Virus record (IMG/VR): IMGVR_UViG_3300034072_001149
Location: 95,201-159,200 of that record
DNA: 64,000 nt
Strand: one strand, 5' to 3'
Source: a virus
Part shown: in pieces, positions 1 to 64,000 of the stretch
Layout of the letters: every line of letters begins with the position of its first letter
How positions within the stretch are numbered: the first letter of the stretch is position 1
Notes under the pieces: model-generated
Told to the model about the DNA's origin: nothing
The model's input: only the letters and a program-made list of their open reading frames with translations
Database searches by the model: none
Position numbers and translations under genes: made by a program

Positions 1-916
1 CCCATGAAAAATCCATGGGAGAACGATAATGTGTCCGCAGAAAGTAGTATCTTACGGTTTCCGCAGGGTAACGCTCAAAGAGATCCTTGAGCAAAATCAC
101 ATTTCCGCGACTCTTGGACATCTTTTCACCGCTTACGGTCAAGAGTCCATTATGGACCCAGTAGCGGGCAAGCGGCTTATCCATTGCGCAGTGACTCTGC
201 GCGCATTCTGCTTCATGATGGGGAAAGCGTAGATCTGCTCCACCACCGTGAATGTCAATGGTCTGTTCCTGAAACTCCTTGGCTATCATGGCCGAGCATT
301 CAATATGCCAACCGGGTCTGCCGTTGCCCCAAGGGCTATCCCACCAAGGCTCACCTGGCTTTGAGGGCTTCCAGAGAACAAAATCACGTGGATCTTTTTT
401 GCTCTTGTCAATTGCCACTCGACCACCGGATCTGAGATCGTTATGGTTGGCCAATCCAGGATGAGGATTGCTTGGCACATGAAAGAAAACCGTGCCCTTG
501 CGAACATATGCGTTCTTGGAAGTGATCAATCTCTTGATCACAGTCCGCATTGCCTGAATGGATTCAGTTGCCTTGGGTTCGATTGTTGGCAGGAGGCAAT
601 TCAATGCCTCAAGATCGGCATGATAAGCTGCAATAGCCGGCTCGGTTATCTGGCTAATATCCACATTCTTCTGCGAGGCAGCGTCGATGATCTTGTCATC
701 AATATCGGTTATGTTGCGAGCATAACGGACATGATCTTCACCATATAGATAACGCAACACTCGGAATAGCTGATCGAAAACGATAGCCGGTCTCGCATTA
801 CCAATATGCGCAGGACCATAAACAGTTGGACCACAGACATACATGGTAACCAGCCTTGAGGATCCAGGGCTGAATTTCTCGATTGTTCGAGATTGGCTAT
901 TGTAAAGTTCCAACAT
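1..916 (-). CDS. cysS: Cysteine--tRNA ligase, 3'-partial (runs off the left edge; absent from the ORF track)
   Basis: Manual translation from ATG 916: MLELYNSQSR...MYVCGPTVYGPAHIGNAR (HIGH-like), DFVLWKPSKPGEPWWDSPWGNGRPGWHIECSAM, DIHGGGADLRFPHHE, KMSKS. Confidence 0.96.
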   Translation of the reverse strand, partial: MLELYNSQSRTIEKFSPGSSRLVTMYVCGPTVYGPAHIGNARPAIVFDQLFRVLRYLYGEDHVRYARNITDIDDKIIDAASQKNVDISQITEPAIAAYHADLEALNCLLPTIEPKATESIQAMRTVIKRLITSKNAYVRKGTVFFHVPSNPHPGLANHNDLRSGGRVAIDKSKKDPRDFVLWKPSKPGEPWWDSPWGNGRPGWHIECSAMIAKEFQEQTIDIHGGGADLRFPHHEAECAQSHCAMDKPLARYWVHNGLLTVSGEKMSKSRGNVILLKDLFERYPAETVRYYFLRTHYRSPMDFSW

Positions 917-950
917 CTGACCAATCTACAATAGATTGGCAGCAAGTCAA
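917..950 (-). promoter_or_regulatory. Sigma70-like promoter, leaderless, with inverted repeat
   Basis: TTGACT-16-TAGATT-6 nt-ATG; IR CCAATCTA-caa-TAGATTGG at 921-939. Confidence 0.55.
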
Positions 951-1337
951 TCAGAAGTTGCCAAGAAACGATAGTTTGAACATAGTGGCATGTTTGGGAT
1001 CACCAAACTTGGCAGTGAGCTCTGTTTGTCTTTTTTTGGTGAAATAAAAGTTTAAACCTAGATCAACTTTGAATTCAAAACTGGCTTGATTTTCCGTTAT
1101 ACACTCTCGAGCCCATTCCATGATATTTCTATCACGGATGGCAAATGGTGCTCTTTGGAGAATACCACTTGTTCCTTCTGGATGCCACTCAGTAGTGACA
1201 TCAAAAGGAATAACAAATTTGACCCTATAAGGCGCCAGCAGATATTTTGGACTTGATCTAAAACGGTATTTGAACCGGAGGATGTTATCAAGGGGGTGGT
1301 CACCCCCTCCTCGCCTTGTGGAACTCATATTCCACAT
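951..1337 (-). CDS. FKL-motif family small protein
   Basis: C-terminus KFGDPKHATMFKLSF. Confidence 0.7.
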   Translation of the reverse strand: MWNMSSTRRGGGDHPLDNILRFKYRFRSSPKYLLAPYRVKFVIPFDVTTEWHPEGTSGILQRAPFAIRDRNIMEWARECITENQASFEFKVDLGLNFYFTKKRQTELTAKFGDPKHATMFKLSFLGNF

Positions 1338-2170
1338 TATACGTCTTCACCAAGCCATTCGCGAGTAGCGGCTTTGCTGACCCCAATTACTACCTTTTCC
1401 AAATCACAGGCATATAAGCCAGCGCAGCTAAAACCATTGAGTTCAACGATCTTTGGACCATCTTCGGTTAGCGCGACGTCACAGGTGTATGCGATATCTA
1501 CCTGCCATTCATGATCTGCGACCTGCTGCGCCAAATTCCAACATTCTTGTGGCCAGTCTCGTCGCACGTCCAACTTGCCGTCCCAGCGATACTCTGAACC
1601 GGCAATAACCTGCTTGTCAGCTATCACGAAACGAAACTCACCTTGGATTTCCACTCCTGGATTCACCAGTATCAAGGTGTCTTCCATAACACCACTGATC
1701 TGCTCCAGAGTCGAGATGTCGTCATCTACCAGATCACGCTTGATGCGCTGGCCCGCGAACGTCTTGAATCCGCTATCAGGGCGGACAAAGAGTAGATTGG
1801 TGTTATGCTCAATGAAAAGTTCATGGGCTCGGTGTTTGAACATGGCCCAAGTCATGAATGTTGCTTTGCGATTGAGAAACCAATCCAAAGGAAGGTAGCT
1901 CATATACTGACTAGCAGAGGTTCGCCGGTTCACGCCAAGATGACCAGGTTGGAACCTACCATCTGGGTTTACCTTTTTGGTAAAATCATGTGACCCGTAG
2001 AGCACCACTGGTCCATCAATGCTGTCGATATGAGAATAAGTCCCGTCATCTTCTCGTTCAATCTCAATTACATCGTGACCAAGAGAGCGAATGACATCGG
2101 GCAAAGGACGCTGACCATAGATCATGCGTTCAAGAATGTAATCGTCGAGAATCCAAGTAACTTGAGCCAT
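1337..2170 (-). CDS. ATP-grasp protein (DUF4343/R2K-like)
   Basis: FVRPDSGFKTFAG, EFRFVI, CDVA..GPKIVELNGFSCAGLY. Confidence 0.8.
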   Translation of the reverse strand: MAQVTWILDDYILERMIYGQRPLPDVIRSLGHDVIEIEREDDGTYSHIDSIDGPVVLYGSHDFTKKVNPDGRFQPGHLGVNRRTSASQYMSYLPLDWFLNRKATFMTWAMFKHRAHELFIEHNTNLLFVRPDSGFKTFAGQRIKRDLVDDDISTLEQISGVMEDTLILVNPGVEIQGEFRFVIADKQVIAGSEYRWDGKLDVRRDWPQECWNLAQQVADHEWQVDIAYTCDVALTEDGPKIVELNGFSCAGLYACDLEKVVIGVSKAATREWLGEDV

Positions 2171-2205
2171 CCTAAGTTGCTAAAACAGGATGGCTCAAAA
2201 GTCAA
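2162..2205 (-). promoter_or_regulatory. Leaderless promoter with a 12-bp inverted repeat covering the ATG
   Basis: TTGACT-17-TAGCAA-6 nt-ATG; TTGAGCCATCCT (2162-2173)/AGGATGGCTCAA (2187-2198). Confidence 0.55.
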
Positions 2206-2210
2206 TCAGC

Positions 2211-2558
2211 TTATGCCGCCTGTTGGATATCATCCTTGTAGTTCTGCTCAAAAGGCAGTTCAGTTAGGATCTCAACTTCATCACAAAGGCGTTCGACCTT
2301 GAGATTGGCTTCAGCCATTAAGGTTAGCATCATATTGCGAACCTGTTCTGACATCTGTATGACCTTGACATCAGCATCCAGATTTGGATCCCGACGTATC
2401 TGGTGCATACGATCTTTGGCCGCCTTACGAGCCTGCTGTAGAAGCATTTTGCTCACAGTTTGACTCACAGCCGCCAGCGAGATCTCGCCAGTTTCTTCCA
2501 CAGCTTCAGGCGCAATCTGAGTTAGGTCTAGATTAAACTCTACTTTGAACTTTGACAC
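2211..2558 (-). CDS. Hypothetical protein
   Basis: GTG start with GGGAG RBS; ends QQAA. Confidence 0.7.
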   Translation of the reverse strand: MSKFKVEFNLDLTQIAPEAVEETGEISLAAVSQTVSKMLLQQARKAAKDRMHQIRRDPNLDADVKVIQMSEQVRNMMLTLMAEANLKVERLCDEVEILTELPFEQNYKDDIQQAA

Positions 2559-2769
2559 AGTCGATCTCCCAAACGGGTCTCTTATGCGGAAAAGGAAGAA
2601 TGCTCAGACCAAAAGGGACAAGTCCCAAGGGGCAAGTGGCCCTATTCCGATCTGTGTGCCTAAGCATGTCCTGTCCGCTAGCAGATTTTTCGCAAGAAGC
2701 CAAGAGCAAAAAATTATTCTTTGTCACGGCTTTGAAATACACCTACTAGCAGATTTCTAGAAACCAATT

Positions 2770-3087
2770 TTATTGATATAATCCAAAGCTTATGAAAAGC
2801 GGTAGGTCCGTTTCGTTATAAAGGCTATATGGACCAAGTTTGAAATATAACGCTTCTCTTACATCTTTGAAGATAATACGTATATAGGTATGAGGGATAT
2901 GATCAGGTGTAGGTGAGATTTCCTCAATCTGACTCAAGTCCCAAGGGCTTTTACAATTCTTATATAGCCAGATCTCCACAAAACTATAAAGAAGATCAAT
3001 GTTAATCTTCTTCAAATGGGTTACCTCTAAGGTAACTGTGAAACCATCAACCATAGACTGTGAATGAGACTCTCTTATCAAGTTCAT
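2770..3087 (-). CDS. FKL-motif family small protein
   Basis: WLYKNCKSPW ... IFKDVREALYFKLG; TAAATA 4 nt upstream. Confidence 0.7.
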   Translation of the reverse strand: MNLIRESHSQSMVDGFTVTLEVTHLKKINIDLLYSFVEIWLYKNCKSPWDLSQIEEISPTPDHIPHTYIRIIFKDVREALYFKLGPYSLYNETDLPLFISFGLYQ

Positions 3088-3136
3088 CCCGTATTTATGA
3101 GTTGCGCCAATCTAATAGCGCAACTCACTCAGGCAC

Positions 3137-4339
3137 TCACTCACACAGATTAGTATCCCTGAAATCACTCCAAGAAGTGCCACCCCACAGATGGCGCATT
3201 GAATTGACCTTGGTCTGGCTACCAAGTTGTGATCCCACATACTTGATCAACAGCGCATAGACGCCTTCTTCGCCGTCTGCCAACCTGTCCCAAGTGGAGA
3301 ACTTGAAACCCTGCATTCCATCGTTGATCTTGGTGATCTTTTCAGCAAACTTTTTCTTGCTGCCGTTGAAGTTGTCAAAATCGGCCTGAACTTCCCAATA
3401 GAGATCGCTTGCCAACTTCTTCAATCCAACAAAGATGCTCTTCGCGAAATCATCAGCAGCTTGGACCAAGTCCTCGGGTAAAAAGGGCTTGGCATCATCA
3501 AGCTTTTCATCCACAATCAAGCGGATCACATCCTTTTCATGGTTGAGATGCTCAAGCGTCTTGTGGAGGAGAGAATACCATTCGCCCTTCAACTTGAGCA
3601 TGGTGCCATCGGCCCAGCGAAAAACGTCGCCTTCCTCGCCTTCAACGCCTCGGATCTCGGCAATGGTCTCGTCATCAATACCAGTGATCTCACCGGAGAA
3701 CGAACAGCAGGGAATACCATAGGACGCAGCCTCTTCCTTGAGGCAAGGAGCATCCATATACTCACCGGTTTCGTTATCACGAATAGCAGTCAGGACCAGC
3801 TGAGTCACGGGATAGTCGATAACGATGCGCTGGATACGCGAGCACCATTCAAAGATCGGTGTCTTGCCCTGGCTCATCCAATACTTACAGAACTCGTGGT
3901 ATTCAACACGATCCTTGGCCCACACATCAACCGGCGCGGCCACCCCCGTCAAACCCATCTTGGTACAGAAACGCACCTCACCCTTGATCAACAGAGGCGT
4001 GATCATGGATCCATCAAGCTTCTTGAAGCGGCGATAGGGCTTGGACCAGTCAACCGAACCGGGCATCGTTTCAGGACGCTCGCCCAAGTTGAAGAACTTG
4101 TGATACTTGCGAGAGATCACCTTACCCGTAGCGGTATCGAAAGTGATACCACGACATTCGCGCAGCAGAGCGGTCCGCCGATCGGTAACGGGCGGGAAGG
4201 TATCCTCGAAGTTGACCAGATAGTTGATCACGGTATAGCCGTGTTCCTCATCAACCTTGACTACGAATTCCTCACGGCCTTCAATGGCTTCAAGAACTTC
4301 CGACAAATGGGTAATCTTGGGAAATTGATATGAAGTCAT
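3137..4339 (-). CDS. RNA ligase, T4 Rnl1 family
   Basis: RECRGITF, KYHKFFNLGE, KLDGSMI, EGEEGDV, KLKGEWY; start reassigned to MTSYQF. Confidence 0.9.
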   Translation of the reverse strand: MTSYQFPKITHLSEVLEAIEGREEFVVKVDEEHGYTVINYLVNFEDTFPPVTDRRTALLRECRGITFDTATGKVISRKYHKFFNLGERPETMPGSVDWSKPYRRFKKLDGSMITPLLIKGEVRFCTKMGLTGVAAPVDVWAKDRVEYHEFCKYWMSQGKTPIFEWCSRIQRIVIDYPVTQLVLTAIRDNETGEYMDAPCLKEEAASYGIPCCSFSGEITGIDDETIAEIRGVEGEEGDVFRWADGTMLKLKGEWYSLLHKTLEHLNHEKDVIRLIVDEKLDDAKPFLPEDLVQAADDFAKSIFVGLKKLASDLYWEVQADFDNFNGSKKKFAEKITKINDGMQGFKFSTWDRLADGEEGVYALLIKYVGSQLGSQTKVNSMRHLWGGTSWSDFRDTNLCE

Positions 4340-4463
4340 TGTTTTCACCTTATTGTTTGATCTAATGGTTTGCTGATAAGGAAATTTCCTGTCCAGCATC
4401 AATTTTGGACAATGACACTGAACAGGAAATTGTCAACCAGACTTTGGTGTCTATCACCCAAAA

Positions 4464-5084
4464 TTATGGGCGGTGTTCAATCACCTTGTCACCCAGGCCC
4501 ATCGCAACTGCTTCTTCTGCAGAAAGGAAGGTATCGAACTTCATGGTCTGGAAGAGCTCTTCATAAGTCTTACCAGCAGTATTGTGGCGGACATAAAGCT
4601 GGGTCAGACGCTCATTAATGCGTACCGATTCTTCAAAAGAACGCTTGGCGTCTTCGAACTGTAGATCCTGCACATGGACGGAACCCGAGGTTCCGCGAGT
4701 GCCGCTGCTGACCCGATGAATCATGGTACGCGATTCGGGAAGGAGATACCGCTTGCCAGCAGCGCCGGCCTGGGCCAGGAACGAACCCATTGAACAAGCC
4801 TGACCCATGACCAGCGTATTCACATCTGGCTTGATAAAGCGCATGGTATCATAAATCGCCAGCCCAGCAGTTACAGCACCACCGGGTGAGTTGATGTAAA
4901 GCCAAATATCCTTGGCGGGGTCTTCGCTTTCAAGGAAGAGAAGCTGGGCGCAGACAATCTGCGCCATCTGATCTTCAACCTGACCATTGAGAAACACGAT
5001 GCGCTCTTTGAGCAGGCGCGAATAGATATCATAGGCGCGCTCACCTCGACCGGTAGTCTCAATAACAGTTGGAACCAATGGCAT
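4464..5084 (-). CDS. clpP: ATP-dependent Clp protease proteolytic subunit (paralogue 1)
   Basis: [30 protein letters not shown] (Ser), MIH (His), FD (Asp). Confidence 0.97.
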
Positions 5085-5148
5085 TATAAAAACTCCTTGC
5101 GTTAGAACACCGTGTTAAAACCATAATCCATTGATAGCAATATTCAAA

Positions 5149-5460
5149 TTACTTTGATTCCCACGCCTGATGGCCACCTCGAAGCTTGAACATCAACGCA
5201 TCATTTTTGTCTTCAAACCGGACAACCATGGTATATTCGTCCGGTCTCCCTCTGACAGTTTTGTAGATAAAATAGGCCCATTTACCTGGAGTATTCTCCA
5301 CCAGCCAATCCTCTACAAGCTTGGCTGATTCAAAATTGTCAGGGACTTGGAATTGGGTACGTATCCATGATCTGTTCATAGGCCCCGTAAGAGATTTACG
5401 AAACAGCTTGTCGGTCTGGACTTCAAAATCAGTAAAAGTGAGATTTGTTGGCTTTTCCAT
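5149..5460 (-). CDS. FKL-motif family small protein
   Basis: WLVENTPGKW ... RFEDKNDALMFKL. Confidence 0.75.
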   Translation of the reverse strand: MEKPTNLTFTDFEVQTDKLFRKSLTGPMNRSWIRTQFQVPDNFESAKLVEDWLVENTPGKWAYFIYKTVRGRPDEYTMVVRFEDKNDALMFKLRGGHQAWESK

Positions 5461-5507
5461 ACAACCTATTATGTAGGAAAATTGCGGTTCTCGTCTATAT
5501 TCTAGTC

Positions 5508-5534
5508 AAAAAAGAGCCCCACACTGCGGGGCTT
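5508..5534 (-). terminator. Rho-independent terminator
   Basis: AAGCCCC-gcagtgt-GGGGCTC followed by T6 on the minus strand. Confidence 0.75.
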
Positions 5535-5556
5535 AGTTGACAGCAAATTCTTGTAG

Positions 5557-5712
5557 CTAGGGTCGTATTCCAGCCCCTGCGAGCAGCTTCTGAGGGTCTA
5601 GCGTCGGGTCTAGTGCTGCGAGCTTTGCTACGACGTGATTGATCACGTCGCCGCTTGTCTGCTCGTGATCCCTGAGAATACGAAGAACTTTGATAAGAGT
5701 TGGCTTGTGCAT
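5557..5712 (-). CDS. Small hypothetical protein (51 aa, not in track)
   Basis: MHKPTLIKVLRILRDHEQ...GIRP*; abuts the stop of the upstream gene. Confidence 0.55.
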   Translation of the reverse strand: MHKPTLIKVLRILRDHEQTSGDVINHVVAKLAALDPTLDPQKLLAGAGIRP

Positions 5713-6279
5713 TTACTTAAAAGGATCCTTGGGTATGGTCTTGAAACGATCACGCTTTGCTTGCTTGACCGCCTGATCCGCACGAACATATTGCCAGCAG
5801 CGTCCGAAGGCATCTACCGCGTTACTGCTGCCTGTAAGACTCAAATGATCGACAGTGGTATCTCCCTTTGTGATCATGATCGAGCCAGAACGAGCAAACG
5901 TTGGAAGGAAATCATCTGCAGGGAAAATCGCCAAGAGGCCTTTGCGATAAGAATCCACAGTACCTACCGCAGTTCGATCGTAGAAAAAGTCACCAAGAAG
6001 ATATCTGACTTCGTGCTGATCTCCCTTGGCAATGGACCAATTGAAGTTATCTACAACCACAGCCACTACGTCAGGATTCTCTAGATACCGGAAAAGTAAC
6101 AGACGAGAACTACCTGGGCCTTCATAATCATCTTTGATTATGCCACAGAAACCACCTTCAGCAGTTTCTTCATCGGCTTCACTAGCCGCTACAGTGAACC
6201 CATTGAAGGTTCCAAACTCTCGGCTTTGAGCAGGACTTGTCATCAGCAGGACACTGATGAAAAACGCGATCTTTTTCAT
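5713..6279 (-). CDS. Exported protein with signal peptide
   Basis: MKKIAFFISVLLMTSPAQS signal-like N-terminus. Confidence 0.75.
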   Translation of the reverse strand: MKKIAFFISVLLMTSPAQSREFGTFNGFTVAASEADEETAEGGFCGIIKDDYEGPGSSRLLLFRYLENPDVVAVVVDNFNWSIAKGDQHEVRYLLGDFFYDRTAVGTVDSYRKGLLAIFPADDFLPTFARSGSIMITKGDTTVDHLSLTGSSNAVDAFGRCWQYVRADQAVKQAKRDRFKTIPKDPFK

Positions 6280-6295
6280 AGGATTTCCGATCTTA

Positions 6296-6319
6296 TGGGG
6301 AGGGCCAAAGCCCTCCCCA
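6296..6319. terminator. GC-rich hairpin after the VWA gene
   Basis: TGGGGAGGGC-caaa-GCCCTCCCCA. Confidence 0.6.
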
Positions 6320-6325
6320 ATTGAC

Positions 6326-7615
6326 TTACGCCGCGCGGCGCTCGTCTTCCTTGACGTAATAGGCCGTCATGCCCCAAGGAGCAACAATGCTCGTGTTGCC
6401 GTGAACAATGAAGAGGGTATCGCAATAGTCCTCTTCACCCCACGTGCCGCACGGATAACCATCCGTGAACATCACGAACTTCTTGGGCTCGATACTGTCG
6501 CCGATACCCTCGATATCGCCGAAACCATAGCCAGCCGGATCGCGCATGAATTCCCAGTTACACTCGAACATGGTGCCACCACCGCCCTTGGGCTCATAGT
6601 CCATGATCTCGTCAATGTTGTTCTGCGTGAACACCTTGGGGTTATAGACCTGCGTGTCAAACGTCCAAAGCGTCAGCTTGAAGTCGTCGAACGTTTCCAT
6701 GATGCCCTTGGTTTCCGAGAGGAAATCGCGCAGCATCTGGTCGGTCATCGAACCCGAGGTGTCAATACAGACCGCAACATCAACAGTGTCCTTGAAGTTG
6801 CTGCCAGGCAGGATAACGGAAGCACCGCCACCAATACCCCACGACCGCTTGCTGGGGCGGTTGAACGTATAGTCATCCTTGATGGAAGACTGGATATGCA
6901 TCTCGAGCAGGGTCCGCCAGTCCATGATCGGATTGGTAAACGCGTCAATGAGACGCTTGACACCTGCGGGGACCTTGCCGGCGCCAACTGCCTGAGCGGC
7001 GTTGATAACAGCAGCCTTGATCTCATTGCGGATCTTTTGCTTGTCCTCTTCGGTCAACTGGGGAGGACCATCGGGACCGCCCTGGACCGTGACCGTAATG
7101 GTCTTGCCACTACCGTTGCCATCACCGTCGCCGTCACCATCGCTGCCATCCATTTCCAGATGCTCATCGAGCGTCATCTGAATCTTGGTCTGGTTCTGCT
7201 CCAGCAGGCGATACACCTCTTCCGAGGTCATTTCGTCTGTATACTTGTCATCATACAGACCGCCCTTGGGCATATTGCCCAGCTTTTCCTTGACCAGGGA
7301 ATAGTTGACGATGTAATCGTTCGCCATGTTCCACAGCTTGTGCTCTCGCGAGCCCTTACGACCAAGGTGGTCATAAACACAGTGGAGGACCTCATGACCA
7401 ATGAGGAACAGCAGTTCATCGGGAGTCAGAGACTTGATGAACTCGCGATTGTAATACAGCTTGCGGCCATCGGTAGCTGCCGTCTTACACCACTTGGTAG
7501 CATCCACGAGCTCCATGCGGGTTGCGAGGTTGCCGAAAAACGGCTGGTTGAAGAGGAGCCCTACTCGGGCCTTGACGATCGCCTGGACGACCGGATCGGA
7601 CATATTTGCTGCCAT
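6326..7615 (-). CDS. Metallopeptidase-like (HEXXH) + VWA domain protein (DUF2201-like)
   Basis: TAATDG, HEVLH, WNMANDY; MIDAS DTSGSM, GGGGT, FTDG. Confidence 0.9.
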   Translation of the reverse strand: MAANMSDPVVQAIVKARVGLLFNQPFFGNLATRMELVDATKWCKTAATDGRKLYYNREFIKSLTPDELLFLIGHEVLHCVYDHLGRKGSREHKLWNMANDYIVNYSLVKEKLGNMPKGGLYDDKYTDEMTSEEVYRLLEQNQTKIQMTLDEHLEMDGSDGDGDGDGNGSGKTITVTVQGGPDGPPQLTEEDKQKIRNEIKAAVINAAQAVGAGKVPAGVKRLIDAFTNPIMDWRTLLEMHIQSSIKDDYTFNRPSKRSWGIGGGASVILPGSNFKDTVDVAVCIDTSGSMTDQMLRDFLSETKGIMETFDDFKLTLWTFDTQVYNPKVFTQNNIDEIMDYEPKGGGGTMFECNWEFMRDPAGYGFGDIEGIGDSIEPKKFVMFTDGYPCGTWGEEDYCDTLFIVHGNTSIVAPWGMTAYYVKEDERRAA

Positions 7616-7642
7616 GAGATCCTTCCTTTTGTTGTATCCGCT

Positions 7643-7670
7643 ATTATAACGGATAACATCATCGTGTCAA
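7643..7670 (-). promoter_or_regulatory. Consensus sigma70 promoter
   Basis: TTGACA-16-TATAAT upstream of the VWA gene. Confidence 0.75.
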
Positions 7671-7711
7671 CTATTTAGGTGACAAGGTTCGTTGCGATTT
7701 TGGGATAAAAT

Positions 7712-7743
7712 GAAAGGGTGGCCTGTTGCCAAGCCACCCTTTC
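7712..7743 (-). terminator. Terminator-like hairpin after the AAA ATPase
   Basis: GAAAGGGTGGC/GCCACCCTTTC 11-bp stem. Confidence 0.6.
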
Positions 7744-7772
7744 CCCGTTAGGCCACGGGAAGCCGTTACGGA

Positions 7773-8990
7773 TTAAGCCGCCAGGATCAGATCCTGATAC
7801 TTGTCCGAGAACTCGTCCCAGTTCTTCATGCCCGACGGGTCGAACTGGATCCGGAAGATTGCCAGCGCCGTGCGCGAGCCCATGATGACCATTTCCGACT
7901 GGAAGTTCTTCATCATGAAGCCCAGGAAGTTGTCCACGTTGGTCGAGAACTTCTTCTTGTCCTCGGCCTTGGCGCCCTTGGCGATCGACGCGTCATACCG
8001 GTCCTTGAGCTCATAGCACAGAGCAGTGGTCAGAGCATACATCAGCGAGATGTCAGCACCCTTCTTCAGCTCAGTGATCTTGCCCTCGAGGATGTCGCCA
8101 GCTGCGGGCAGATTCGCCGCATTCTTGCGATATTCCAGGAACTTGACCGCAATGCCGTCACCGACCGAGCCGGCGATCAGCGACATCTGGACCGTTTCCG
8201 GAATGTTGGGATCACCGCGCAGAATGTCGGAGACCATTTCCCAGGAACGCGGGGTGGGGAAGCCGCGCGACGCGCTGGTAGCCTCGAACTGGAACAGTTC
8301 GTGCTTGAAAGCGGTCAGGTAGCCAACCACCGCCTGGTGGAAGCCGGTCTGAAGTGCGAAGGTCTGGAAATCCTCGAAGTCCACGCGCATTTCAATGTGC
8401 GTGAAGCGATTCTGCAGAGGCGTGGGCATCTTGAACGTCGCGCCCTTGTCAGTCTCGCGGTTACCCGCCGCCATCACGATCACGTTGTCGGGGACCACGT
8501 ATTCGCCCAGGGCGCCATCGAGAACCAGCTGGTAGGAGCCGGCCTGTACCGACGGAGCAGCGTTGGGCAGTTCGTCCAGCAGGATAATCGCACCATCGTA
8601 CTGATGACCCATGTCGTCAGTGATCTGAGCCTTGCGCAGCGGAGTGCCATCTTCGGCAACAGCGCGCTTGGGCAGCATCTGCGGGATAGCCCATTCGACA
8701 TATGCGCGACCGGTCTGGTCGTCCTTGAAAGGAACCGGAATACCGCGAAGGTCGGTGGGTTCCATCTGCGTCAGTCGGATATCGATGAGCTTGAAGTTCA
8801 GTTCGTCAGCGACCTGCTCGACGACCGAAGACTTGGCAATGCCAGGTGCGCCCCAGATAAACAGACCACGACGCTTCTTGCCGCGTTCTGCGTTCTCGAG
8901 GTTGACCTTCACCATATGCTTGATAGCAATCGCAGCCTCCGACGGCTTGACCGTCAGTGTGTCGATGCGCGTTGAACCCTTCTTGGACAT
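7773..8990 (-). CDS. MoxR-like AAA+ ATPase
   Basis: GAPGIAKS, ILLDE, AAGNR, NRF, TPRSWE; start MSKKG with AGGAG RBS. Confidence 0.92.
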   Translation of the reverse strand: MSKKGSTRIDTLTVKPSEAAIAIKHMVKVNLENAERGKKRRGLFIWGAPGIAKSSVVEQVADELNFKLIDIRLTQMEPTDLRGIPVPFKDDQTGRAYVEWAIPQMLPKRAVAEDGTPLRKAQITDDMGHQYDGAIILLDELPNAAPSVQAGSYQLVLDGALGEYVVPDNVIVMAAGNRETDKGATFKMPTPLQNRFTHIEMRVDFEDFQTFALQTGFHQAVVGYLTAFKHELFQFEATSASRGFPTPRSWEMVSDILRGDPNIPETVQMSLIAGSVGDGIAVKFLEYRKNAANLPAAGDILEGKITELKKGADISLMYALTTALCYELKDRYDASIAKGAKAEDKKKFSTNVDNFLGFMMKNFQSEMVIMGSRTALAIFRIQFDPSGMKNWDEFSDKYQDLILAA

Positions 8991-9173
8991 TTTAACTCCT
9001 GTTGTTTGGCCTAACGGTTTGCTGTAAACCTTCACCATTACTAGCGTCAATGAAAGAGGTGTCAACCAACTTTTTTCCACTAGGTGAAGATTTCTGCCCT
9101 CCGCCGTGTTTCAGCTGTTAACTGACAGGTAAAGGTTACGCAATAAAGAATTTTATCAAAGGTGAATTTTTCT

Positions 9174-9572
9174 TCAGCCTGAAAACGCATCAAGGAGAAT
9201 ATCAAGATCTCCTACGAGTTTGGCTCGCATGGCCAGGTCGGCCTCAAAGAATGTGACGGTTATAGGAAGATAGTTGTTGGCATGCCATGGCATACTACAA
9301 TGGCGGTCTAGATAAAGAACGTGCCTGCTTGAGAATGTTTGTTGGTCAGGGAATACCACTTCAAACTTTTTGAAAAAGCTTGTCATAATAGCCAGTCCAC
9401 CCTGACTCAACCGAAGACCATGTTTGGAATCCTCGTTACCACCTCGTAAATTACTGAACATCATACGGATTAGTTCATCATCCGTCATGTTGGTAATTTC
9501 ACTAACGTGCTTGACCGGATTGACTTCATAAGCCTTTCGTATAGCACCTACTATGAGATAGTGGATACTCAT
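9174..9572 (-). CDS. Phage hypothetical protein
   Basis: GLRLS..G, LDRHCSMPW; ATGA overlap with the upstream gene. Confidence 0.75.
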   Translation of the reverse strand: MSIHYLIVGAIRKAYEVNPVKHVSEITNMTDDELIRMMFSNLRGGNEDSKHGLRLSQGGLAIMTSFFKKFEVVFPDQQTFSSRHVLYLDRHCSMPWHANNYLPITVTFFEADLAMRAKLVGDLDILLDAFSG

Positions 9573-9856
9573 TCAGAAATAGGCTTACCGCCAGTCAGTT
9601 CATAAACTTTGAATTTGTCAGTTTTGAAAAGCTTGTTGAGCTTTTCAGCGAGATTGAAAGCATGACCTGGATTGCTGAAACTGACCTTTTTGTATTTTGG
9701 ACCAGGGTAGTTTACTAAACTGTTGATCGATCTCAGATTGATCGGTTTCCCTTCATAGAACACGGCATAGATGGCTTCAGCCTCTAGAACCTGTTCGGCT
9801 TTGAAGGTCTTTGGATCAGTATAATCCAACAGAACTCTTGGTTTTGGCCTAGACAT
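9569..9856 (-). CDS. Phage hypothetical protein (MSRPKP-type)
   Basis: KYKKVSFSNPGHAFNLAEKLN; preceded by TAAATA. Confidence 0.8.
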   Translation of the reverse strand: MSRPKPRVLLDYTDPKTFKAEQVLEAEAIYAVFYEGKPINLRSINSLVNYPGPKYKKVSFSNPGHAFNLAEKLNKLFKTDKFKVYELTGGKPISE

Positions 9857-9949
9857 TAGCGACCTCTCTATTAAGCACATGGTTATTTATCCAACTTGAC
9901 ACCTAGTGAATTGCTGTTAAATGGATACAAAAGCAGAGAGAATCCCCCT

Positions 9950-10483
9950 ATGAGCACAATTGGTCTTTATGCAGGTTCATTTGATCCAATGACTCGTGGG
10001 CATCTAGATATCCTGAGTAAAGCAATCCAGACTTTTGATACTGTCCATGTGGCAATTGGACGCAACGTCAATAAGTCTGGATTCCTGTCAGTTGATAAAC
10101 GGCTAGAGATCATGAAGCTCGCAGTTGATGAATGGGAAAATCCAATTCTCAAACTGGCGGCCCAGACCGGAAAATTGAAATTTGGCGAATATGCTGGAAT
10201 CAGCATAATAGCTTATGCCAAACTGATCGGCGCCACTCATATTGTTCGAGGCCTAAGACAGGCCGGCGACTTCAATGATGAATTTGCCCTAACGGGCATT
10301 GCCGCTTATCTGAATGACAATATCATCTTTACTCATTTCATTGGTAAAGAAAAATATCTCCACGTTTCAAGCAGTACTGCTAGAGAACTTGCTAGTCTGG
10401 GGGAAGATATCAGCTGGCTTGTCACTCCTAGTGTTGAAAAGGCTCTAGAAGATGAATTTGCTCGTCGACAAGCCAGGACCTGA
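9950..10483 (+). CDS. coaD: Phosphopantetheine adenylyltransferase
   Basis: YAGSFDPMTRGHLDI, RGLR..DF..E, VSSSTARE. Confidence 0.9.
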   Translation: MSTIGLYAGSFDPMTRGHLDILSKAIQTFDTVHVAIGRNVNKSGFLSVDKRLEIMKLAVDEWENPILKLAAQTGKLKFGEYAGISIIAYAKLIGATHIVRGLRQAGDFNDEFALTGIAAYLNDNIIFTHFIGKEKYLHVSSSTARELASLGEDISWLVTPSVEKALEDEFARRQART

Positions 10484-10486
10484 TAC

Positions 10487-10675
10487 GTGGAAAGATTAGC
10501 TCTCATCGTCGTTACGCTGTTTTTGCTTCTGACTATCTGTTCAGCTATCTATCTACAAATTAATCACCAGAATAATTTGAGTCCTGCTGCTAGGATCTCT
10601 CTTTTATTCATGACGGTTTTGATGTGTCTGATCTACTATAGCACTAGCAGCCGTCTGCTCACGCTGGTTGATTAA
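10487..10675 (+). CDS. Small two-TM membrane protein
   Basis: Two hydrophobic segments; follows coaD; 3' overlap with a convergent gene. Confidence 0.4.
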   Translation: MERLALIVVTLFLLLTICSAIYLQINHQNNLSPAARISLLFMTVLMCLIYYSTSSRLLTLVD

Positions 10676-10885
10676 TGACACTTGTTCCTGTCGGGTGATT
10701 TCACCAAACCACTTTCGTGGATTTCCGCAACAAAAGTTAGAACATGGACACGGCGTCGTTGCTGATTTTCGGATCCATTCCGTGGAATCAGCTTTATGTC
10801 CAGACCATCCCACAATACTCGAACGGCGTTTCGCACGAGCAATAGCGCGCTCACGTTGAGCACGTCTCCAAGACCTATTTCGCAT
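10604..10885 (-). CDS. Small basic Cys-rich hypothetical protein
   Basis: GGAGG RBS; TPCPCSNFCCGNPRK. Confidence 0.7.
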   Translation of the reverse strand: MRNRSWRRAQRERAIARAKRRSSIVGWSGHKADSTEWIRKSATTPCPCSNFCCGNPRKWFGEITRQEQVSLINQREQTAASAIVDQTHQNRHE

Positions 10886-10972
10886 GTTAACCTCCACACG
10901 CCTAGGCCCCAGCGTTGATTCGCCGGGGTCAGAGCGTGTTGGGAGGTCGAAGTCTCTGGATCTTCATATTGA

Positions 10973-11845
10973 CTACTTAGTTGAAACTTCAAATTGAGTC
11001 AAGGTAAAGGGCGGATTTTCGCCTGGATACCCTCTGGCATTGTTGGCATACACCACCCCGTTGATTTCTCGCATCTGGCGATAGTGAGTATGTCCATAGA
11101 TCCATAAGCCAATTTTGCGGTTGGTATCAGCTTGGATTACCTGATCCAAGGCAGTGTTGACATAACTGGGTGTAAGGGTATTCCAAACGATATCTCCCAC
11201 TTTCCATTCCATGATATCAGCCCTAGGGCTCATATGCGTGGTGACTACAATGGATTGGATGGAGTCATCCTCACTGGCAATTTTTACTTGATCCGCAAGA
11301 TTTATAGCCTGGGAGGCGGCAAAGCTTTCAACAGTGGTGCCATTGAAGTCTAGAAAACGAGAATCATTGGAATATTGATTCCAAGCCCGTTTTGCGGTGA
11401 AATCACTGATACCTTGGTCTTCATAGGCCTTGAAGTCATACCAGCCAGTACCGCCAAAGAATGCGACGCCGTCAACAACCAGACTTGTGTTGGGTGTTAA
11501 ATGATAGACATTATCCAAATGACTCAAGAGACTGGTTAGTAGATCCATCCCTTTTTCAACCGGCATGTCATTGTCATAGTGATCGTGATTTCCCTCAACG
11601 ACGACCACATACTCATATTCAGCTGCCGCTGCTTCTACTACCTGGCTGGTGGTAATGAGATTGTTGGATATATCGCCAGCAATCACCAGAACACGACTGT
11701 CAGGGTTTTTGTATTCCTTCCAGTCAATATAAAGAAACAAAGATTTATGAGGTTCACCAGTCCACCGGCGGCGATTTGGATCGTGGAGTTGAGTTCTATT
11801 ATGCCAAGCATCCACATGGAGGTCTGAACAGAAATCGATTTTCAT
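10973..11845 (-). CDS. Calcineurin-like metallophosphoesterase
   Basis: SDLH, AGD, GNHDH, TH, GHTH. Confidence 0.92.
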   Translation of the reverse strand: MKIDFCSDLHVDAWHNRTQLHDPNRRRWTGEPHKSLFLYIDWKEYKNPDSRVLVIAGDISNNLITTSQVVEAAAAEYEYVVVVEGNHDHYDNDMPVEKGMDLLTSLLSHLDNVYHLTPNTSLVVDGVAFFGGTGWYDFKAYEDQGISDFTAKRAWNQYSNDSRFLDFNGTTVESFAASQAINLADQVKIASEDDSIQSIVVTTHMSPRADIMEWKVGDIVWNTLTPSYVNTALDQVIQADTNRKIGLWIYGHTHYRQMREINGVVYANNARGYPGENPPFTLTQFEVSTK

Positions 11846-12060
11846 TTAAAGGAACCTCCTCCAATCACTATTTCGGTGACTGATTTGGCTTTTGTGAGTT
11901 CATTGATTTCATTCAGAAGTTCATTTTCTCGAACAATCATAAGAGATAGTTCGTTGGAAAGATCTTGTGCCTGTTCCATGGTCATAGAAAAAGCCACACT
12001 TCTTGAGCGGCTCTTCTGACGAACTGAATCAATAAAACGTCTGATTACCTGATAGTTCAT
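11842..12060 (-). CDS. Hypothetical protein
   Basis: Coupled ATGA overlaps on both sides. Confidence 0.7.
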   Translation of the reverse strand: MNYQVIRRFIDSVRQKSRSRSVAFSMTMEQAQDLSNELSLMIVRENELLNEINELTKAKSVTEIVIGGGSFK

Positions 12061-12524
12061 TGGTCTTGGCCCATTGACAGATTCGCCTGAGTGTTCAGCA
12101 TACTGATGTGGTTGCTGAGTTCCAGCTTGTTACGGAACGGACCAACTGACTCATATTGCTTAGTGGTGCTTTCCTTTGGACAATAGGCAATTGTCCAACC
12201 GTTTGGAAATTTGAGCCCCCAATAACCGGCAGCGAATATCATTCTACCGCCAGTCGTGTATAGAGGTGGCTTTTCGCTTTGGATTACGATATGTTCATGT
12301 TTGACAGGATAGCCATTGATCTGGCTAACTTCATTGTCCTCTTGTCGCTGCTCAATAGACAGCTTGCCGAACTTCTTTTCTACCGCCTGGTAGTCTTCAA
12401 ATTCAAGTCGATGGGCTGGACTCATAAAGAGATAGCCTTCATCAGTCTTGAACAACAGACCCGAGGTTCCAGAAGTCGTACGAATAATCCAGCTATTGCT
12501 GGTGAGTTGGAGCATTTTGCTCAT
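12057..12524 (-). CDS. Phage hypothetical protein
   Basis: GGAGG RBS; AAGYW...CPK..T...Y...GPF. Confidence 0.75.
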   Translation of the reverse strand: MSKMLQLTSNSWIIRTTSGTSGLLFKTDEGYLFMSPAHRLEFEDYQAVEKKFGKLSIEQRQEDNEVSQINGYPVKHEHIVIQSEKPPLYTTGGRMIFAAGYWGLKFPNGWTIAYCPKESTTKQYESVGPFRNKLELSNHISMLNTQANLSMGQDQ

Positions 12525-12582
12525 TGAGTCCTCCAGTTGTTATATCTACCCTAGCAGATACAGTAACCAGAGTTCAATAATT

Positions 12583-12909
12583 TCAACGGTTCAAAGTGGG
12601 AGGAATGTCTTGGCCAGTAGCAGCATACGCCGCATGGAATAGAGCTCTAGTTTGATCTCGTTCAGTCTTGGTATCAAGAACTCGCCGCACAATAAGAGCA
12701 CATTGTACAAAACCAATCCAGCGACCAGTCTTATCCACAGGGTTCAGATGATTGCGTTCTAACCCTGTTTCCATGAGCCACAAAATGTTATCGTAATCAG
12801 CCTCTTCAACTAATGGCATGTCCCTGATAACCTGCTCGTTAGCTAGGATTAGATCCCTCAGATTTACCATGACTTGTGCTTGGGCATCCCGCACCGGTTG
12901 AAGATTCAC
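12583..12909 (-). CDS. Hypothetical protein
   Basis: DKTGRWIGFVQ..L; operon context. Confidence 0.65.
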   Translation of the reverse strand: MNLQPVRDAQAQVMVNLRDLILANEQVIRDMPLVEEADYDNILWLMETGLERNHLNPVDKTGRWIGFVQCALIVRRVLDTKTERDQTRALFHAAYAATGQDIPPTLNR

Positions 12910-13337
12910 GGCATCTCACTGGGGTTCTGAGGGCGATAGTAGCGACCAGATGATTTGCTATCAAGGCGATGTTCGTCGTTTTTATCATTGGCCCAGGCGC
13001 TTACGATAAAACCTTCACGAGCCAAAACATACGAGTAATCGTATTCTTCACTCAAATTATGAACCCTGATGAGCATCTTCTGAATCTTGTTCAGAGACAC
13101 TCCGGACTCATTAATCTGCTCATAGATCTCAACGAGAGTATTGTTGGGATGAAAAATTTCTTCCCTTGAGGGAAGAGGGATGATGCCACGACGATCTTCC
13201 ATAAGCTGCTCAGCAGCATGGAAAGTAACATCTACCTCCTTGATTTGGCCGATAAATTCGGCACACATTTCACCAACGTTTTCAGGGAAGAAAATCTTAT
13301 TATGATAACAACGAAGATTTATGCGCGGCTTTGCCAT
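12906..13337 (-). CDS. Hypothetical protein
   Basis: Start reassigned to MAKPRINL. Confidence 0.7.
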   Translation of the reverse strand: MAKPRINLRCYHNKIFFPENVGEMCAEFIGQIKEVDVTFHAAEQLMEDRRGIIPLPSREEIFHPNNTLVEIYEQINESGVSLNKIQKMLIRVHNLSEEYDYSYVLAREGFIVSAWANDKNDEHRLDSKSSGRYYRPQNPSEMP

Positions 13338-13341
13338 AGGA

Positions 13342-13908
13342 TTAGGCGATCTCCTTGAGCAGCTGAGTGACCTTTTGGCGTTCACAAAGCTTGCGATTTT
13401 TAAACCGACCGTCATCTTCTGGCACAGCGAATGTCAGATACTCTTTTACAAGCGGATGAAGTCGATCTGGAGGTCCTGCATCTGCAGGCACCTCGAACTC
13501 CGCCATTGCGAGGTAGATGCCTTTTTGGTCTCGGAAAAAGTCAATTTCCCAAACACCTGACGTATTATTACATGGTAGGAGAAATCTAGTCTTTATAATT
13601 TTGTGGTCAGCTTCAGCCCAAGCTAATTCAAAATCTTCCTTACTGATCTCACTTTCAATTTCCAAGCATCCCGGCTGGTTTGTCAAGTCATGCTTGTATG
13701 TGAATATGCGCTCAGATTTGGGTTCCGCTAGAAGTTTACCTTGGTAAATTTGCCAGACTTTTAAGCGGATTCGTCCACCTTTGCTGAGGTATCCTTGTTG
13801 GATTTCAGCACGACCAGTAATCAGACCAGGCGTATCAATAGGATTCAACCTGGCCCAAAGTTCTTCAGCATCTCGAAGGACATACTTAAATTCACGTTCA
13901 ATAGGCAT
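13342..13908 (-). CDS. CYTH-domain triphosphatase
   Basis: N-terminal IEREFKY, QGYL, IIKTRF, WEIDFF, AEFE. Confidence 0.88.
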   Translation of the reverse strand: MPIEREFKYVLRDAEELWARLNPIDTPGLITGRAEIQQGYLSKGGRIRLKVWQIYQGKLLAEPKSERIFTYKHDLTNQPGCLEIESEISKEDFELAWAEADHKIIKTRFLLPCNNTSGVWEIDFFRDQKGIYLAMAEFEVPADAGPPDRLHPLVKEYLTFAVPEDDGRFKNRKLCERQKVTQLLKEIA

Positions 13909-13980
13909 TTGCGTCCTCCGTCCCTGTCACTGTCATATGGGACCTGTAAAATCTTACGTCAATCCCTGTAACAGCACCTT

Positions 13981-15027
13981 TTATGAATTTGTGTAGGGTG
14001 CTTGGAGAAGCGCCGCATAATCATTGGGGTTCTTAGAAAGATTAACTAAGGCCATTTCTTCACAGAATTTCAGGAACCAAATTCCAACGCCAGTTTTCTT
14101 TGGTTGCTGAACTGCTTCAAGGATAACAGAATCAAGCAACTGTTTGATCTCTTCAGGCTGCTGACGGAGATCGATAAGGGTCTGATTGCGGCGATAGGCA
14201 TCTTGGACCTTGACGATATTGCCTTCATGGTCCTCCCATTCGTCATTCATAAACAAAGTCCAGTCATAGCCGCGACCAGCACGGTCTTCATAGGCTTCTT
14301 TGATACCTGGCTTCTTGGAAGAGCCGTTTTCACGAACGCCTGGCTTAGCTGACATGATGTTATCTGAGGCATCACCACGAATACACTTCTTGAAAAGTTC
14401 ATATTCTGGATCAGGTGGGCTGATTGGTTCGGTTATCTTCTTCTTGACTTCCCGAACTTTGCCGTTCTTTCCAAGGACCTTTTCCGTGATGGTCTTTTCC
14501 TTGACAGCAGGCTGGTCCTTTTCATCAAAAACAAAATCTTTGGTAATAGTCCACTGCTTGACGCCGTCGTAGATCTTCACGTTGTCGGCAAGTAGTTGGT
14601 AGAAGTCGCTATCGCCGGAAAAGATAACATGCTGATCTTCAGGATGTAGATCAATCCATCGCGCAATAAAATCATCAGCCTCACAGCCCGCAGATTCAAG
14701 AACTGTGACATTCGTGCGCTTGCGAAGAAACTCAATTAGATGCTTCATAGCATCAAAATACAGTTCGTCCTCTTCACGCTCGCTCTTGGTCTTGAGCGCA
14801 TCCTGAACCCTGCGATGAGCCTTATATTCAGGGTAGATTTCTCGACGCCAGGAATTTTTATCCAAAGCCACCACAATGTGATCAGCCCCAAACTTTCGCC
14901 AGATTTGACGAAGGCTATTAAAACAGATATGTAGAGCCATGCCTGCCTTAGTGGCGGCGTCCCCGGTGGTTACATGCTTACAGCGATGGAAAAGGTTAGA
15001 AGCGTCTACAATTGCGTAGGTTGCCAT
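13981..15027 (-). CDS. T4-like RNase H / 5'-3' exonuclease
   Basis: IVDASN, WRREIYPEYK, EADD, SGDSDFYQL, RGDASDNI. Confidence 0.92.
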   Translation of the reverse strand: MATYAIVDASNLFHRCKHVTTGDAATKAGMALHICFNSLRQIWRKFGADHIVVALDKNSWRREIYPEYKAHRRVQDALKTKSEREEDELYFDAMKHLIEFLRKRTNVTVLESAGCEADDFIARWIDLHPEDQHVIFSGDSDFYQLLADNVKIYDGVKQWTITKDFVFDEKDQPAVKEKTITEKVLGKNGKVREVKKKITEPISPPDPEYELFKKCIRGDASDNIMSAKPGVRENGSSKKPGIKEAYEDRAGRGYDWTLFMNDEWEDHEGNIVKVQDAYRRNQTLIDLRQQPEEIKQLLDSVILEAVQQPKKTGVGIWFLKFCEEMALVNLSKNPNDYAALLQAPYTNS

Positions 15028-15084
15028 GGTAATCTCCTGATTATCATGTATCCTAACACCAAGAACTTCTAAAAATCATTATTC

Positions 15085-15939
15085 TTAGCTGTATTCTGTC
15101 AACCCGTCATCACGCTTGGTTCGGCTAACTCCGGCCATTGGCATGGGATCAGAAGACCCATCATCAATATCTAGCGGATTGTCAATGTTGAGCATTTGAC
15201 GCATGGCCTCTTCAAACCACTTGTCTACGATTTCATCTGGTGTAACACCTGTCCAACCTTTGCTCTCTAGAAACTGAATAAAGTATTCGTTCCAATCTAG
15301 CTCAATGGCCATTTGGGTGTTTTCACCACGAATCATATGCTCAGCGCCAATGACATTGAACCATGGCTCACGAAGCAAAGTGGCAACTTCTTTGTCATGC
15401 TGATTTTCGGTAATATTACCGAATTTGAGTTCTAGACCCAACTGCGCTATCTTATAATCAATTGATGTCTTGTCATTGAACGACATATCCAGAAGCTCAT
15501 GCTCAGCTTCCTCTTCAGTCTTATGACCAAAACGTACGTCTAGTTTGAGCTTGTCACGTCTATATGATTCAGTATCCTTGACATCATATGAGAGTTCAAA
15601 AAGCTTGTATTCCAACTCCTCGGTTGAAATCTTACCGAACTTGTGGAGATATTTGGCCATCTCACGTTCGCGGTCAACTTCGGTTAGTTTCTCATCGTTT
15701 TCAATCAAACCTAGACCATAATCAAACTCACCAATCTTGTGATATCGATAATCTAGTTTGAGCTTTGCCGTGCGGTAAGATTTGGTTGATTTGTCTTCAT
15801 GGTCAATATCCAGGATACGATAAGCCAGATCTTCACCATCCCAATAGTATTCAGCTTCTGATACTGCCCTAATGGTCCCAGTGAGTCCCCAGTTGGCTGG
15901 CCACCAGCCAAAGGGAATGATGCGTTTGATCTTAGCCAT
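15085..15939 (-). CDS. Hypothetical protein with internal helical repeats
   Basis: Four KL.L..(R/K).G.I.E.E-like repeats; C-terminal ELDWNEYF..DEIVDKWF. Confidence 0.75.
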   Translation of the reverse strand: MAKIKRIIPFGWWPANWGLTGTIRAVSEAEYYWDGEDLAYRILDIDHEDKSTKSYRTAKLKLDYRYHKIGEFDYGLGLIENDEKLTEVDREREMAKYLHKFGKISTEELEYKLFELSYDVKDTESYRRDKLKLDVRFGHKTEEEAEHELLDMSFNDKTSIDYKIAQLGLELKFGNITENQHDKEVATLLREPWFNVIGAEHMIRGENTQMAIELDWNEYFIQFLESKGWTGVTPDEIVDKWFEEAMRQMLNIDNPLDIDDGSSDPMPMAGVSRTKRDDGLTEYS

Positions 15940-15948
15940 AATAACCTC

Positions 15949-16479
15949 TTACTTTACTGGATTATTTAACCCAATAGTATTTAGAATCTGAGTGATGCGA
16001 TCAACCTCTGGGTTGTTGGTAACTCGGTGATAATCAATGGATTTAGCATCCAGAAAGTTTTTGATGGCATCATCCACTTCAATCGCTTGCTCAGCTGTTT
16101 GGTTTCTGCCAGTTGGTTGATAGGCAAAATCTCTACCAATCAAAAAGTTGTGATTCTCATAGGAATTCCAGACTTCCATGAGAAACATATCAAAGGTAGT
16201 AAAGTAGTCATCGGACTTGTAGATTAGACCCAAAGGAAGGGGACTATCGGTGATCACATACTCGACCTGATCCGCAAGTCTCTGAATCCTACGATTTTGC
16301 TTTGCTAAAATATACAACTGGTCATTCAAAACATTCTGTCTCTTTTCCCATGTCATATCTTTGGCATACTCAGTTACAAGTTCAACCTCTATCTGCTGCT
16401 TTTTCATTTCAAAGAAAAGTCCAGCAGCGGTAGTAGATTTACCAGCGCCTGGTCCGCCCCATATATTGATGACTTTCAT
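15949..16479 (-). CDS. P-loop nucleotide kinase (NadR/AAA_28-like)
   Basis: GGPGAGKST, EYAK, ITDSPL, GRNQT. Confidence 0.82.
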   Translation of the reverse strand: MKVINIWGGPGAGKSTTAAGLFFEMKKQQIEVELVTEYAKDMTWEKRQNVLNDQLYILAKQNRRIQRLADQVEYVITDSPLPLGLIYKSDDYFTTFDMFLMEVWNSYENHNFLIGRDFAYQPTGRNQTAEQAIEVDDAIKNFLDAKSIDYHRVTNNPEVDRITQILNTIGLNNPVK

Positions 16480-16499
16480 AGTATGCCTCTCTAAAAGAA

Positions 16500-16527
16500 T
16501 ATGGGAGGAGTGATCACTCCTCCCATA
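16500..16527. repeat. Perfect 28-bp palindrome (intergenic)
   Basis: TATGGGAGGAGTGA|TCACTCCTCCCATA. Confidence 0.85.
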
Positions 16528-16534
16528 CTTTATA

Positions 16535-16801
16535 TCACTCAGGATCTGGAATTTCCGAAATCTCAGGAGTGAGATGGAACCAAGGCTGCTGAAGCCTGGT
16601 TTCCAGTGAGGCCATCTCGTCTAGAAAAACCTGCCTAGCAACCGGAGTTTCCGTCCCATAAACCTGGATTTCAAGACCTGCCTGCGAAGTCGCAAATAGT
16701 CTTCCAACCATGAGATCATTTGTCACATCCACTACGGTCGCATCCAGATAGTATCCGTCAATGAGATAAGACCTGATGCTTCTTCTGATTTCGCTAATCA
16801 T
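16535..16801 (-). CDS. Hypothetical protein
   Basis: TAATG coupling with the upstream ORF. Confidence 0.65.
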   Translation of the reverse strand: MISEIRRSIRSYLIDGYYLDATVVDVTNDLMVGRLFATSQAGLEIQVYGTETPVARQVFLDEMASLETRLQQPWFHLTPEISEIPDPE

Positions 16802-17067
16802 TACTTCACCTCACTAGGATCAAAGATCTGATGGCCAACGCCGGCCACGAAGATTCCAGTGGCTGTTGCGATTCGTTCTGCCTGGATGGCAGTAATCACT
16901 GGAGTCAACTCATATCGCTGACCCGACTTGGAAATAGCCACAACTCTCGCCGAAGAACGACGAATGTCAGGCAGGTTGATTACTCGGTCGGTAACAATGG
17001 CTTCTACCTCTTCTGCGAGGAGTTCGCCATTCATAGTCTTAATGGTGTTTGCCATTTTATTTTCCAA
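16801..17067 (-). CDS. Hypothetical protein
   Basis: Tightly packed ORF. Confidence 0.65.
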   Translation of the reverse strand: MENKMANTIKTMNGELLAEEVEAIVTDRVINLPDIRRSSARVVAISKSGQRYELTPVITAIQAERIATATGIFVAGVGHQIFDPSEVK

Positions 17068-17286
17068 TCATGCTAAGAATTTGGTATACGGCGCCGTTGC
17101 TAGTTCTTCAAGAAAAGCGAGATAGTCATTTTCAGAATCAAACTCGAATTCTATTAGACCATCATGTCCGGTGACCGGGTTACGATAGTGAACTTTTGCC
17201 TCTACCTTTTCAAATACATTGAAAGAATGAGTGATTCTATGAATTTGAGAAACTAGTATGGTAAAATCATTAGTAACTAGAAACAT
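17068..17286 (-). CDS. Hypothetical protein, possibly a distant FKL-family member
   Basis: FEFDSENDYLAFL. Confidence 0.6.
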   Translation of the reverse strand: MFLVTNDFTILVSQIHRITHSFNVFEKVEAKVHYRNPVTGHDGLIEFEFDSENDYLAFLEELATAPYTKFLA

Positions 17287-17916
17287 ATGCTGTATCCCAA
17301 TATGATATACTCAATATACAGGATAACTCACCAGTTTCGCAATAAAGTTTATTTGGGTTACACCAGTTTAACAGCCGAACAGCGATTTGACCTGCATGTC
17401 ATGGATTCAAAGAGAGGCAGCAATAGCTACCTGCATCGCGCTATAGCCAAATATGGTCGAGAAGCATTTGTAATCGAGACGATCTATCAGTCCAAAGACC
17501 GAGATTTTACCCTAGAAGTCATGGAACCTTGGTTCATTTCTGAACATCGTAAAGCTGGAATTGAACTTTACAATATTCAGGACGGTGGAAGAGGCTACAA
17601 GAACAATCCTCGATCCAAATCGGTTGAGCTGTATGATGCTGACTTAGTTCTAGTCGAGACTTTACCAAGCCAGTCATCAGCCGCACGCCGTCTGTCCTGT
17701 AATCTTTCAACAGTTATACAAGCCTGTAGGAATGCAGATTCTGGAAAAGCATCGCGCCTAAAAGACTATTGGGTGTGCTTTGCTGGATCCAAACCAGTTA
17801 AAAAGGACACTTCTTACCTTCTGGAAAGAAACAATCGTATCAAACCATTTTTAGGCAAGAAGCGTCCTGATCAAAGCGTTAGGATGATGGGTAATCAATA
17901 CGCTCGGAAGAAATAA
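17287..17916 (+). mobile_element. Free-standing GIY-YIG homing endonuclease, antisense to the operon
   Basis: SIYRIT..KVYLGYT..R...H, E..FI, YNIQDGG; NUMOD1-like SQSSAARRL. Confidence 0.85.
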
Positions 17917-18792
17917 TCACTTACCGATACAGTTTCCGAATACCCATGTGTGAACCCTTGCTGCTACACTGTAACCACGTTCGACTGCCTGTTCAGCAAT
18001 CTTCGCCTGGTGGCTTTCCTGCATTTCACGATCAGCCCCAACGGGCATGATCCAAACGTCCCAATTGATACCGGCCTCACGATAAAGGTCAGTAGCTCTC
18101 GCGACTTCGTCCCAGTTGCGATCAGTGCCGTTACAGACATACTTTAGGTGACCAGCGTCGCTGATTGCCTTGTATTGTGCTAGAACCTCTGGCTTGATCG
18201 CTTTGTCCCACATCTCACCACTCAAGTAGAGCTTGGGAGATACAGACCAGAACAGCTCGCCTTCGTGATTCACGAAAGTGTTTTCAAAAGCGGGACGAGG
18301 CTTTTGAGTTCCGTTCGTCTCAATGGTAACAAACTTTGGAGTATTGTTACGGAGGGCAAAATTCTCCATTACATCCACGATAGCAGTCTGGCTCATCATA
18401 GGTTCACCGCCGGTGAATGCCATGTGGTGCCACTGCTTGGAGGTGGGATGAAGAAACTTACCACCTGGTAGAGTTGCTTCAATCTTATCACAGATCTCAG
18501 CAGCCGTGCTCTGGTGAGCTAGAGCACTGAACTTCTTGGCCCAGGAATAGCTGGAATCACAGCCACGATGGAAAACCGGGAGGGCTTCCATGGACTTGTA
18601 TTCCGATGGATCAATCTTTTCAAAATCTAGGTTCCATGTCTCTGGTTTGTCTGGGAACTCTTGACCAAAACCAGAACAAGAGAAGTTACAGCCCCATACC
18701 CTTAGCCAAACTGTAGGCCTACCCGTATAAGTCCCCTCTCCTTGAAAAGTCTGACCAAAGATCTCGGAATACCGATACTTCTTTTCTGTCAT
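17917..18792 (-). CDS. queE: 7-carboxy-7-deazaguanine synthase (radical SAM)
   Basis: EIFGQTFQGEG..G.PTVWLRVWGCNFSC...GCDS, FTGGEP, ETNGT, SVSPKL, RVHTWVFG. Confidence 0.9.
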   Translation of the reverse strand: MTEKKYRYSEIFGQTFQGEGTYTGRPTVWLRVWGCNFSCSGFGQEFPDKPETWNLDFEKIDPSEYKSMEALPVFHRGCDSSYSWAKKFSALAHQSTAAEICDKIEATLPGGKFLHPTSKQWHHMAFTGGEPMMSQTAIVDVMENFALRNNTPKFVTIETNGTQKPRPAFENTFVNHEGELFWSVSPKLYLSGEMWDKAIKPEVLAQYKAISDAGHLKYVCNGTDRNWDEVARATDLYREAGINWDVWIMPVGADREMQESHQAKIAEQAVERGYSVAARVHTWVFGNCIGK

Positions 18793-19433
18793 TTCGTTAT
18801 CTCCTCGAACCTGGTACCGTTAAGATCAAGATTCTTTCGTAATCGGTAATTCAGGATATCATATGTTATACCAAATTTATAACAAACCTGGCGTTTAGAT
18901 TCAAAATCTTCCTGGTGACCATCTGAAAAGATTACTCGTATTGCCTTCATACTCTTTTCAGTTCTAAGTCTTTGAAAACGCTTTGCAGATTCGATTTGCT
19001 TTTCTGTAAAGGCAAATCTACGACTTGGATTATTGTCACCGGCCATCTTTGAAGCCACTCGATCGTAACCTGCTCTTGCAGCATTAGTGCTACGGTCACC
19101 GTTACCCTTCATGCGGGAAGTATCTTTGACCTTCCAAGTGCGCCCCACTTTGCCAGAACCACCTCCCATGCCATCTTCTTCTCGGAGGTTGGCCCAATCG
19201 TCGCTTTCAACTACGTTCCACAACTTAGAATAGAACAAGCCAGCAGCCCTCAGATCTTCAAGCGTTTCACACTTGCATACTACCCAAGTCACAATATGTG
19301 GTCGATGCAGTCTTAGATGGTTCAGCCATCGTTTACCGGATCCTTTATAGGAATACGGGTCTTTTAGGCTAGTTTGACATAGGTACATCAAACCTGTTGG
19401 ATAGGTCTTTTTAACCATTAGGAAATAAGTCAA
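18789..19433 (-). mobile_element. GIY-YIG-variant homing endonuclease
   Basis: YLCQT..DPYSYKGSGKRW..HL, WANL.EE.G.GG; C-terminal HTH-like segment. Confidence 0.75.
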
Positions 19434-19816
19434 GGTAGTGGAGGAACCCCATAGTTGATAATATCATCTAAATATTGCGATTTTCTAAGAGTCGTTGGTC
19501 CAAATTTCGAAAGTTCCTTTAAAAGATCACCTAGCTCTTCCTCTAACTCATTAGATGCCCTAACATGATCAAAGCCGATCATCGCATATGATATTTTATC
19601 ATAGTTTGAAAAGAAAGGCTTATTCTTGATGGTATTATGCTGTGTTTGACAATAGTCAATCTTCTTTATCAACCTAGCTGTAGACTTGAAGCTAGGAAGA
19701 GACAGAGAAGTTTGGACGACTGCTTGGTTTACATTTCCTAGTTGTAAACAATTCAGATTAGATATGAGTTTTAGCTCATTTAGTAAAAAAACTTCAAAAA
19801 TATCCGGCTGGCTCAT
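19430..19816 (-). CDS. Hypothetical protein
   Basis: Coupled overlaps; AT-rich. Confidence 0.55.
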   Translation of the reverse strand: MSQPDIFEVFLLNELKLISNLNCLQLGNVNQAVVQTSLSLPSFKSTARLIKKIDYCQTQHNTIKNKPFFSNYDKISYAMIGFDHVRASNELEEELGDLLKELSKFGPTTLRKSQYLDDIINYGVPPLP

Positions 19817-20322
19817 GCTTTCCACCATTCCTCGTAGGGGAAGCAGACCCAGCGCTCGTCTTCAGCACGGGAGATCTCTCGACCCACATAATCTGCTTCA
19901 AAAATGTCCTGGCTGACGTTGTTCCACAACACCGCTACCTTGAACCGGTCTTCCCAGTTTTCCAAAGGCAGATTGGACGGCCCACTCAGGTTCACCAAAT
20001 CAGCAACCTCATCAGCTACTTTACGCAGAGTCTCACCAGAATCGCAAATATCATCTACCAGAAGGACACTTTGTCCTTCCTTGATACGACGAGCGACATC
20101 TGAAATTTCACTTACGTGGCTAACCATGTTGTCACGCAGGCTATAGTTGATAGTCTGGAGAGGCTTGCCTAGATAGTGGCTCAGCATGGTCGCGGGAACC
20201 AGTCCCCCACGAGCGATGCCTACTACCACATCTGGTTTGAAATCACCAACATTCATCTGACGAATGATCTCCTGGAGATCACCACGCATCTGCTCATTGG
20301 TGTAAATGATCTTGTTGGGCAT
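19813..20322 (-). CDS. Purine phosphoribosyltransferase (Gpt-like)
   Basis: VGIARGGLVPA, VLLVDDICDSGET, WVCFPYE. Confidence 0.9.
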   Translation of the reverse strand: MPNKIIYTNEQMRGDLQEIIRQMNVGDFKPDVVVGIARGGLVPATMLSHYLGKPLQTINYSLRDNMVSHVSEISDVARRIKEGQSVLLVDDICDSGETLRKVADEVADLVNLSGPSNLPLENWEDRFKVAVLWNNVSQDIFEADYVGREISRAEDERWVCFPYEEWWKA

Positions 20323-20377
20323 AACGCACCTCGCTGAAAATACTGGTGTGGAACTAACCACACCAGTATTCTATATC

Positions 20378-21112
20378 TTAGGAGTGGCCCTTCATGCTCA
20401 GCATGAGCTTGTAGAACTCGTCCTTGAGGTGCGGTTCATCACGGAACTTGCCGCGCATGATCGCAGTCGTCATGTCAGACTCATGTTCCTTAACACCACG
20501 ATGTGTCATACAGTGATGTTCTGCTTTTAGAACAACCGCAACATTCTCGGTCTCAGCATAACGAACCAGTTCGTCAGCAATCTGAGTTGTCATTTCTTCC
20601 TGGATTTGTGGACGTTCCGCAATCCAGTGAACAATGCGATTGAACTTCGAGAGTCCAATGACCTTGTCCTCAGGGAAGATACCAACCCAGCAGCGACCCA
20701 CAATGTTCTGGAAGTGATGAGCACAGGTCGAACGAATCGAGATCGGACCAGCAGTGTAGAGGTCCTGGTAGCCTACGTTGGGGAACGAAGTAATCTTTGG
20801 TGCCGCGACATAGCGACCACCATAGGTTTCGTTGACATACATCTTGGCAACTCGACGAGCGGTGCCATTAGTGTTGTGATCGTGGTCAGTGTCGATGACT
20901 AGGCTACGGAGAACTGCTTCCATCTTTTCGGTGACTTCGTCAACCAGTAGAGCGCGCTCTTCATCAGTGATGAACTTTGCGATATTGTCATTACAATGAA
21001 ACTGCTGACCGGCTTCAATGAGGCGCGCACGGATCTTCTCAGAAACGGGAACCTCTTGCCCATGGGCGCAATCGTTGGAACCACAGCCCGTGGTAAGTTT
21101 GGTATCGGACAT
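20378..21112 (-). CDS. folE: GTP cyclohydrolase I
   Basis: TARRVAKMY, STCAHH, GLSKFNR, QIQEEMT, HHCMTHRGV. Confidence 0.95.
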   Translation of the reverse strand: MSDTKLTTGCGSNDCAHGQEVPVSEKIRARLIEAGQQFHCNDNIAKFITDEERALLVDEVTEKMEAVLRSLVIDTDHDHNTNGTARRVAKMYVNETYGGRYVAAPKITSFPNVGYQDLYTAGPISIRSTCAHHFQNIVGRCWVGIFPEDKVIGLSKFNRIVHWIAERPQIQEEMTTQIADELVRYAETENVAVVLKAEHHCMTHRGVKEHESDMTTAIMRGKFRDEPHLKDEFYKLMLSMKGHS

Positions 21113-21183
21113 TAACTGTCTCTCCTTATTTTGTTTGTTCTACACTCTACTTAGAATTGGGTACAGTGTCAATTTATAGGGTT

Positions 21184-21609
21184 TTAATAACTACTCAATT
21201 TGAACATCACCGCTCTGGCTTTGAGAAACCGCGCGAAGTCTTCATGATCCTCAAAGCAAATGGACAAATGCCCTCTAGCCCAATCAATTTCTCTGGCTTT
21301 ATGACTTTGAAGAGCAGAAACAGGCGGACCTCCGGTGGCAGGCAAAGCATAGGTTGAGATAGCGTATAGACCCACGTTATTCTCATCACAAAACTTACGA
21401 ATATCCTTTGTGAAGTCTTCCCACATTCTGACTGTTAGAAGTTCTCTATTGTCAGTAACATGGGCTTCAAAAGAAGCGGAGGCATGAATTATCGCACGAT
21501 TTCTCATCATGTTGGCATACAGATCCGTCCCAGGAAGCACGCCAGACATAGGAATTTCTTTGGGAAGCTTGACATCAGTTATAGTCAATTCAATCAAAGT
21601 AGTTTTCAT
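21184..21609 (-). CDS. FKL-motif family protein
   Basis: FCDENNVGLY...FEDHEDF...AVMFKLS. Confidence 0.7.
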   Translation of the reverse strand: MKTTLIELTITDVKLPKEIPMSGVLPGTDLYANMMRNRAIIHASASFEAHVTDNRELLTVRMWEDFTKDIRKFCDENNVGLYAISTYALPATGGPPVSALQSHKAREIDWARGHLSICFEDHEDFARFLKARAVMFKLSSY

Positions 21610-22016
21610 AGTGAAAGCCTCAGCATGGTGCCTTGTTCCTTGAGCCAGAGTTCAAGGTCTTCTCGGCGCTCAAACAACAGATCCATGTCATACAAATACC
21701 TGTCAGTTGGTCCTTTCATATGACCTTTGATCTTCCAAGACCAATAACCCTCTAATCGAGTATCACAGAAATTTTTGATACTTTCACGTATCTCTGCCCA
21801 CTCAGAAGTTTTCCTGGTTGAATTGCCACAGGAAAACCTAAGTTCAACTCTGTTGAGGTGGAAGGCAACACCTAGGTCTTTGAATTCCTTGCGAAGCTTG
21901 ACCGAGGTTTCTACCCGATTTAGCTTTCCAAAAGTCTCATCCAACGTGATATCAAAGACGATATCACGATCAATGAATTTACTATGTCGGATCGAATGAC
22001 AAATTACTGTAGTCAT
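21606..22016 (-). CDS. FKL-motif family protein
   Basis: FCDTRLEGYW...FERREDL...TMLRLS. Confidence 0.7.
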   Translation of the reverse strand: MTTVICHSIRHSKFIDRDIVFDITLDETFGKLNRVETSVKLRKEFKDLGVAFHLNRVELRFSCGNSTRKTSEWAEIRESIKNFCDTRLEGYWSWKIKGHMKGPTDRYLYDMDLLFERREDLELWLKEQGTMLRLSL

Positions 22017-22420
22017 GGAACACTCAATTTGACAAGGACGGCACAATCGCGAATGAATAGAATGAGATCATCCTCATGCTCAAACATGAATTTTATCTTC
22101 AGTTCGTTACCAGGTAGATCGGCCTCTACCTCATCTTCATTGTCCCAGACTGTCCAAAATCCAGCGCAATTGTTATCACACCACTCTTCCATCTTACAGA
22201 AGATCTCGGTGTATTCGGCGGTGGCTTCCTCGATTGGCTTGCCGCCCTCTTTGACCTTGTTGACTGTGATAGTAATGAGGAACATATTCCGCTGAAACTT
22301 TAGGTAGAGGTCAGACCACTCTGATCTGACCTCCCCAGCGGAATTATTGCCTAAAAACATATCATTGTATCGGATCTGGCGGCAACGCCGCATCTGATTG
22401 ATTTTGATTTCAGCCAGCAT
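22013..22420 (-). CDS. FKL-motif family protein
   Basis: WCDNNCAGFW...FEHEDDL...AVLVKLS. Confidence 0.7.
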   Translation of the reverse strand: MLAEIKINQMRRCRQIRYNDMFLGNNSAGEVRSEWSDLYLKFQRNMFLITITVNKVKEGGKPIEEATAEYTEIFCKMEEWCDNNCAGFWTVWDNEDEVEADLPGNELKIKFMFEHEDDLILFIRDCAVLVKLSVP

Positions 22421-23552
22421 AGCGATACTGCTCGCCTTGACCCAGAAGAATATCAATAGTGCGGTCAATAGTCTGATGCTGATCATCAGCAGCATACCAA
22501 ACTTCACTATCATCTAGGCTGGTAAGCAGATAATCCATCTTCTTGATAGCATCTTCAACTGACCAAGGCACGTATAGGTGCTTGGCCGAATTGTTGAGAG
22601 CCTGTGGGAAACTGCGGAAAGCAGGACATAGGCTCAGAGTGCCTAGTGCTGATGCTTCGTTCAAAGTGTTGCTCTGCCAATCCTGACGAGCACAATTGAA
22701 TTGAAGCTGCGAGTCGGCGAGGATGTCATAATACTCGGACTTCTTCAGCCCTTCCTTGATAACCAGTTTGCCATCAGCTTCAAGTTGACGAGCACGGTCG
22801 ATATACTGCTGATGAGTTGATCGCAGCGCCTTGGCACCGGTTAGGATCCAAAACTCGTATCCACGTTCCACAAAATCGCTATTCTCGATGAGATCCATGA
22901 AGAAATCAGGCTGTTTTTCGTGGTCAAAGCGGGAAGTATAGACAATACGCTTTTTACGCTCATTAAGGGGTCTGAGAGCTTCTAGGCCACCAACGCGACT
23001 ACGAACTTCCTCACGGTCAAATGGCAAGCCAGTGACGTAAAGAGGGGCTTCTAGAAGTGCGATTCTCATATGAGGGCCCATTTCAGTGTTGGCCATCAAG
23101 ATACCATCACAGGTCTTACTTACTAGCTGCTCGAAATCACGCATCCAATTACGCCATGGGAATACAAAGTCATCAGGGTCAATTGACTGTGCGAGATTGC
23201 GAGTAAAGACCTTGGGCTTCATATGAGCAGGAAGCTGCTCCATGATATACGGAAGACTCTCATAACCTGGCTGGAATAGATCTTCGCTGAAGATCACATC
23301 ATTGCCAGTAATTTCACCGGACTCCATGAGGCGAACCAGTTCAGCCATCTGAGTCATTGACCAATAGCAACGACCATGGGCATCTAGAACCTGGCCGGTC
23401 TTGATGTCCTTGTCCTCACGAAGAGTTCTTCCATGAACCGTGAGGAATGGAACGCCGCGCTCCTTGAACCTACTTTCGTTCCAGTCCTTTAGCTGAAGAG
23501 TGTAGCGCTCTTCATACATTTCTAGGGGTAGATAAATGATTCTTTTGGTCAT
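22410..23552 (-). CDS. GT-B fold glycosyltransferase
   Basis: VYTSRFDHEKQP, KSEYYDIL, QDWQSNTLNEA..G; start MTKRIIY. Confidence 0.8.
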   Translation of the reverse strand: MTKRIIYLPLEMYEERYTLQLKDWNESRFKERGVPFLTVHGRTLREDKDIKTGQVLDAHGRCYWSMTQMAELVRLMESGEITGNDVIFSEDLFQPGYESLPYIMEQLPAHMKPKVFTRNLAQSIDPDDFVFPWRNWMRDFEQLVSKTCDGILMANTEMGPHMRIALLEAPLYVTGLPFDREEVRSRVGGLEALRPLNERKKRIVYTSRFDHEKQPDFFMDLIENSDFVERGYEFWILTGAKALRSTHQQYIDRARQLEADGKLVIKEGLKKSEYYDILADSQLQFNCARQDWQSNTLNEASALGTLSLCPAFRSFPQALNNSAKHLYVPWSVEDAIKKMDYLLTSLDDSEVWYAADDQHQTIDRTIDILLGQGEQYRYAG

Positions 23553-23564
23553 ATAGGCCTTTCT

Positions 23565-24110
23565 ATGTCCAAGAGATTTCCCAACACCGGCGTCAGGTCG
23601 TCTACGGACGAATTTGTAGCAAAAGCTATAACAGTTCACGGCACTAAATTCAATTATTCTGGTGTCTTATATGTGAATGCTAAAACTAAGGTAGAAATAG
23701 GCTGTTCTGTTCACGGACCATTCCTCCAACGTCCGAATGATCACCTGAGCGGAGTAGGTTGTGGTCGATGTGGCCAACAGGTGGCTAACGCTACTCGTCG
23801 ACAAAAAGGAATAATCAGTCTAGATCCCAAAGCAATCGATGTTTATCGCCGTCGTGTTAGGCATCTCAGTCTAAAGACCTACGAGAAACACTATCAGCTA
23901 ATCAATCCCCTGGGATTGCCTAGGGGGAATGATTTTCATCTTGATCACAAATTATCCATCGTAGATGGATTCAATGCTGGTATATCTGAGGGGATAATGA
24001 GTAGCTGGCAAAATCTTACAATCTTACCTGCTAATCAAAATCGTTCCAAATCAAGCAAATCTAGTATCTCTGTTGATGAGTTGGTGAAACTTATAACCAC
24101 GTCAACTTGA
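23565..24110 (+). mobile_element. HNH homing endonuclease with zinc-ribbon N-terminus, antisense
   Basis: HG.KFNY..V.Y....KV.I.C..HG.F.Q.P..HL.G.GC..C; FHLDHK...NL......NRSK. Confidence 0.8.
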
Positions 24111-24348
24111 ATAGCGTGGCCTTTCTGATATCTTCAATATAGATGTAGCAAGCTAGTATCTTTACCTTGGTTTCAGGGGATTCATTCGTGCTGAAGAAAT
24201 CAGATATTTCTTCATATACAACCTGGAAATCGTATTCAATTTCCAGGTCGTTGAACCACTGAATTACATCATCTGTCAATCTTGGTTCAAAAAACTGATG
24301 GTCTTGGATCCAAGAACATGGCTTACTAAAATCCGCTTTGAAGATCAT
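24091..24348 (-). CDS. FKL-motif family protein
   Basis: IEDIRKATLFKLTW. Confidence 0.75.
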   Translation of the reverse strand: MIFKADFSKPCSWIQDHQFFEPRLTDDVIQWFNDLEIEYDFQVVYEEISDFFSTNESPETKVKILACYIYIEDIRKATLFKLTWL

Positions 24349-24716
24349 GCCTTGACAGGGTATTCCGCAAAGCTTCCATTTTCGCCATCTTCACTGACTT
24401 CAATTGTGATATGACGTCCTGGATATTTCGCGGCAATCTGCGCATACAGATCGTCACTTATCATTTCACAGCTCTTGTAATCAAGCTGTAGGGTTCCCTC
24501 GTTATAGAGTCCTTCAAGCCATCTCTTGAACTGGATAAACTCCAGATCACGATCATCATGAAAAACCTCAATCCACACTTTGAAGTGAAAGATATGGCGA
24601 TGTGGATAGCCCAAGAAACTAACATCAGCTAGGTTGGGATCCGTGAGGGCTGCGGGATATTTGTGGATTCCCTCTTTTTGAAAAGAGATCCAGATCATTT
24701 TGAAATTTTCGGTCAT
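24345..24716 (-). CDS. queD: QueD-like (6-carboxy-tetrahydropterin synthase, T-fold)
   Basis: EGIH, PHRHIFH, DRDLEFIQFK, SCEMI, VSEDGENG; near folE/queE. Confidence 0.72.
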   Translation of the reverse strand: MTENFKMIWISFQKEGIHKYPAALTDPNLADVSFLGYPHRHIFHFKVWIEVFHDDRDLEFIQFKRWLEGLYNEGTLQLDYKSCEMISDDLYAQIAAKYPGRHITIEVSEDGENGSFAEYPVKA

Positions 24717-24752
24717 ATCTTGTTCTAACAGAACTGGTGACCAGAAATCAAA

Positions 24753-25007
24753 TTACATCCATGTCAACTTGAACATCATAGCCAGGCGCGGATCATCAAT
24801 AACCAGATCGACTTTCCACTGACTGCGAATCCGCAGGCTGTATTCCATGCCATGTTGTCGCACCCAATCGTCAATATCATCATTCAGGAGAACGGCAATA
24901 TCTCGATGATCTTCGGGGTAAGAACGCCCATAGTGGATACGACAAAGGGGTTTAAGACCCACCTCTCTACCCATCTGAGTACCAATTATAAATCTTACTT
25001 TTTCCAA
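24753..25007 (-). CDS. FKL-motif family protein
   Basis: IDDPRLAMMFKLTW. Confidence 0.75.
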   Translation of the reverse strand: MEKVRFIIGTQMGREVGLKPLCRIHYGRSYPEDHRDIAVLLNDDIDDWVRQHGMEYSLRIRSQWKVDLVIDDPRLAMMFKLTWM

Positions 25008-25324
25008 ACTGACTTCCTTCTAGTCTTTTGATTTTTCAGCATGAGCTCATCAAACTCATTTCTACTGACTAGATCCAAGTCCCAAGCTAGAATAAAGGTC
25101 CTGGCTGCGACCTTATCCGGGATCACAAAATAGACATCGTTGGTATCTCTAGACCCTTTTGGTGCCTTGTTCAGAAGTATGTACCTTTTATAGGTGATGT
25201 TATTACCAAACAGCCAGGCCAATACCTCGCTATCTATCTCAACCTTCCATTTGTTGATATAATCCATTCTGTCAATCTGCCATCTCCAGCACCGTCGACG
25301 AGCCAGCTTGACTACTACATCCAC
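24995..25324 (-). CDS. FKL-motif family protein (likely GTG start)
   Basis: LAWLFGNNI...IPDKVAARTFILAW. Confidence 0.6.
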   Translation of the reverse strand: MDVVVKLARRRCWRWQIDRMDYINKWKVEIDSEVLAWLFGNNITYKRYILLNKAPKGSRDTNDVYFVIPDKVAARTFILAWDLDLVSRNEFDELMLKNQKTRRKSVWKK

Positions 25325-25545
25325 CTTAGTTTGAACATCACGGCTTGCTTTCGATCCTTGATCACTAACAGAGCCAGTGAGTCCTTGGGTCTCCATCCCG
25401 GTGGGCAAAAGGTGTAAGCTATCTGATTCTCGGCTAGCCAGTCCATTACTTCTTTTCGAAGCCTGAGCTGCCAACGATCCAGATGTTTCACCATCACTAC
25501 GTGAGTGTGATTGAGCTTGAAGGTTTGATCTGACGTTATGACCAT
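25315..25545 (-). CDS. FKL-motif family protein
   Basis: DWLAENQI...IKDRKQAVMFKLRW. Confidence 0.75.
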   Translation of the reverse strand: MVITSDQTFKLNHTHVVMVKHLDRWQLRLRKEVMDWLAENQIAYTFCPPGWRPKDSLALLVIKDRKQAVMFKLRWM

Positions 25546-25811
25546 GTGAGCTTGAACAACATTGCGTGGTCTTTTCGTTCGAATACAACTCGGCTACGTC
25601 CATTGCCTCCAAGCACCAATCTATGAGGGAAGTTCCGATCTAGTAGCCATTTTTCAATGTAATTCTTGAGTTTTCTGGAGCGTTTTTTACGTCCAGTTTT
25701 TGTTTTATCGTCGCAAAAATCCCAATGAATTTTATGATAGAGTTTGATGGTTCGGGTCTTCTCTTCCTCATAAAATTCCCGAGATTTCCATAAGTCAGGC
25801 TTTTCGAGCAT
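25536..25811 (-). CDS. FKL-motif family protein
   Basis: FERKDHAMLFKLTW. Confidence 0.75.
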   Translation of the reverse strand: MLEKPDLWKSREFYEEEKTRTIKLYHKIHWDFCDDKTKTGRKKRSRKLKNYIEKWLLDRNFPHRLVLGGNGRSRVVFERKDHAMLFKLTWS

Positions 25812-26391
25812 ATTTGTTCCAAATCATCAGATCAAAATCAGCAACGCTCATTCCACTAGCATCAGCTAGCTTAAGAAATTCCTCCTCAAGCGCTCTATAC
25901 TTGGGTCCAGCAGGCGGTGTCACTTTCTGCGTCGTGAGTCCAAGATCTCTCATGTGACGAATCACATGAGTATCAAGGCACGCAATGCGCTGATCCTTTC
26001 GTGTATGAAGTAGGAAGTATCGAGATGTCTTGGCCCCAACGCCGTGAATCGTTTCCAGTTCAGAAGCTGTTACCTTGGTAAGATCCTTACCAAGGCTTTC
26101 ACGGAAAGCTCGTTCCAGTTTGGTAAACTGGCCCAGTCTAGACTCTTTGATCCGATCTAGAAGAACTCCGCTCGTATCCATGACGCTGACTATTTGGAAC
26201 GGAGTAACAAAGCCAGGAAATTCTTCGCGCCCCTTGCTGAGAAAGGCCTCTAGCGCCTTGGCCTGTTGAACCGCTGTTTTTCCCGCCACCGAGATACAGA
26301 ACAGCCAAAAAAGCTGAAGATCAAAAATGTCACGATCAAATCTTGTGACATCGGTTGGATCTACTAACACGGATCTATTTGAGTAATCCAA
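25795..26391 (-). CDS. HhH-type DNA glycosylase/lyase (Ogg-like)
   Basis: LETIHGVGAKTSRYFL (HhH), LDTHVIR, DLMIW. Confidence 0.8.
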   Translation of the reverse strand: MDYSNRSVLVDPTDVTRFDRDIFDLQLFWLFCISVAGKTAVQQAKALEAFLSKGREEFPGFVTPFQIVSVMDTSGVLLDRIKESRLGQFTKLERAFRESLGKDLTKVTASELETIHGVGAKTSRYFLLHTRKDQRIACLDTHVIRHMRDLGLTTQKVTPPAGPKYRALEEEFLKLADASGMSVADFDLMIWNKYARKA

Positions 26392-27196
26392 GTCTCTTCA
26401 TCCTTTTAGTTTCTTGAGTTTTCCTTACAGCCTCGGGATCTCGTTTTCTACCTTTTAATGCAATAGAATTTGCTCTACCAATGGCGGCTTTAGCTTCCTC
26501 AGTTTGGGTCTTGCCCAACATTCCACTAGGTTTACCCTGTAATGCTTCTGATTTAGCTCTTCTTACCTCTGGTCGATTTTGAACTTCCGTCTGAACTTTA
26601 CTCATTAATTCAATAGTATTAGAGCTTCTTTTCTGTCCTCTTCTCTTTTCGGCTGCTTTAGCGACTCTAATATCAGTTTCAGCAGAAAGTCCTGAACACC
26701 AGGAAGGCGGTAGCGTTTTACCATAATTGGTATGTAATTCCCCAGCTTGCCACCTATGTTTTGATAGATTTGCCCGGATTTGTTCAGTCATTACTCGCTT
26801 ACCCTCTCGCCACGCTCTAAGGTTTCCTTTTCGTATATTTTCGGACCATGTCTTTTGTAACTCAGGGCTGACCAGTGAGTAATTGGGTGGTCTAGCATCA
26901 ATGCAAATATTTGTAAGGATTCCATCCCCTACTGAAGCTCTACCATATTTTGCAATAAGTTGGCTCTCAAGGAGGTATGCTTCATCCTCAGATAGATTCT
27001 CAGCTATTTTTGATATAGGAACGTCTAAACCTTGCTCTTTTATTAGATTGATGGTCCTAACTTTATGCGGATTTGAGGTCGTATCCAAAGTCTCAGATAG
27101 ATGAAACTCACAACGATTTCCTTTACCTTTTCCCACATAGAAAGGCTGATTATCCTTTAAAGGATTATGAAGCTGGTAAACATAATACACATTCAT
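26375..27196 (-). mobile_element. GIY-YIG homing endonuclease with NUMOD3-like repeats
   Basis: YVYQL...PFYVGKGKGNR...H, E..LI..YG, ILTN; GKTQTEEAK.AI-type repeats. Confidence 0.8.
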
Positions 27197-27381
27197 CGAT
27201 CTTGGGGGTCCGCCGACCCCCGCCTTCTGCCCGCTCTCGAGACACGCGGTCCCTCGGTGCGCTGATCCGTAATCACCTCCTCAGGTATAAAGTATGGCAG
27301 GCTCCAGCAGAACACAATGTTCCAAGTTTGTCCGAAGACTTGTCCAGAATACAAGATATCTTCGGACACGTCATTATTCAC
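27193..27381 (-). CDS. Small hypothetical protein (GTGA/ATGA coupled)
   Basis: Start and stop both overlap neighbours by 4 nt. Confidence 0.4.
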   Translation of the reverse strand: MNNDVSEDILYSGQVFGQTWNIVFCWSLPYFIPEEVITDQRTEGPRVSRAGRRRGSADPQDR

Positions 27382-27497
27382 CAACGTTCTTGTATTAACA
27401 TTCCTGAAAAGAATCTCCGCCAGATACGCTCGCTGATAAAGGACATAATGGGATGAATCATATGCAGAATTATTCGCAGACCTTCCAAGAGAGTCAA
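27378..27497 (-). CDS. 39-aa peptide resembling a class Ia aaRS anticodon-binding helix
   Basis: TTG start overlapping the upstream stop; TLLEGLRIILHMIHPIMSFISERIW. Confidence 0.45.
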   Translation of the reverse strand: MTLLEGLRIILHMIHPIMSFISERIWRRFFSGMLIQERW

Positions 27498-28054
27498 ATC
27501 CTCTTCTGGGTGGTACCGTTGATCCTCCTGCCGGCGATAGCATCTTCCAAAGTCTGGCAGCGGAATTTCTCCCATTTGCTTTTAGCCTTAGGAAAACCCT
27601 GGTCATCAAATCCTATGTTAATGCTCTTATTGAAGGATCCATCCTTCTTATAGCAGAAGCCAGTGGGGATAGACCAGTGATAAGAAAGACCATTAGTGGA
27701 AACGGCAGAAATAATGATCTCGTTTGAATCCTTTTTCGCCGGACTCAGGGGCACAAGAACTTCTAAGTTCTTGCGCGATCCCTTGGGGCCAACACTACCA
27801 GTCTTGCATTCAATCTTCCACCCGTTCTGAAGAAGGACATCAAATCCATCTGAAGGCAAATGTGTCGCTCCTAGCTTGAGCGCAGTCACCTTCTCATGCC
27901 ATGCGTCTACCTTTATCTCTCCTGCATCTAGATCGGATAGAAGATCGGCGCGCCCTTGTGCGTTCTGACGATGGGGTGACTTCGTAGTCAAGATAATATC
28001 CACCATCTCTCTGCCAAGGATTTTCTCCGTGGAGAGTCTACAGTTTTTTGTCAT
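27494..28054 (-). CDS. Putative PD-(D/E)XK nuclease
   Basis: GFDVLLQNGWKIECKT. Confidence 0.55.
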   Translation of the reverse strand: MTKNCRLSTEKILGREMVDIILTTKSPHRQNAQGRADLLSDLDAGEIKVDAWHEKVTALKLGATHLPSDGFDVLLQNGWKIECKTGSVGPKGSRKNLEVLVPLSPAKKDSNEIIISAVSTNGLSYHWSIPTGFCYKKDGSFNKSINIGFDDQGFPKAKSKWEKFRCQTLEDAIAGRRINGTTQKRI

Positions 28055-28087
28055 AATCGGCTTCTTATTTTTTGTTTTACCGATCTG

Positions 28088-28115
28088 CTGGGAAGGCCGA
28101 ATTCGGCCTTCCCAG
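28088..28115. repeat. Perfect 28-bp palindrome / terminator after the clamp gene
   Basis: CTGGGAAGGCCGAA|TTCGGCCTTCCCAG. Confidence 0.85.
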
Positions 28116-28123
28116 GGTAGTTC

Positions 28124-28876
28124 TTACTTTTTGCGCGCTGGCAGAATGAACTTGTATTCAGCCGACTTGCTGGCCATTGAAATCTGCAATGCGCCACGCG
28201 AAGAGAACTGAAGCTTGAGGTTCTCATCAGCGCCCAGCTTGAGGATTGCGAGCACAGGAGCAATTCCCCAGTGAAGGTCACCAGTCAGCGAACCCTCGAC
28301 GTCATCGGCAATGGTCAGGAATGCTCGGTGCATGGACGAACCTTCATCGCCAATATAGAAGCGCAGTTCGTTCTTGCCTTCGTTTTCCACAGTCTTGACC
28401 ATGAAGAAGTTTTCAAACTGGCCATAAAGCCCAGCCAGAGCCTGTAGTTCCTTGAGCTTGCTTGCCGAGGGATCGATTTCAACGTCCCAAGTGGTGCCCA
28501 GGAACTTTGCCTGTTCAGGAATCAGGTCCGATGCCATCAGACGATAGGCACCGCTGCTCTTGCCATCAGCTGACTTAAAAGAGATTTCCTCAGGGGTCAT
28601 CTTACCGTTACGCTCACGACGCTTGACTTCAATCTTGGCATCGTCAGTCTTGAACAGAGCATAGTTGACTAGACCCTGGAGTAGACCCAGATGGCTCATG
28701 CCAAATTCACCCTTGAGCTCAGGCTCAGGCTGAAGCAGCTGACCCTTGACGATCACTGTGCGCTCATTGTCCATTGCTTCAATGATGGTCTTTTCATCAT
28801 CACCGGTGATCTTGATGGTATCGATATTGTTGACACCAATAGCATGTCTCACAATATCCTGGATAGTTTCACGCAT
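28124..28876 (-). CDS. Sliding clamp (gp45-like)
   Basis: About 250 aa, near polB, C-terminal YKFILPA; AGGAG RBS. Confidence 0.7.
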   Translation of the reverse strand: MRETIQDIVRHAIGVNNIDTIKITGDDEKTIIEAMDNERTVIVKGQLLQPEPELKGEFGMSHLGLLQGLVNYALFKTDDAKIEVKRRERNGKMTPEEISFKSADGKSSGAYRLMASDLIPEQAKFLGTTWDVEIDPSASKLKELQALAGLYGQFENFFMVKTVENEGKNELRFYIGDEGSSMHRAFLTIADDVEGSLTGDLHWGIAPVLAILKLGADENLKLQFSSRGALQISMASKSAEYKFILPARKK

Positions 28877-28944
28877 ATCAAAATGCTCCTTTTCGTTTCT
28901 TGTCACCAGTTTTACACGAATACTGGTAGGATATCAATAATTGG

Positions 28945-29241
28945 TTAGATAACGCGAACTTCGCACTGGCCATTGCCAACCGGTGACGAACCATTGGCAA
29001 AGACAGCAACTTCGTAGCCATCACACTCGACTGAGCGAGCAAAGGTGTGGAAGTCAGTTACCTTGTTTTCTGGAATAATCCAATTAGCGGCCTTTTTGCC
29101 ACTGTTCACGGCAATCACATAACCAGCATAAGTGAGCTCTGGAAACTGGACAAACAGGAGTTCTCCCGTTCGACGTTCACTCGTGGTGAGCTCTTCGCGG
29201 GTTGGGCCCTTGGTCTTGTTAATCAGGAGAACTCTGTTCAT
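28945..29241 (-). CDS. Hypothetical protein
   Basis: GAGG RBS. Confidence 0.65.
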   Translation of the reverse strand: MNRVLLINKTKGPTREELTTSERRTGELLFVQFPELTYAGYVIAVNSGKKAANWIIPENKVTDFHTFARSVECDGYEVAVFANGSSPVGNGQCEVRVI

Positions 29242-29249
29242 TTTATTCC

Positions 29250-32240
29250 TCAAAAGCTGAATAGATCATTGAAAGTGGTGTCTTCTCGAGTAGCACTCAG
29301 ATCCCACTTCAACACACCTATAAGATTCGAGACCTTTTTATCAATAATTGTTTCTTCCATGGTCTCATTGTCAAAAGGCAATTCTTTATACCACTGTGGA
29401 AGGTGCGGTTCATCGAACGGATAGGCAACACTATCCATCTTCAGAGGATTGGGCTTGAGCTTACAGACGATAACTTTCTGTCCGTCCGTTATCTCCATGC
29501 TGAATCGGTCACCATACATTTCACGCAGAGTGTTCCAGTTCATAGCTGCTCTAACATGACCAGGCACCATTACCTTTTCCTTGGTCCCACTTTTCATGAT
29601 ATCTTTGCCGTCGCCTTCCTGTAGGCGAGACATATAACCCGTGATACCATTGACCTTCTTTGGTGTTCCCTTGAGCCAACCATCAAGAGCCCTGAATTCC
29701 ACACGGAAATCCTTGATCATCTGGATGATTGTTTCCTTGGTTCCACCATCCAGCAAAGTGGTGATGATCTTTTCCAAGAACTCCTGCATCATCTTAGGAG
29801 TATCAGCACGCTTGAGATCCAAACCAACCGCTTTGATTTTTCCAGGCTTGCCGTTGACGTCTAGACGAACATTATCTTTGTCGTACATCAATAGAGCATA
29901 ACGCTTCTTGGTGATGAACAACCCACGACTAGCAATTAGTTCTCGACCTGCTTTGATAATAGCACCTCGCTCAAGACCAGTATTGAACGCCATGTCCATA
30001 AAGGGAGGAAAACTTTCGTTTACCGCTTCACCGATGCCATCGTAAAGTTCAACCATTCGGTTTCGGTCTTCTAGCATTGGGGCCAGCTCAGGATCCGCCT
30101 CCAACATATCAACCGCAGTAAAATAAACCGAGTCAGTGTCATTATACAAGATGGCATCACCACGAACGTCATAAACACCAGTGATGATCTCGTTGGTTTT
30201 GCTGCTCATGTGCTTGGTAATTGAGCGCCCACTCAGGGTAACCGACTGACCGATGCGAGCATCGTAGAACCTGCAACCTTCATTCAGCAAAGCACCATAA
30301 AGCGAGTTCAGAAGAATCTTACGTGCCTGCTGACGCTGGTTCCAAAAGACCTCATGGGCCTTGGCTTCTTTGATGAACGCCTCGTTGATGAATACCTTGT
30401 TGTCAGTTATCCTGATAGCACCTTGCTCAAACAGGGAACGGAGCGCGTCTGAATTCTTAGTCCTGATGTAATCGGGAAGCTCAGCAAATACAGCCGTTTC
30501 AGTTGAATACCGGTTTGTGACCTCCTCGGCAAGATCAGGCTTGATGGTAAAACCCTTGGCTTGTGCCGAGGCTTCTGAAAACACAGTTTCTTTGAACTGC
30601 ATCTGCTTACGCTGTGAATACCATTTACCCAAAAGACCAGGAATAACCGCTTCTACGTCAGTTCGAAATATGGTTCCATTGGCTGTAATACAATACGGGT
30701 TACCCTGAAGGAAGATATACTCGTATAGCTGTTCTCCAGTTACCTGAATACTTTGACCCTCTTCGAAGTCAACAATCATTGACTCCTGGCTCTTGTTGGC
30801 CACCATATCATATTCAAGTGTGGAGAACAAACCTTCCCAACATTCTGGTCCTGGGATGCCTTTGGCCAGTCTAGAATCAATCAGAGCATTGGTGCGATCC
30901 AATCTAATCTGTCCTACTAGGGTCTCGGGGCCCATATTCAAAGCTCGTAGAGCCGAGGGATACAGAGAGTTGATGTCGCAACACGCAATTTCACGATGAA
31001 TACCAATTTTTGGTTTGGCGACATAGGCGCCAACTACTGGTCTTTTTTCACCGTTGTTTCTAAAGGGACGAGGACCATCATCTTCGTCGTTCCAATCATC
31101 ATCGTCATCATCCATGTTGACTTCTAGATCGGGACGCTTTCGGTTAGGAACACACATTCCTCTCTGGTGGGCTTCATTGATGATAGCTTGCTCAATCAGC
31201 GCAACAGAACCCATAGTGGTAGGCAGCAAAACAGTATTGGTGTGAGCAATCTGGTTCGCCAGTTCAATAAACCGCTTCTTGGCATCAATCTTTTGTAGAA
31301 GCGCAGTATCCTGGCGGTTGTATTCAAGGAACTTACGGAAATCACGCTTGTATAGGTTATCCAGAGTTCCACTATAGGGAGTCTTGTTTTCACCAACCTC
31401 GATTTCACCAACATAGTCTAGACGATAGCTATGGAGCTCTTGTGGATTATGCTTTTTGTATAACTCCAGATAATCCAAGTGAATACGACCAATTAGCTCG
31501 TAGGTTTGCTGTTCCTTTTTGAACTGGACATATTTTTTGATCTTGGGTCGCTGATTCCACAGGCAAAGTTTTTTGGTGTAATCCTTGCCCATGAGACGCT
31601 CAATACGATTCACCACATAGGGAATATCGAAACCTTTACTATTCCATCCTGACAGGACGTCGCAGTCCTCGATTAGGTCAAGGAATATCGTGAGCAGTTC
31701 TGTTTCATCGTTACACAGATAGGTATTGGGTAGGCTCTTACAGATTTCATCAGCGGCTTCCCAAGATAGGTGATCTTTGTCTACCACCGGCAGATTTGGC
31801 TTCAAGCAAACGGTATAGAGGGTATCATCGCTTGTGCGATGAACCGATATGGCAGTGATAGCACTAAACGGATCCCAAGGACTTGCGAAACCTCGCTGTG
31901 GATCAAAGTCCACCTCGATGTCGAAAAACCCAATATTCAGGACTGGTGATTCCGCACCAAGATAGTTTTCTTCCAAGCAGCGGAAAACTGGATTGATGTC
32001 GCTTTCATAAATGCGACGACCATTCTGAAGTTTTAGTTCACGCTGAAATGCTTTGTTGGAGGTAAAGCTACTCTTGGATACGGGGCGACCCCACATATCT
32101 TTGTAACGACCGCCACGAGCATCTTCATAGTAGAAAACATAGTTGGTCGGTAGGGATTTGAAAATCCGCTGACCATTCACACGTTCTACAATAAGAATCT
32201 CGTCCTTTTCTTTGTCATGCAGGGCATCAACGTAGGACAT
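29250..32240 (-). CDS. DNA polymerase, family B (T4 gp43-like)
   Basis: Exo DIE, WNSKGFD, YNRQD; pol DINSLYPS, KILLNSLYG, YNDTDS, KKRY; C-terminal clamp-binding-like FNDLFSF. Confidence 0.97.
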   Translation of the reverse strand: MSYVDALHDKEKDEILIVERVNGQRIFKSLPTNYVFYYEDARGGRYKDMWGRPVSKSSFTSNKAFQRELKLQNGRRIYESDINPVFRCLEENYLGAESPVLNIGFFDIEVDFDPQRGFASPWDPFSAITAISVHRTSDDTLYTVCLKPNLPVVDKDHLSWEAADEICKSLPNTYLCNDETELLTIFLDLIEDCDVLSGWNSKGFDIPYVVNRIERLMGKDYTKKLCLWNQRPKIKKYVQFKKEQQTYELIGRIHLDYLELYKKHNPQELHSYRLDYVGEIEVGENKTPYSGTLDNLYKRDFRKFLEYNRQDTALLQKIDAKKRFIELANQIAHTNTVLLPTTMGSVALIEQAIINEAHQRGMCVPNRKRPDLEVNMDDDDDDWNDEDDGPRPFRNNGEKRPVVGAYVAKPKIGIHREIACCDINSLYPSALRALNMGPETLVGQIRLDRTNALIDSRLAKGIPGPECWEGLFSTLEYDMVANKSQESMIVDFEEGQSIQVTGEQLYEYIFLQGNPYCITANGTIFRTDVEAVIPGLLGKWYSQRKQMQFKETVFSEASAQAKGFTIKPDLAEEVTNRYSTETAVFAELPDYIRTKNSDALRSLFEQGAIRITDNKVFINEAFIKEAKAHEVFWNQRQQARKILLNSLYGALLNEGCRFYDARIGQSVTLSGRSITKHMSSKTNEIITGVYDVRGDAILYNDTDSVYFTAVDMLEADPELAPMLEDRNRMVELYDGIGEAVNESFPPFMDMAFNTGLERGAIIKAGRELIASRGLFITKKRYALLMYDKDNVRLDVNGKPGKIKAVGLDLKRADTPKMMQEFLEKIITTLLDGGTKETIIQMIKDFRVEFRALDGWLKGTPKKVNGITGYMSRLQEGDGKDIMKSGTKEKVMVPGHVRAAMNWNTLREMYGDRFSMEITDGQKVIVCKLKPNPLKMDSVAYPFDEPHLPQWYKELPFDNETMEETIIDKKVSNLIGVLKWDLSATREDTTFNDLFSF

Positions 32241-32278
32241 GGATTCTCCTTATTATTTTGTTTTATGGATATCTTTTA

Positions 32279-32563
32279 TCATAACACCAGAATAGAAAGA
32301 CCTACAATATTCAGGATGGTGTTAAAGGCCATCAGCACAAACATCCATGATGCCTGTCGCATATAAGCCCCGATCATGATCATTGAACTACCAATGAACC
32401 AAAGAGTATAACAGAGAAGCATTGGTGGCATTGCGGCACCAAAACTCATTATGGCAGTTGCCATGATGCTAAAGGCAGTGCCTAGGAATTCAAACCAGAA
32501 CATCCGACGATTGTTTTCCCAATCGTTTTTCCAGTGATTTATCACATCTTTTATGATTTTCAT
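32279..32563 (-). CDS. Small three-TM membrane protein
   Basis: Three hydrophobic helices. Confidence 0.7.
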   Translation of the reverse strand: MKIIKDVINHWKNDWENNRRMFWFEFLGTAFSIMATAIMSFGAAMPPMLLCYTLWFIGSSMIMIGAYMRQASWMFVLMAFNTILNIVGLSILVL

Positions 32564-32578
32564 GGTTTGCTCACAATT

Positions 32579-32605
32579 ATGGGGAGGGTTAAAAACCCTC
32601 CCCAT
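32579..32605. terminator. Hairpin
   Basis: ATGGGGAGGGTT-aaa-AACCCTCCCCAT. Confidence 0.65.
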
Positions 32606-32613
32606 ATTCCACG

Positions 32614-32871
32614 TTAGGCGCGGCCCACCGCAGCAAGGATCTCTTCAACTTCGTTGACAGCTTCCTTGTCAGCTTCCAGTGAAGCCTTGTATGCTGCCTT
32701 GATGGCCTTGTTGATGGCCGCAGGCTTCAGATTTAGCTCTTCCGCAACAGCCTTGACAACATCCTTGAAGCCGGCCTTGAGGTCGTCAACTTCCTGGGTG
32801 ATCTTGAGACCTTCGTCGATAACGCGCTTGAGCTTCTTGGTATCTTCAGTGGTCAGGTTGGTAGTGCTCAT
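32614..32871 (-). CDS. DsbA/GapR-like dsDNA-binding protein
   Basis: 85-aa helical protein KLKRVIDE...QEVDDLK...KDV...AEE...INKAIK. Confidence 0.65.
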   Translation of the reverse strand: MSTTNLTTEDTKKLKRVIDEGLKITQEVDDLKAGFKDVVKAVAEELNLKPAAINKAIKAAYKASLEADKEAVNEVEEILAAVGRA

Positions 32872-32931
32872 ATTGTTCTCCATAATGAACTTTTGTGAGT
32901 TCACTATGAACAATCTGATACCAACTTGTCA

Positions 32932-33129
32932 TTATTCTGGTTTGACAATGACTCGATAAATGCCCTGAGAGTCTTGAACCACTGCTGGCTTTAGACCTTG
33001 CCTTTGGATCTCTCTTAGCTCTCTTTCAAGACGTATCAACTCATTATATCCACCAATTTGCTTGGCAAAGCCTGCGATTTTACTAGCCTTCTTCAGGTAT
33101 GCAGGGGAAGCTGACCAACTCATTTCCAA
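32932..33129 (-). CDS. Hypothetical protein
   Basis: Coupled to the upstream ORF. Confidence 0.6.
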   Translation of the reverse strand: MEMSWSASPAYLKKASKIAGFAKQIGGYNELIRLERELREIQRQGLKPAVVQDSQGIYRVIVKPE

Positions 33130-33866
33130 CGCTTGACAATATGAACTGAACGGGCCGAGGTATCAGAGATTGGATCTAAGGACTTTAGATCCATCTGTGC
33201 GTCCTTGTGCAGGGCACGATAACTCATGTCATGAGAGAGCTTCTCTGGTGCTGGGAGACCCTCTTGCTTGGCTAACTTTGTGGCAGTCTTGTGATCAGCT
33301 TCGGCTTTGGCCAATTCAAGATCCAAGTCATCATCCAAAACTTCTTTTTCCGTCTTGGCAGGAATCACTGCCATGTTCTTAGAAGCTATGAAATCTAGAA
33401 CCTTGTTGTAATCTTCTAGATTATCAAACGCAATACAGGCTACCGTTCTGGTTTCGCGATTAATAAAATCCCAACGACGCTTCAAAGCATCATGTGCTTC
33501 TCGAACCTGGTCTGGTGTCATAAAAGTCACACTAGTTGGACCTCTAGACACCCAGGGAATACCCTTATACATCAGGACTCCCATAGCCGTTTCCAACTCT
33601 TCGTCAGTATCGAACTCAATAGTATTTTCAAGGCTGACTTCAGTATCTTCTACGTCGTCAACCTCTTCATCTTCAACCACTGGCTTAGCCTTGGGCTTTG
33701 GTGTCTTTTTGACCCTAGTGGTGAGCTCTGAAATTTCCGACGAATCCAATTCCATTTCAGCTGAAACTTCATTTATGGCTTCATCAAGGCTGATTCCAGT
33801 TATAGTCCTCTCTGCTACGCGGAACGAAGCCTCGGCGAGAAGAGTCTCGAAAATCAATTTGTTCAT
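33120..33866 (-). CDS. Acidic hypothetical protein (late)
   Basis: GGAGG RBS, TAAATA upstream. Confidence 0.75.
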   Translation of the reverse strand: MNKLIFETLLAEASFRVAERTITGISLDEAINEVSAEMELDSSEISELTTRVKKTPKPKAKPVVEDEEVDDVEDTEVSLENTIEFDTDEELETAMGVLMYKGIPWVSRGPTSVTFMTPDQVREAHDALKRRWDFINRETRTVACIAFDNLEDYNKVLDFIASKNMAVIPAKTEKEVLDDDLDLELAKAEADHKTATKLAKQEGLPAPEKLSHDMSYRALHKDAQMDLKSLDPISDTSARSVHIVKRWK

Positions 33867-33893
33867 GGGGAACCTCCTATGGGTTTCCCCTAT

Positions 33894-34151
33894 TTATTGA
33901 CGAATTGACACCTGGTCCGCGAATCTTAGCTTGAACAGGGCAGCGTCATATGGATCTTCAAACCAAACGCCGGTTTCATGTGGATTAAAGCGGTGTTTGA
34001 TCGCCACTGTCAGCCATGGTTCAACTTCTTCGTCCCACCAATCGGCCAGCATGTCACGCTGCGCATTACTCAGAATCCTAGGGAGGCCAATGTCAGACCA
34101 AAATATAGTGATGCTTCGTAGTGTTACGATTATAGGATCCACTATCCCCAA
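33894..34151 (-). CDS. FKL-motif family protein
   Basis: WFEDPYDAALFKLRF. Confidence 0.75.
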   Translation of the reverse strand: MGIVDPIIVTLRSITIFWSDIGLPRILSNAQRDMLADWWDEEVEPWLTVAIKHRFNPHETGVWFEDPYDAALFKLRFADQVSIRQ

Positions 34152-34591
34152 GCCAACTTAAAGAAGCTGGCATCTCCTTTTTTCATGAATCTATAGTGAT
34201 ATGGATTCACTATGACCCAAGAACCTCGGCAACAATTGTCCGCCCATTCGGCTATTTCTTTTCGAATACGGTCTGAACTTTCACCAACCGCTTCACGTTC
34301 AGCAATCTTCTGCCTGTTGACTTTGATATCATGACCAACAAATATTGACCACCAGTTGGTCATATGTCCATATCGGTTATGAAGAACCAACAAGGTAAAA
34401 AAGATAGCAGGGGATATTTGTATCATATGCCACCAATAACTGTTAGAGGTGGAAAAGTACAACAAAAGTGGCAATACGACACTAACAACCAAAGTTATAT
34501 TAACTGTCGTGATGATATCTCCAGAAGATAGTCCTGGATTGTTGATCCTTCTACGAGCCAGTGAATAGTCCAGTTGATATGGCTCGATCAT
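34142..34591 (-). CDS. Two-TM + FKL-motif protein
   Basis: TM helices, YGHMTNWW, WADNCCRGSW, FMKKGDASFFKLAW. Confidence 0.72.
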   Translation of the reverse strand: MIEPYQLDYSLARRRINNPGLSSGDIITTVNITLVVSVVLPLLLYFSTSNSYWWHMIQISPAIFFTLLVLHNRYGHMTNWWSIFVGHDIKVNRQKIAEREAVGESSDRIRKEIAEWADNCCRGSWVIVNPYHYRFMKKGDASFFKLAWG

Positions 34592-35591
34592 AAAGCTGTC
34601 GCGACGCAATTTGCTTCCCCTTTGCCTCAACTTCCAGATCAGTCCAGACTAGATGACTTAACGCCCAATCGTTTGACCCTTGATTCCAGCATCCAAAGCT
34701 ATGCGCTCTTAGCTTGCTGGGTTTAAATTCCTCACGGAGAACTGTATAGTCTGGGCGACTAGTAGAGCAAGCGTCTTTTAGTAGAAGTTCTGAACTTGTG
34801 CTAAAATGCCCAAGCGGACGAACCCCACGCCACGATTCTTTGACCTTGTCAATCCTAGGATCATTTGGCTTTATATATTGACCATCTGATTGGACCCAAT
34901 GATGATGGATATCTAGAACAATAGGGACAACCGAATGTAGGTCCGCTGCCAGCATAGCATCAAGTGAACAACCAAACTCGTCATTCTCAATAGTCAAAAG
35001 ATTACGAAGAGTGGGAGATAGTCGATTCTGTATTGTGCTTTTGAGCCTCTTGAGTTCTGGATCTAGATTGTTGTTGGCATGTATATTGATGGCAAATCCT
35101 TGCGTGTGCCAGTCTGCACCATATCCCATTGATTCGGCCAGATAGCCATGGTATTCTAGATCCACAATGCTATTGTCTACCACATCAGTTCTCTGGCTAC
35201 AAAGGGTAGTGAACTGGCCGGGATGAGTACAAAGCCTAATGCCATTGGCAGAAGCGAAAGAGCTGGTGTTTTTCAGTCCATCTGATATTAGACGTTTGAC
35301 ATCAGAATGATCATATACCCAAGCAAAATCAGAAACGGTAAAGGCAGGCAGGAAATCGCTGGTAATGCGAAAAAGACGCATCTGCTCTGGCTGTTTGGCG
35401 ATCCATTTCAGCTGGTTATCAAGAGCTTTGATATTATGCTCTACAAGCCCGTAGAGCTTTGTGTAGACCTGCTCTTTTGTCATCTTGCGCAGAGCTGTAA
35501 GCGTCGTGGACGCTTGATTCATAGAAGCTTTAAGGGCTTTGTCTTCGGTTTCAAACTTACAGCAGAAACCAATACGTGGGAAGGTGTTCAT
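34551..35591 (-). CDS. uvsE: UV-damage endonuclease
   Basis: RIGFCC, FRITSD, HPGQF, DLEYH, LTIENDE, LDIHHHW, LRAHS, EAKGKQ. Confidence 0.92.
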   Translation of the reverse strand: MNTFPRIGFCCKFETEDKALKASMNQASTTLTALRKMTKEQVYTKLYGLVEHNIKALDNQLKWIAKQPEQMRLFRITSDFLPAFTVSDFAWVYDHSDVKRLISDGLKNTSSFASANGIRLCTHPGQFTTLCSQRTDVVDNSIVDLEYHGYLAESMGYGADWHTQGFAINIHANNNLDPELKRLKSTIQNRLSPTLRNLLTIENDEFGCSLDAMLAADLHSVVPIVLDIHHHWVQSDGQYIKPNDPRIDKVKESWRGVRPLGHFSTSSELLLKDACSTSRPDYTVLREEFKPSKLRAHSFGCWNQGSNDWALSHLVWTDLEVEAKGKQIASRQLYDRAISTGLFTGS

Positions 35592-35625
35592 ACCGCTACT
35601 TAGCGGTATGACACTACCAAATCAA
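35588..35625 (-). promoter_or_regulatory. Leaderless promoter with an 11-bp inverted repeat over the -10 and ATG
   Basis: TTGATT-17-TAAGTA-5 nt-ATG; TCATACCGCTA-ct-TAGCGGTATGA. Confidence 0.55.
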
Positions 35626-35635
35626 CACCTAAAAG

Positions 35636-36031
35636 TCACCAACGGGCGACGACCTGGATATCGATGACTTCACCGAACTCCGTGGTGACAGTGCCGACCA
35701 TATGCTTGCGATTATCCATCCAGTAATCGTTTTCATATTCCCGAACCTCACGATTCGTGCCACCCAGGCTATTGCCCTCGGCATCGTGGGTTGGTCGGTG
35801 CGTTGACACGCGAGTCCAGTTGCTAGGATCCAGCAGGGCGGGCCAAAAGACCGTTGTCATTTCACCCGACTGTTCCTTATTCACAATATTGAACTGATTT
35901 TTGACTATCTCAGGTTCAGCCTGGATCTTATCAATCAGTGCCTGTAGGCAGTCGGCGCTCGAAAAACGCTTTTCGCCTGGGTCACGAAACATAGGCGTCA
36001 GTCCGATACCTGCGATGGGGTTGAACGTCAT
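35636..36031 (-). CDS. Hypothetical protein
   Basis: ATGA coupling. Confidence 0.7.
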   Translation of the reverse strand: MTFNPIAGIGLTPMFRDPGEKRFSSADCLQALIDKIQAEPEIVKNQFNIVNKEQSGEMTTVFWPALLDPSNWTRVSTHRPTHDAEGNSLGGTNREVREYENDYWMDNRKHMVGTVTTEFGEVIDIQVVARW

Positions 36032-36216
36032 CTGAATGCCCTTTCCACAATAACATCACAATTTGTTTTGCCGGCCTTAAAGCAAGCAATCATTGCCTTG
36101 GCCTTGGCCTTGGCTTCATGTTCAGCAGCTTGGCTAAACCCCATACCCATGAAAAGAGCAATAAAGGCAAGGCCAAACATAATAGTGAATACCTTTACGT
36201 CACTCATTAGCCCCAC
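36028..36216 (-). CDS. Small membrane/secreted protein
   Basis: N-terminal hydrophobic helix. Confidence 0.6.
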   Translation of the reverse strand: MGLMSDVKVFTIMFGLAFIALFMGMGFSQAAEHEAKAKAKAMIACFKAGKTNCDVIVERAFR

Positions 36217-38192
36217 CTATCCTTGGCGTCCATAATCGAAATCACATTGTCTTCACCGAGCAACTGGCGTGCCTTGACCAGCTTGCTGGAATTGCCCGAA
36301 GGGTCCTTGGCCACAAGGTAGGTCGTGTCCTTGTTGACCGAGGAGCCGATCCGACCCGAGCGGGCCTCAATCTTGGCTTCTAGATCCTTGTCACGAATAC
36401 CCGTGAAAACCACAGTAACACCCTCGAGGTCACCACCCGTGACCTTTTCCTTGGGAGCAACCAACGTGTAATAGCCGTCGATTTCCTTGAGGAAGTCCAG
36501 AAACTTGGGCAGGTTGTCCACGATAGTCTGTGCCGTCTTGGACTCAAAGCCCTCGAGCTTGGCAATATCCTGCACCGTGACCGTGCCGTTGAGAATAGGG
36601 TCGCTGCCCAGTGCCTCAACTACCTTGGTCATCTTGCGTCGACCAATACCTCGTCCCAACAGCGAAGTAGCACCGGCAAGGATACCAAGCTCTACGTTGT
36701 TGAGCTTGAGACGTAGACCTTCCCAGATCTTCTTGCCCGCGCTATCACCGGTGGCTTTCTGAAGTTCTGCCTGGGTGGCTCGGATGATTGAAATCGGACT
36801 CTTGAAGCCAGCATCGTAAAGCTTTTCAATGCTTCCCTCCCGGAGGTGGGGCACGTCAAGACCAGTAGTGCCAAACATTGCGTTGATGACCTCGAGCTGA
36901 ACCGCACGATTGTTATTCGTATCGGTCATGATGAGATCGACCTGACCATCGCTCCATTCCAGCGGACCAAAATCCGCTTCACTCGGTTCAGCCCACTTTG
37001 CCGCAGGTTCCACTACCTTCTGGATGAAGGGAATGACGTCACCCGACCGAGTGATTTGGATCTTAGCGCCAGGACCGATGATATTGTCGCGGATAAACTT
37101 GGCGTTGAACCCGGTGGCGTAGGTAATGGTCACACCGACCAGGTCAACGGGGTCGATTTCCACTCGCGGCTTCAAATAGCCGGCCTTGCTGGGGTTCCAG
37201 TGGACTTCCTTGACCGTTGCGATTGCGACATTGTCCTCACTGCCAACCTTGAACTTCTTGCTGCTGATCGGATTGATGCTGCTGGACTTACGAGTCAGCT
37301 TTTCCACAATCGCGATATTGTCCAGATCAATCACAATACCGTCAATAGCAGTTGGGCTCTTGGAACGACGCTCGTTGAGGTAAGCAATCAGAAACTCGTC
37401 AGTGAGTTCACGACCCTTTTTGGTAATATAAGGCGTGACTTCATAGCCGGCTTCGGCAAGAACTCGGAACTGTTCCGACTTGCTCATCAGCGGCTTGACC
37501 ACGCTGGTAGCGATCACCTTGACATTGTCATAAAACGTATCAGGGGATTCGCTAGCGTTCATGCGACCTGCCACATAATTGCGCGGATTTTTGTAAGTGC
37601 GGCCGCCTTCAGCTTCAGCATTTGCCTTCATGTTGTTGAAAACATCGTCGGCCATAATGACTTCAAGACGAACATCATGATTTTCGATATTCATCACATC
37701 AAGGCTGCGAGGAAGTGACTTGATGCGCTTCATATGACGTGTGATATCCGCTCCCTGGAAACCATTGCCGCGCGAATAAGAAATTCGGAGTTCGCCAGCT
37801 TTTCCGTGGCAGTTGAGAGCAGACGTGCCGTCCTGTTTGTCCGAGATCACGAAAGTCTCGTCCAACCAGCCGTTGGCTTCTATCCACTTGATGGTTTCGC
37901 CTTCATATACCTGATCCAGCGAGCCCATAGGATGTGGAAGGTCGATCTTGCCGCCGCGCACATCGCTACCGACAGAGACCAAAAACTTGTTGTTGGGGTC
38001 GATGCTACGGAGCATCTTTTCGAGTTCATCATACTGAGCGTCGGTAAGAAAGCTCTCTTCTTCTACACCATTGTGGAAGAGGTCCGATGCTTCGGTCAGG
38101 ATGTGGACGAGCATTTCGGGGGTCGGTTCGACCTCACCATTGATAATCTGCTGTGATGCTTCGACCGCATCGAAGAACGGCATCGTGGTCAT
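36207..38192 (-). CDS. ligA: NAD-dependent DNA ligase
   Basis: D.QYD.L, MGSLD, KQDG, SRGNG..G.DIT, NPRN, IDGIV, RSGDVIP, HhH, C-terminal BRCT (VFTG.RD...G.SV.K.T.YLV). Confidence 0.93.
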   Translation of the reverse strand: MTTMPFFDAVEASQQIINGEVEPTPEMLVHILTEASDLFHNGVEEESFLTDAQYDELEKMLRSIDPNNKFLVSVGSDVRGGKIDLPHPMGSLDQVYEGETIKWIEANGWLDETFVISDKQDGTSALNCHGKAGELRISYSRGNGFQGADITRHMKRIKSLPRSLDVMNIENHDVRLEVIMADDVFNNMKANAEAEGGRTYKNPRNYVAGRMNASESPDTFYDNVKVIATSVVKPLMSKSEQFRVLAEAGYEVTPYITKKGRELTDEFLIAYLNERRSKSPTAIDGIVIDLDNIAIVEKLTRKSSSINPISSKKFKVGSEDNVAIATVKEVHWNPSKAGYLKPRVEIDPVDLVGVTITYATGFNAKFIRDNIIGPGAKIQITRSGDVIPFIQKVVEPAAKWAEPSEADFGPLEWSDGQVDLIMTDTNNNRAVQLEVINAMFGTTGLDVPHLREGSIEKLYDAGFKSPISIIRATQAELQKATGDSAGKKIWEGLRLKLNNVELGILAGATSLLGRGIGRRKMTKVVEALGSDPILNGTVTVQDIAKLEGFESKTAQTIVDNLPKFLDFLKEIDGYYTLVAPKEKVTGGDLEGVTVVFTGIRDKDLEAKIEARSGRIGSSVNKDTTYLVAKDPSGNSSKLVKARQLLGEDNVISIMDAKDRWG

Positions 38193-38235
38193 CTGAACTC
38201 CTTGTGCTTGATCTATATTCGATCTTTAACACAGG

Positions 38236-38637
38236 CTACTCAGATGTCAAGCGGATAAGCTCTTCCTGGATTGTTTCCATGGGAAAATGTTTGGATAGGC
38301 TTTTCAAAAGGATTCTACGATACCATAGATTCCATTCTTTGGCATCGGCACTCAAAGCAGCTTGTTCAATAGCCTCTTGTGCGGCAATGCCAACAAGATC
38401 CTCATGATGTAGTTTCAAAGCCAAGTCATAAAACTCAGCAAAGGTCAATGTTCCAACTTCGTCATCATCTTCAGGTAAAGCTGGGACCTTATTGACCTTG
38501 AAATCATAATCTGGCGATGTTCCCAAACTAAGACCAATCCAAAACTCCTCAGAATCTTGGTCCCAGGCCTGTTCCAATGTAGTCCTATGGTTACTGTTGG
38601 GATCAAGAAGTGATTGAACAATCTCAATAGTTTTCAT
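38236..38637 (-). CDS. Stand-alone N-terminal domain of a T4-type ATP-dependent DNA ligase (remnant)
   Basis: F.VNKVP, F..LA.KL....L.G.AA..AI, EWNLWYRRILLK.L; no catalytic KxDG. Confidence 0.6.
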   Translation of the reverse strand: MKTIEIVQSLLDPNSNHRTTLEQAWDQDSEEFWIGLSLGTSPDYDFKVNKVPALPEDDDEVGTLTFAEFYDLALKLHHEDLVGIAAQEAIEQAALSADAKEWNLWYRRILLKSLSKHFPMETIQEELIRLTSE

Positions 38638-38644
38638 CGTTCAA

Positions 38645-39250
38645 TCACTTCTTGTTAAGCCAGCGATTTAACTCGTCTCTGGATACTACCACGTATCCTT
38701 GTTCAGCGAGCATATTCATGAATAGATGCGGTAGTTCGTAATCAACTTTGCGATATTGTTCTGGTAGTTGTTCCCAGGGGCGCATAAGTGGATGTTGTTT
38801 ACTTTTCTCATTTACCAATAGACCAAATGACCAACCGGATTTTGCTCTAGCATCATACCAGCGTTGGTGTTGGTGCTTAGCCAGCGTTTCACAAAGATTG
38901 TTGTAATCGTCTTCGTCCATTACAACGGCGTCAGCTGGTCCTTGACGCGCGGATTTCACTTCCTCAGAACTTGTTTCAATCTCGCCCTCGGGGTATGCTT
39001 CTTCAATAACTTCCGCTTCTTTTGGTGTTAAATCACGGGTTAGAGGAATTTCATAATAATGGGTGCCACCTCGGGTTTCCTTATGGACCATAAAGACCAC
39101 ATCTGGATCACCTTGGGGATTGGTAGTCTGAACACTGGAGAGAACTCCACTGGGCAGGTTGTTCTTAACACAATGATACCACGCAAGAGCCTCTTCTTTG
39201 CCAAGAGGCTCGTTCGTTTTTAATCTAATGAAGAGGGGAATCTCTGTCAT
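38645..39250 (-). CDS. RyR-domain protein
   Basis: LAKHQHQRWYDARAKSGWSFG...KQHPLMRPWEQLPE. Confidence 0.8.
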   Translation of the reverse strand: MTEIPLFIRLKTNEPLGKEEALAWYHCVKNNLPSGVLSSVQTTNPQGDPDVVFMVHKETRGGTHYYEIPLTRDLTPKEAEVIEEAYPEGEIETSSEEVKSARQGPADAVVMDEDDYNNLCETLAKHQHQRWYDARAKSGWSFGLLVNEKSKQHPLMRPWEQLPEQYRKVDYELPHLFMNMLAEQGYVVVSRDELNRWLNKK

Positions 39251-39251
39251 A

Positions 39252-39785
39252 TTAATACTTATCTGGTTCTACGTCTGGATTATCTAGATTTGTTGAGTCA
39301 TCATACACTGGATCAACTGGACCAGTATTCAGATTAACTTGCGTAACTGGCATCTGAGTAGGTGGCGTCTGGGCCACTTGTGATGGCATAACATAAGTTG
39401 GCACCATTACTGGTGTATTGGGTGATCTATCACTTTCACCTGTTTGGCGGATTTGTTCAATCTGAGCATTACCTCGAGTCCACGCAGCAACACCTAGAAT
39501 AGCACCGAACGCAACATGGAATAGTCCACTTCCACTCATAGTCAGCGGGACCCAAGGCGTTCTATTCTGAACCAAGGCAATAGCAACCGAAGGATCAAGA
39601 TCCTTCAAACTAGCAGCCATTTGGGTTATATTAGATGTCTTAAATCCCATGAATGCCGGAGCAATGATGAAATCAAAAAGACAGATGGCAAGATAAACTA
39701 CCGCAGCAGCAGGACGCCAAGTCCTGTTGAGCCACGACTCTGTCTGATCTAGGTTTCCTAGACTTTTGACATTTTGATTCGTCAT
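39252..39785 (-). CDS. Holin-like membrane protein (3TM/GTA-type)
   Basis: WRPAAAVVY..ICLFDF, GLFHVAFGAILGVAAWTRG. Confidence 0.65.
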   Translation of the reverse strand: MTNQNVKSLGNLDQTESWLNRTWRPAAAVVYLAICLFDFIIAPAFMGFKTSNITQMAASLKDLDPSVAIALVQNRTPWVPLTMSGSGLFHVAFGAILGVAAWTRGNAQIEQIRQTGESDRSPNTPVMVPTYVMPSQVAQTPPTQMPVTQVNLNTGPVDPVYDDSTNLDNPDVEPDKY

Positions 39786-39861
39786 TGTCGATCTCCCTGT
39801 GAAGAATAGGGCGTGAAAAGCTATTGCCTCTCACGCCCTATTTACCAAGATTTATGCCGAT

Positions 39862-40632
39862 TTATCGAGCAAAAGCATAACGTCCTGAAACCACATCACC
39901 TGTATCTAGATCATATGGAAGAGCATCAATATCAAGAATCAAGTTTCTGTCAGTGACCGAATATTGATTCGTTTGGATTCTCTGACCATTGACTTCGATG
40001 GTAATTGTTCCGACCTGTGGTGCGAACTCGAAGAAGTTCAGGAATGTATAGGTTCCTGACGTAATGGAGTTTCCGGTATATTCAACTGCGGTGTCACGTA
40101 GATTGACACCAGCGCCGCCTAGACCAGTGGCACCAATATAACGGTGACCAACAAGCCATAGGCTGGTAATACCGGCAGGAACTGTGTTGACAAAGCGCAG
40201 GACACCTGCGGTATAGTCAAAAACCCACTCCTGGTTGTTAACACCACCATTCAGCTTATTTGCTGGTACAGTGGGATCGTTGCGATAAACGTCAACTAGG
40301 TATCCAGGATCGACCGATGGAGCAATCCAGTTACCTAGCTTTGTGCCAAGATCATTGAATGTTTCAGTGGCAATCCAAGCAGCGTTGCCAGCAACAGTAA
40401 TGTCTGCTGTCATTCTAATTGCTTGGGCTGGACCATAGTAGCGAACAATGGTATCAGTAGCAAATGGAGCCGGTACTGGAATAGTTTCCGCAAAAATTGA
40501 GTTGCTGTAGACTGGAGCAGGAGAGCCAATAGTTTCTTCGAAACCTTGCTTTCCGGCGCCACCTGTGTTAGCAACACCAAAGATGGTCTTTTTCCAGAGG
40601 AAGTCGACCTTCTGTGTATCAGAAATAGGCAT
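39862..40632 (-). CDS. Virion structural protein
   Basis: KVDFLWKK, WVFDYTAGVLRF; shared C-terminal VNG...GD domain. Confidence 0.7.
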   Translation of the reverse strand: MPISDTQKVDFLWKKTIFGVANTGGAGKQGFEETIGSPAPVYSNSIFAETIPVPAPFATDTIVRYYGPAQAIRMTADITVAGNAAWIATETFNDLGTKLGNWIAPSVDPGYLVDVYRNDPTVPANKLNGGVNNQEWVFDYTAGVLRFVNTVPAGITSLWLVGHRYIGATGLGGAGVNLRDTAVEYTGNSITSGTYTFLNFFEFAPQVGTITIEVNGQRIQTNQYSVTDRNLILDIDALPYDLDTGDVVSGRYAFAR

Positions 40633-40646
40633 AAGTCAATTCCTCC

Positions 40647-42359
40647 TTATGAAATGCTGATTGCCGAGATCGACTGACCTGCGTTCAGCTTAACACGGAC
40701 ATAGACGAAGTTTCCTGTAGCACTTGACGACGAGGTAGTACCAAATGTAATAACCGTCGAACCAGTTGTTCCCGAAGCAACAGAACCGTTTGCGCAACCT
40801 GCAGCCGTATCACCAGCCTTACCTGGAGCACCCGAACCGCTGTAAAGCGCACCTGCGTTCCACCATACGCCGTTGATAGCAGCAGGGCTCACCGCAGGAT
40901 TATCCGAGACGTTTGGCATCGCAATCCACATACCGGCATATGTACCAGTGATGTTGACTGTGATCGAGCTCAGAGCAGCCAGTGAGAACCTATAGGTAAC
41001 ATACTGAGTGGCTGGCTTCGAGGAGTAGTCTGGGTTACCAGCTGGTAGATAACCAGTGCTGTAGTTGGTCTGGTCACAAGAAACGACACCACCAACTGTA
41101 GCCGCTTCAAAGTTTGAAGCGCCTGCTAGCGAAGCTGTATTCGACCAAGCAGTATTAGCTAGAGAGTTTGGAGTGTCAACGTCGTTGGTTGTTAGAACAA
41201 CACGAGTTGCCGTTGTGGTTCTTGCTGTCATAGCAGTATCGGAAACACCAGTGTTTCCGGTCCATACTAGAAGGTTACCTGCACTCTGCGCGTTACCGGA
41301 ACCGTTAGGGTTCGTAGCGGTCAACGTCACCTTACCAGTCTTCGTAGCATGAGTTCCACCAACAGTGAAAGTCTGGCTAGTTAGATCAAAGGAGAGTGTG
41401 TTGGTGTTTAGAACCGAAGGCAGACCACCAGAACCAGCGGCAAAGTTTACTGTGGATCCAAATGGAGCCGACAGAGATAGGATTGTGCCGTTAGTGTAGG
41501 TTTGACCAGCTAGGTTTGTTGCGTTACCGCTGATCAGAAGAGTCGAAGCCGCATCATAGTGTTCAACACCCGATACGAAACGACCAACCTTGGATCCTTG
41601 TGCGGCGGTTACTACCGATACCACAGGGCTTGCGGTTAGGTCATCGCGAACAAATGCTAAGACGTTAGTGTTGCCACCAGCAGTGTGACGGAATTGTAGT
41701 TGGTTAAGACCAACCACAGCAGGTGCCGACACGATCTGGGAATCAAACGTTTGGAAGAACCCATCAGGAGCCGGACCACCACCTGTAGCAAAGCCGCCCC
41801 ACTTGTTGTCAGTGATACGTAGAAGACCTGACGTCTTGCTGTCGCCTACATTCTCTGTAAAGGTGAAAGTTTCACCAGCAACACCTTGGGAGAACAAAGT
41901 AATGGTTCCTTCATTACCTGGGCCCAAATCCTGTAGGATACTGGTTGTTGCTGTTGCTAGTGTGATACGCGAAACAAGTGAACCAGCAGCTGGCGCATTT
42001 GATAGTGAATTGGTGTTATAACCTTGTGCTGCTCTAGCGGTGGTATTGGCCGTTGAAAGAGCAAGAGTTCCAGTGCTCAGGTTAGCAGGAGCAGTAGGAA
42101 GAAGAAGACCGAGAATTTCGTTAATAGAATCGATCGCGGTCGAAACTTTAGTGGTTGGTTCTAGGAAAGCTGCGGGTGGTCGTCCACCATCATAACGAGA
42201 AGCAACATAGCTGCCGTCTTCAGCAATACCTAGGAGTGTTTCTGATCCCGAGGCAATTTCTGGAACAACCCAGGAATTTTCACCAGAACCGTTCGTTGTT
42301 AGAACAGCACCTGCTGGTTGACCCTCGGAGTGAATCTGTTTGATCTTAATCTTTGACAT
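40647..42359 (-). CDS. Virion fibre/structural protein, Thr/Gly/Ser-rich beta protein
   Basis: Composition, GAVLTTNGSG fibre motif, module context. Confidence 0.7.
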   Translation of the reverse strand: MSKIKIKQIHSEGQPAGAVLTTNGSGENSWVVPEIASGSETLLGIAEDGSYVASRYDGGRPPAAFLEPTTKVSTAIDSINEILGLLLPTAPANLSTGTLALSTANTTARAAQGYNTNSLSNAPAAGSLVSRITLATATTSILQDLGPGNEGTITLFSQGVAGETFTFTENVGDSKTSGLLRITDNKWGGFATGGGPAPDGFFQTFDSQIVSAPAVVGLNQLQFRHTAGGNTNVLAFVRDDLTASPVVSVVTAAQGSKVGRFVSGVEHYDAASTLLISGNATNLAGQTYTNGTILSLSAPFGSTVNFAAGSGGLPSVLNTNTLSFDLTSQTFTVGGTHATKTGKVTLTATNPNGSGNAQSAGNLLVWTGNTGVSDTAMTARTTTATRVVLTTNDVDTPNSLANTAWSNTASLAGASNFEAATVGGVVSCDQTNYSTGYLPAGNPDYSSKPATQYVTYRFSLAALSSITVNITGTYAGMWIAMPNVSDNPAVSPAAINGVWWNAGALYSGSGAPGKAGDTAAGCANGSVASGTTGSTVITFGTTSSSSATGNFVYVRVKLNAGQSISAISIS

Positions 42360-42419
42360 CAACTACTCCTTATGGATTAAGAGGAGGAGACCCTAGGATC
42401 TCCTCCTCTCATTAGTAAA

Positions 42420-44660
42420 TTAAGCAGCGCGGCTGTAGCTGACCGATAGAGTATCGCCAGTTTCAATACCGTAACCGTTGGCCGAGTCGACCAGGGTAAC
42501 AGTAGAACCGGAAATGCTGAAACCAGCCTTCTTCAGCTTAACACCGTTGATGAACACCTGGATGTCACCAACTGGAGCATTAGCTAGCGTAACTTCTGCG
42601 TTAGCTGCGGTAACTGGAGCAAAGTCCTCTTCAACGCGGACAGTCGCACCAAGCTGAGCAGCCGTAACATACTCGATAGTCTTGGTGGTGTTGTTCCAAC
42701 GTAGGAAGCGACCATCCTGGCCAGCGCCTGGAAGACCCGATTCTGCCAGAGTGGAGAACTTGACCTTCGAAGGATCTAGACCAATGGTAACGTCTGCGAT
42801 AACAGCACCTGTACCACCGGTGATCACAATGGCGTCAGCCGCATCACCTGTAGCAGCACCAACGATGTCAGACAGTTCGTCTACACCAGTACCACCATTA
42901 GCAACAGGAACAATACCATCTAGAGCAACAGTGAAACCAGTATCAGTGCTACCGGTAACAGCAATGTTAGCACCAGCTAGAACGTTGCTGTTGGTGTTGT
43001 CGATAACATCGAAACCACCTAGGGTGTTGAAAACGATACCGTCATTCTGCTTGACGAATACTGGAGTGCCAGCTTCGCCCATCTTGAAGTAACCGTCGCC
43101 ACCGACCTTGTAGTAGTCACCAGCATCCTTCTGACCAGCAGCCAGACCTTCAAGATCGGTCGCGTTAGCAGCATCAGCACCAGCAGCAAACGCAGTGAAC
43201 GATCCCGAACCTAGAACGCCAACATAGTTGAAAGCAGCACCGAGAGCGTCAATACGCAGGTTAGCAGCAACGATGTCATCTGCATTTTCCTTGACCTGGG
43301 TATCCAGCTTGTTAACTGCGGTAACAACCGTGTCAGTTGCTAGAACATAGTTGGTCGAGGTGAAAGCTGGCTTAACGCCATCAGCGCCGAAACCAAGACC
43401 AGTTTCAATGTTGTCAACTTCGGTCTGAAGAGCTGTAAGGTCTGCGCCCTGTGCTGTCTCTAGAGCAGCCAGATCATCAGCAAGATCCTTGATAGCAGAG
43501 TCCAGAAGGAGGTCTGCGCCCTTAAGGGTTGTAGCCGAGTTGATGTAGTTCGAGGTGGTGAATGCTTCATAAGCACCAGTCGATGCTAGACCAGCACCCG
43601 CCTGGGTTGCGTCCAGTTCTGCCTGGATGAAGGTATCAGCAGCGCCGCGGGCAATTTCTTCAGCCTTCAGAGCCGCGTCCAGCTTGCCAATAGCAGCATG
43701 GTGGGTATCTGGAGTTACTGCAGGAATAGCGTCGCCTGCACCCTCGGAGGTTTCTGGAACAGCAGCGGCACCCTGGATAATGTAATTACCGTTTGCGTAG
43801 AATACTGGAGCACCAGAAGTAGCAGTACCAACAGTAGCCTGGGTTAGATCCAGTTCTGCCTGCAGAGCCGAGTCAGCAGCAATACGAGCAGCTTCTTCGT
43901 CAGCTAGATCACCTTCAAGAGCAGTTACGTCTGCCTGTAGAGTGTCGATATCGCTTTCAGCAGTATCAAGTCTAGCATCCAGAGCATCGTCAGCGGCCGC
44001 ACGAGCAGTTTCTTCAGCGGTGAGTGCTGCGTCAACAGCTAGGATGGCACCCTTTACTGTGGTTGCGGCAGCAACAGCAGTGTGGGCAGAGCCAGCATAA
44101 CCAGTGTTATCAAAAGTACCGTCAGCGTTTAGACCAACAGCAGTCTGAATAGCGTCAACTTCAGTCTGGAGCGAAGCCAGCGAAGTTCCAGTGCCACCAC
44201 CAGCAAGTTCTGCCAGATCATCTGCCAGTTCCTTGATCTTGCCGTCCAGCAGGAAGTCTGCGTTCTTCAGCGAAGTAGCAGCATCCAGATAATTGGTTGC
44301 AGGATCCGCAACGTAAGCACCATCAGCACCAAGACCAGCACCGGTCTGAGTTGCGTCCAGTTCCGACTGTAGATCAGCAATGGTATCGTCTAGTGCTTCA
44401 GTAGCAGCGGTTAGGGCATCAGCAGCATCTGTTGCTACTTCAGCAATTGCTGCCTGAACAGTGGTTGCTTCAATGTCACCGGCTGGGGTGAAAGCAATGT
44501 CAGCAGCGGTGTTGTTAGCATAAGCCAGACCGCCAGCAACGATCTTGAGAATCTGCCCGTCTGTGCCTTTGGTGAGAATGGTACCATTACCATCCTGACC
44601 ACCGACCAATAGATCACCAGCTGCTGCCAACTTGATCTGTTTTGCGCGTAATTGTGCCAT
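42420..44660 (-). CDS. Coiled-coil fibre protein with internal repeats
   Basis: Repeated LQ.E(L/V)D..Q.G.GL..DG..NY...AT.LK.AD..LD units; VPVANGGTG. Confidence 0.8.
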   Translation of the reverse strand: MAQLRAKQIKLAAAGDLLVGGQDGNGTILTKGTDGQILKIVAGGLAYANNTAADIAFTPAGDIEATTVQAAIAEVATDAADALTAATEALDDTIADLQSELDATQTGAGLGADGAYVADPATNYLDAATSLKNADFLLDGKIKELADDLAELAGGGTGTSLASLQTEVDAIQTAVGLNADGTFDNTGYAGSAHTAVAAATTVKGAILAVDAALTAEETARAAADDALDARLDTAESDIDTLQADVTALEGDLADEEAARIAADSALQAELDLTQATVGTATSGAPVFYANGNYIIQGAAAVPETSEGAGDAIPAVTPDTHHAAIGKLDAALKAEEIARGAADTFIQAELDATQAGAGLASTGAYEAFTTSNYINSATTLKGADLLLDSAIKDLADDLAALETAQGADLTALQTEVDNIETGLGFGADGVKPAFTSTNYVLATDTVVTAVNKLDTQVKENADDIVAANLRIDALGAAFNYVGVLGSGSFTAFAAGADAANATDLEGLAAGQKDAGDYYKVGGDGYFKMGEAGTPVFVKQNDGIVFNTLGGFDVIDNTNSNVLAGANIAVTGSTDTGFTVALDGIVPVANGGTGVDELSDIVGAATGDAADAIVITGGTGAVIADVTIGLDPSKVKFSTLAESGLPGAGQDGRFLRWNNTTKTIEYVTAAQLGATVRVEEDFAPVTAANAEVTLANAPVGDIQVFINGVKLKKAGFSISGSTVTLVDSANGYGIETGDTLSVSYSRAA

Positions 44661-44684
44661 ATTTTATTCTCCTAGTTGATCAAC

Positions 44685-45764
44685 TTAGGTTTTGTAGATA
44701 AAGAATACTTCATCATCTACATCGACCCCATAACCGGTTTCTATAGGGTCGAATACTAGAACTTTCGTAACCTGGTCGAAAGTAAAGTTTTCGTTTTCAA
44801 TACCGTTGATTGCCATGTAGAGAACTTCGACAGTTTCTAACGGTAATGTGAATGTAGTTTGTCCGGAGACCACATTCTCGACGTCGTATTTATGCGTCTC
44901 GGAGTCTGTAGACTGTGAAGATTCTACACCTCTTGACAAAAGAATTGCCCTATTTGGCTCCAACTGGAGGTAAACAGGAAAAGCATTTGTTTCTGGCTTG
45001 ACATTGGTGAGACCGCCAGGTTCACTGGGATCTAGATAAAAGATATCCCCGTGCTCACCCCAAAGAGTAGGGCGAACATTTGTGATCAATTTACCCAGAG
45101 GACGATAACAAAAGTAATCCAACCCAGGAACATTAATCTCGGTTACAATACCAATTGCCCTACTGATGTTTGATGAATCGGTCTTTTTATAACCTGAATT
45201 GGATTCAAAATCAGCGTAGATCACATCGCCAGGAAACATTCCATGATCTTCCTGTTTAACCAAAACAAATTCAGTTATCATGTTGCGCGCAATAAAACGC
45301 GCCATTAAGTCATCAACAGTTTGCGAAGATAGATACAACTCGTCGATTGGTCCCAGGATAGGTAGACCGCTTTCAGATATTCTAAAGATAATTCCATTTG
45401 AGAACGGATCACACAGGCCGTTACCGGCTTGTGATTGGTCTGTGAACAGGTTGTATCTTTCGTAATCTTCAATTATACAGTTAACCGAAAACGCATCTTG
45501 TGATATGATTTCAGTTATCAAATTAGCTCTTCCACCAAGACCGGAAGCAAACCAATCACCTACTCTAACATCATTGCCAGTATAGAACATTGATTCCATC
45601 GTGGTGTGATTGCTATGTGGTTGGGCCTGAATATCAATTCTTACTGTCCAGCGATATGGACTACCGATGAACATATCACCGGTGTTATCGTCCTCAGTCC
45701 AATATTCAGTTTCTGCGAATTCAACTATAGATGCTTTGAGCTGCAGGTTAGGGGTTATTGGCAT
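44685..45764 (-). CDS. Virion structural protein
   Basis: Acidic; C-terminal GQTTFTL...INGIE...GYG...D.V. Confidence 0.7.
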   Translation of the reverse strand: MPITPNLQLKASIVEFAETEYWTEDDNTGDMFIGSPYRWTVRIDIQAQPHSNHTTMESMFYTGNDVRVGDWFASGLGGRANLITEIISQDAFSVNCIIEDYERYNLFTDQSQAGNGLCDPFSNGIIFRISESGLPILGPIDELYLSSQTVDDLMARFIARNMITEFVLVKQEDHGMFPGDVIYADFESNSGYKKTDSSNISRAIGIVTEINVPGLDYFCYRPLGKLITNVRPTLWGEHGDIFYLDPSEPGGLTNVKPETNAFPVYLQLEPNRAILLSRGVESSQSTDSETHKYDVENVVSGQTTFTLPLETVEVLYMAINGIENENFTFDQVTKVLVFDPIETGYGVDVDDEVFFIYKT

Positions 45765-45775
45765 TTATATACTCC

Positions 45776-48481
45776 TTAACCAAACATTACATTGAATAGC
45801 GCGGTTCCTGCTGCTCCTGATCCCGTGGCACTTGAAGAAGCGCCTACGATTTCAATGGCTCCTGGGTTGGTGTATCTTATATTGAAAGCACCTGTTGGAA
45901 TCCTCATGGTTCGGATACCTCCAATGGTCCCGTTATCTCCATAACAACCAAAGGAAATTGGATGACCGTAAGAGGCTGTATAGGTGATATTGATAGAAGT
46001 TCCGGAGAACGTTACCACAAAGTCAGCGTTTGAAACTCCCGAAATACTGGAAATAGCACCACCAGTATAGTTGGCGATAAACCTAACGGAGGTAACATTT
46101 CCAGTTCCACCACCACTACCACCGGAGCCACCTGGGATATTGACTTGGGCCACACCAGCTGGGCTCTCGGTAACAGTTACACCAGCACCGGTAAAATTAA
46201 TAGAGGTTGGGTTGGAAACAATAGTGGTTCCGTTATTCGCCACCGTTGTGATATTGCCATTGGTACCAGCTGGGCCTTGTGGACCAGTTTCGCCTCGAAC
46301 TAGACCAACATCTTCCGAAGTTGAGTCAGTATAAGTTAGGATTAGTCTACCGCTTTGGTTGACCGCAGCACTTGTGATACCACGACCATCTTCACCATCA
46401 ATACCATTGATACCAGCAGCGCCTGCAGGGCCTCGAGCATTGCCAGCATCAATCGTTGTGCTGTCGCTCATAGCTAGAGTCAGGACACCAGTAGTTTGGT
46501 TGATTGATGCCGAAGTAACGCTTCTACCGGCAGGACCAGTAAGTCCCTGTGGACCCTGTGGGCCGGTATCTCCACGAACTCTACCTGCATCTACAACCGA
46601 AGAATCAGTGTAGGATACGATCAAGTTGCCTTCGGCATTTATAGTCAGGCTGGTCACACCACGACCTGCGGGGCCAGTTTCACCTTGTGGACCAGTAGCA
46701 CCGGTCACACCCTGTGGTCCTTGAGGACCTGTAGCACCGGTCTCACCTTGAGGACCTGTTATATTACCAGCATTGATACTGGTGTTGTCGCTCATCTCGA
46801 GAACAAGCTCTTCATTGATCACACTAGCAGAAACGACATTTCGTCCTGCAGGACCGGCAGGACCAGCTGGACCGGCAGGACCAACGTCACCAGTGTCACC
46901 CTTTGGACCGAGAACAGAACCACCTACTACAATCGAGGTAGCATCGTTCATTACCAGTGTTAGAGTAGAACCCGTTACGCTAGCAGAAGCAATGCTAGTT
47001 CCCTGTGGACCAACTTCACCTTGTGGACCTTGAGGACCAGTAGCACCTGTGGCTCCGGGAATACCTTGAATACCCTGTGGGCCGGTATCGCCGGTGTCAC
47101 CTTTGGGTCCTTGAGGACCGGCAGGACCTGCTGGGCCGGCTGGACCCTGAGGACCTATCTCACCTTGTGGACCCTGAGGTCCAACAATACCGGTAGCGCC
47201 AGTGGAATTGATGACAACTTTATACTGCTGAGTTTCACCTGGAATGCCTGAAGGTTGGTAATCCAAGGTGATACCAGTTCCGGCTTGGAGTCTGATATTT
47301 GTCTGGCGACCATAGTCAATATAACCGCCTGCGCCTGCGTTAGCTGTTGGACTCCAATTAAGCAGTCCAATACCAGTGGTCTCGAGAACGGTTCTACCAG
47401 TGTTGACACCTTGTGTAAGAGTCCTGACATTGAGGCCATCACCAACAACAAGGTTGCCAATTGGAAACTGTTGATTTCCTACTTCAGTTGGCTTCAGAAG
47501 AACTACCTGCTGACCGCCGCCTGATGCTGGAGGAGTAAAATCAATAAAGGCTTCACCAGTAGTGCCGCCATACCCCACCGTGAAACCTTCACCAAACGAA
47601 AACTTGAAAATACCCTCAAGCGTTTCTTGTTCAGGAGTCGCCTGTGGATCAATAGGGGTTTCTCCCGCGCCATTGACTGTCATGCCAACTAGGATCTGAG
47701 CATTGGTCGCATCCTCGTCATTTTGGCGAACCAATACACCACCGGCAAAGGTGAAATTGACAACAGAAAACGGATCGCTAAATTCTGGAATCTCGTTACC
47801 GGAACCGTCATCAACAAACTGAACGCTATTGACTTCTACACCTGGGATATGAGCAATCGCAGTGGTAGGCGCCCCGTCTTCGGTTAGAATTTCAACGCCT
47901 GCTCCAGTAAAAGCTAGGCGAGCTGTTGGATCAATCGAAGGCGCATCAACATATCCGCCACCCACAGCGTCATATGTTCGTTCAGTAACAATGATGCTAC
48001 CACCGGCCCCAGCAGGACCCTGAGGACCAGTTAGACCCTGAGGGCCTTGTGGGCCTTGTGGTCCGGTTTCGCCTTGCGGACCAGCAGGGCCAGCGGGGCC
48101 TTGTGGACCAGCAGGTCCCTGTGGCCCTTGAGGACCCTGTGGTCCAATTGGGCCTTGTGGACCAGTATTACCGGTATCACCTTTGTCGCCCTTGTCCCCT
48201 TTGGGACCTTGTGGTCCAGGAATAGGCGAAGCACCAGCACCTTGGGCTCTCACCGGGCCTCCAGTAACAGGTTCTCCAGGATTCAGATATCGCTTACCGT
48301 CAGCAGCACCGGGTTGGACTCTAATTGAGTTAGAAGTCGTACCTGGTTCCGCGGCTGACGAATTCTGAGCTGCGATCTGAGCAGCGTTAGAAGCATCAGC
48401 ATTTGATGGATCGTTAGGAGCAGTGACTCCTGGAACGGGCAAATATGTTCCTGGGTTCTGCGGCGTTGGGACCTTGGCCAT
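45776..48481 (-). CDS. Collagen-like fibre protein
   Basis: Multiple Gly-X-Y blocks ([10 protein letters not shown]) alternating with GR.(V/I)TSA.(V/I)N..G.L.L..SD.....AG beta units. Confidence 0.9.
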
Positions 48482-48539
48482 GTTCGATCATCCTCTCAAA
48501 TGGGGTTCCGATATTTAGCCCATACATGAACTTAGGTTA

Positions 48540-48965
48540 TCAACGAGCGAGTGTGATTTTCACCACATTTCCAAGCTTCGCCAAAGTTAGCCTGTCCGCT
48601 TCATATAAGATATCAGAAATATACGTTCGATCTAGTTTTGCTCTCAACCAAAGCGCATTCACTTTGAAGGTGAAGCCAATAGTGGCTGAATCACCCCCAC
48701 TATCGTAATCGCCGGTTGGTTTATATGGGTTCAAAGGAAACTCGATAAAATCAGCACCATCCAGCTTGACTACAAACCAATCATTTTCGGAAGGATCTAG
48801 CTCAAGAGATGCCTCGATGGAAAGTCTGCCGGTGAAATTCACAACCTGCATCACTACTGTATGAAGACCACCAACATGGTTAAACCAACCATCTGCTTTA
48901 CAGGGTTCACCGATAAGATTTACTTCGCGTTGTGAGTTCCCCATCATCAAAACGGTCTTTGGCAT
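48540..48965 (-). CDS. Late hypothetical protein
   Basis: GGAG RBS; TAAATA upstream; GLHTV...FTGR..IEASL...P...DWF. Confidence 0.75.
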   Translation of the reverse strand: MPKTVLMMGNSQREVNLIGEPCKADGWFNHVGGLHTVVMQVVNFTGRLSIEASLELDPSENDWFVVKLDGADFIEFPLNPYKPTGDYDSGGDSATIGFTFKVNALWLRAKLDRTYISDILYEADRLTLAKLGNVVKITLAR

Positions 48966-49035
48966 CTGACTCTCCTGTTACCCGTATATTTAACGAATAA
49001 TGACGTAGAGACCACACACCAGTTAATAAGGTGTC

Positions 49036-49818
49036 ATGAGCATCTTATTCCCTCAAGGCAACTCAATCGTGCTTTCCTGTTCTAATGACGAATTTATCGT
49101 CCCAGCAAATGGTAAGCTGACCTATGAAGTGATTCCAATTCCGGCAGGTCCTGGCATTGATCAGCTAGAGAGAGTCATGTCTCATCTACCGCCTTTGGAT
49201 TTTGAAAGAGGTCCTTGGATCGCAGGGGGTTCAGTAAGACGATTGCTCCAAGGCGAAAGTTTGGATTCAGGTGATATTGATATCTTCTTTCCAGACCATA
49301 CTTCATGGAAGTTTTTCAGTGATGTATTGTCGTCTTATGAAATCGTCGTCAAAACCAAGAAGGCTACTACTTTCTTGGTTGAAGGTTTGAAGGTTCAGAT
49401 CATTCGGCGGGCATTTTACAAAACCCTGATAGATGTATTCAAGGATTTTGATTTCACAGTTTGCCAGATAGCATCAGATGGTAAGAATATTGCCTGTACC
49501 AAGCAAGCGCATCTTGATATCATGGATCAGGTTCTACGCCTTGCTACACAGGGCAAAATTTCCAAGCACACCTTGGTCCAGAGAATGTCAAAGTATGTGA
49601 ATTATGGCATCTTCCCAGAGCCTGGTCTTTTTGAAATTATCATAAAGAGTGGATTGGATTATACCAGCGCCTACTCCATCTTTAGCGAAAGCGATGTGGC
49701 AATCTACGATTGTTTCACTGGGGAAACATCAGAAGATAATATTCCTTCAGATTCCTTGAATGAAGGGGTCCTGCGAACTATTGCTCGTAAATTAGGCCTG
49801 GAGAAAGAAAATGACTGA
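49036..49818 (+). CDS. Nucleotidyltransferase (CCA/poly(A) polymerase head-like)
   Basis: WIAGGSVRR, GDIDIFF, FDFTVCQ, RMSKY. Confidence 0.78.
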   Translation: MSILFPQGNSIVLSCSNDEFIVPANGKLTYEVIPIPAGPGIDQLERVMSHLPPLDFERGPWIAGGSVRRLLQGESLDSGDIDIFFPDHTSWKFFSDVLSSYEIVVKTKKATTFLVEGLKVQIIRRAFYKTLIDVFKDFDFTVCQIASDGKNIACTKQAHLDIMDQVLRLATQGKISKHTLVQRMSKYVNYGIFPEPGLFEIIIKSGLDYTSAYSIFSESDVAIYDCFTGETSEDNIPSDSLNEGVLRTIARKLGLEKEND

Positions 49819-50245
49819 TCTGCAGGATTTCATCAGAAGACAGTGTGTTTACAGCAAGCTTGCTGAAAAGCCCGTAGTGGGTCAACACGGGTCATTACAG
49901 CTAGTCTTTATACACGGATACCCTATGACGCTTAGGGGGTTCTATGCCCTTACTACAAGGGCAGTCTTTGGATCCACTATTCCAATGTTTAAGAAGGTTT
50001 GGGATGAACTAAACGCAGAAACCGTTTTATTGTGCGCTGGTCTCAACCTAGAACTAAAAGAAGGACGCGAATCACAATCAATTATTGAAGGGATTCGCGC
50101 CGCTGCTGGATGGAATGAGGAAACTGCTAAACAGATAACCAACTATCAGTTTAATAGAGAGTTCCTGTTCAAATGGATAGAAACGGTTGAGGCACAAGTA
50201 GCAGAGTTGAGGGGTATCAGTCCCCTAGGTCAACCACCTCAATAA
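49811..50245 (+). CDS. Hypothetical protein
   Basis: Overlaps the upstream gene. Confidence 0.7.
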   Translation: MTDLQDFIRRQCVYSKLAEKPVVGQHGSLQLVFIHGYPMTLRGFYALTTRAVFGSTIPMFKKVWDELNAETVLLCAGLNLELKEGRESQSIIEGIRAAAGWNEETAKQITNYQFNREFLFKWIETVEAQVAELRGISPLGQPPQ

Positions 50246-50396
50246 GAAGTTTGGAACCATCCTCCCCAATCAACTGCTCAACCATCATGGTTAGAGCTTC
50301 CCTCATCTCAGAACTCATAATGATTTCCTGAGTCTCACCGTCCTTTAGAAGCTTGCTGAGCTTCAGTACGACGACTTCTTCATGTAGCTTTGCCAT
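50217..50396 (-). CDS. Small hypothetical protein (59 aa, not in track)
   Basis: GGAGG RBS; MAKLHEEVVVLKLSKLLKD...IEVVDLGD*. Confidence 0.7.
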   Translation of the reverse strand: MAKLHEEVVVLKLSKLLKDGETQEIIMSSEMREALTMMVEQLIGEDGSKLLIEVVDLGD

Positions 50397-50422
50397 GGTT
50401 GGCCTCCTAATTAACTGACTAG

Positions 50423-50659
50423 TTATTTAGTCACTGGAGGCAGTTTACCCAGGAGGCGGTCCAAGTTGGTCTGGATTGCTTCCATTTGGAGGATGTTTTT
50501 GGAAACCTGTTCCTTGAGGTCCAGGATTTGAAGGGTGAGCATTTCACTCACCCCATTGACACTGGCTAGTTGGGAGCGCAAGTGACTACATTCAGCTTCC
50601 TTGGCGGCAAGCTCGTCACGAAGCTGGGCAGGGGTTTTGAAATCAATAACATTGGTCAT
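50423..50659 (-). CDS. Coiled-coil hypothetical protein
   Basis: GGAG RBS; heptad pattern. Confidence 0.7.
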   Translation of the reverse strand: MTNVIDFKTPAQLRDELAAKEAECSHLRSQLASVNGVSEMLTLQILDLKEQVSKNILQMEAIQTNLDRLLGKLPPVTK

Positions 50660-50680
50660 CTTCCGCTCCTAAATTCTAGA

Positions 50681-51031
50681 CTATTCTTCGATGACTCTAT
50701 TCTTGGGCTTGCGTCCGCGACGTTTTCCTAGAACCGCTTTGCCACCAGAGGCGGTAATATTGAACACATTGGCAAATCTGACCGGATCCATGCCGTCGAT
50801 TTCCTCAATATCCTCGGCAAAGACACTCGAGGGCGCACCACTTCTGAGATCAGCAAGTTTGAAAACAACTCGACCGTCTGCCCGAACAATCGCATTGGTT
50901 ACTGAAAAGTTATCTACAACCAATACATTATTGACAGATCCTAGACCCATGGCCTTGTGACGAGCCCTCACTTCAGTACCTGCAGGTAGAACACCCTTGA
51001 CCACAAGAGCTTCTGCTAGCTTATTATCCAT
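50681..51031 (-). CDS. Hypothetical protein with basic KRRGRKPK tail
   Basis: IDGMDP.RFA, AT-hook-like tail. Confidence 0.7.
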   Translation of the reverse strand: MDNKLAEALVVKGVLPAGTEVRARHKAMGLGSVNNVLVVDNFSVTNAIVRADGRVVFKLADLRSGAPSSVFAEDIEEIDGMDPVRFANVFNITASGGKAVLGKRRGRKPKNRVIEE

Positions 51032-51175
51032 ATCGAAACGACTCCAAACAATGATCCGATCCAGGAACATCGCTTCGATCTATAGGCAGTCGTTCGATCT
51101 ATTAGATGACAGCTTGCTTAACAGCAGCCGCGTATTTTGTTTAGCATATCTATAGAGGTTTACAACACCAAAGGA

Positions 51176-51208
51176 ACACCTGGTACAACTTTTTCTTGTA
51201 CCAGGTGT
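51176..51208. terminator. 13-bp hairpin after clpA
   Basis: ACACCTGGTACAA-ctttttc-TTGTACCAGGTGT. Confidence 0.65.
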
Positions 51209-51217
51209 CCTAGGATT

Positions 51218-53581
51218 TTAAGCAAACAGGTCGGGCTGATTTACTGTTTCTTCAGCGTGACTGATAACAAGCTTGTCATCATTCACTGTCACATTTGCCA
51301 GTCCTCCGTTTTTCAGAGCACCAAACAACATAACACGGCTCAGTGGCTTGCTGAGCTCATCCTGAATCAGCCGGCTCAGAGGACGAGCGCCCATCTTGGG
51401 ATCATATCCCTTCCGGGCCAGGTAGTTGCGGGCAGCTTCATCAACATTGATGGTAACTCCCTTTTCCTGGGCTTGCTTGTTCAACTGTGAGAGGAACTTT
51501 TCAACAATCATGAGCATATTCTCGCTCTTAAGAGCTTTGAATTTCACGATAGCGTCAAGCCGGTTGCGGAACTCGGGGGCAAACATCTTCTCAATGACCT
51601 TATCGTCATTACCAGCGGTGCTGTTGTCTCCAAAGCCCAGTGTATTCTTCTGGAGCTCACTGGCGCCGGCATTGCTGGTCATGATCAGGATCACATTGCG
51701 GAAGTTCACAGTCTTGCCTGCACTATTGGTCAACTGGCCGTTGTCCATGACCTGCAGGAAGATGTTGAAAATATCCGGGTGAGCCTTCTCGAGTTCGTCA
51801 ATAAGAAGCACACAATGCGGGCTGTTCTCAACCGCATTTGTCAGAAGACCTGACCCCGAGGCGCCATCACCAAAGCCCACATAGCCCGGAGGCGAACCAA
51901 TGAACTTGCTAACAGAGTGCTTTTCCATGTATTCCGACATATCGAAACGATGAAGCGGAATACCCAGCGTGGTAGCGAGTTGCTTGGCAAGCTCAGTTTT
52001 ACCCACACCAGTCGGACCAGCAAAGAGATAGTTACCCTGGGGCTTGTTGGGATCTCTCAACCCGGCACGGCTCAGGAATACCGCATCGACCACATTGTCA
52101 ATTGCGTCATCCTGTCCGAATACTGAATTGTGGAGATCCGCCTCAAGATGCGAAAGCTTCTGGGTCTCGTCTTCCTTGACCGTCCGTGCCGGGATACGAG
52201 CAATACGACTGACCTCGTCTTCAACCAGTTCAAGGGTGATTTCACTCTTGCGCTGATCCTTTGGAGCAATCTTCTGGCGAGCGCCAGCCGCGTCAATGAC
52301 GTCAATTGCCTTATCAGGCAACATACGATCAGTCACATAACGAGCAGTCAAGTCAACTGCCGCTTCCAGAGCTTCCTGTGTATATGAAATACCGTGATAT
52401 TCCGCATACACCTTGCTGATACCCTGCAGAATGCGCTTGGCATCTTCGATGCTCGGCTCATTCACGTCCAGCTTCTGGAATCGACGGAGGAGAGCGCGGT
52501 CCTTTTCAAAATGCTTACGATATTCTTCAAAGGTGGTGCCACCAATACAACGAAGCTTACCCTTGGCCAGTGCTGGCTTCAAGAGGTTCGCTACGTCAAG
52601 CCCGCCGCTACTTCCAGCACCTGCTCCCATGATAGTGTGGATTTCGTCAATGAAAAGCATTGGCATGATGCCCTTTTCTTCACCGACTTTTTCCACCGCA
52701 TCAATGATCTGCTTGACTCGTTCCTCCATATCACCACGGAACTTGGTTCCGGCCATGAGGGTGCCAATTTCAAGCGAGTAAACAATGCTACCCTTGATCG
52801 CATCAGGAACATTACCTTCGGCAATCATCTTGGCAAGCCCTTCGACGACTGCGGTCTTACCAACGCCAGGTTCGCCAACTACCACAGCATTGTTCTTGGT
52901 GCGACGGGCAGTAGTGAGGATAAGGGCATCTACCTCGGTTTCACGGCCAATGAGAGGATCAATCTTTCCGGCCAATGCCTGCTCGTTGAGATTGACGCAG
53001 AACTTCTCCAAGAGACGTTCACTTTTGCTCTTCTTGTTGCCAGTAACGGGTTCACCATCCTCGTCAACCTCAATAGTAGGAGACTCGTTGGAATCCTTGG
53101 CCTTGAGCTCACCCACAAGATCAGACTCATCGTCGCCTAGCAAATCATCATGCGCAACAGTCGTCTTGACATCAAAGGCATCAATATTCTGTTTGGCCAG
53201 AAAGTAAACCGCGTGGCTATCCTGATCCTGCTCAGCCAGCAATGAAATCAGAATGTCAACGGCCCGAATGGTATGACGACCACTGAACAATGCCTGCGTG
53301 ACTGTTCTTTGAACCACACGACTCAGAGGAAGTGTCTGGCGTGGAGGATTACCATTGGCCTTGCCGAGAGCACCACTGGCAAAATGTGCCACCAGATCAG
53401 CGGAAAGATCGGAAACATTTGCGCCGATTTCATGCAGGACTTCAATGACTCGCTGGTCTTGTAGGACGCTAGCGAGCAAATGTTCCAATGTGACATATTC
53501 ATGATCATGACGTTCGGCAATTTCCGCCGCACGATCGAAGATTTCTTGAGCCTTTGTTGGGTCAAATTGATCCAAGGACAT
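51218..53581 (-). CDS. clpA: ATP-dependent Clp protease ATP-binding subunit
   Basis: Clp N-domain (HEYVTLEHLL), two AAA modules (GEPGVGKT; GPTGVGKT), no middle domain, LGF ClpP-docking loop. Confidence 0.95.
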   Translation of the reverse strand: MSLDQFDPTKAQEIFDRAAEIAERHDHEYVTLEHLLASVLQDQRVIEVLHEIGANVSDLSADLVAHFASGALGKANGNPPRQTLPLSRVVQRTVTQALFSGRHTIRAVDILISLLAEQDQDSHAVYFLAKQNIDAFDVKTTVAHDDLLGDDESDLVGELKAKDSNESPTIEVDEDGEPVTGNKKSKSERLLEKFCVNLNEQALAGKIDPLIGRETEVDALILTTARRTKNNAVVVGEPGVGKTAVVEGLAKMIAEGNVPDAIKGSIVYSLEIGTLMAGTKFRGDMEERVKQIIDAVEKVGEEKGIMPMLFIDEIHTIMGAGAGSSGGLDVANLLKPALAKGKLRCIGGTTFEEYRKHFEKDRALLRRFQKLDVNEPSIEDAKRILQGISKVYAEYHGISYTQEALEAAVDLTARYVTDRMLPDKAIDVIDAAGARQKIAPKDQRKSEITLELVEDEVSRIARIPARTVKEDETQKLSHLEADLHNSVFGQDDAIDNVVDAVFLSRAGLRDPNKPQGNYLFAGPTGVGKTELAKQLATTLGIPLHRFDMSEYMEKHSVSKFIGSPPGYVGFGDGASGSGLLTNAVENSPHCVLLIDELEKAHPDIFNIFLQVMDNGQLTNSAGKTVNFRNVILIMTSNAGASELQKNTLGFGDNSTAGNDDKVIEKMFAPEFRNRLDAIVKFKALKSENMLMIVEKFLSQLNKQAQEKGVTINVDEAARNYLARKGYDPKMGARPLSRLIQDELSKPLSRVMLFGALKNGGLANVTVNDDKLVISHAEETVNQPDLFA

Positions 53582-54079
53582 TCACTTTTTCCTTTCGCTT
53601 TTAGCAAGCTTTTTTCTCGCGAGATCGAGCGTCAGCTTGCTAACACGATCTGTAAAACAAACCCCGTCTAGGTGGTCTAATTCGTGCTGAAAGCACCGGG
53701 AAGCAATACCAGAAAGCTCTTCAACAATGACATTACCGTCCCGATCTTGATAGCGAACAGTGATTTCATCTGGGCGCTTTACTTTGAGTCTTAGTTTTGG
53801 AAAACTCAAACATCCTTCAACAAAGGTGACGAGAGTCTCACCTTTGCTGATGATTTCTGGATTATAATAGAAACTTGTCTGTCCACCAATATTCATGGCG
53901 AACACCCTATAGAGGAACCCCATTTGGTTGGCGGAAAATCCTATCCCGCCTTCCTCAATCATCAAACGTTCGAGTTCCGCTTCGATATTCTTTGAATCGG
54001 CGGGTGTTTTCTTGAAGTCCCACACGGAACTCTTGGAGGAGAGACTCTCGTCCCCTTCGGTCTTTAGGGTGAACATCAC
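53582..54079 (-). CDS. def: Peptide deformylase
   Basis: GIGFSANQMG, EGCLS, QHELDHLDG. Confidence 0.95.
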   Translation of the reverse strand: MMFTLKTEGDESLSSKSSVWDFKKTPADSKNIEAELERLMIEEGGIGFSANQMGFLYRVFAMNIGGQTSFYYNPEIISKGETLVTFVEGCLSFPKLRLKVKRPDEITVRYQDRDGNVIVEELSGIASRCFQHELDHLDGVCFTDRVSKLTLDLARKKLAKSERKK

Positions 54080-54437
54080 GTAGTAAATGCCTCGCGTAAG
54101 TTTCGATCTGGTCGCGGGCAGTGAGAGTTATGTCCATACAGTCCTGTGTCGATGGCTCTTCGTCACGAAACTGAGCTGTTTGAACATACTTGATATTCGT
54201 ATGTACATATTCACCAGCACTTACAAGAGCAAAATTCAAATCTCTTATAAGAGATGCGTCCACTCGGCCGCCATAATCAGATGAATTACGCTCGAACATG
54301 CGACGAAAGTTGAGAGCCCAGATATTATATCCCTGGGCTTCCAATGTACACTCACGTATCGCCGGGTCTGGTCCGCGCGGAGGAGCGGCGTGTGCGACGC
54401 TGCTGAACATCAGTAACGTGATGGTAAAATATCGCAT
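53955..54437 (-). CDS. Exported protein with signal peptide
   Basis: GGAGG RBS; MRYFTITLLMFSSVAHA; 125-nt overlap with def. Confidence 0.65.
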   Translation of the reverse strand: MRYFTITLLMFSSVAHAAPPRGPDPAIRECTLEAQGYNIWALNFRRMFERNSSDYGGRVDASLIRDLNFALVSAGEYVHTNIKYVQTAQFRDEEPSTQDCMDITLTARDQIETYARHLLRDVHPKDRRGRESLLQEFRVGLQENTRRFKEYRSGTRTFDD

Positions 54438-54480
54438 TGGACCTCCTTCGACCACCTAGATAGCAAAGAGAGGTTTTATG

Positions 54481-55338
54481 TCAACCGTTATTCAGACTGC
54501 GTGCCTTTTCAATGAGCTCACGTTGTTCATCAGAAAGCTTGGATGGCGAAAATACAACTTCAACCATCATATCGCCTCGTTGCCCATTGCCCATAGGCAT
54601 TCCTTTACCTGCTGCTCTCAGACTTTGACCTGGTTGAATACCGGCTGGCACCCGCATATTAATTTTGGTACCTTCAATAGTAGGGATCTCACGCTCGGCT
54701 CCCAGCATAGCATCCATATAATCAATTGTTGTGCTGGTTACCAAATGGTAGCCCATTCTGACGAATACATTATGCGGAACAATGTTTATTCTAATATACA
54801 GGTCACCAGGTGGAATATCGCTGATTGCGTTGTCCCCTTTGCCTTGGAATCTTAGACGAATACCATCCTGAATACCTGCTGGGATCTTAAACTGAATTGA
54901 CTGGGCTTCTTTGCCGGGTAAATTGTATTTGACGTCAGCATCTTTACCTTGAAATGCTTCTTCCAGGGTAATGGCATAGGTGATCATGATGTCACGATTT
55001 ACCACGGCGTCATATTGATAATGACGAGCTCTACGATTCTGAATGTCTCGTAGAATATCGTCTAGATTTACAGATCCTTCAAAGCCACCAGGCTGGTTGC
55101 TCCAATATGATTGAGATTTAGTTCGGAATCCACCAGTCCTCTCTAAATCATACTGGGCTCTTTTGTTGGCATCCTTGAGGGTGTCGTAGGCCTCGTTGAT
55201 TTCCTTGAACTTGGCCTCCGCGTTGGGATCTTTGTTGGTATCCGGATGATACTCTTTAGCCAGTTTTCGATAGGCTGATTTCAAAGTAGCGTCATCAGCA
55301 GTGGTGGCGACGCCGAGGATCTGGTAAAAATCTTTCAT
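54481..55338 (-). CDS. DnaJ-class co-chaperone (type II, CbpA-like, no zinc finger)
   Basis: J domain with HPD; C-terminal GDLY, GKGMP. Confidence 0.93.
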   Translation of the reverse strand: MKDFYQILGVATTADDATLKSAYRKLAKEYHPDTNKDPNAEAKFKEINEAYDTLKDANKRAQYDLERTGGFRTKSQSYWSNQPGGFEGSVNLDDILRDIQNRRARHYQYDAVVNRDIMITYAITLEEAFQGKDADVKYNLPGKEAQSIQFKIPAGIQDGIRLRFQGKGDNAISDIPPGDLYIRINIVPHNVFVRMGYHLVTSTTIDYMDAMLGAEREIPTIEGTKINMRVPAGIQPGQSLRAAGKGMPMGNGQRGDMMVEVVFSPSKLSDEQRELIEKARSLNNG

Positions 55339-55410
55339 AAGTCTGTTCTACACCTTATTGGTGATAATGTCAAAATTGACGCGGAGGTAACCAGCTAATT
55401 AGTCATACGA
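55339..55410. promoter_or_regulatory. Divergent sigma70-like promoters at the strand switch
   Basis: Minus: TTGACA-17-TAGAAC-6 nt-ATG; plus: TTGACG at 55376. Confidence 0.6.
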
Positions 55411-55424
55411 CACAAGGAGCAATT

Positions 55425-55763
55425 ATGACAGACATTATCAGAAAAGTTCACGCTGCCAATCGAGATCGTCGAATGGAAATCTTCGCCCGCAGAATGCTGA
55501 AGCTAGGAGAAGAATACGGCGAAGCCAGCCAGGCCTATCTGAGTGTGTCAAGTGAGAAGAATGGCAAGAACAAGACTTGGGAAGATGTCCGGGAAGAGCT
55601 TGTTGATGTCCTGGTAGTTACCCTTGATCTTCTCTGTCATGAGTTTCCGGATGAAAAAGACTCCTCGATAGAAACCAAACTGGCCAGCATTGAGCGTGAG
55701 CTTGACCGTAAGCTCAAGAAATGGGCGAAGAAGCAGGTTGGTGGGACGGATCAAAGCGTATGA
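55425..55763 (+). CDS. MazG-like NTP pyrophosphohydrolase
   Basis: KLGEEYGEASQA...EELVDVL. Confidence 0.8.
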   Translation: MTDIIRKVHAANRDRRMEIFARRMLKLGEEYGEASQAYLSVSSEKNGKNKTWEDVREELVDVLVVTLDLLCHEFPDEKDSSIETKLASIERELDRKLKKWAKKQVGGTDQSV

Positions 55764-55927
55764 TTATAGTCCATGCCTATCGTAGTGGTTGGTGGGACGG
55801 CGACGAAGGATACGGGATAGCTGGAGGTTCTGAAACTATCCTTCGTCAGCAGCGTGGCAAAGCTTACGCTGATTCATATATGAAAGGGTGGCGCGACGGC
55901 AAAAATAATCGCCCACAACGTTTTTAA
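55760..55927 (+). CDS. Small protein, RMF-like AY..G..DG repeats
   Basis: AYRSGWWDG...YMKGWRDG. Confidence 0.55.
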   Translation: MIIVHAYRSGWWDGDEGYGIAGGSETILRQQRGKAYADSYMKGWRDGKNNRPQRF

Positions 55928-55939
55928 GTTATTGCTCTA

Positions 55940-56659
55940 TTGAGCCATTGGTGTTTTACCACCTACATGGAATACAAATACGTAGCCCCACCAGAGGAAG
56001 CCGCCGATGACTGGATGGCTCACCACATATCAATTTTTGTGAAGGTGGATAACCGAGACTCCTTTTGGGAGTTCTTGGAGAGATACTGCGGACCTAAGGG
56101 CCAAAATTGGAAAATCTCTGATAATCAGGAAAGATGGATCTGGGGAGATGAAGAAATTGATCTCCGCTTTCGTTTCAAAAAGCACGCCATGGTCGTCAAG
56201 CTTCAATGGGATGAAGACGTTCGTCCAAACAATAGGCCCTGGGAATATCTAAAGAAGTTGATTCTAACGTCACACCCTTTGCGGCCTGTAGGTAATCCTT
56301 TGATTGGTCAAAGCTCGTCAAATGGTCTTGGCCGCAATATACAGACCATCACCTGGGACCCTATCTTTCGTCCAAGCAACTGGAATAGCCCAATAGGTGG
56401 AATTTATAGCCCAACAACGAACCTCGAGCCGTTGTCAGAAAAAGCTTATAAGAAAAAGGGAAGCCCCATAGTTCTAGACCTAGAATCCCGAATTGAAACC
56501 TACTGGACTGAAGGAAGTTCAGAAGAGACAGAACATCGACGTTCTATGAAAATTCAATACCTCAAAGGCAGAACAAATGGACCTAGATCACAGTCGGCCA
56601 AGATATCAGGGGCGCAAGCAACATTATCTATATGGGATGAAATTCCTCCTGAATCCTAA
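55940..56659 (+). CDS. FKL-motif protein with long C-terminal extension
   Basis: FLERYCG...W...FRFKKHAMVVKLQW; tail ends GAQATLSIWDE. Confidence 0.7.
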   Translation: MSHWCFTTYMEYKYVAPPEEAADDWMAHHISIFVKVDNRDSFWEFLERYCGPKGQNWKISDNQERWIWGDEEIDLRFRFKKHAMVVKLQWDEDVRPNNRPWEYLKKLILTSHPLRPVGNPLIGQSSSNGLGRNIQTITWDPIFRPSNWNSPIGGIYSPTTNLEPLSEKAYKKKGSPIVLDLESRIETYWTEGSSEETEHRRSMKIQYLKGRTNGPRSQSAKISGAQATLSIWDEIPPES

Positions 56660-57047
56660 CAGACAATCGGACCTAGAGGAAACCCTGAAATCTTTTGAAA
56701 TCACAAAATATAGGCTATCTGCCAATAATATGTATGGCGGTATGATGGCTGAAGAAGCTTTCATAAGTTTCCGTATAAAGAAACAAGCCCTATTGTTCAA
56801 ATTGGCATGGGTTCCGTGTGAAGATGTATCACTAGAAACCAAGGGTATGATTATCAGGCAAATCGTTCCCAACCGCATTGCCCAGGAGATCTTAAGCGTC
56901 CAGCCTTTGGGAGATCTCGTAAAGCCCTTGGTCCAGGCGCGCGATGATCTCCGCCCCGCCTCGTCGACTACTTCTCCAAATTCGTACGAAGTCCGTCCTG
57001 GAGAACGAAGTGAAACAGGCTCGGACCGCACCTCTGGTGGATTTTAA
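56637..57047 (+). CDS. FKL-motif protein fused to a capsid Gol-like peptide
   Basis: FRIKKQALLFKLAW followed by MIIRQIVPNRIAQEILSVQPL. Confidence 0.7.
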   Translation: MKFLLNPNRQSDLEETLKSFEITKYRLSANNMYGGMMAEEAFISFRIKKQALLFKLAWVPCEDVSLETKGMIIRQIVPNRIAQEILSVQPLGDLVKPLVQARDDLRPASSTTSPNSYEVRPGERSETGSDRTSGGF

Positions 57048-57162
57048 ATTGAGTTATGGTGATATTCATGTTATTCAGGGTCTACCCGCTGGCGGGTAGC
57101 ATCTAAATCACACGCATAACACTATAATTCAGCTTAAAGTCTACCGGAGTGGCGATTATATT

Positions 57163-57654
57163 ATGAATGAAATCACGGACAGAACATATATGCCACACAT
57201 CTTTTGTGACTTCGATGGTGTTCTCGTAGACTTTGAACGAGGATTCGAGATCCAGTACGGCAAAAAGCACAATGAAGTTCCTGAGTTCGTGATGTGGAAG
57301 ATCATCAAGAACAACATGACACACTGGGAACAATTGCCCGCAATGCCAGGAGCCCTACAGCTATGGGCCTTTATCGCTCCTCACAATCCTACGATCCTTA
57401 CTGGTTGCCCGACCAGTGGAAAGCAGCAAGCTGAAGAAGGCAAGACGATTTGGAAGAATCGTGAACTAGGAGAGCATGTTCCGATTATTACCTGCCTAAG
57501 CCGCTATAAGCCCAAATACATGCAGACCCCTGGCGATATTCTCATTGACGACATGGAAAAGAACATTATACGTTGGACTGAAGCCGGCGGTGTGGGTATT
57601 CTACACACTTCAGCAGCAGACACGATTGAGCAGCTAAAAGCCAGGGGATTCTGA
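57163..57654 (+). CDS. HAD-family 5'(3')-deoxyribonucleotidase-like protein
   Basis: FCDFDGVLVDF, ILT, GK..W, ILIDD..KNI..W...GG.GILH. Confidence 0.85.
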   Translation: MNEITDRTYMPHIFCDFDGVLVDFERGFEIQYGKKHNEVPEFVMWKIIKNNMTHWEQLPAMPGALQLWAFIAPHNPTILTGCPTSGKQQAEEGKTIWKNRELGEHVPIITCLSRYKPKYMQTPGDILIDDMEKNIIRWTEAGGVGILHTSAADTIEQLKARGF

Positions 57655-58133
57655 TGTTAGAGATTTTTGGAATCATCGCTGGAATTATTTTCTGCATCGT
57701 AGTTGGGGGCGTTGTCGCAAAAATGATTAGCGACATCATCCAAACCCCAAAGAGCGCAATCATTCTGCGTTCGATGTTAGAAGATACAAAACACAGCAGA
57801 GGAAACATGGCAACTTTTAACATTAGCGGACGCAGCTTTCGCGGACAGAATATCACGATCACAAACGATCGAATCGTCATTGACGGCAAGGATGTCACTG
57901 ATGAATACGACATCAAACCCGCAGGTATCTTGGAAATCAAGATTACTGAAGGGGTGATCGGCAATCTGACCACCGATGCCAACGTGAGCGCAGGCGATAT
58001 CTCGGGCAATGTCGATGCTGGTGGTAATGTTAGTTGTGGCAGTGTTGGTGGTAGCGTGGACGCTGGTGGCAATGTCAGTTGCGGAATCGTTGGTGGTGAC
58101 GTTGATGCAGGAGGTAATGTTCGACATGGCTAA
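57654..58133 (+). CDS. Beta-helical repeat protein (possible internal start at 57807)
   Basis: Three 15-aa G.VDAGGNV.CG repeats; N-terminal TM; internal AGAGG-ATG. Confidence 0.7.
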   Translation: MLEIFGIIAGIIFCIVVGGVVAKMISDIIQTPKSAIILRSMLEDTKHSRGNMATFNISGRSFRGQNITITNDRIVIDGKDVTDEYDIKPAGILEIKITEGVIGNLTTDANVSAGDISGNVDAGGNVSCGSVGGSVDAGGNVSCGIVGGDVDAGGNVRHG

Positions 58134-58350
58134 TATTGGATATACATTGAATCCCATTCGCAACTCCAGCGATGGTGGTATGGTTACCGCAGCCATAATG
58201 ACCTGCATGGTCACGGGAAAGATGCTTTCTTCTTCAGGAGGCGGCGCCTATGCCATCTGCCCTGAGGTGTTTGAGCTACTGGATCATGACGAGGACGTTC
58301 GTGAAATGATCAAACGCAAAGTTTCAGAAATGGGTAATCTTTCTGATTGA
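58126..58350 (+). CDS. Hypothetical protein
   Basis: Start MANIGY overlapping the upstream gene end. Confidence 0.6.
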   Translation: MANIGYTLNPIRNSSDGGMVTAAIMTCMVTGKMLSSSGGGAYAICPEVFELLDHDEDVREMIKRKVSEMGNLSD

Positions 58351-58515
58351 CAGTTGGTCCTAATGTGCTTATAGACGCAGCACCAACAATGGAAGTATGT
58401 GTCATGATTATATGGTGTTCTATTTGAGATCGGCAGGGTCCTAGATACGCACCATCTTTGATGTGACGATATGTAGCCACCCTGCGAGTTGAACCTCGTT
58501 TAAGGGTGGTTTTCC

Positions 58516-59406
58516 ATGGGCGGAAATGCGTTTCCGGGCCTGCCGATGGTGCGGGTCCGAAGGGAGGATGTAGCCTCCACAGTAGATCATGTTGTCACGG
58601 TTATGAACATGCCAGGCTTCACTCGTGAGTATGCGATGGATAACCTCATGGGTAGTGCGGGCAAGCAAGATGATAGCGGAGACCTTGACTTTGCGCTCAA
58701 CGATCGAGCAGCTAGGTTTTATGGTGAGCCTGATCTTCCGGTTTTCAGCCTCAAAGCTTTCGCAGCCAGGGCTAGAGAAGTCCTACCACCGGGTCATGTT
58801 CAGACAAAAACTCTCAAGGGTGGACAGTTCCAGACCGCCTTCCCCGTTGCTGGTGATCCCAGCAAGGGTTACGTTCAGGTTGACTTCGTTGCTGGTAACC
58901 CTGAATGGTTGAAGTTTAGCCATTTCTCTCCAGGTAAGGATTTCAGTCCTTATAAGGGTGTTATGGTTTCTACCATGCTAGGCGTTTTGGCTAAAATGCG
59001 AAAGGACTTTGAACTCTATGAAGGGGAGGAACGGGTTGCTCGAGTTGGCCTCAGGTTTGACTTGGAGAAGGGGCTTTATCGTCAGTGGAAGCTTCGCAAA
59101 CTAGAGAACCAAGGCATGAGTGTTGTTACGGCTGACGAATTTGAGACTGCTGTTGCAACTTGCCCACGCTTTGCGCGTTTGAGTCATGTCACAGCACCTT
59201 GTGAGGTGCTGAGGCTGCTGTTCGGGGAGCCCGTCAGCTTGGAGGAGGTAAACACCTTTGAGAAACTGGTTTCCTCGGTTCGCCGGTATCTTCCTGAACG
59301 TTTTGAGGAAGCCCGAGAACGATTCCTCGAAGCGTTCATGCGAAGCGCCGGAAAGAATGACTACACGCTGGAAGAAGTTGCCTCCGACAGCGTTTGGTCA
59401 CAGTGA
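58516..59406 (+). CDS. Pol-beta-superfamily nucleotidyltransferase (phage type)
   Basis: MGGNAF, GSAGK..DSGDLD, VQVDF, KG. Confidence 0.75.
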   Translation: MGGNAFPGLPMVRVRREDVASTVDHVVTVMNMPGFTREYAMDNLMGSAGKQDDSGDLDFALNDRAARFYGEPDLPVFSLKAFAARAREVLPPGHVQTKTLKGGQFQTAFPVAGDPSKGYVQVDFVAGNPEWLKFSHFSPGKDFSPYKGVMVSTMLGVLAKMRKDFELYEGEERVARVGLRFDLEKGLYRQWKLRKLENQGMSVVTADEFETAVATCPRFARLSHVTAPCEVLRLLFGEPVSLEEVNTFEKLVSSVRRYLPERFEEARERFLEAFMRSAGKNDYTLEEVASDSVWSQ

Positions 59407-59419
59407 AGTAACCGCGCCG

Positions 59420-59680
59420 TTGAGATACCGACAACCCCTTCTCTCGGTCTCCGGCGCGGTTATTATCGCAATAGCAGGTGATGTTGAACCAAGAAGTTGG
59501 TGTGATGATTGTTGCGTAGGTGACTGGTATTGTGAAACATCAGACCTGGGCCCAGTCCAGCTTGGTTCCTTGAATCTCCCACTCCATTGCTTTCATTTTT
59601 CCAATGCCGCCGATTTGAAAATGTTCAGTTTTGTTTTCTCCACCAATATGAAGCTTGCTCTTGAAGTCGTTATGGACTAA
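59420..59680 (+). CDS. FKL-motif family protein (start uncertain)
   Basis: WCDDCCVGDW...FHFSNAADLKMFSF. Confidence 0.55.
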   Translation: MRYRQPLLSVSGAVIIAIAGDVEPRSWCDDCCVGDWYCETSDLGPVQLGSLNLPLHCFHFSNAADLKMFSFVFSTNMKLALEVVMD

Positions 59681-59689
59681 AAGAGTGGA

Positions 59690-60082
59690 ATGGAAGAAGA
59701 CGAACTCCTTCGCTACCTAACCAATACCGCCAAATCTATTCAGCGCAGTCTGAGGTTTTCTGTCAGTGCCTCTATGATTTTTCCGGTATTCTCTGTTATC
59801 TTCTACTTCTTCGGTCCCGGTTATATCAGTTTAACCACCGTATTGGCTTCTATCACTTCATTGATTGTGGTTTACTGTATTCATTATAGCTCACATGGAC
59901 ACATACAAAACTGGTGGTGGCTCAAGCCAGGATTCTTTGTAACTATTCCAACAACGTCAGACGTTGATCAGGCCAGGAAATGGTGTAAGGATCAGTCTTA
60001 TGAATTTGTCGAAGTAACCACCGGTGTATTCAAATTCTTCAAATCTAGGGATGCCGTCCACTTCAAGCTTTCTTGCTTCTGA
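59690..60082 (+). CDS. Two-TM + FKL-motif protein
   Basis: HGHIQNWW, WCKDQ, FFKSRDAVHFKLS. Confidence 0.72.
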   Translation: MEEDELLRYLTNTAKSIQRSLRFSVSASMIFPVFSVIFYFFGPGYISLTTVLASITSLIVVYCIHYSSHGHIQNWWWLKPGFFVTIPTTSDVDQARKWCKDQSYEFVEVTTGVFKFFKSRDAVHFKLSCF

Positions 60083-60086
60083 ATAA

Positions 60087-60560
60087 TTGAAATTTAATCC
60101 GCAAGGTGTTAATCTAAATTACCTCACGAATAGATCGAATAACTTTGTGAGGAAAAGAGTGGATATTCAATCCAAACTGACTACTGGTTCCTTCGGTTTC
60201 TTGATGCGATACTTGGAGGGAATCATGGACGACTATGATTACACGCCTTATTTTCGGTCAAAGCGAAAGGATTGGGAGAGCAACTATGATCCCAAGTTCC
60301 AAAGCCCTAGTCGCGCCAAAGAGCTTCATACAGCAGCTTCTAGTCTTTCGTCCTTGCCTAGTAACCGCTGGGTTAGACCACGTCTTCCTGAGGGCTCTGA
60401 GACGCTAGGAAAAGAGTTCCTAGCAGATTTGAAGAGATGGTTTAGCGAGCATAAGATCAAGCATCGATCCTGTTTGATTACAGAAAATAGTGAAACCTTT
60501 TGGGTCTACATTTTCAAGAAGCCAAGCGACGCCGTATTGTTCAAATTAGCCTGGGGCTGA
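60087..60560 (+). CDS. FKL-motif family protein
   Basis: IFKKPSDAVLFKLAW. Confidence 0.75.
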   Translation: MKFNPQGVNLNYLTNRSNNFVRKRVDIQSKLTTGSFGFLMRYLEGIMDDYDYTPYFRSKRKDWESNYDPKFQSPSRAKELHTAASSLSSLPSNRWVRPRLPEGSETLGKEFLADLKRWFSEHKIKHRSCLITENSETFWVYIFKKPSDAVLFKLAWG

Positions 60561-60561
60561 T

Positions 60562-60909
60562 ATGAAGCATAGAAAAAAGCCAAAGCGTCGAGCATTCCGT
60601 AGAAGGTTTGTTTTACAGTCTTTTAGAGGTTCTCCCAATCTCAGAAGATGCGACCTGATCACTAGTGGTTGGCGCATCATTTCTGAACTTGAATTCGCCA
60701 AACCAATAATGCGAGATGTTGAAAGAATATGGCTCAACCTCTTTGCTCCTGATGCGAAAATCACTTATCGTTTCGTTGAGAACTATAAGAATATGCCGCT
60801 CTATCGAAAAGGCAAGTGGAACGGCAAAGCATATTTTGTCACATTCGAGGAAAAAGATGTTCTAAAAGCTATGAACTTCAGGGTTTCCTGGTGGGACTTT
60901 AATGAGTAA
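60562..60909 (+). CDS. FKL-motif family protein (divergent)
   Basis: TFEEKDVLKAMNFRVSW. Confidence 0.65.
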   Translation: MKHRKKPKRRAFRRRFVLQSFRGSPNLRRCDLITSGWRIISELEFAKPIMRDVERIWLNLFAPDAKITYRFVENYKNMPLYRKGKWNGKAYFVTFEEKDVLKAMNFRVSWWDFNE

Positions 60910-61207
60910 GAAGTGCTATGTTGTCGAATGTGATTATCGACAGCTTTCAGCAGAAGCAATTCACTGGATTGAAAACTATAGCAGCGATCTAGCTTGGATT
61001 ACACGTCGCTGGAGAATATGGTCTGAACCAGCCAGAGAGGATGAACTTACTCTGGACGAATACTTCAATATGGTCTATTCCAAACACGAACCTAAAATAC
61101 CTCTTAGGAGAAGACAGATTGACGCCGTTCAATTTGTAAGTAAAAGAGATGCTTTGTATTTCACATTGGTGTTGCTAGATGACTCACAAGGAACCAGTTC
61201 GCTCTGA
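60902..61207 (+). CDS. FKL-motif family protein
   Basis: QFVSKRDALYFTL. Confidence 0.7.
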   Translation: MSKKCYVVECDYRQLSAEAIHWIENYSSDLAWITRRWRIWSEPAREDELTLDEYFNMVYSKHEPKIPLRRRQIDAVQFVSKRDALYFTLVLLDDSQGTSSL

Positions 61208-61424
61208 TCTTATCATTCCCAAGATGCGGAATGGCAAACCCATGGGTATTCTTGTGAGAAAGCGCAAGGGCACCACCCAGACTGTCCTCCCTGAAGTCAG
61301 GGAATGGTTGCGGACCTATACAAAAGGTCATTGGTATTTCTTTACCAATTCACAGACCAATCAACTATCCATTGCCTTCCATAACAAGCAAGATGCTTTG
61401 CTTTGGAAACTCGCATGGCATTGA
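61179..61424 (+). CDS. FKL-motif family protein
   Basis: EWLRTYTKGHW...FHNKQDALLWKLAW. Confidence 0.75.
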   Translation: MTHKEPVRSDLIIPKMRNGKPMGILVRKRKGTTQTVLPEVREWLRTYTKGHWYFFTNSQTNQLSIAFHNKQDALLWKLAWH

Positions 61425-61726
61425 AGCCTTTGTTCTATATGCTGTCAAAGCACGGACCATGGGATCATCATGTCCGGGTTAACAGTATTCTGACTATGTT
61501 GGAGGTTGAGAACTGGCTCAACAGCACAGGAAAAGTGCTCAATGTGGATTATGAATGCTTAATTGAAAACATCGAGAACAAAGCCACCAAGAAGACTTTT
61601 GTTCCGAATCTTCATTCAAATCGCAACAAAACAATGGGTCGAGCAGTCCAGACGGTTGAGCCAATTATATTTTTCAATGACTCAACCATCGCGACCTATG
61701 TAAAACTTACATGGGGTGGCCGATAA
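61403..61726 (+). CDS. FKL-motif family protein
   Basis: FFNDSTIATYVKLTW. Confidence 0.7.
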   Translation: METRMALKPLFYMLSKHGPWDHHVRVNSILTMLEVENWLNSTGKVLNVDYECLIENIENKATKKTFVPNLHSNRNKTMGRAVQTVEPIIFFNDSTIATYVKLTWGGR

Positions 61727-61945
61727 TCACTTGTATCTGAATGTGATACGACCCTTGGATAGATCATAAGGCGTCATTTCAAGTTCTACGGCATCGCCTA
61801 CTAGAACCTTGATATTGTTTTTGCGCATCTTTCCTGAGATATGACCAATAATCATAGCGTCATTCTCTAGCTTCACGCGAAACAATGCGTTGGGAAGAAC
61901 CTCGGTGACTTGGCCCTTCATCTTCAGTGTATTTTCTTTGCTCAT
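61727..61945 (-). CDS. infA: Translation initiation factor IF-1
   Basis: G.V.EVLPNA.FRV.LEN...[27 protein letters not shown]. Confidence 0.97.
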
Positions 61946-61979
61946 ATAACTCTTCGTTAAGGAATCCCAGAGTATTTAG

Positions 61980-62387
61980 TTACCCTGAGACCTTGATGGT
62001 TTGACCTTCTACGCTATGATCATTCAACATAGGTATGATCCACCGTAAGTTGGGTATGATGTTTTGTGGTAGATCATAAGTGTCAAATACATCAATCACT
62101 TCATCAGTGCAAGTCCTAATTTCCGACAACGCCTCACTATCGTGGTGTGAAAAGAAGTGGACCTTAAAGCCTGGGCCCACTAGGGTGATCCTCAGGTCCC
62201 AGTCAAGTTCCACTCCTGCCTCTTCGATAAATTCCCTCGTCATGGCACCAAAGGAAAGTTCACCAGGCTCTATCTTACCACCAATGGCGTTGTAGAGACC
62301 AGCCTGCCAAGCCGGTCGATTCTTGAGAATCAAAGCTACTTTCGACCCGTCGTCGTTATACAGGAGACCAGCAACGTATTCCATCAT
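61980..62387 (-). CDS. Nudix hydrolase
   Basis: GGKIEPGE....AMTREFIEEAG. Confidence 0.9.
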   Translation of the reverse strand: MMEYVAGLLYNDDGSKVALILKNRPAWQAGLYNAIGGKIEPGELSFGAMTREFIEEAGVELDWDLRITLVGPGFKVHFFSHHDSEALSEIRTCTDEVIDVFDTYDLPQNIIPNLRWIIPMLNDHSVEGQTIKVSG

Positions 62388-63016
62388 CTTTTATTACCTG
62401 TTCCCATGATTTTGATCTGGTCACAAACACCAAGGTCAAGAGCTTCTTCAGCAGACAGCCAAACGTCGTGAGCTGGCAGCAGCTTTTCATCAATCTGTGC
62501 CTTTGTCATACCAGTATGCTTCATATAATGATTCATCATACGCTGCTGGGTGAGCTCATATTCACGAACGGTAGCAAAAAGTTCATGGGCTTTACCACGA
62601 TCACCCCATGACCACTGATGGCTCAGGATCGAGGTATTAGGAGTCAAGATACGATGTCCTTTGGCGCCGGCGATAAAAGTCAAGAAACCACAGCTACCAA
62701 TCATACCCAATCCAATAGTATGAACTGGAATGGCCGAACCCTCCATCGCATCAATGATTGCGAAGGCGCTGTTGACTTCACCGCCTGGACTATTGATGAT
62801 GAGAGTAAGATGATCAAAATCATTCTGCGGGGTTAGATTGGCTTCTAGGATCCAAGTCACAATCTTAGCCGCATTTTCGCTATTAAAACCACCACTCAGA
62901 AAATAGATCCCCTTGTCCCGTAAAGTGGGCTGGGGATTAACTGGCGGTGATGTCATCAGGGTGGTAGCGTCGGGTCCAACTGCGACCGCCCGATCAGCTA
63001 CGGATTTCTTTTTCAT
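62384..63016 (-). CDS. clpP: Clp protease proteolytic subunit (paralogue 2, divergent)
   Basis: INSPGG, IGSCG (Ser), SHQ (His), HDVWLSAEEA (Asp). Confidence 0.88.
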   Translation of the reverse strand: MKKKSVADRAVAVGPDATTLMTSPPVNPQPTLRDKGIYFLSGGFNSENAAKIVTWILEANLTPQNDFDHLTLIINSPGGEVNSAFAIIDAMEGSAIPVHTIGLGMIGSCGFLTFIAGAKGHRILTPNTSILSHQWSWGDRGKAHELFATVREYELTQQRMMNHYMKHTGMTKAQIDEKLLPAHDVWLSAEEALDLGVCDQIKIMGTGNKR

Positions 63017-63127
63017 GTCAACTCCTCAAACCCAACATTGGGTAACAAGGCCAATATATTAGAAAAATATCCTGTTTGTCAGTAATCAAATTTTGCGTGA
63101 TACAGCCTGCGACGCTAGAGCAACCGT

Positions 63128-63511
63128 ATGAAGAGTAAGAAGATTAAAAAGACTATCATGATTCTACAGAGTTCATCAACTGGGAGAATTCTATTAAAGA
63201 AGAGAAAAGAGACTTGGGGTTTTACCTCTGATAAAATTTGGAATGAAGACACTGCTGATGTCTTCAACGGAATAAATGAAGTCAAGACTGTTGCCCAGTT
63301 TACAGAGTCCGATGAACTGACGTTGGATTATCTCGGCTGTATAGGACAGATGAACGTTTGGCATTGCGTCTGTGATACCGAGACATCGCTTTTATCTGAC
63401 AATGTGGGTTGGTTCCCTCTTTTCAACTTCCCAGACAACTTTGATGAGATGTCAGACCGACTTTTCGAGGATGAGCTCTTTATACGAAAATTAATTTCAC
63501 CTGATAGTTGA
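63128..63511 (+). CDS. Hypothetical protein (possible degenerate Nudix fold)
   Basis: GRILLKKR..TWGF; leaderless promoter TTGCGT-17-TAGAGC-6-ATG. Confidence 0.6.
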   Translation: MKSKKIKKTIMILQSSSTGRILLKKRKETWGFTSDKIWNEDTADVFNGINEVKTVAQFTESDELTLDYLGCIGQMNVWHCVCDTETSLLSDNVGWFPLFNFPDNFDEMSDRLFEDELFIRKLISPDS

Positions 63512-63565
63512 CATCTCTTATCAAAGAAAGCATAAAGAAAGAGTAGCAAATAAATAGCTTCGTAT

Positions 63566-63648
63566 GCGCTCGTGGCGAAATTGGTAGACGCACTTGGTTT
63601 AGGTCCAAGCGAGCAATCGTGGGGGTTCGAGTCCCTCCGGGCGCACCA
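63566..63648 (+). tRNA. tRNA-Leu (anticodon UAG), CCA encoded
   Basis: Acceptor GCGCTCG/CGGGCGC, D arm GGCGAAATTGGTAGACGC, anticodon CTTGG-TTTAGGT-CCAAG, variable arm, GTTCGAGTC. Confidence 0.95.
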
Positions 63649-63690
63649 AACAAATGGATGGACACCAAGCCTAGAACCATTTGTTTTCAA

Positions 63691-63807
63691 CCTACAGGCT
63701 GGGGTTCGGCCCCAATGTAAAAAGCCTAGCAGTCGCTTAAGCGGGCGGAGGTTGGGATGAACGTGATCCCTTCCGAGTGTTGCGACTCCCTTCTGGGGAC
63801 CTGTAGG
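63691..63807 (+). ncRNA. Candidate structured non-coding RNA of unknown class
   Basis: Closing stem CCTACAGG/CCTGTAGG plus several nested stems. Confidence 0.45.
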
Positions 63808-63831
63808 AAGATCGAACAATGGAGAATTGTT

Positions 63832-63966
63832 GTGATCGTTGAAATTCTGATTAAATCCTTTTTTGCCCTAATGATGCTCGCTATGATCTATGGCGGGTGG
63901 AAACAGATTCCACCGGAAAGCCCTGAAATCCTAGAAGCTCGCAAGCGTTACGGGAAGTCCAAGTAA
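63832..63966 (+). CDS. Small membrane protein
   Basis: GGAG RBS, GTG start, one TM helix. Confidence 0.55.
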   Translation: MIVEILIKSFFALMMLAMIYGGWKQIPPESPEILEARKRYGKSK

Positions 63967-63971
63967 ACACT

Positions 63972-64000
63972 GACTCCTTAGGCTAACTGGAAAAACCGGA
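63972..64000 (+). tRNA. Possible 5' part of another tRNA (truncated by the window edge)
   Basis: GACTCCT-TA-GGCTAACTGGAAAAACC resembles an acceptor strand plus D arm. Confidence 0.35.

Follow-up and report, generated by a model that had tools for sequence, protein, structure and literature searches.

Do the many short open reading frames (ORFs) in this stretch of viral DNA descend from one gene, and what might their products do? The window is the whole 64,000-nucleotide stretch that was analysed (positions 95,201 to 159,200 of IMG/VR record IMGVR_UViG_3300034072_001149). It belongs to a 159 kb contig that CheckV estimates to be 34% complete, the whole genome being ~430-470 kb. An earlier note described a family of about 22 small paralogues here. 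All 22 ORFs are present, at or near the positions that it gave; 19 are backed by profiles, and the remaining three (59258, 60562 and 60902) are only suggestive.

Fifteen obvious members served to seed an HMM, which was then iterated over the ORFs from all six reading frames of the 159,200-bp contig. It collected 19 members at E < 1e-3, 15 inside the window and four upstream (contig 51523, 51828, 90565 and 91417). An independent profile, A2, drawn almost wholly from metagenomic relatives, recovers 18 of the window and contig members and additionally the 24995 ORF. The ORFs are listed by window coordinates, with E-values from the HMM and from A2.

951..1337, minus strand: member, 128 aa, end ..HATMFKLSFLGNF (HMM 4e-13; A2 2e-7)
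2770..3087, minus strand: member, 105 aa, motif end FKLGP, then a tail of ~20 residues (HMM 1.7e-15; A2 1e-6)
5149..5460, minus strand: member, 103 aa, ..NDALMFKLRG plus a 9-residue tail (HMM 4e-14; A2 2.6e-11)
21184..21609, minus strand: divergent subfamily, 141 aa, 8-residue insert in the last helix, end ..AVMFKLSSY (paralogue of 22013)
21606..22046, minus strand: divergent subfamily, end ..GTMLRLSL, probable start ATG 22016 (jackhmmer; trio profile against A2)
22013..22513, minus strand: divergent subfamily, helix WCDNNCAGFW, end ..AVLVKLSVP, hydrophobic N-terminus in the longest reading (two-genome iterated profile 4.4e-8)
24091..24348, minus strand: member, 85 aa, end ..KATLFKLTWL (HMM 9e-15; A2 3e-12)
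24753..25007, minus strand: member, 84 aa, end ..LAMMFKLTWM (HMM 2.6e-18; A2 4.8e-16); metagenomic protein P0012 is near-identical
24995..25324, minus strand: member, variant motif ..AARTFILAW, 27-residue tail (A2 2.6e-5; iterated profile 1e-8)
25315..25545, minus strand: member, 76 aa, end ..QAVMFKLRWM (HMM 1.3e-21; A2 3e-15)
25536..25811, minus strand: member, 91 aa, end ..HAMLFKLTWS, modelled with AlphaFold2 (HMM 5.7e-15; A2 1.6e-17)
33894..34151, minus strand: member, 85 aa, ..DAALFKLRF plus an 8-residue tail (HMM 2.6e-16; A2 8e-12)
34142..34630, minus strand: predicted membrane-anchored member, GHMTNWW and then the domain, end ..DASFFKLAWG (HMM 7.8e-20)
55940..56659, plus strand: member, domain near the N-terminus (..HAMVVKLQWD), low-complexity tail of ~145 residues (HMM 2.2e-8; A2 2e-3); probable start ATG 55967, 230 aa; P0056 is identical
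56577..57047, plus strand: member, ..QALLFKLAWV, then a 78-residue tail (HMM 2.7e-11; A2 4e-6)
59258..59680, plus strand: possible member, WCDDCCVGDW, then ..FHFSNAADLKMFSFVF (hhalign 40%, 46 columns)
59690..60082, plus strand: predicted membrane-anchored member, 130 aa, end ..DAVHFKLSCF (HMM 2e-10; A2 5.6e-5)
60087..60560, plus strand: member, long N-terminal extension, end ..DAVLFKLAWG (HMM 1.2e-17; A2 2.7e-13)
60562..60909, plus strand: possible member, end ..KDVLKAMNFRVSWWDFNE (hhalign 28%, 21 columns)
60902..61207, plus strand: possible member, ..FVSKRDALYFTLVLL plus a tail (hhalign 77%, only 19 columns)
61179..61424, plus strand: member, 81 aa, end ..DALLWKLAWH (HMM 2.7e-19; A2 3.6e-16)
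61403..61726, plus strand: member, end ..IATYVKLTWGGR (HMM 6e-14; A2 4e-3)

The 22013 ORF was gained by iterating the profile jointly with a related genome (E 4e-8). The plain HMM misses the 21184 ORF; jackhmmer ties both it and the 21606 ORF to 22013 as clear paralogues (E 1e-29 to 1e-37). Together these three, which share the 8-residue insert in the last helix, match A2 with an hhalign probability of 96-97% (E 5e-10), and 21184 with its orthologue in the megaphage G004 does so at 96% (E 3e-9). Membership of 59258, 60562 and 60902 is plausible from motif remnants and their position in an array. In 20 codon-block shuffles of the window (21,795 ORFs) there were no matches at E < 1e-3, and a search of reversed ORFs also gave none; chance is therefore excluded. 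On this profile evidence, 19 of the 22 listed ORFs form one family, and they are paralogues of a single undescribed small domain, here named the FKL-W domain. The earlier description of one expanded, strongly diverged family thus held up under alignment and profile searches with clean controls, as did that of tandem arrays on both strands.

The 25315 gene takes its ATG from ACATGG, a Thr-Trp codon pair in the paralogue upstream of it, and the probable start of 61403, ATG 61415, lies within Ala-Trp codons of the preceding gene. The 24995 gene probably starts at GTG 25324 or ATG 25267 and not at 25612, from which it would be read as 205 aa overlapping the next gene. The add-ons in the earlier note were also confirmed: hydrophobic helices plus GHxxNWW in 34142 and 59690, and tails in 55940 and 56577. 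From its probable start (ATG 34591; 149 aa), the 34142 product has two hydrophobic helices before GHMTNWW, and the order in 59690 is two hydrophobic helices, GHIQNWWW, domain. The architecture of 34142 recurs in metagenomic proteins P0023, P0028, P0036 and P0061.

The FKL-W domain is ~50 residues long and sits almost always at the extreme C-terminus. Across 138 aligned domains, helix 1 carries W (96%) with an adjoining [LC] and N (39%), followed by an aromatic "GxW" position (64%) and a strand F (88%). The last helix carries A (90%), F (94%), K (89%), L (92%) and W/F (98%; W 70%). Conservation above 85% is limited to W, F, A, F, K, L and the C-terminal aromatic, and loop columns are nearly free of information. 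Beyond the Trp the chain usually runs for just 1-3 residues, W-G-G-x being a frequent ending. Together with this strict chain-end position, the invariant Lys (89%) would also suit a recognised C-terminal element.

Two independent AlphaFold2 models give the same helix-strand-strand-helix order (core pLDDT ~85-95), and the domain is confidently modelled as a helix, a beta-hairpin and a helix. For the 25536 protein, residues 41-91 are predicted at pLDDT ~74-92, with helices at 41-59 and 80-90 and strands at 63-67 and 73-77. Fold searches gave no specific match. What they returned was a generic two-layer alpha/beta likeness with TM ~0.55 and scores no better than noise: Z was at most 7.2 with the first model and at most 4.7 with the deeper one, and models lacking a clear match typically reach a best Z of 7-8 with this tool. 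Searches of Pfam, PHROGs, PADLOC and PDB sequences returned no consistent match, and all metagenomic clusters are unnamed, in keeping with the earlier view that the family has no assigned function. A search for longer fused forms of the domain found none, which is weak evidence.

How widely has this domain spread? The window phage is T4-related, a megaphage from the Sinorhizobium-phage Phosso / AP-J-162 lineage, whose genomes have expanded the family to 27-94 copies each, about one eighth of the genes at the upper end. Beyond the four further copies in the contig, genome-wide match counts were 94, 80, 87 and 81 for four megaphage records (416-465 kb, CheckV 90-100% complete), and 27 and 31 for two other complete megaphages. 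Cultured Phosso has 48 matches, all annotated as hypothetical, and Atu_ph07 has three, all weak. G004 arrays ~34 copies consecutively at 183.5-195.8 kb. In alphaproteobacterial prophages the copies are single or paired; in a Novosphingobium prophage, two lie directly downstream of a helicase gene in a region marked by a phage lysozyme. Metagenomes add 499 clusters at 50% identity (E <= 1e-3), nearly all of 55-150 aa with the domain C-terminal. We know of no larger paralogue expansion in any phage than these 80-94 copies.

The copies are old and much diverged, with synteny kept between related genomes. The best paralogue pairs are ~34% identical, the top paralogue score is 51 bits, and recent near-identical paralogues were not found. 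G000 and G004 share 15-16 orthologues in synteny, at a median identity of 67%. Clear G004 orthologues are few; among them are those of 951 (syntenic, 67% identity, dN/dS 0.19), 2770 (96% identical) and 5149 (79%), the last also with a Phosso orthologue (37%, 75 bits). Between G004 and Phosso, only three clear orthologues remain, though PolB is 57% identical. The median orthologue dN/dS is 0.18 versus 0.03 in 45 large genes, and all tested pairs fall at 0.06-0.43, selection here being purifying but relaxed. The three possible members also have G004 orthologues, with dN/dS of 0.22 (59258, conserved under purifying selection), 0.10 (60562) and 0.24 (60902). Purifying selection and stable G000/G004 synteny are unlike a fast arms race on that time scale, a point against the reading favoured below.

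What could so many diverged copies be for? The explanation that we favour, while holding it at somewhat under even odds, is a conserved scaffold with diversified binding surfaces, the paralogues acting intracellularly on many different targets of host or phage origin. The conserved W23, F50, A56, F59, L61 and W63 are hydrophobic or small, K60 is the sole conserved polar residue, and these positions fall within confidently modelled helix and strand elements. Since the conserved positions are nearly all hydrophobic and lie within modelled secondary structure, the motif looks like the hydrophobic core of a small fold and not a docking surface, judging by the kinds of residue and their helical periodicity. 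Between copies there is free variation in the loops, the N-terminal parts and the charge; the whole-protein pI of 97 members spans 4.3-10.3, with 39 acidic (pI < 6), 21 neutral and 37 basic, a bimodal charge. Specificity would then reside in the hairpin loop, N-terminal extension, C-terminal tails and net charge. With the motif as core and the varying parts carrying specificity, the family would be a stable mini-scaffold that displays many differing binding surfaces.

The earlier note had instead proposed the motif as a docking site for one partner, such as phage ClpAP. Here every paralogue would attach to one machine (for example the phage Clp ATPase/ClpP, RNA polymerase or a host protease) through its conserved C-terminal helix and the end of its chain, and the variable parts would pick substrates or cargo. 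The strict C-terminal placement (58 of 75 G004 domains finish within two residues of the stop) and the 89% conserved Lys of FKL favour this reading, as does a ClpA/B-type ATPase gene in the window (51218-53581) with conserved counterparts in G004, Phosso and Atu_ph07. Adaptors of AAA+ proteases, the ClpS type among them, are likewise small alpha/beta proteins of a kind that could bind to the N-domain of a Clp protein. However, the conserved positions other than K fit the fold core, being hydrophobic or small and inside predicted secondary structure. No uniform degron is present, since the chains finish differently (in L, M, G, S, H, GGK, GGQ and others), and tails of 20-150 residues after the motif in some members would bury the supposed C-terminal signal. 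ClpAP as the partner also fits poorly with distribution, as copy number does not track the Clp ATPase: Atu_ph07 retains the ATPase (51% identity) yet has only three weak family matches, and two proviruses have family members and lack such an ATPase. The matches reported for the scanned members included no ClpS or other adaptor profile. We consider a common docking partner unlikely.

Next in order comes a nucleic-acid-binding mini-domain (RRM/KH/ACT-like) whose paralogues bind different RNAs or DNA sites, which we regard as improbable. The setting is apt, in that RNA-related features abound in the phage (tRNAs, Ro60, ornate RNAs, RNA ligase), and family genes adjoin RNA ligase, tRNA, Pth and synthetase genes in the window phage and in Phosso. 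The strand aromatic is conserved (F 88%), and RRM, KH and ACT-type alpha/beta sandwiches dominate the weak structural-neighbour lists. The ferredoxin-like, RRM and ACT two-layer sandwiches, which head those lists, also pack helices against one face of a small antiparallel sheet. That likeness is nevertheless at background (Z <= 4.7 for the best model, <= 7.2 for the other), and the FKL-W domain is confidently modelled only as helix-strand-strand-helix, unlike the four-stranded beta-alpha-beta-beta-alpha-beta fold. It lacks RNP motifs, the family matched no RRM, KH or dsRBD profile, and the 39 acidic members of 97, with charge bimodal, count against nucleic-acid binding.

Virion-associated cargo, in which the domain targets varied proteins to a capsid or virion structure for injection with the DNA, is distinctly improbable. 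Other jumbo phages have paralogous inner-body or internal proteins that are injected with the DNA, and a module common to small proteins that otherwise differ is what one would expect of a packaging tag. The tail of 56577 includes a 20-residue stretch like residues 86-105 of the phage's own major capsid protein (9/20 identical, 16/20 similar). Against this, two members are predicted inner-membrane proteins, the prophage copies lie in a replication/accessory region and not in the head module, and the capsid gene (contig 35.1-36.4 kb) does not adjoin the arrays. Largely neutral filler, remnants of tandem duplication with little individual function, would suit the very high copy number and the relaxed selection (0.18 versus 0.03 in core genes), but it is highly improbable given orthologue dN/dS values well below 1 in every tested pair, intact frames in G000/G004 synteny and no near-identical recent copies.

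Comparable expansions exist. Bacillus phage G has a zinc ribbon in ~35 copies, termed "unprecedented", and lineage-specific small-domain expansions in jumbo phages have been proposed to act as transcription factors or in DNA binding (Iyer et al. 2021, PMC7824862). Both cases involve one small domain multiplied in a giant phage, with copies highly diverged. The FKL-W domain differs in its fold and its lack of metal ligands, in being two to three times more numerous (80-94 copies) and in occurring also as single copies in small temperate phages. Its arrays also resemble the early host-takeover and anti-defence arrays of T4-like phages, which are dense, polycistronic and fast-evolving, with genes of 70-130 codons placed between replication and nucleotide-metabolism genes. 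Many small early genes of T4 encode dispensable accessory functions. Those genes are mostly mutually unrelated, whereas the FKL-W arrays are built from a single fold.

Under the favoured scaffold reading, the products would be made within the infected cell from polycistronic arrays, and some may be tethered to the inner membrane through two helices. The helicase neighbour in the prophage, the Phosso arrays intermixed with tRNA, HisRS and Pth genes, and the recurrent membrane-anchored subfamily are consistent with an intracellular or early role. Each paralogue would have its own binding target, a macromolecule of the host or of the phage, and would serve to take over the host, modulate its processes or counter its defences. 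For the family as a whole, the most plausible putative class of function is a repertoire of adaptors or effectors used in host takeover or anti-defence.

The FKL-W domain is named here for a C-terminal domain of approximately 50 residues that ends in DA-x2-FKL-x-W. The earlier note listed 22 ORFs in the window, designated here by their start coordinates, as paralogues that share this ending. All 22 exist, the shared C-terminal pattern is visible in their translations, and the observation holds on a larger scale than was noted. An ORF was counted as a member if it significantly matched a family profile from which its own sequence had been left out. By this measure, 19 of the 22 ORFs belong to one family (17 by direct profile match and two through a related trio), and 59258, 60562, and 60902 are only possible members. 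An HMM seeded with 15 obvious members and iterated on the stop-to-stop frames of the contig recovered 19 ORFs, 15 in the window and 4 upstream. Profile A2, composed of 109 sequences (105 metagenomic) and independent of the HMM from window members, recovers the HMM set plus the 24995 ORF. ORF 22013 was gained by iterating the profile together with a related genome. Its paralogues 21184 and 21606 complete the trio, which carries eight extra residues in its last helix and aligns to A2 with an hhalign probability of 96-97%. For 59258, 60562, and 60902, this probability is 40%, 28%, and 77%, respectively, over short stretches only; these ORFs keep motif remnants and are located within the 59.3-61.7 kb array. 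No match below E 0.39 arose in control searches, neither in 21,795 ORFs from 20 codon-block shuffles of the window nor among reversed ORFs from three genomes. Searched on its own with a loose regular expression, the five-residue end motif gave 18 matches versus 13 in shuffles, which is no enrichment. What carries the family signal is the extended profile together with the C-terminal placement, not the end motif alone.

The domain begins with a helix, E-(V/I)-x-x-W-(L/C)-x-(E/D)-N, followed by a variable loop in which G-x-W is frequent, a strand, h-x-F-x-(D/N), and the chain end, (D/H)-A-x-x-F-K-L-x-(W/F), with the stop usually 1-3 residues later. In 138 aligned domains from three genomes, W23, F50, A56, F59, K60, and L61 are each more than 85% conserved, position 63 is Trp or Phe in 98%, and the loop columns carry almost zero information. 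All positions above 85% except K60 are core-type residues. Because of this, and because the A-x-x-F-x-x-x-W spacing corresponds to one helix face, we infer that the conserved residues make up the core of the predicted fold. The domain ends two or fewer residues from the stop in 58 of 75 domains of G004, a related megaphage record collinear with the window's contig. The window exceptions, which have tails after the domain, are 2770, 5149, 24995, 33894, 55940, and 56577. A large subset of the family ends in W-G-G-x (GGQ, GGK, GGE, or GGR) instead of W-x, both in the window (e.g., 61403-61726) and in G004. A likeness of the W-G-G-(Q/E/K/R) ends to the Pup C-terminus was dropped because the terminal residue varies too much and the folds have no relation.

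A common fold is predicted, and two AlphaFold2 models agree on a helix, two strands, and a C-terminal helix. For window protein 25536-25811 (15-sequence alignment), the helices span residues 41-59 and 80-90 and the strands 63-67 and 73-77, with a block pLDDT of 74-92. For the metagenomic relative P0019 (109-sequence alignment), the helices span residues 32-40 and 65-75 and the strands 45-48 and 59-62, with a core pLDDT above 90. Across these two proteins, core pLDDT is ~85-95; the N-terminal parts are poorly predicted and unlike each other. A homodimer prediction with two copies of P0019 and alignment A2 (score 0.01, mark 0.42) speaks neither for nor against oligomerization.

The earlier note knew of no assigned function, and the searches agree: sequence profiles from Pfam, PHROGs, PADLOC, and the PDB gave no consistent match to the window proteins or 109 relatives, and the source names are all 'hypothetical protein'. 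Among the 109 members, PADLOC defense and counter-defense families gave only scattered chance-level matches (best E 0.006), with no family matched by more than two members. No specific fold match was found in the PDB (Foldseek, and VIA-align with both AlphaFold2 models against 48,161 representative chains), BFVD, or the ESM Atlas. The fold neighbors are generic two-layer alpha/beta domains (ACT, RRM, KH, MESD, NRho, and SPOR), with Z up to 7.2 for the first model, up to 4.7 for the deeper model, and TM ~0.55, inside the tool's stated background. RRM-type neighbors score Z 5-7 with the first model and 3.6-4.7 with the deeper one, also within that background. RRM and ferredoxin-like RNA-binding domains are characterized by four strands in a beta-alpha-beta-beta-alpha-beta fold and by the RNP1/RNP2 aromatic motifs; an RRM profile is not among the matches listed for the 109 members (25 of 55 matched families). 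Weak local similarity (E 0.07) to RanBD/PH domains, in their final strand and helix, was found, and two PH-type Pfam models matched in 2 of 109 members; these matches are judged to reflect a common strand-plus-Trp-helix pattern rather than homology. The closest ESM Atlas and BFVD entries are unnamed proteins from uncultured tailed phages. In one ESM Atlas cluster near the family, 13% of members have a Gp23 Pfam match. A word-indexed homologue search gave few matches, tblastn with two members against GenBank phages gave nothing usable, and no fused longer forms were found, which is weak evidence. Literature searches on the motif and on megaphage paralogue families found no relevant description.

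An exhaustive profile search with a cutoff of E <= 1e-3 yielded 499 clusters at 50% identity. Proteins of 55-150 aa with a C-terminal domain make up nearly the whole set, and a few have two tandem domains. A degenerate DNA pattern for D-A-h-L-F-K-L-x-W was used on IMG/VR and bacterial genomes, and its IMG/VR matches are mostly on contigs of 277-518 kb. Counts per record come from profile searches of whole records.

Table. FKL-W family matches in megaphage records (G001-G008) and two named phages.
G001: 416,714 bp, 90% complete, 94 matches
G002: 465,259 bp, 100% complete, 80 matches
G003: 462,455 bp, 100% complete, 87 matches
G004: 435,856 bp, 100% complete, 81 matches
G005: 518,643 bp, 100% complete, 27 matches
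G006: 424,529 bp, 100% complete, 31 matches
G007: 277,444 bp, 60% complete, 53 matches
G008: 290,322 bp, 68% complete, 38 matches
Sinorhizobium phage Phosso, cultured: 469,473 bp, complete GenBank record, 48 matches
Agrobacterium phage Atu_ph07: 490,380 bp, complete GenBank record, 3 weak matches

At the gene density of Phosso (735 annotated features in 469 kb), 75-94 copies amount to about one gene in eight. The Phosso copies are detected by profile only, and those inspected are all annotated 'hypothetical protein'. A separate search of G004 found 74-76 family ORFs. Approximately 34 of these make up two convergent arrays at 183.5-195.8 kb where little else is encoded, and 12 more lie at 368-372 kb. 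Each convergent array has ~17 FKL genes, and the two meet at ~190.2 kb. On viral contigs of 30-42 kb, true members number 1-6 each within the stretches examined, and proviruses or prophages of Rhizobium and Novosphingobium carry one or two copies. The 25 DNA-pattern matches in bacterial genomes are mostly chance, with true members only in Novosphingobium, Rhizobium, and one proteobacterial MAG.

The 159,200-bp contig has a CheckV completeness estimate of 34%, and the window is its final 64 kb. The window also encodes a family B DNA polymerase, an NAD-dependent ligase, an Rnl1-type RNA ligase, a ClpA/B-type ATPase, and a collagen-repeat protein. The DNA polymerase is 57% identical to that of Phosso and 51.5% to that of Atu_ph07. 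No megablast match to 12 kb of the window was found among GenBank phages. AP-J-162, a related Sinorhizobium phage, has a G+C content of 47.1% (PMC11242549), in line with the ~46-47% of the window. Three further window genes lie beside the FKL arrays:
20378-21112, minus strand: GTP cyclohydrolase I gene, also the annotation at a related locus
24345-24716, minus strand: small ORF that looks QueD/PTPS-type by eye
61727-61945, minus strand: 72-aa ORF directly after an FKL array
Together, the first two suggest a putative 7-deazaguanine (preQ0-type) pathway. Judged by eye, the third reads like a putative phage-encoded translation initiation factor IF1 of the S1/OB type.

The conserved motif had been proposed to dock onto a partner such as the phage ClpAP. 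This is not supported because the conserved positions are core-type and the distribution of the ATPase is mismatched. The Clp ATPase is 92% identical in G004, 56% in Phosso, and 51% in Atu_ph07, and Atu_ph07 thus encodes the ATPase with only its three weak family matches. Conversely, family members are present in two proviruses, G009 and G010, where the ATPase was not found, an absence that is not absolute given their completeness of 86% and 56%. Profiles of ClpS or other adaptors are absent from the matches listed at E <= 1 for the members scanned (in one scan, 25 of 55 matched families). A single common partner for all paralogues is unlikely.

Whole-protein pI spans 4.3-10.3, and the members divide into 39 acidic, 21 neutral, and 37 basic proteins. 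This lack of uniform charge argues against one shared nucleic-acid-binding role, and nucleic-acid binding by the paralogues is distinctly unlikely. As described in the earlier note, two members (34142 and 59690) carry two hydrophobic helices and (G/x)-x-x-N-W-W before the domain, as do several metagenomic relatives. With two helices, both ends would be on one side of the membrane, probably the cytoplasm.

Two other members, 55940 and 56577, have long tails, also as described. The features concerned are as follows:
56577-57047, window: ORF with a tailed FKL-W domain
56847-56909, window, plus strand: 20-residue capsid-like stretch in this tail, IIRQIVPNRIAQEILSVQPL
35107-36351, contig, minus strand: gp23-type major capsid protein
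Of the 20 residues in the stretch, 9 are identical and 16 similar to residues 86-105 of the phage's own capsid protein. The 56577 tail has no match to the Pfam capsid (Gp23) profile, and the G004 counterpart of 56577 is without the stretch. In place of the two overlapping FKL genes at window 55940-57047, G004 has a single gene (153499-154182). Its product corresponds to the first 145 residues of the 55940 ORF and to the final 30 of the 56577 ORF, and the difference suggests that the lineage of the window underwent an insertion or duplication. Elsewhere, a Novosphingobium prophage has two copies downstream of a helicase gene, and the Phosso arrays are located among tRNA, HisRS, and Pth genes. 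Scans for promoters, terminators, and the T4 late promoter (TATAAATA) were uninformative. A role for the family as virion cargo is very unlikely.

The window's contig and G004 share 15-16 members as reciprocal best matches in conserved positions, with a median identity of 67%, versus ~72-74% for all conserved frames, a baseline that includes shadow frames. The orthologue pairs have a median dN/dS of 0.18 (range 0.06-0.43) compared to 0.03 for 45 large genes, values that are rough as dS is mostly saturated. The ratio is well below 1 in all tested pairs, so the window ORFs are real genes; that the copies are near-neutral filler is scarcely credible. G004 and Phosso share only three clearly orthologous pairs, and in this comparison the nearest relative of 50 of 74 G004 members is another G004 paralogue. 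The best paralogue pairs within G004 are ~34% identical over short stretches, and none is recent. Together, these comparisons indicate an old repertoire that persists over short evolutionary distances and, over longer ones, is remodeled or has diverged past recognition. As a test of recent tandem duplication, 14 of 74 members have their best paralogue within 3 kb, a modest enrichment over the 7 expected. A Trp codon occasionally supplies the ATG of the next gene (11 of 81 family genes in three genomes), and this was rejected as a general feature of the family. Two window examples are:
25536-25545: paralogue ATG within upstream Thr-Trp codons (ACATGG)
61415-61424: paralogue ATG within upstream Ala-Trp codons (GCATGG)

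The best fit, put forward tentatively, is that the FKL-W domain may be a stable mini-scaffold that presents diversified surfaces, with each paralogue acting inside the cell on its own host or phage target. This reading rests on one fold with a hydrophobic signature, loops, extensions, and charge that vary freely, a very high copy number, purifying selection on each copy, and a non-structural genomic context. A more doubtful possibility is a binder scaffold evolved by phages, with a megaphage lineage maintaining as many as ~90 paralogues as a ready library, each against a different host protein, with defense systems and housekeeping machines as candidates; some would be membrane-tethered and some would carry decoy peptides, such as the capsid-like stretch. 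If true, this would be the largest single-fold effector repertoire in any known phage, and it is open to genetics in the 48 copies of cultured Phosso.

Jumbo phages are already known to expand small domains in a lineage-specific manner, as in phage G, where ~35 zinc ribbons were termed 'unprecedented' (PMC7824862). At 80-94 copies, the FKL-W expansion is two to three times larger, and the domain itself is undescribed. The genome paper of AP-J-162 counted 304 unique ORFs and makes no mention of a paralogue family (PMC11242549). The function of the domain is testable by ordinary means because single copies occur in small alphaproteobacterial prophages and Phosso and Sinorhizobium meliloti are a tractable pair. 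The family accounts for a sizeable share of the 'unique hypothetical' ORFs of the lineage. It merits at least a Pfam and PHROGs definition. That one domain of ~50 residues makes up roughly one gene in eight across a lineage of 400-500 kb phages raises the question of how very large phage genomes grow and what their extra genes are for.
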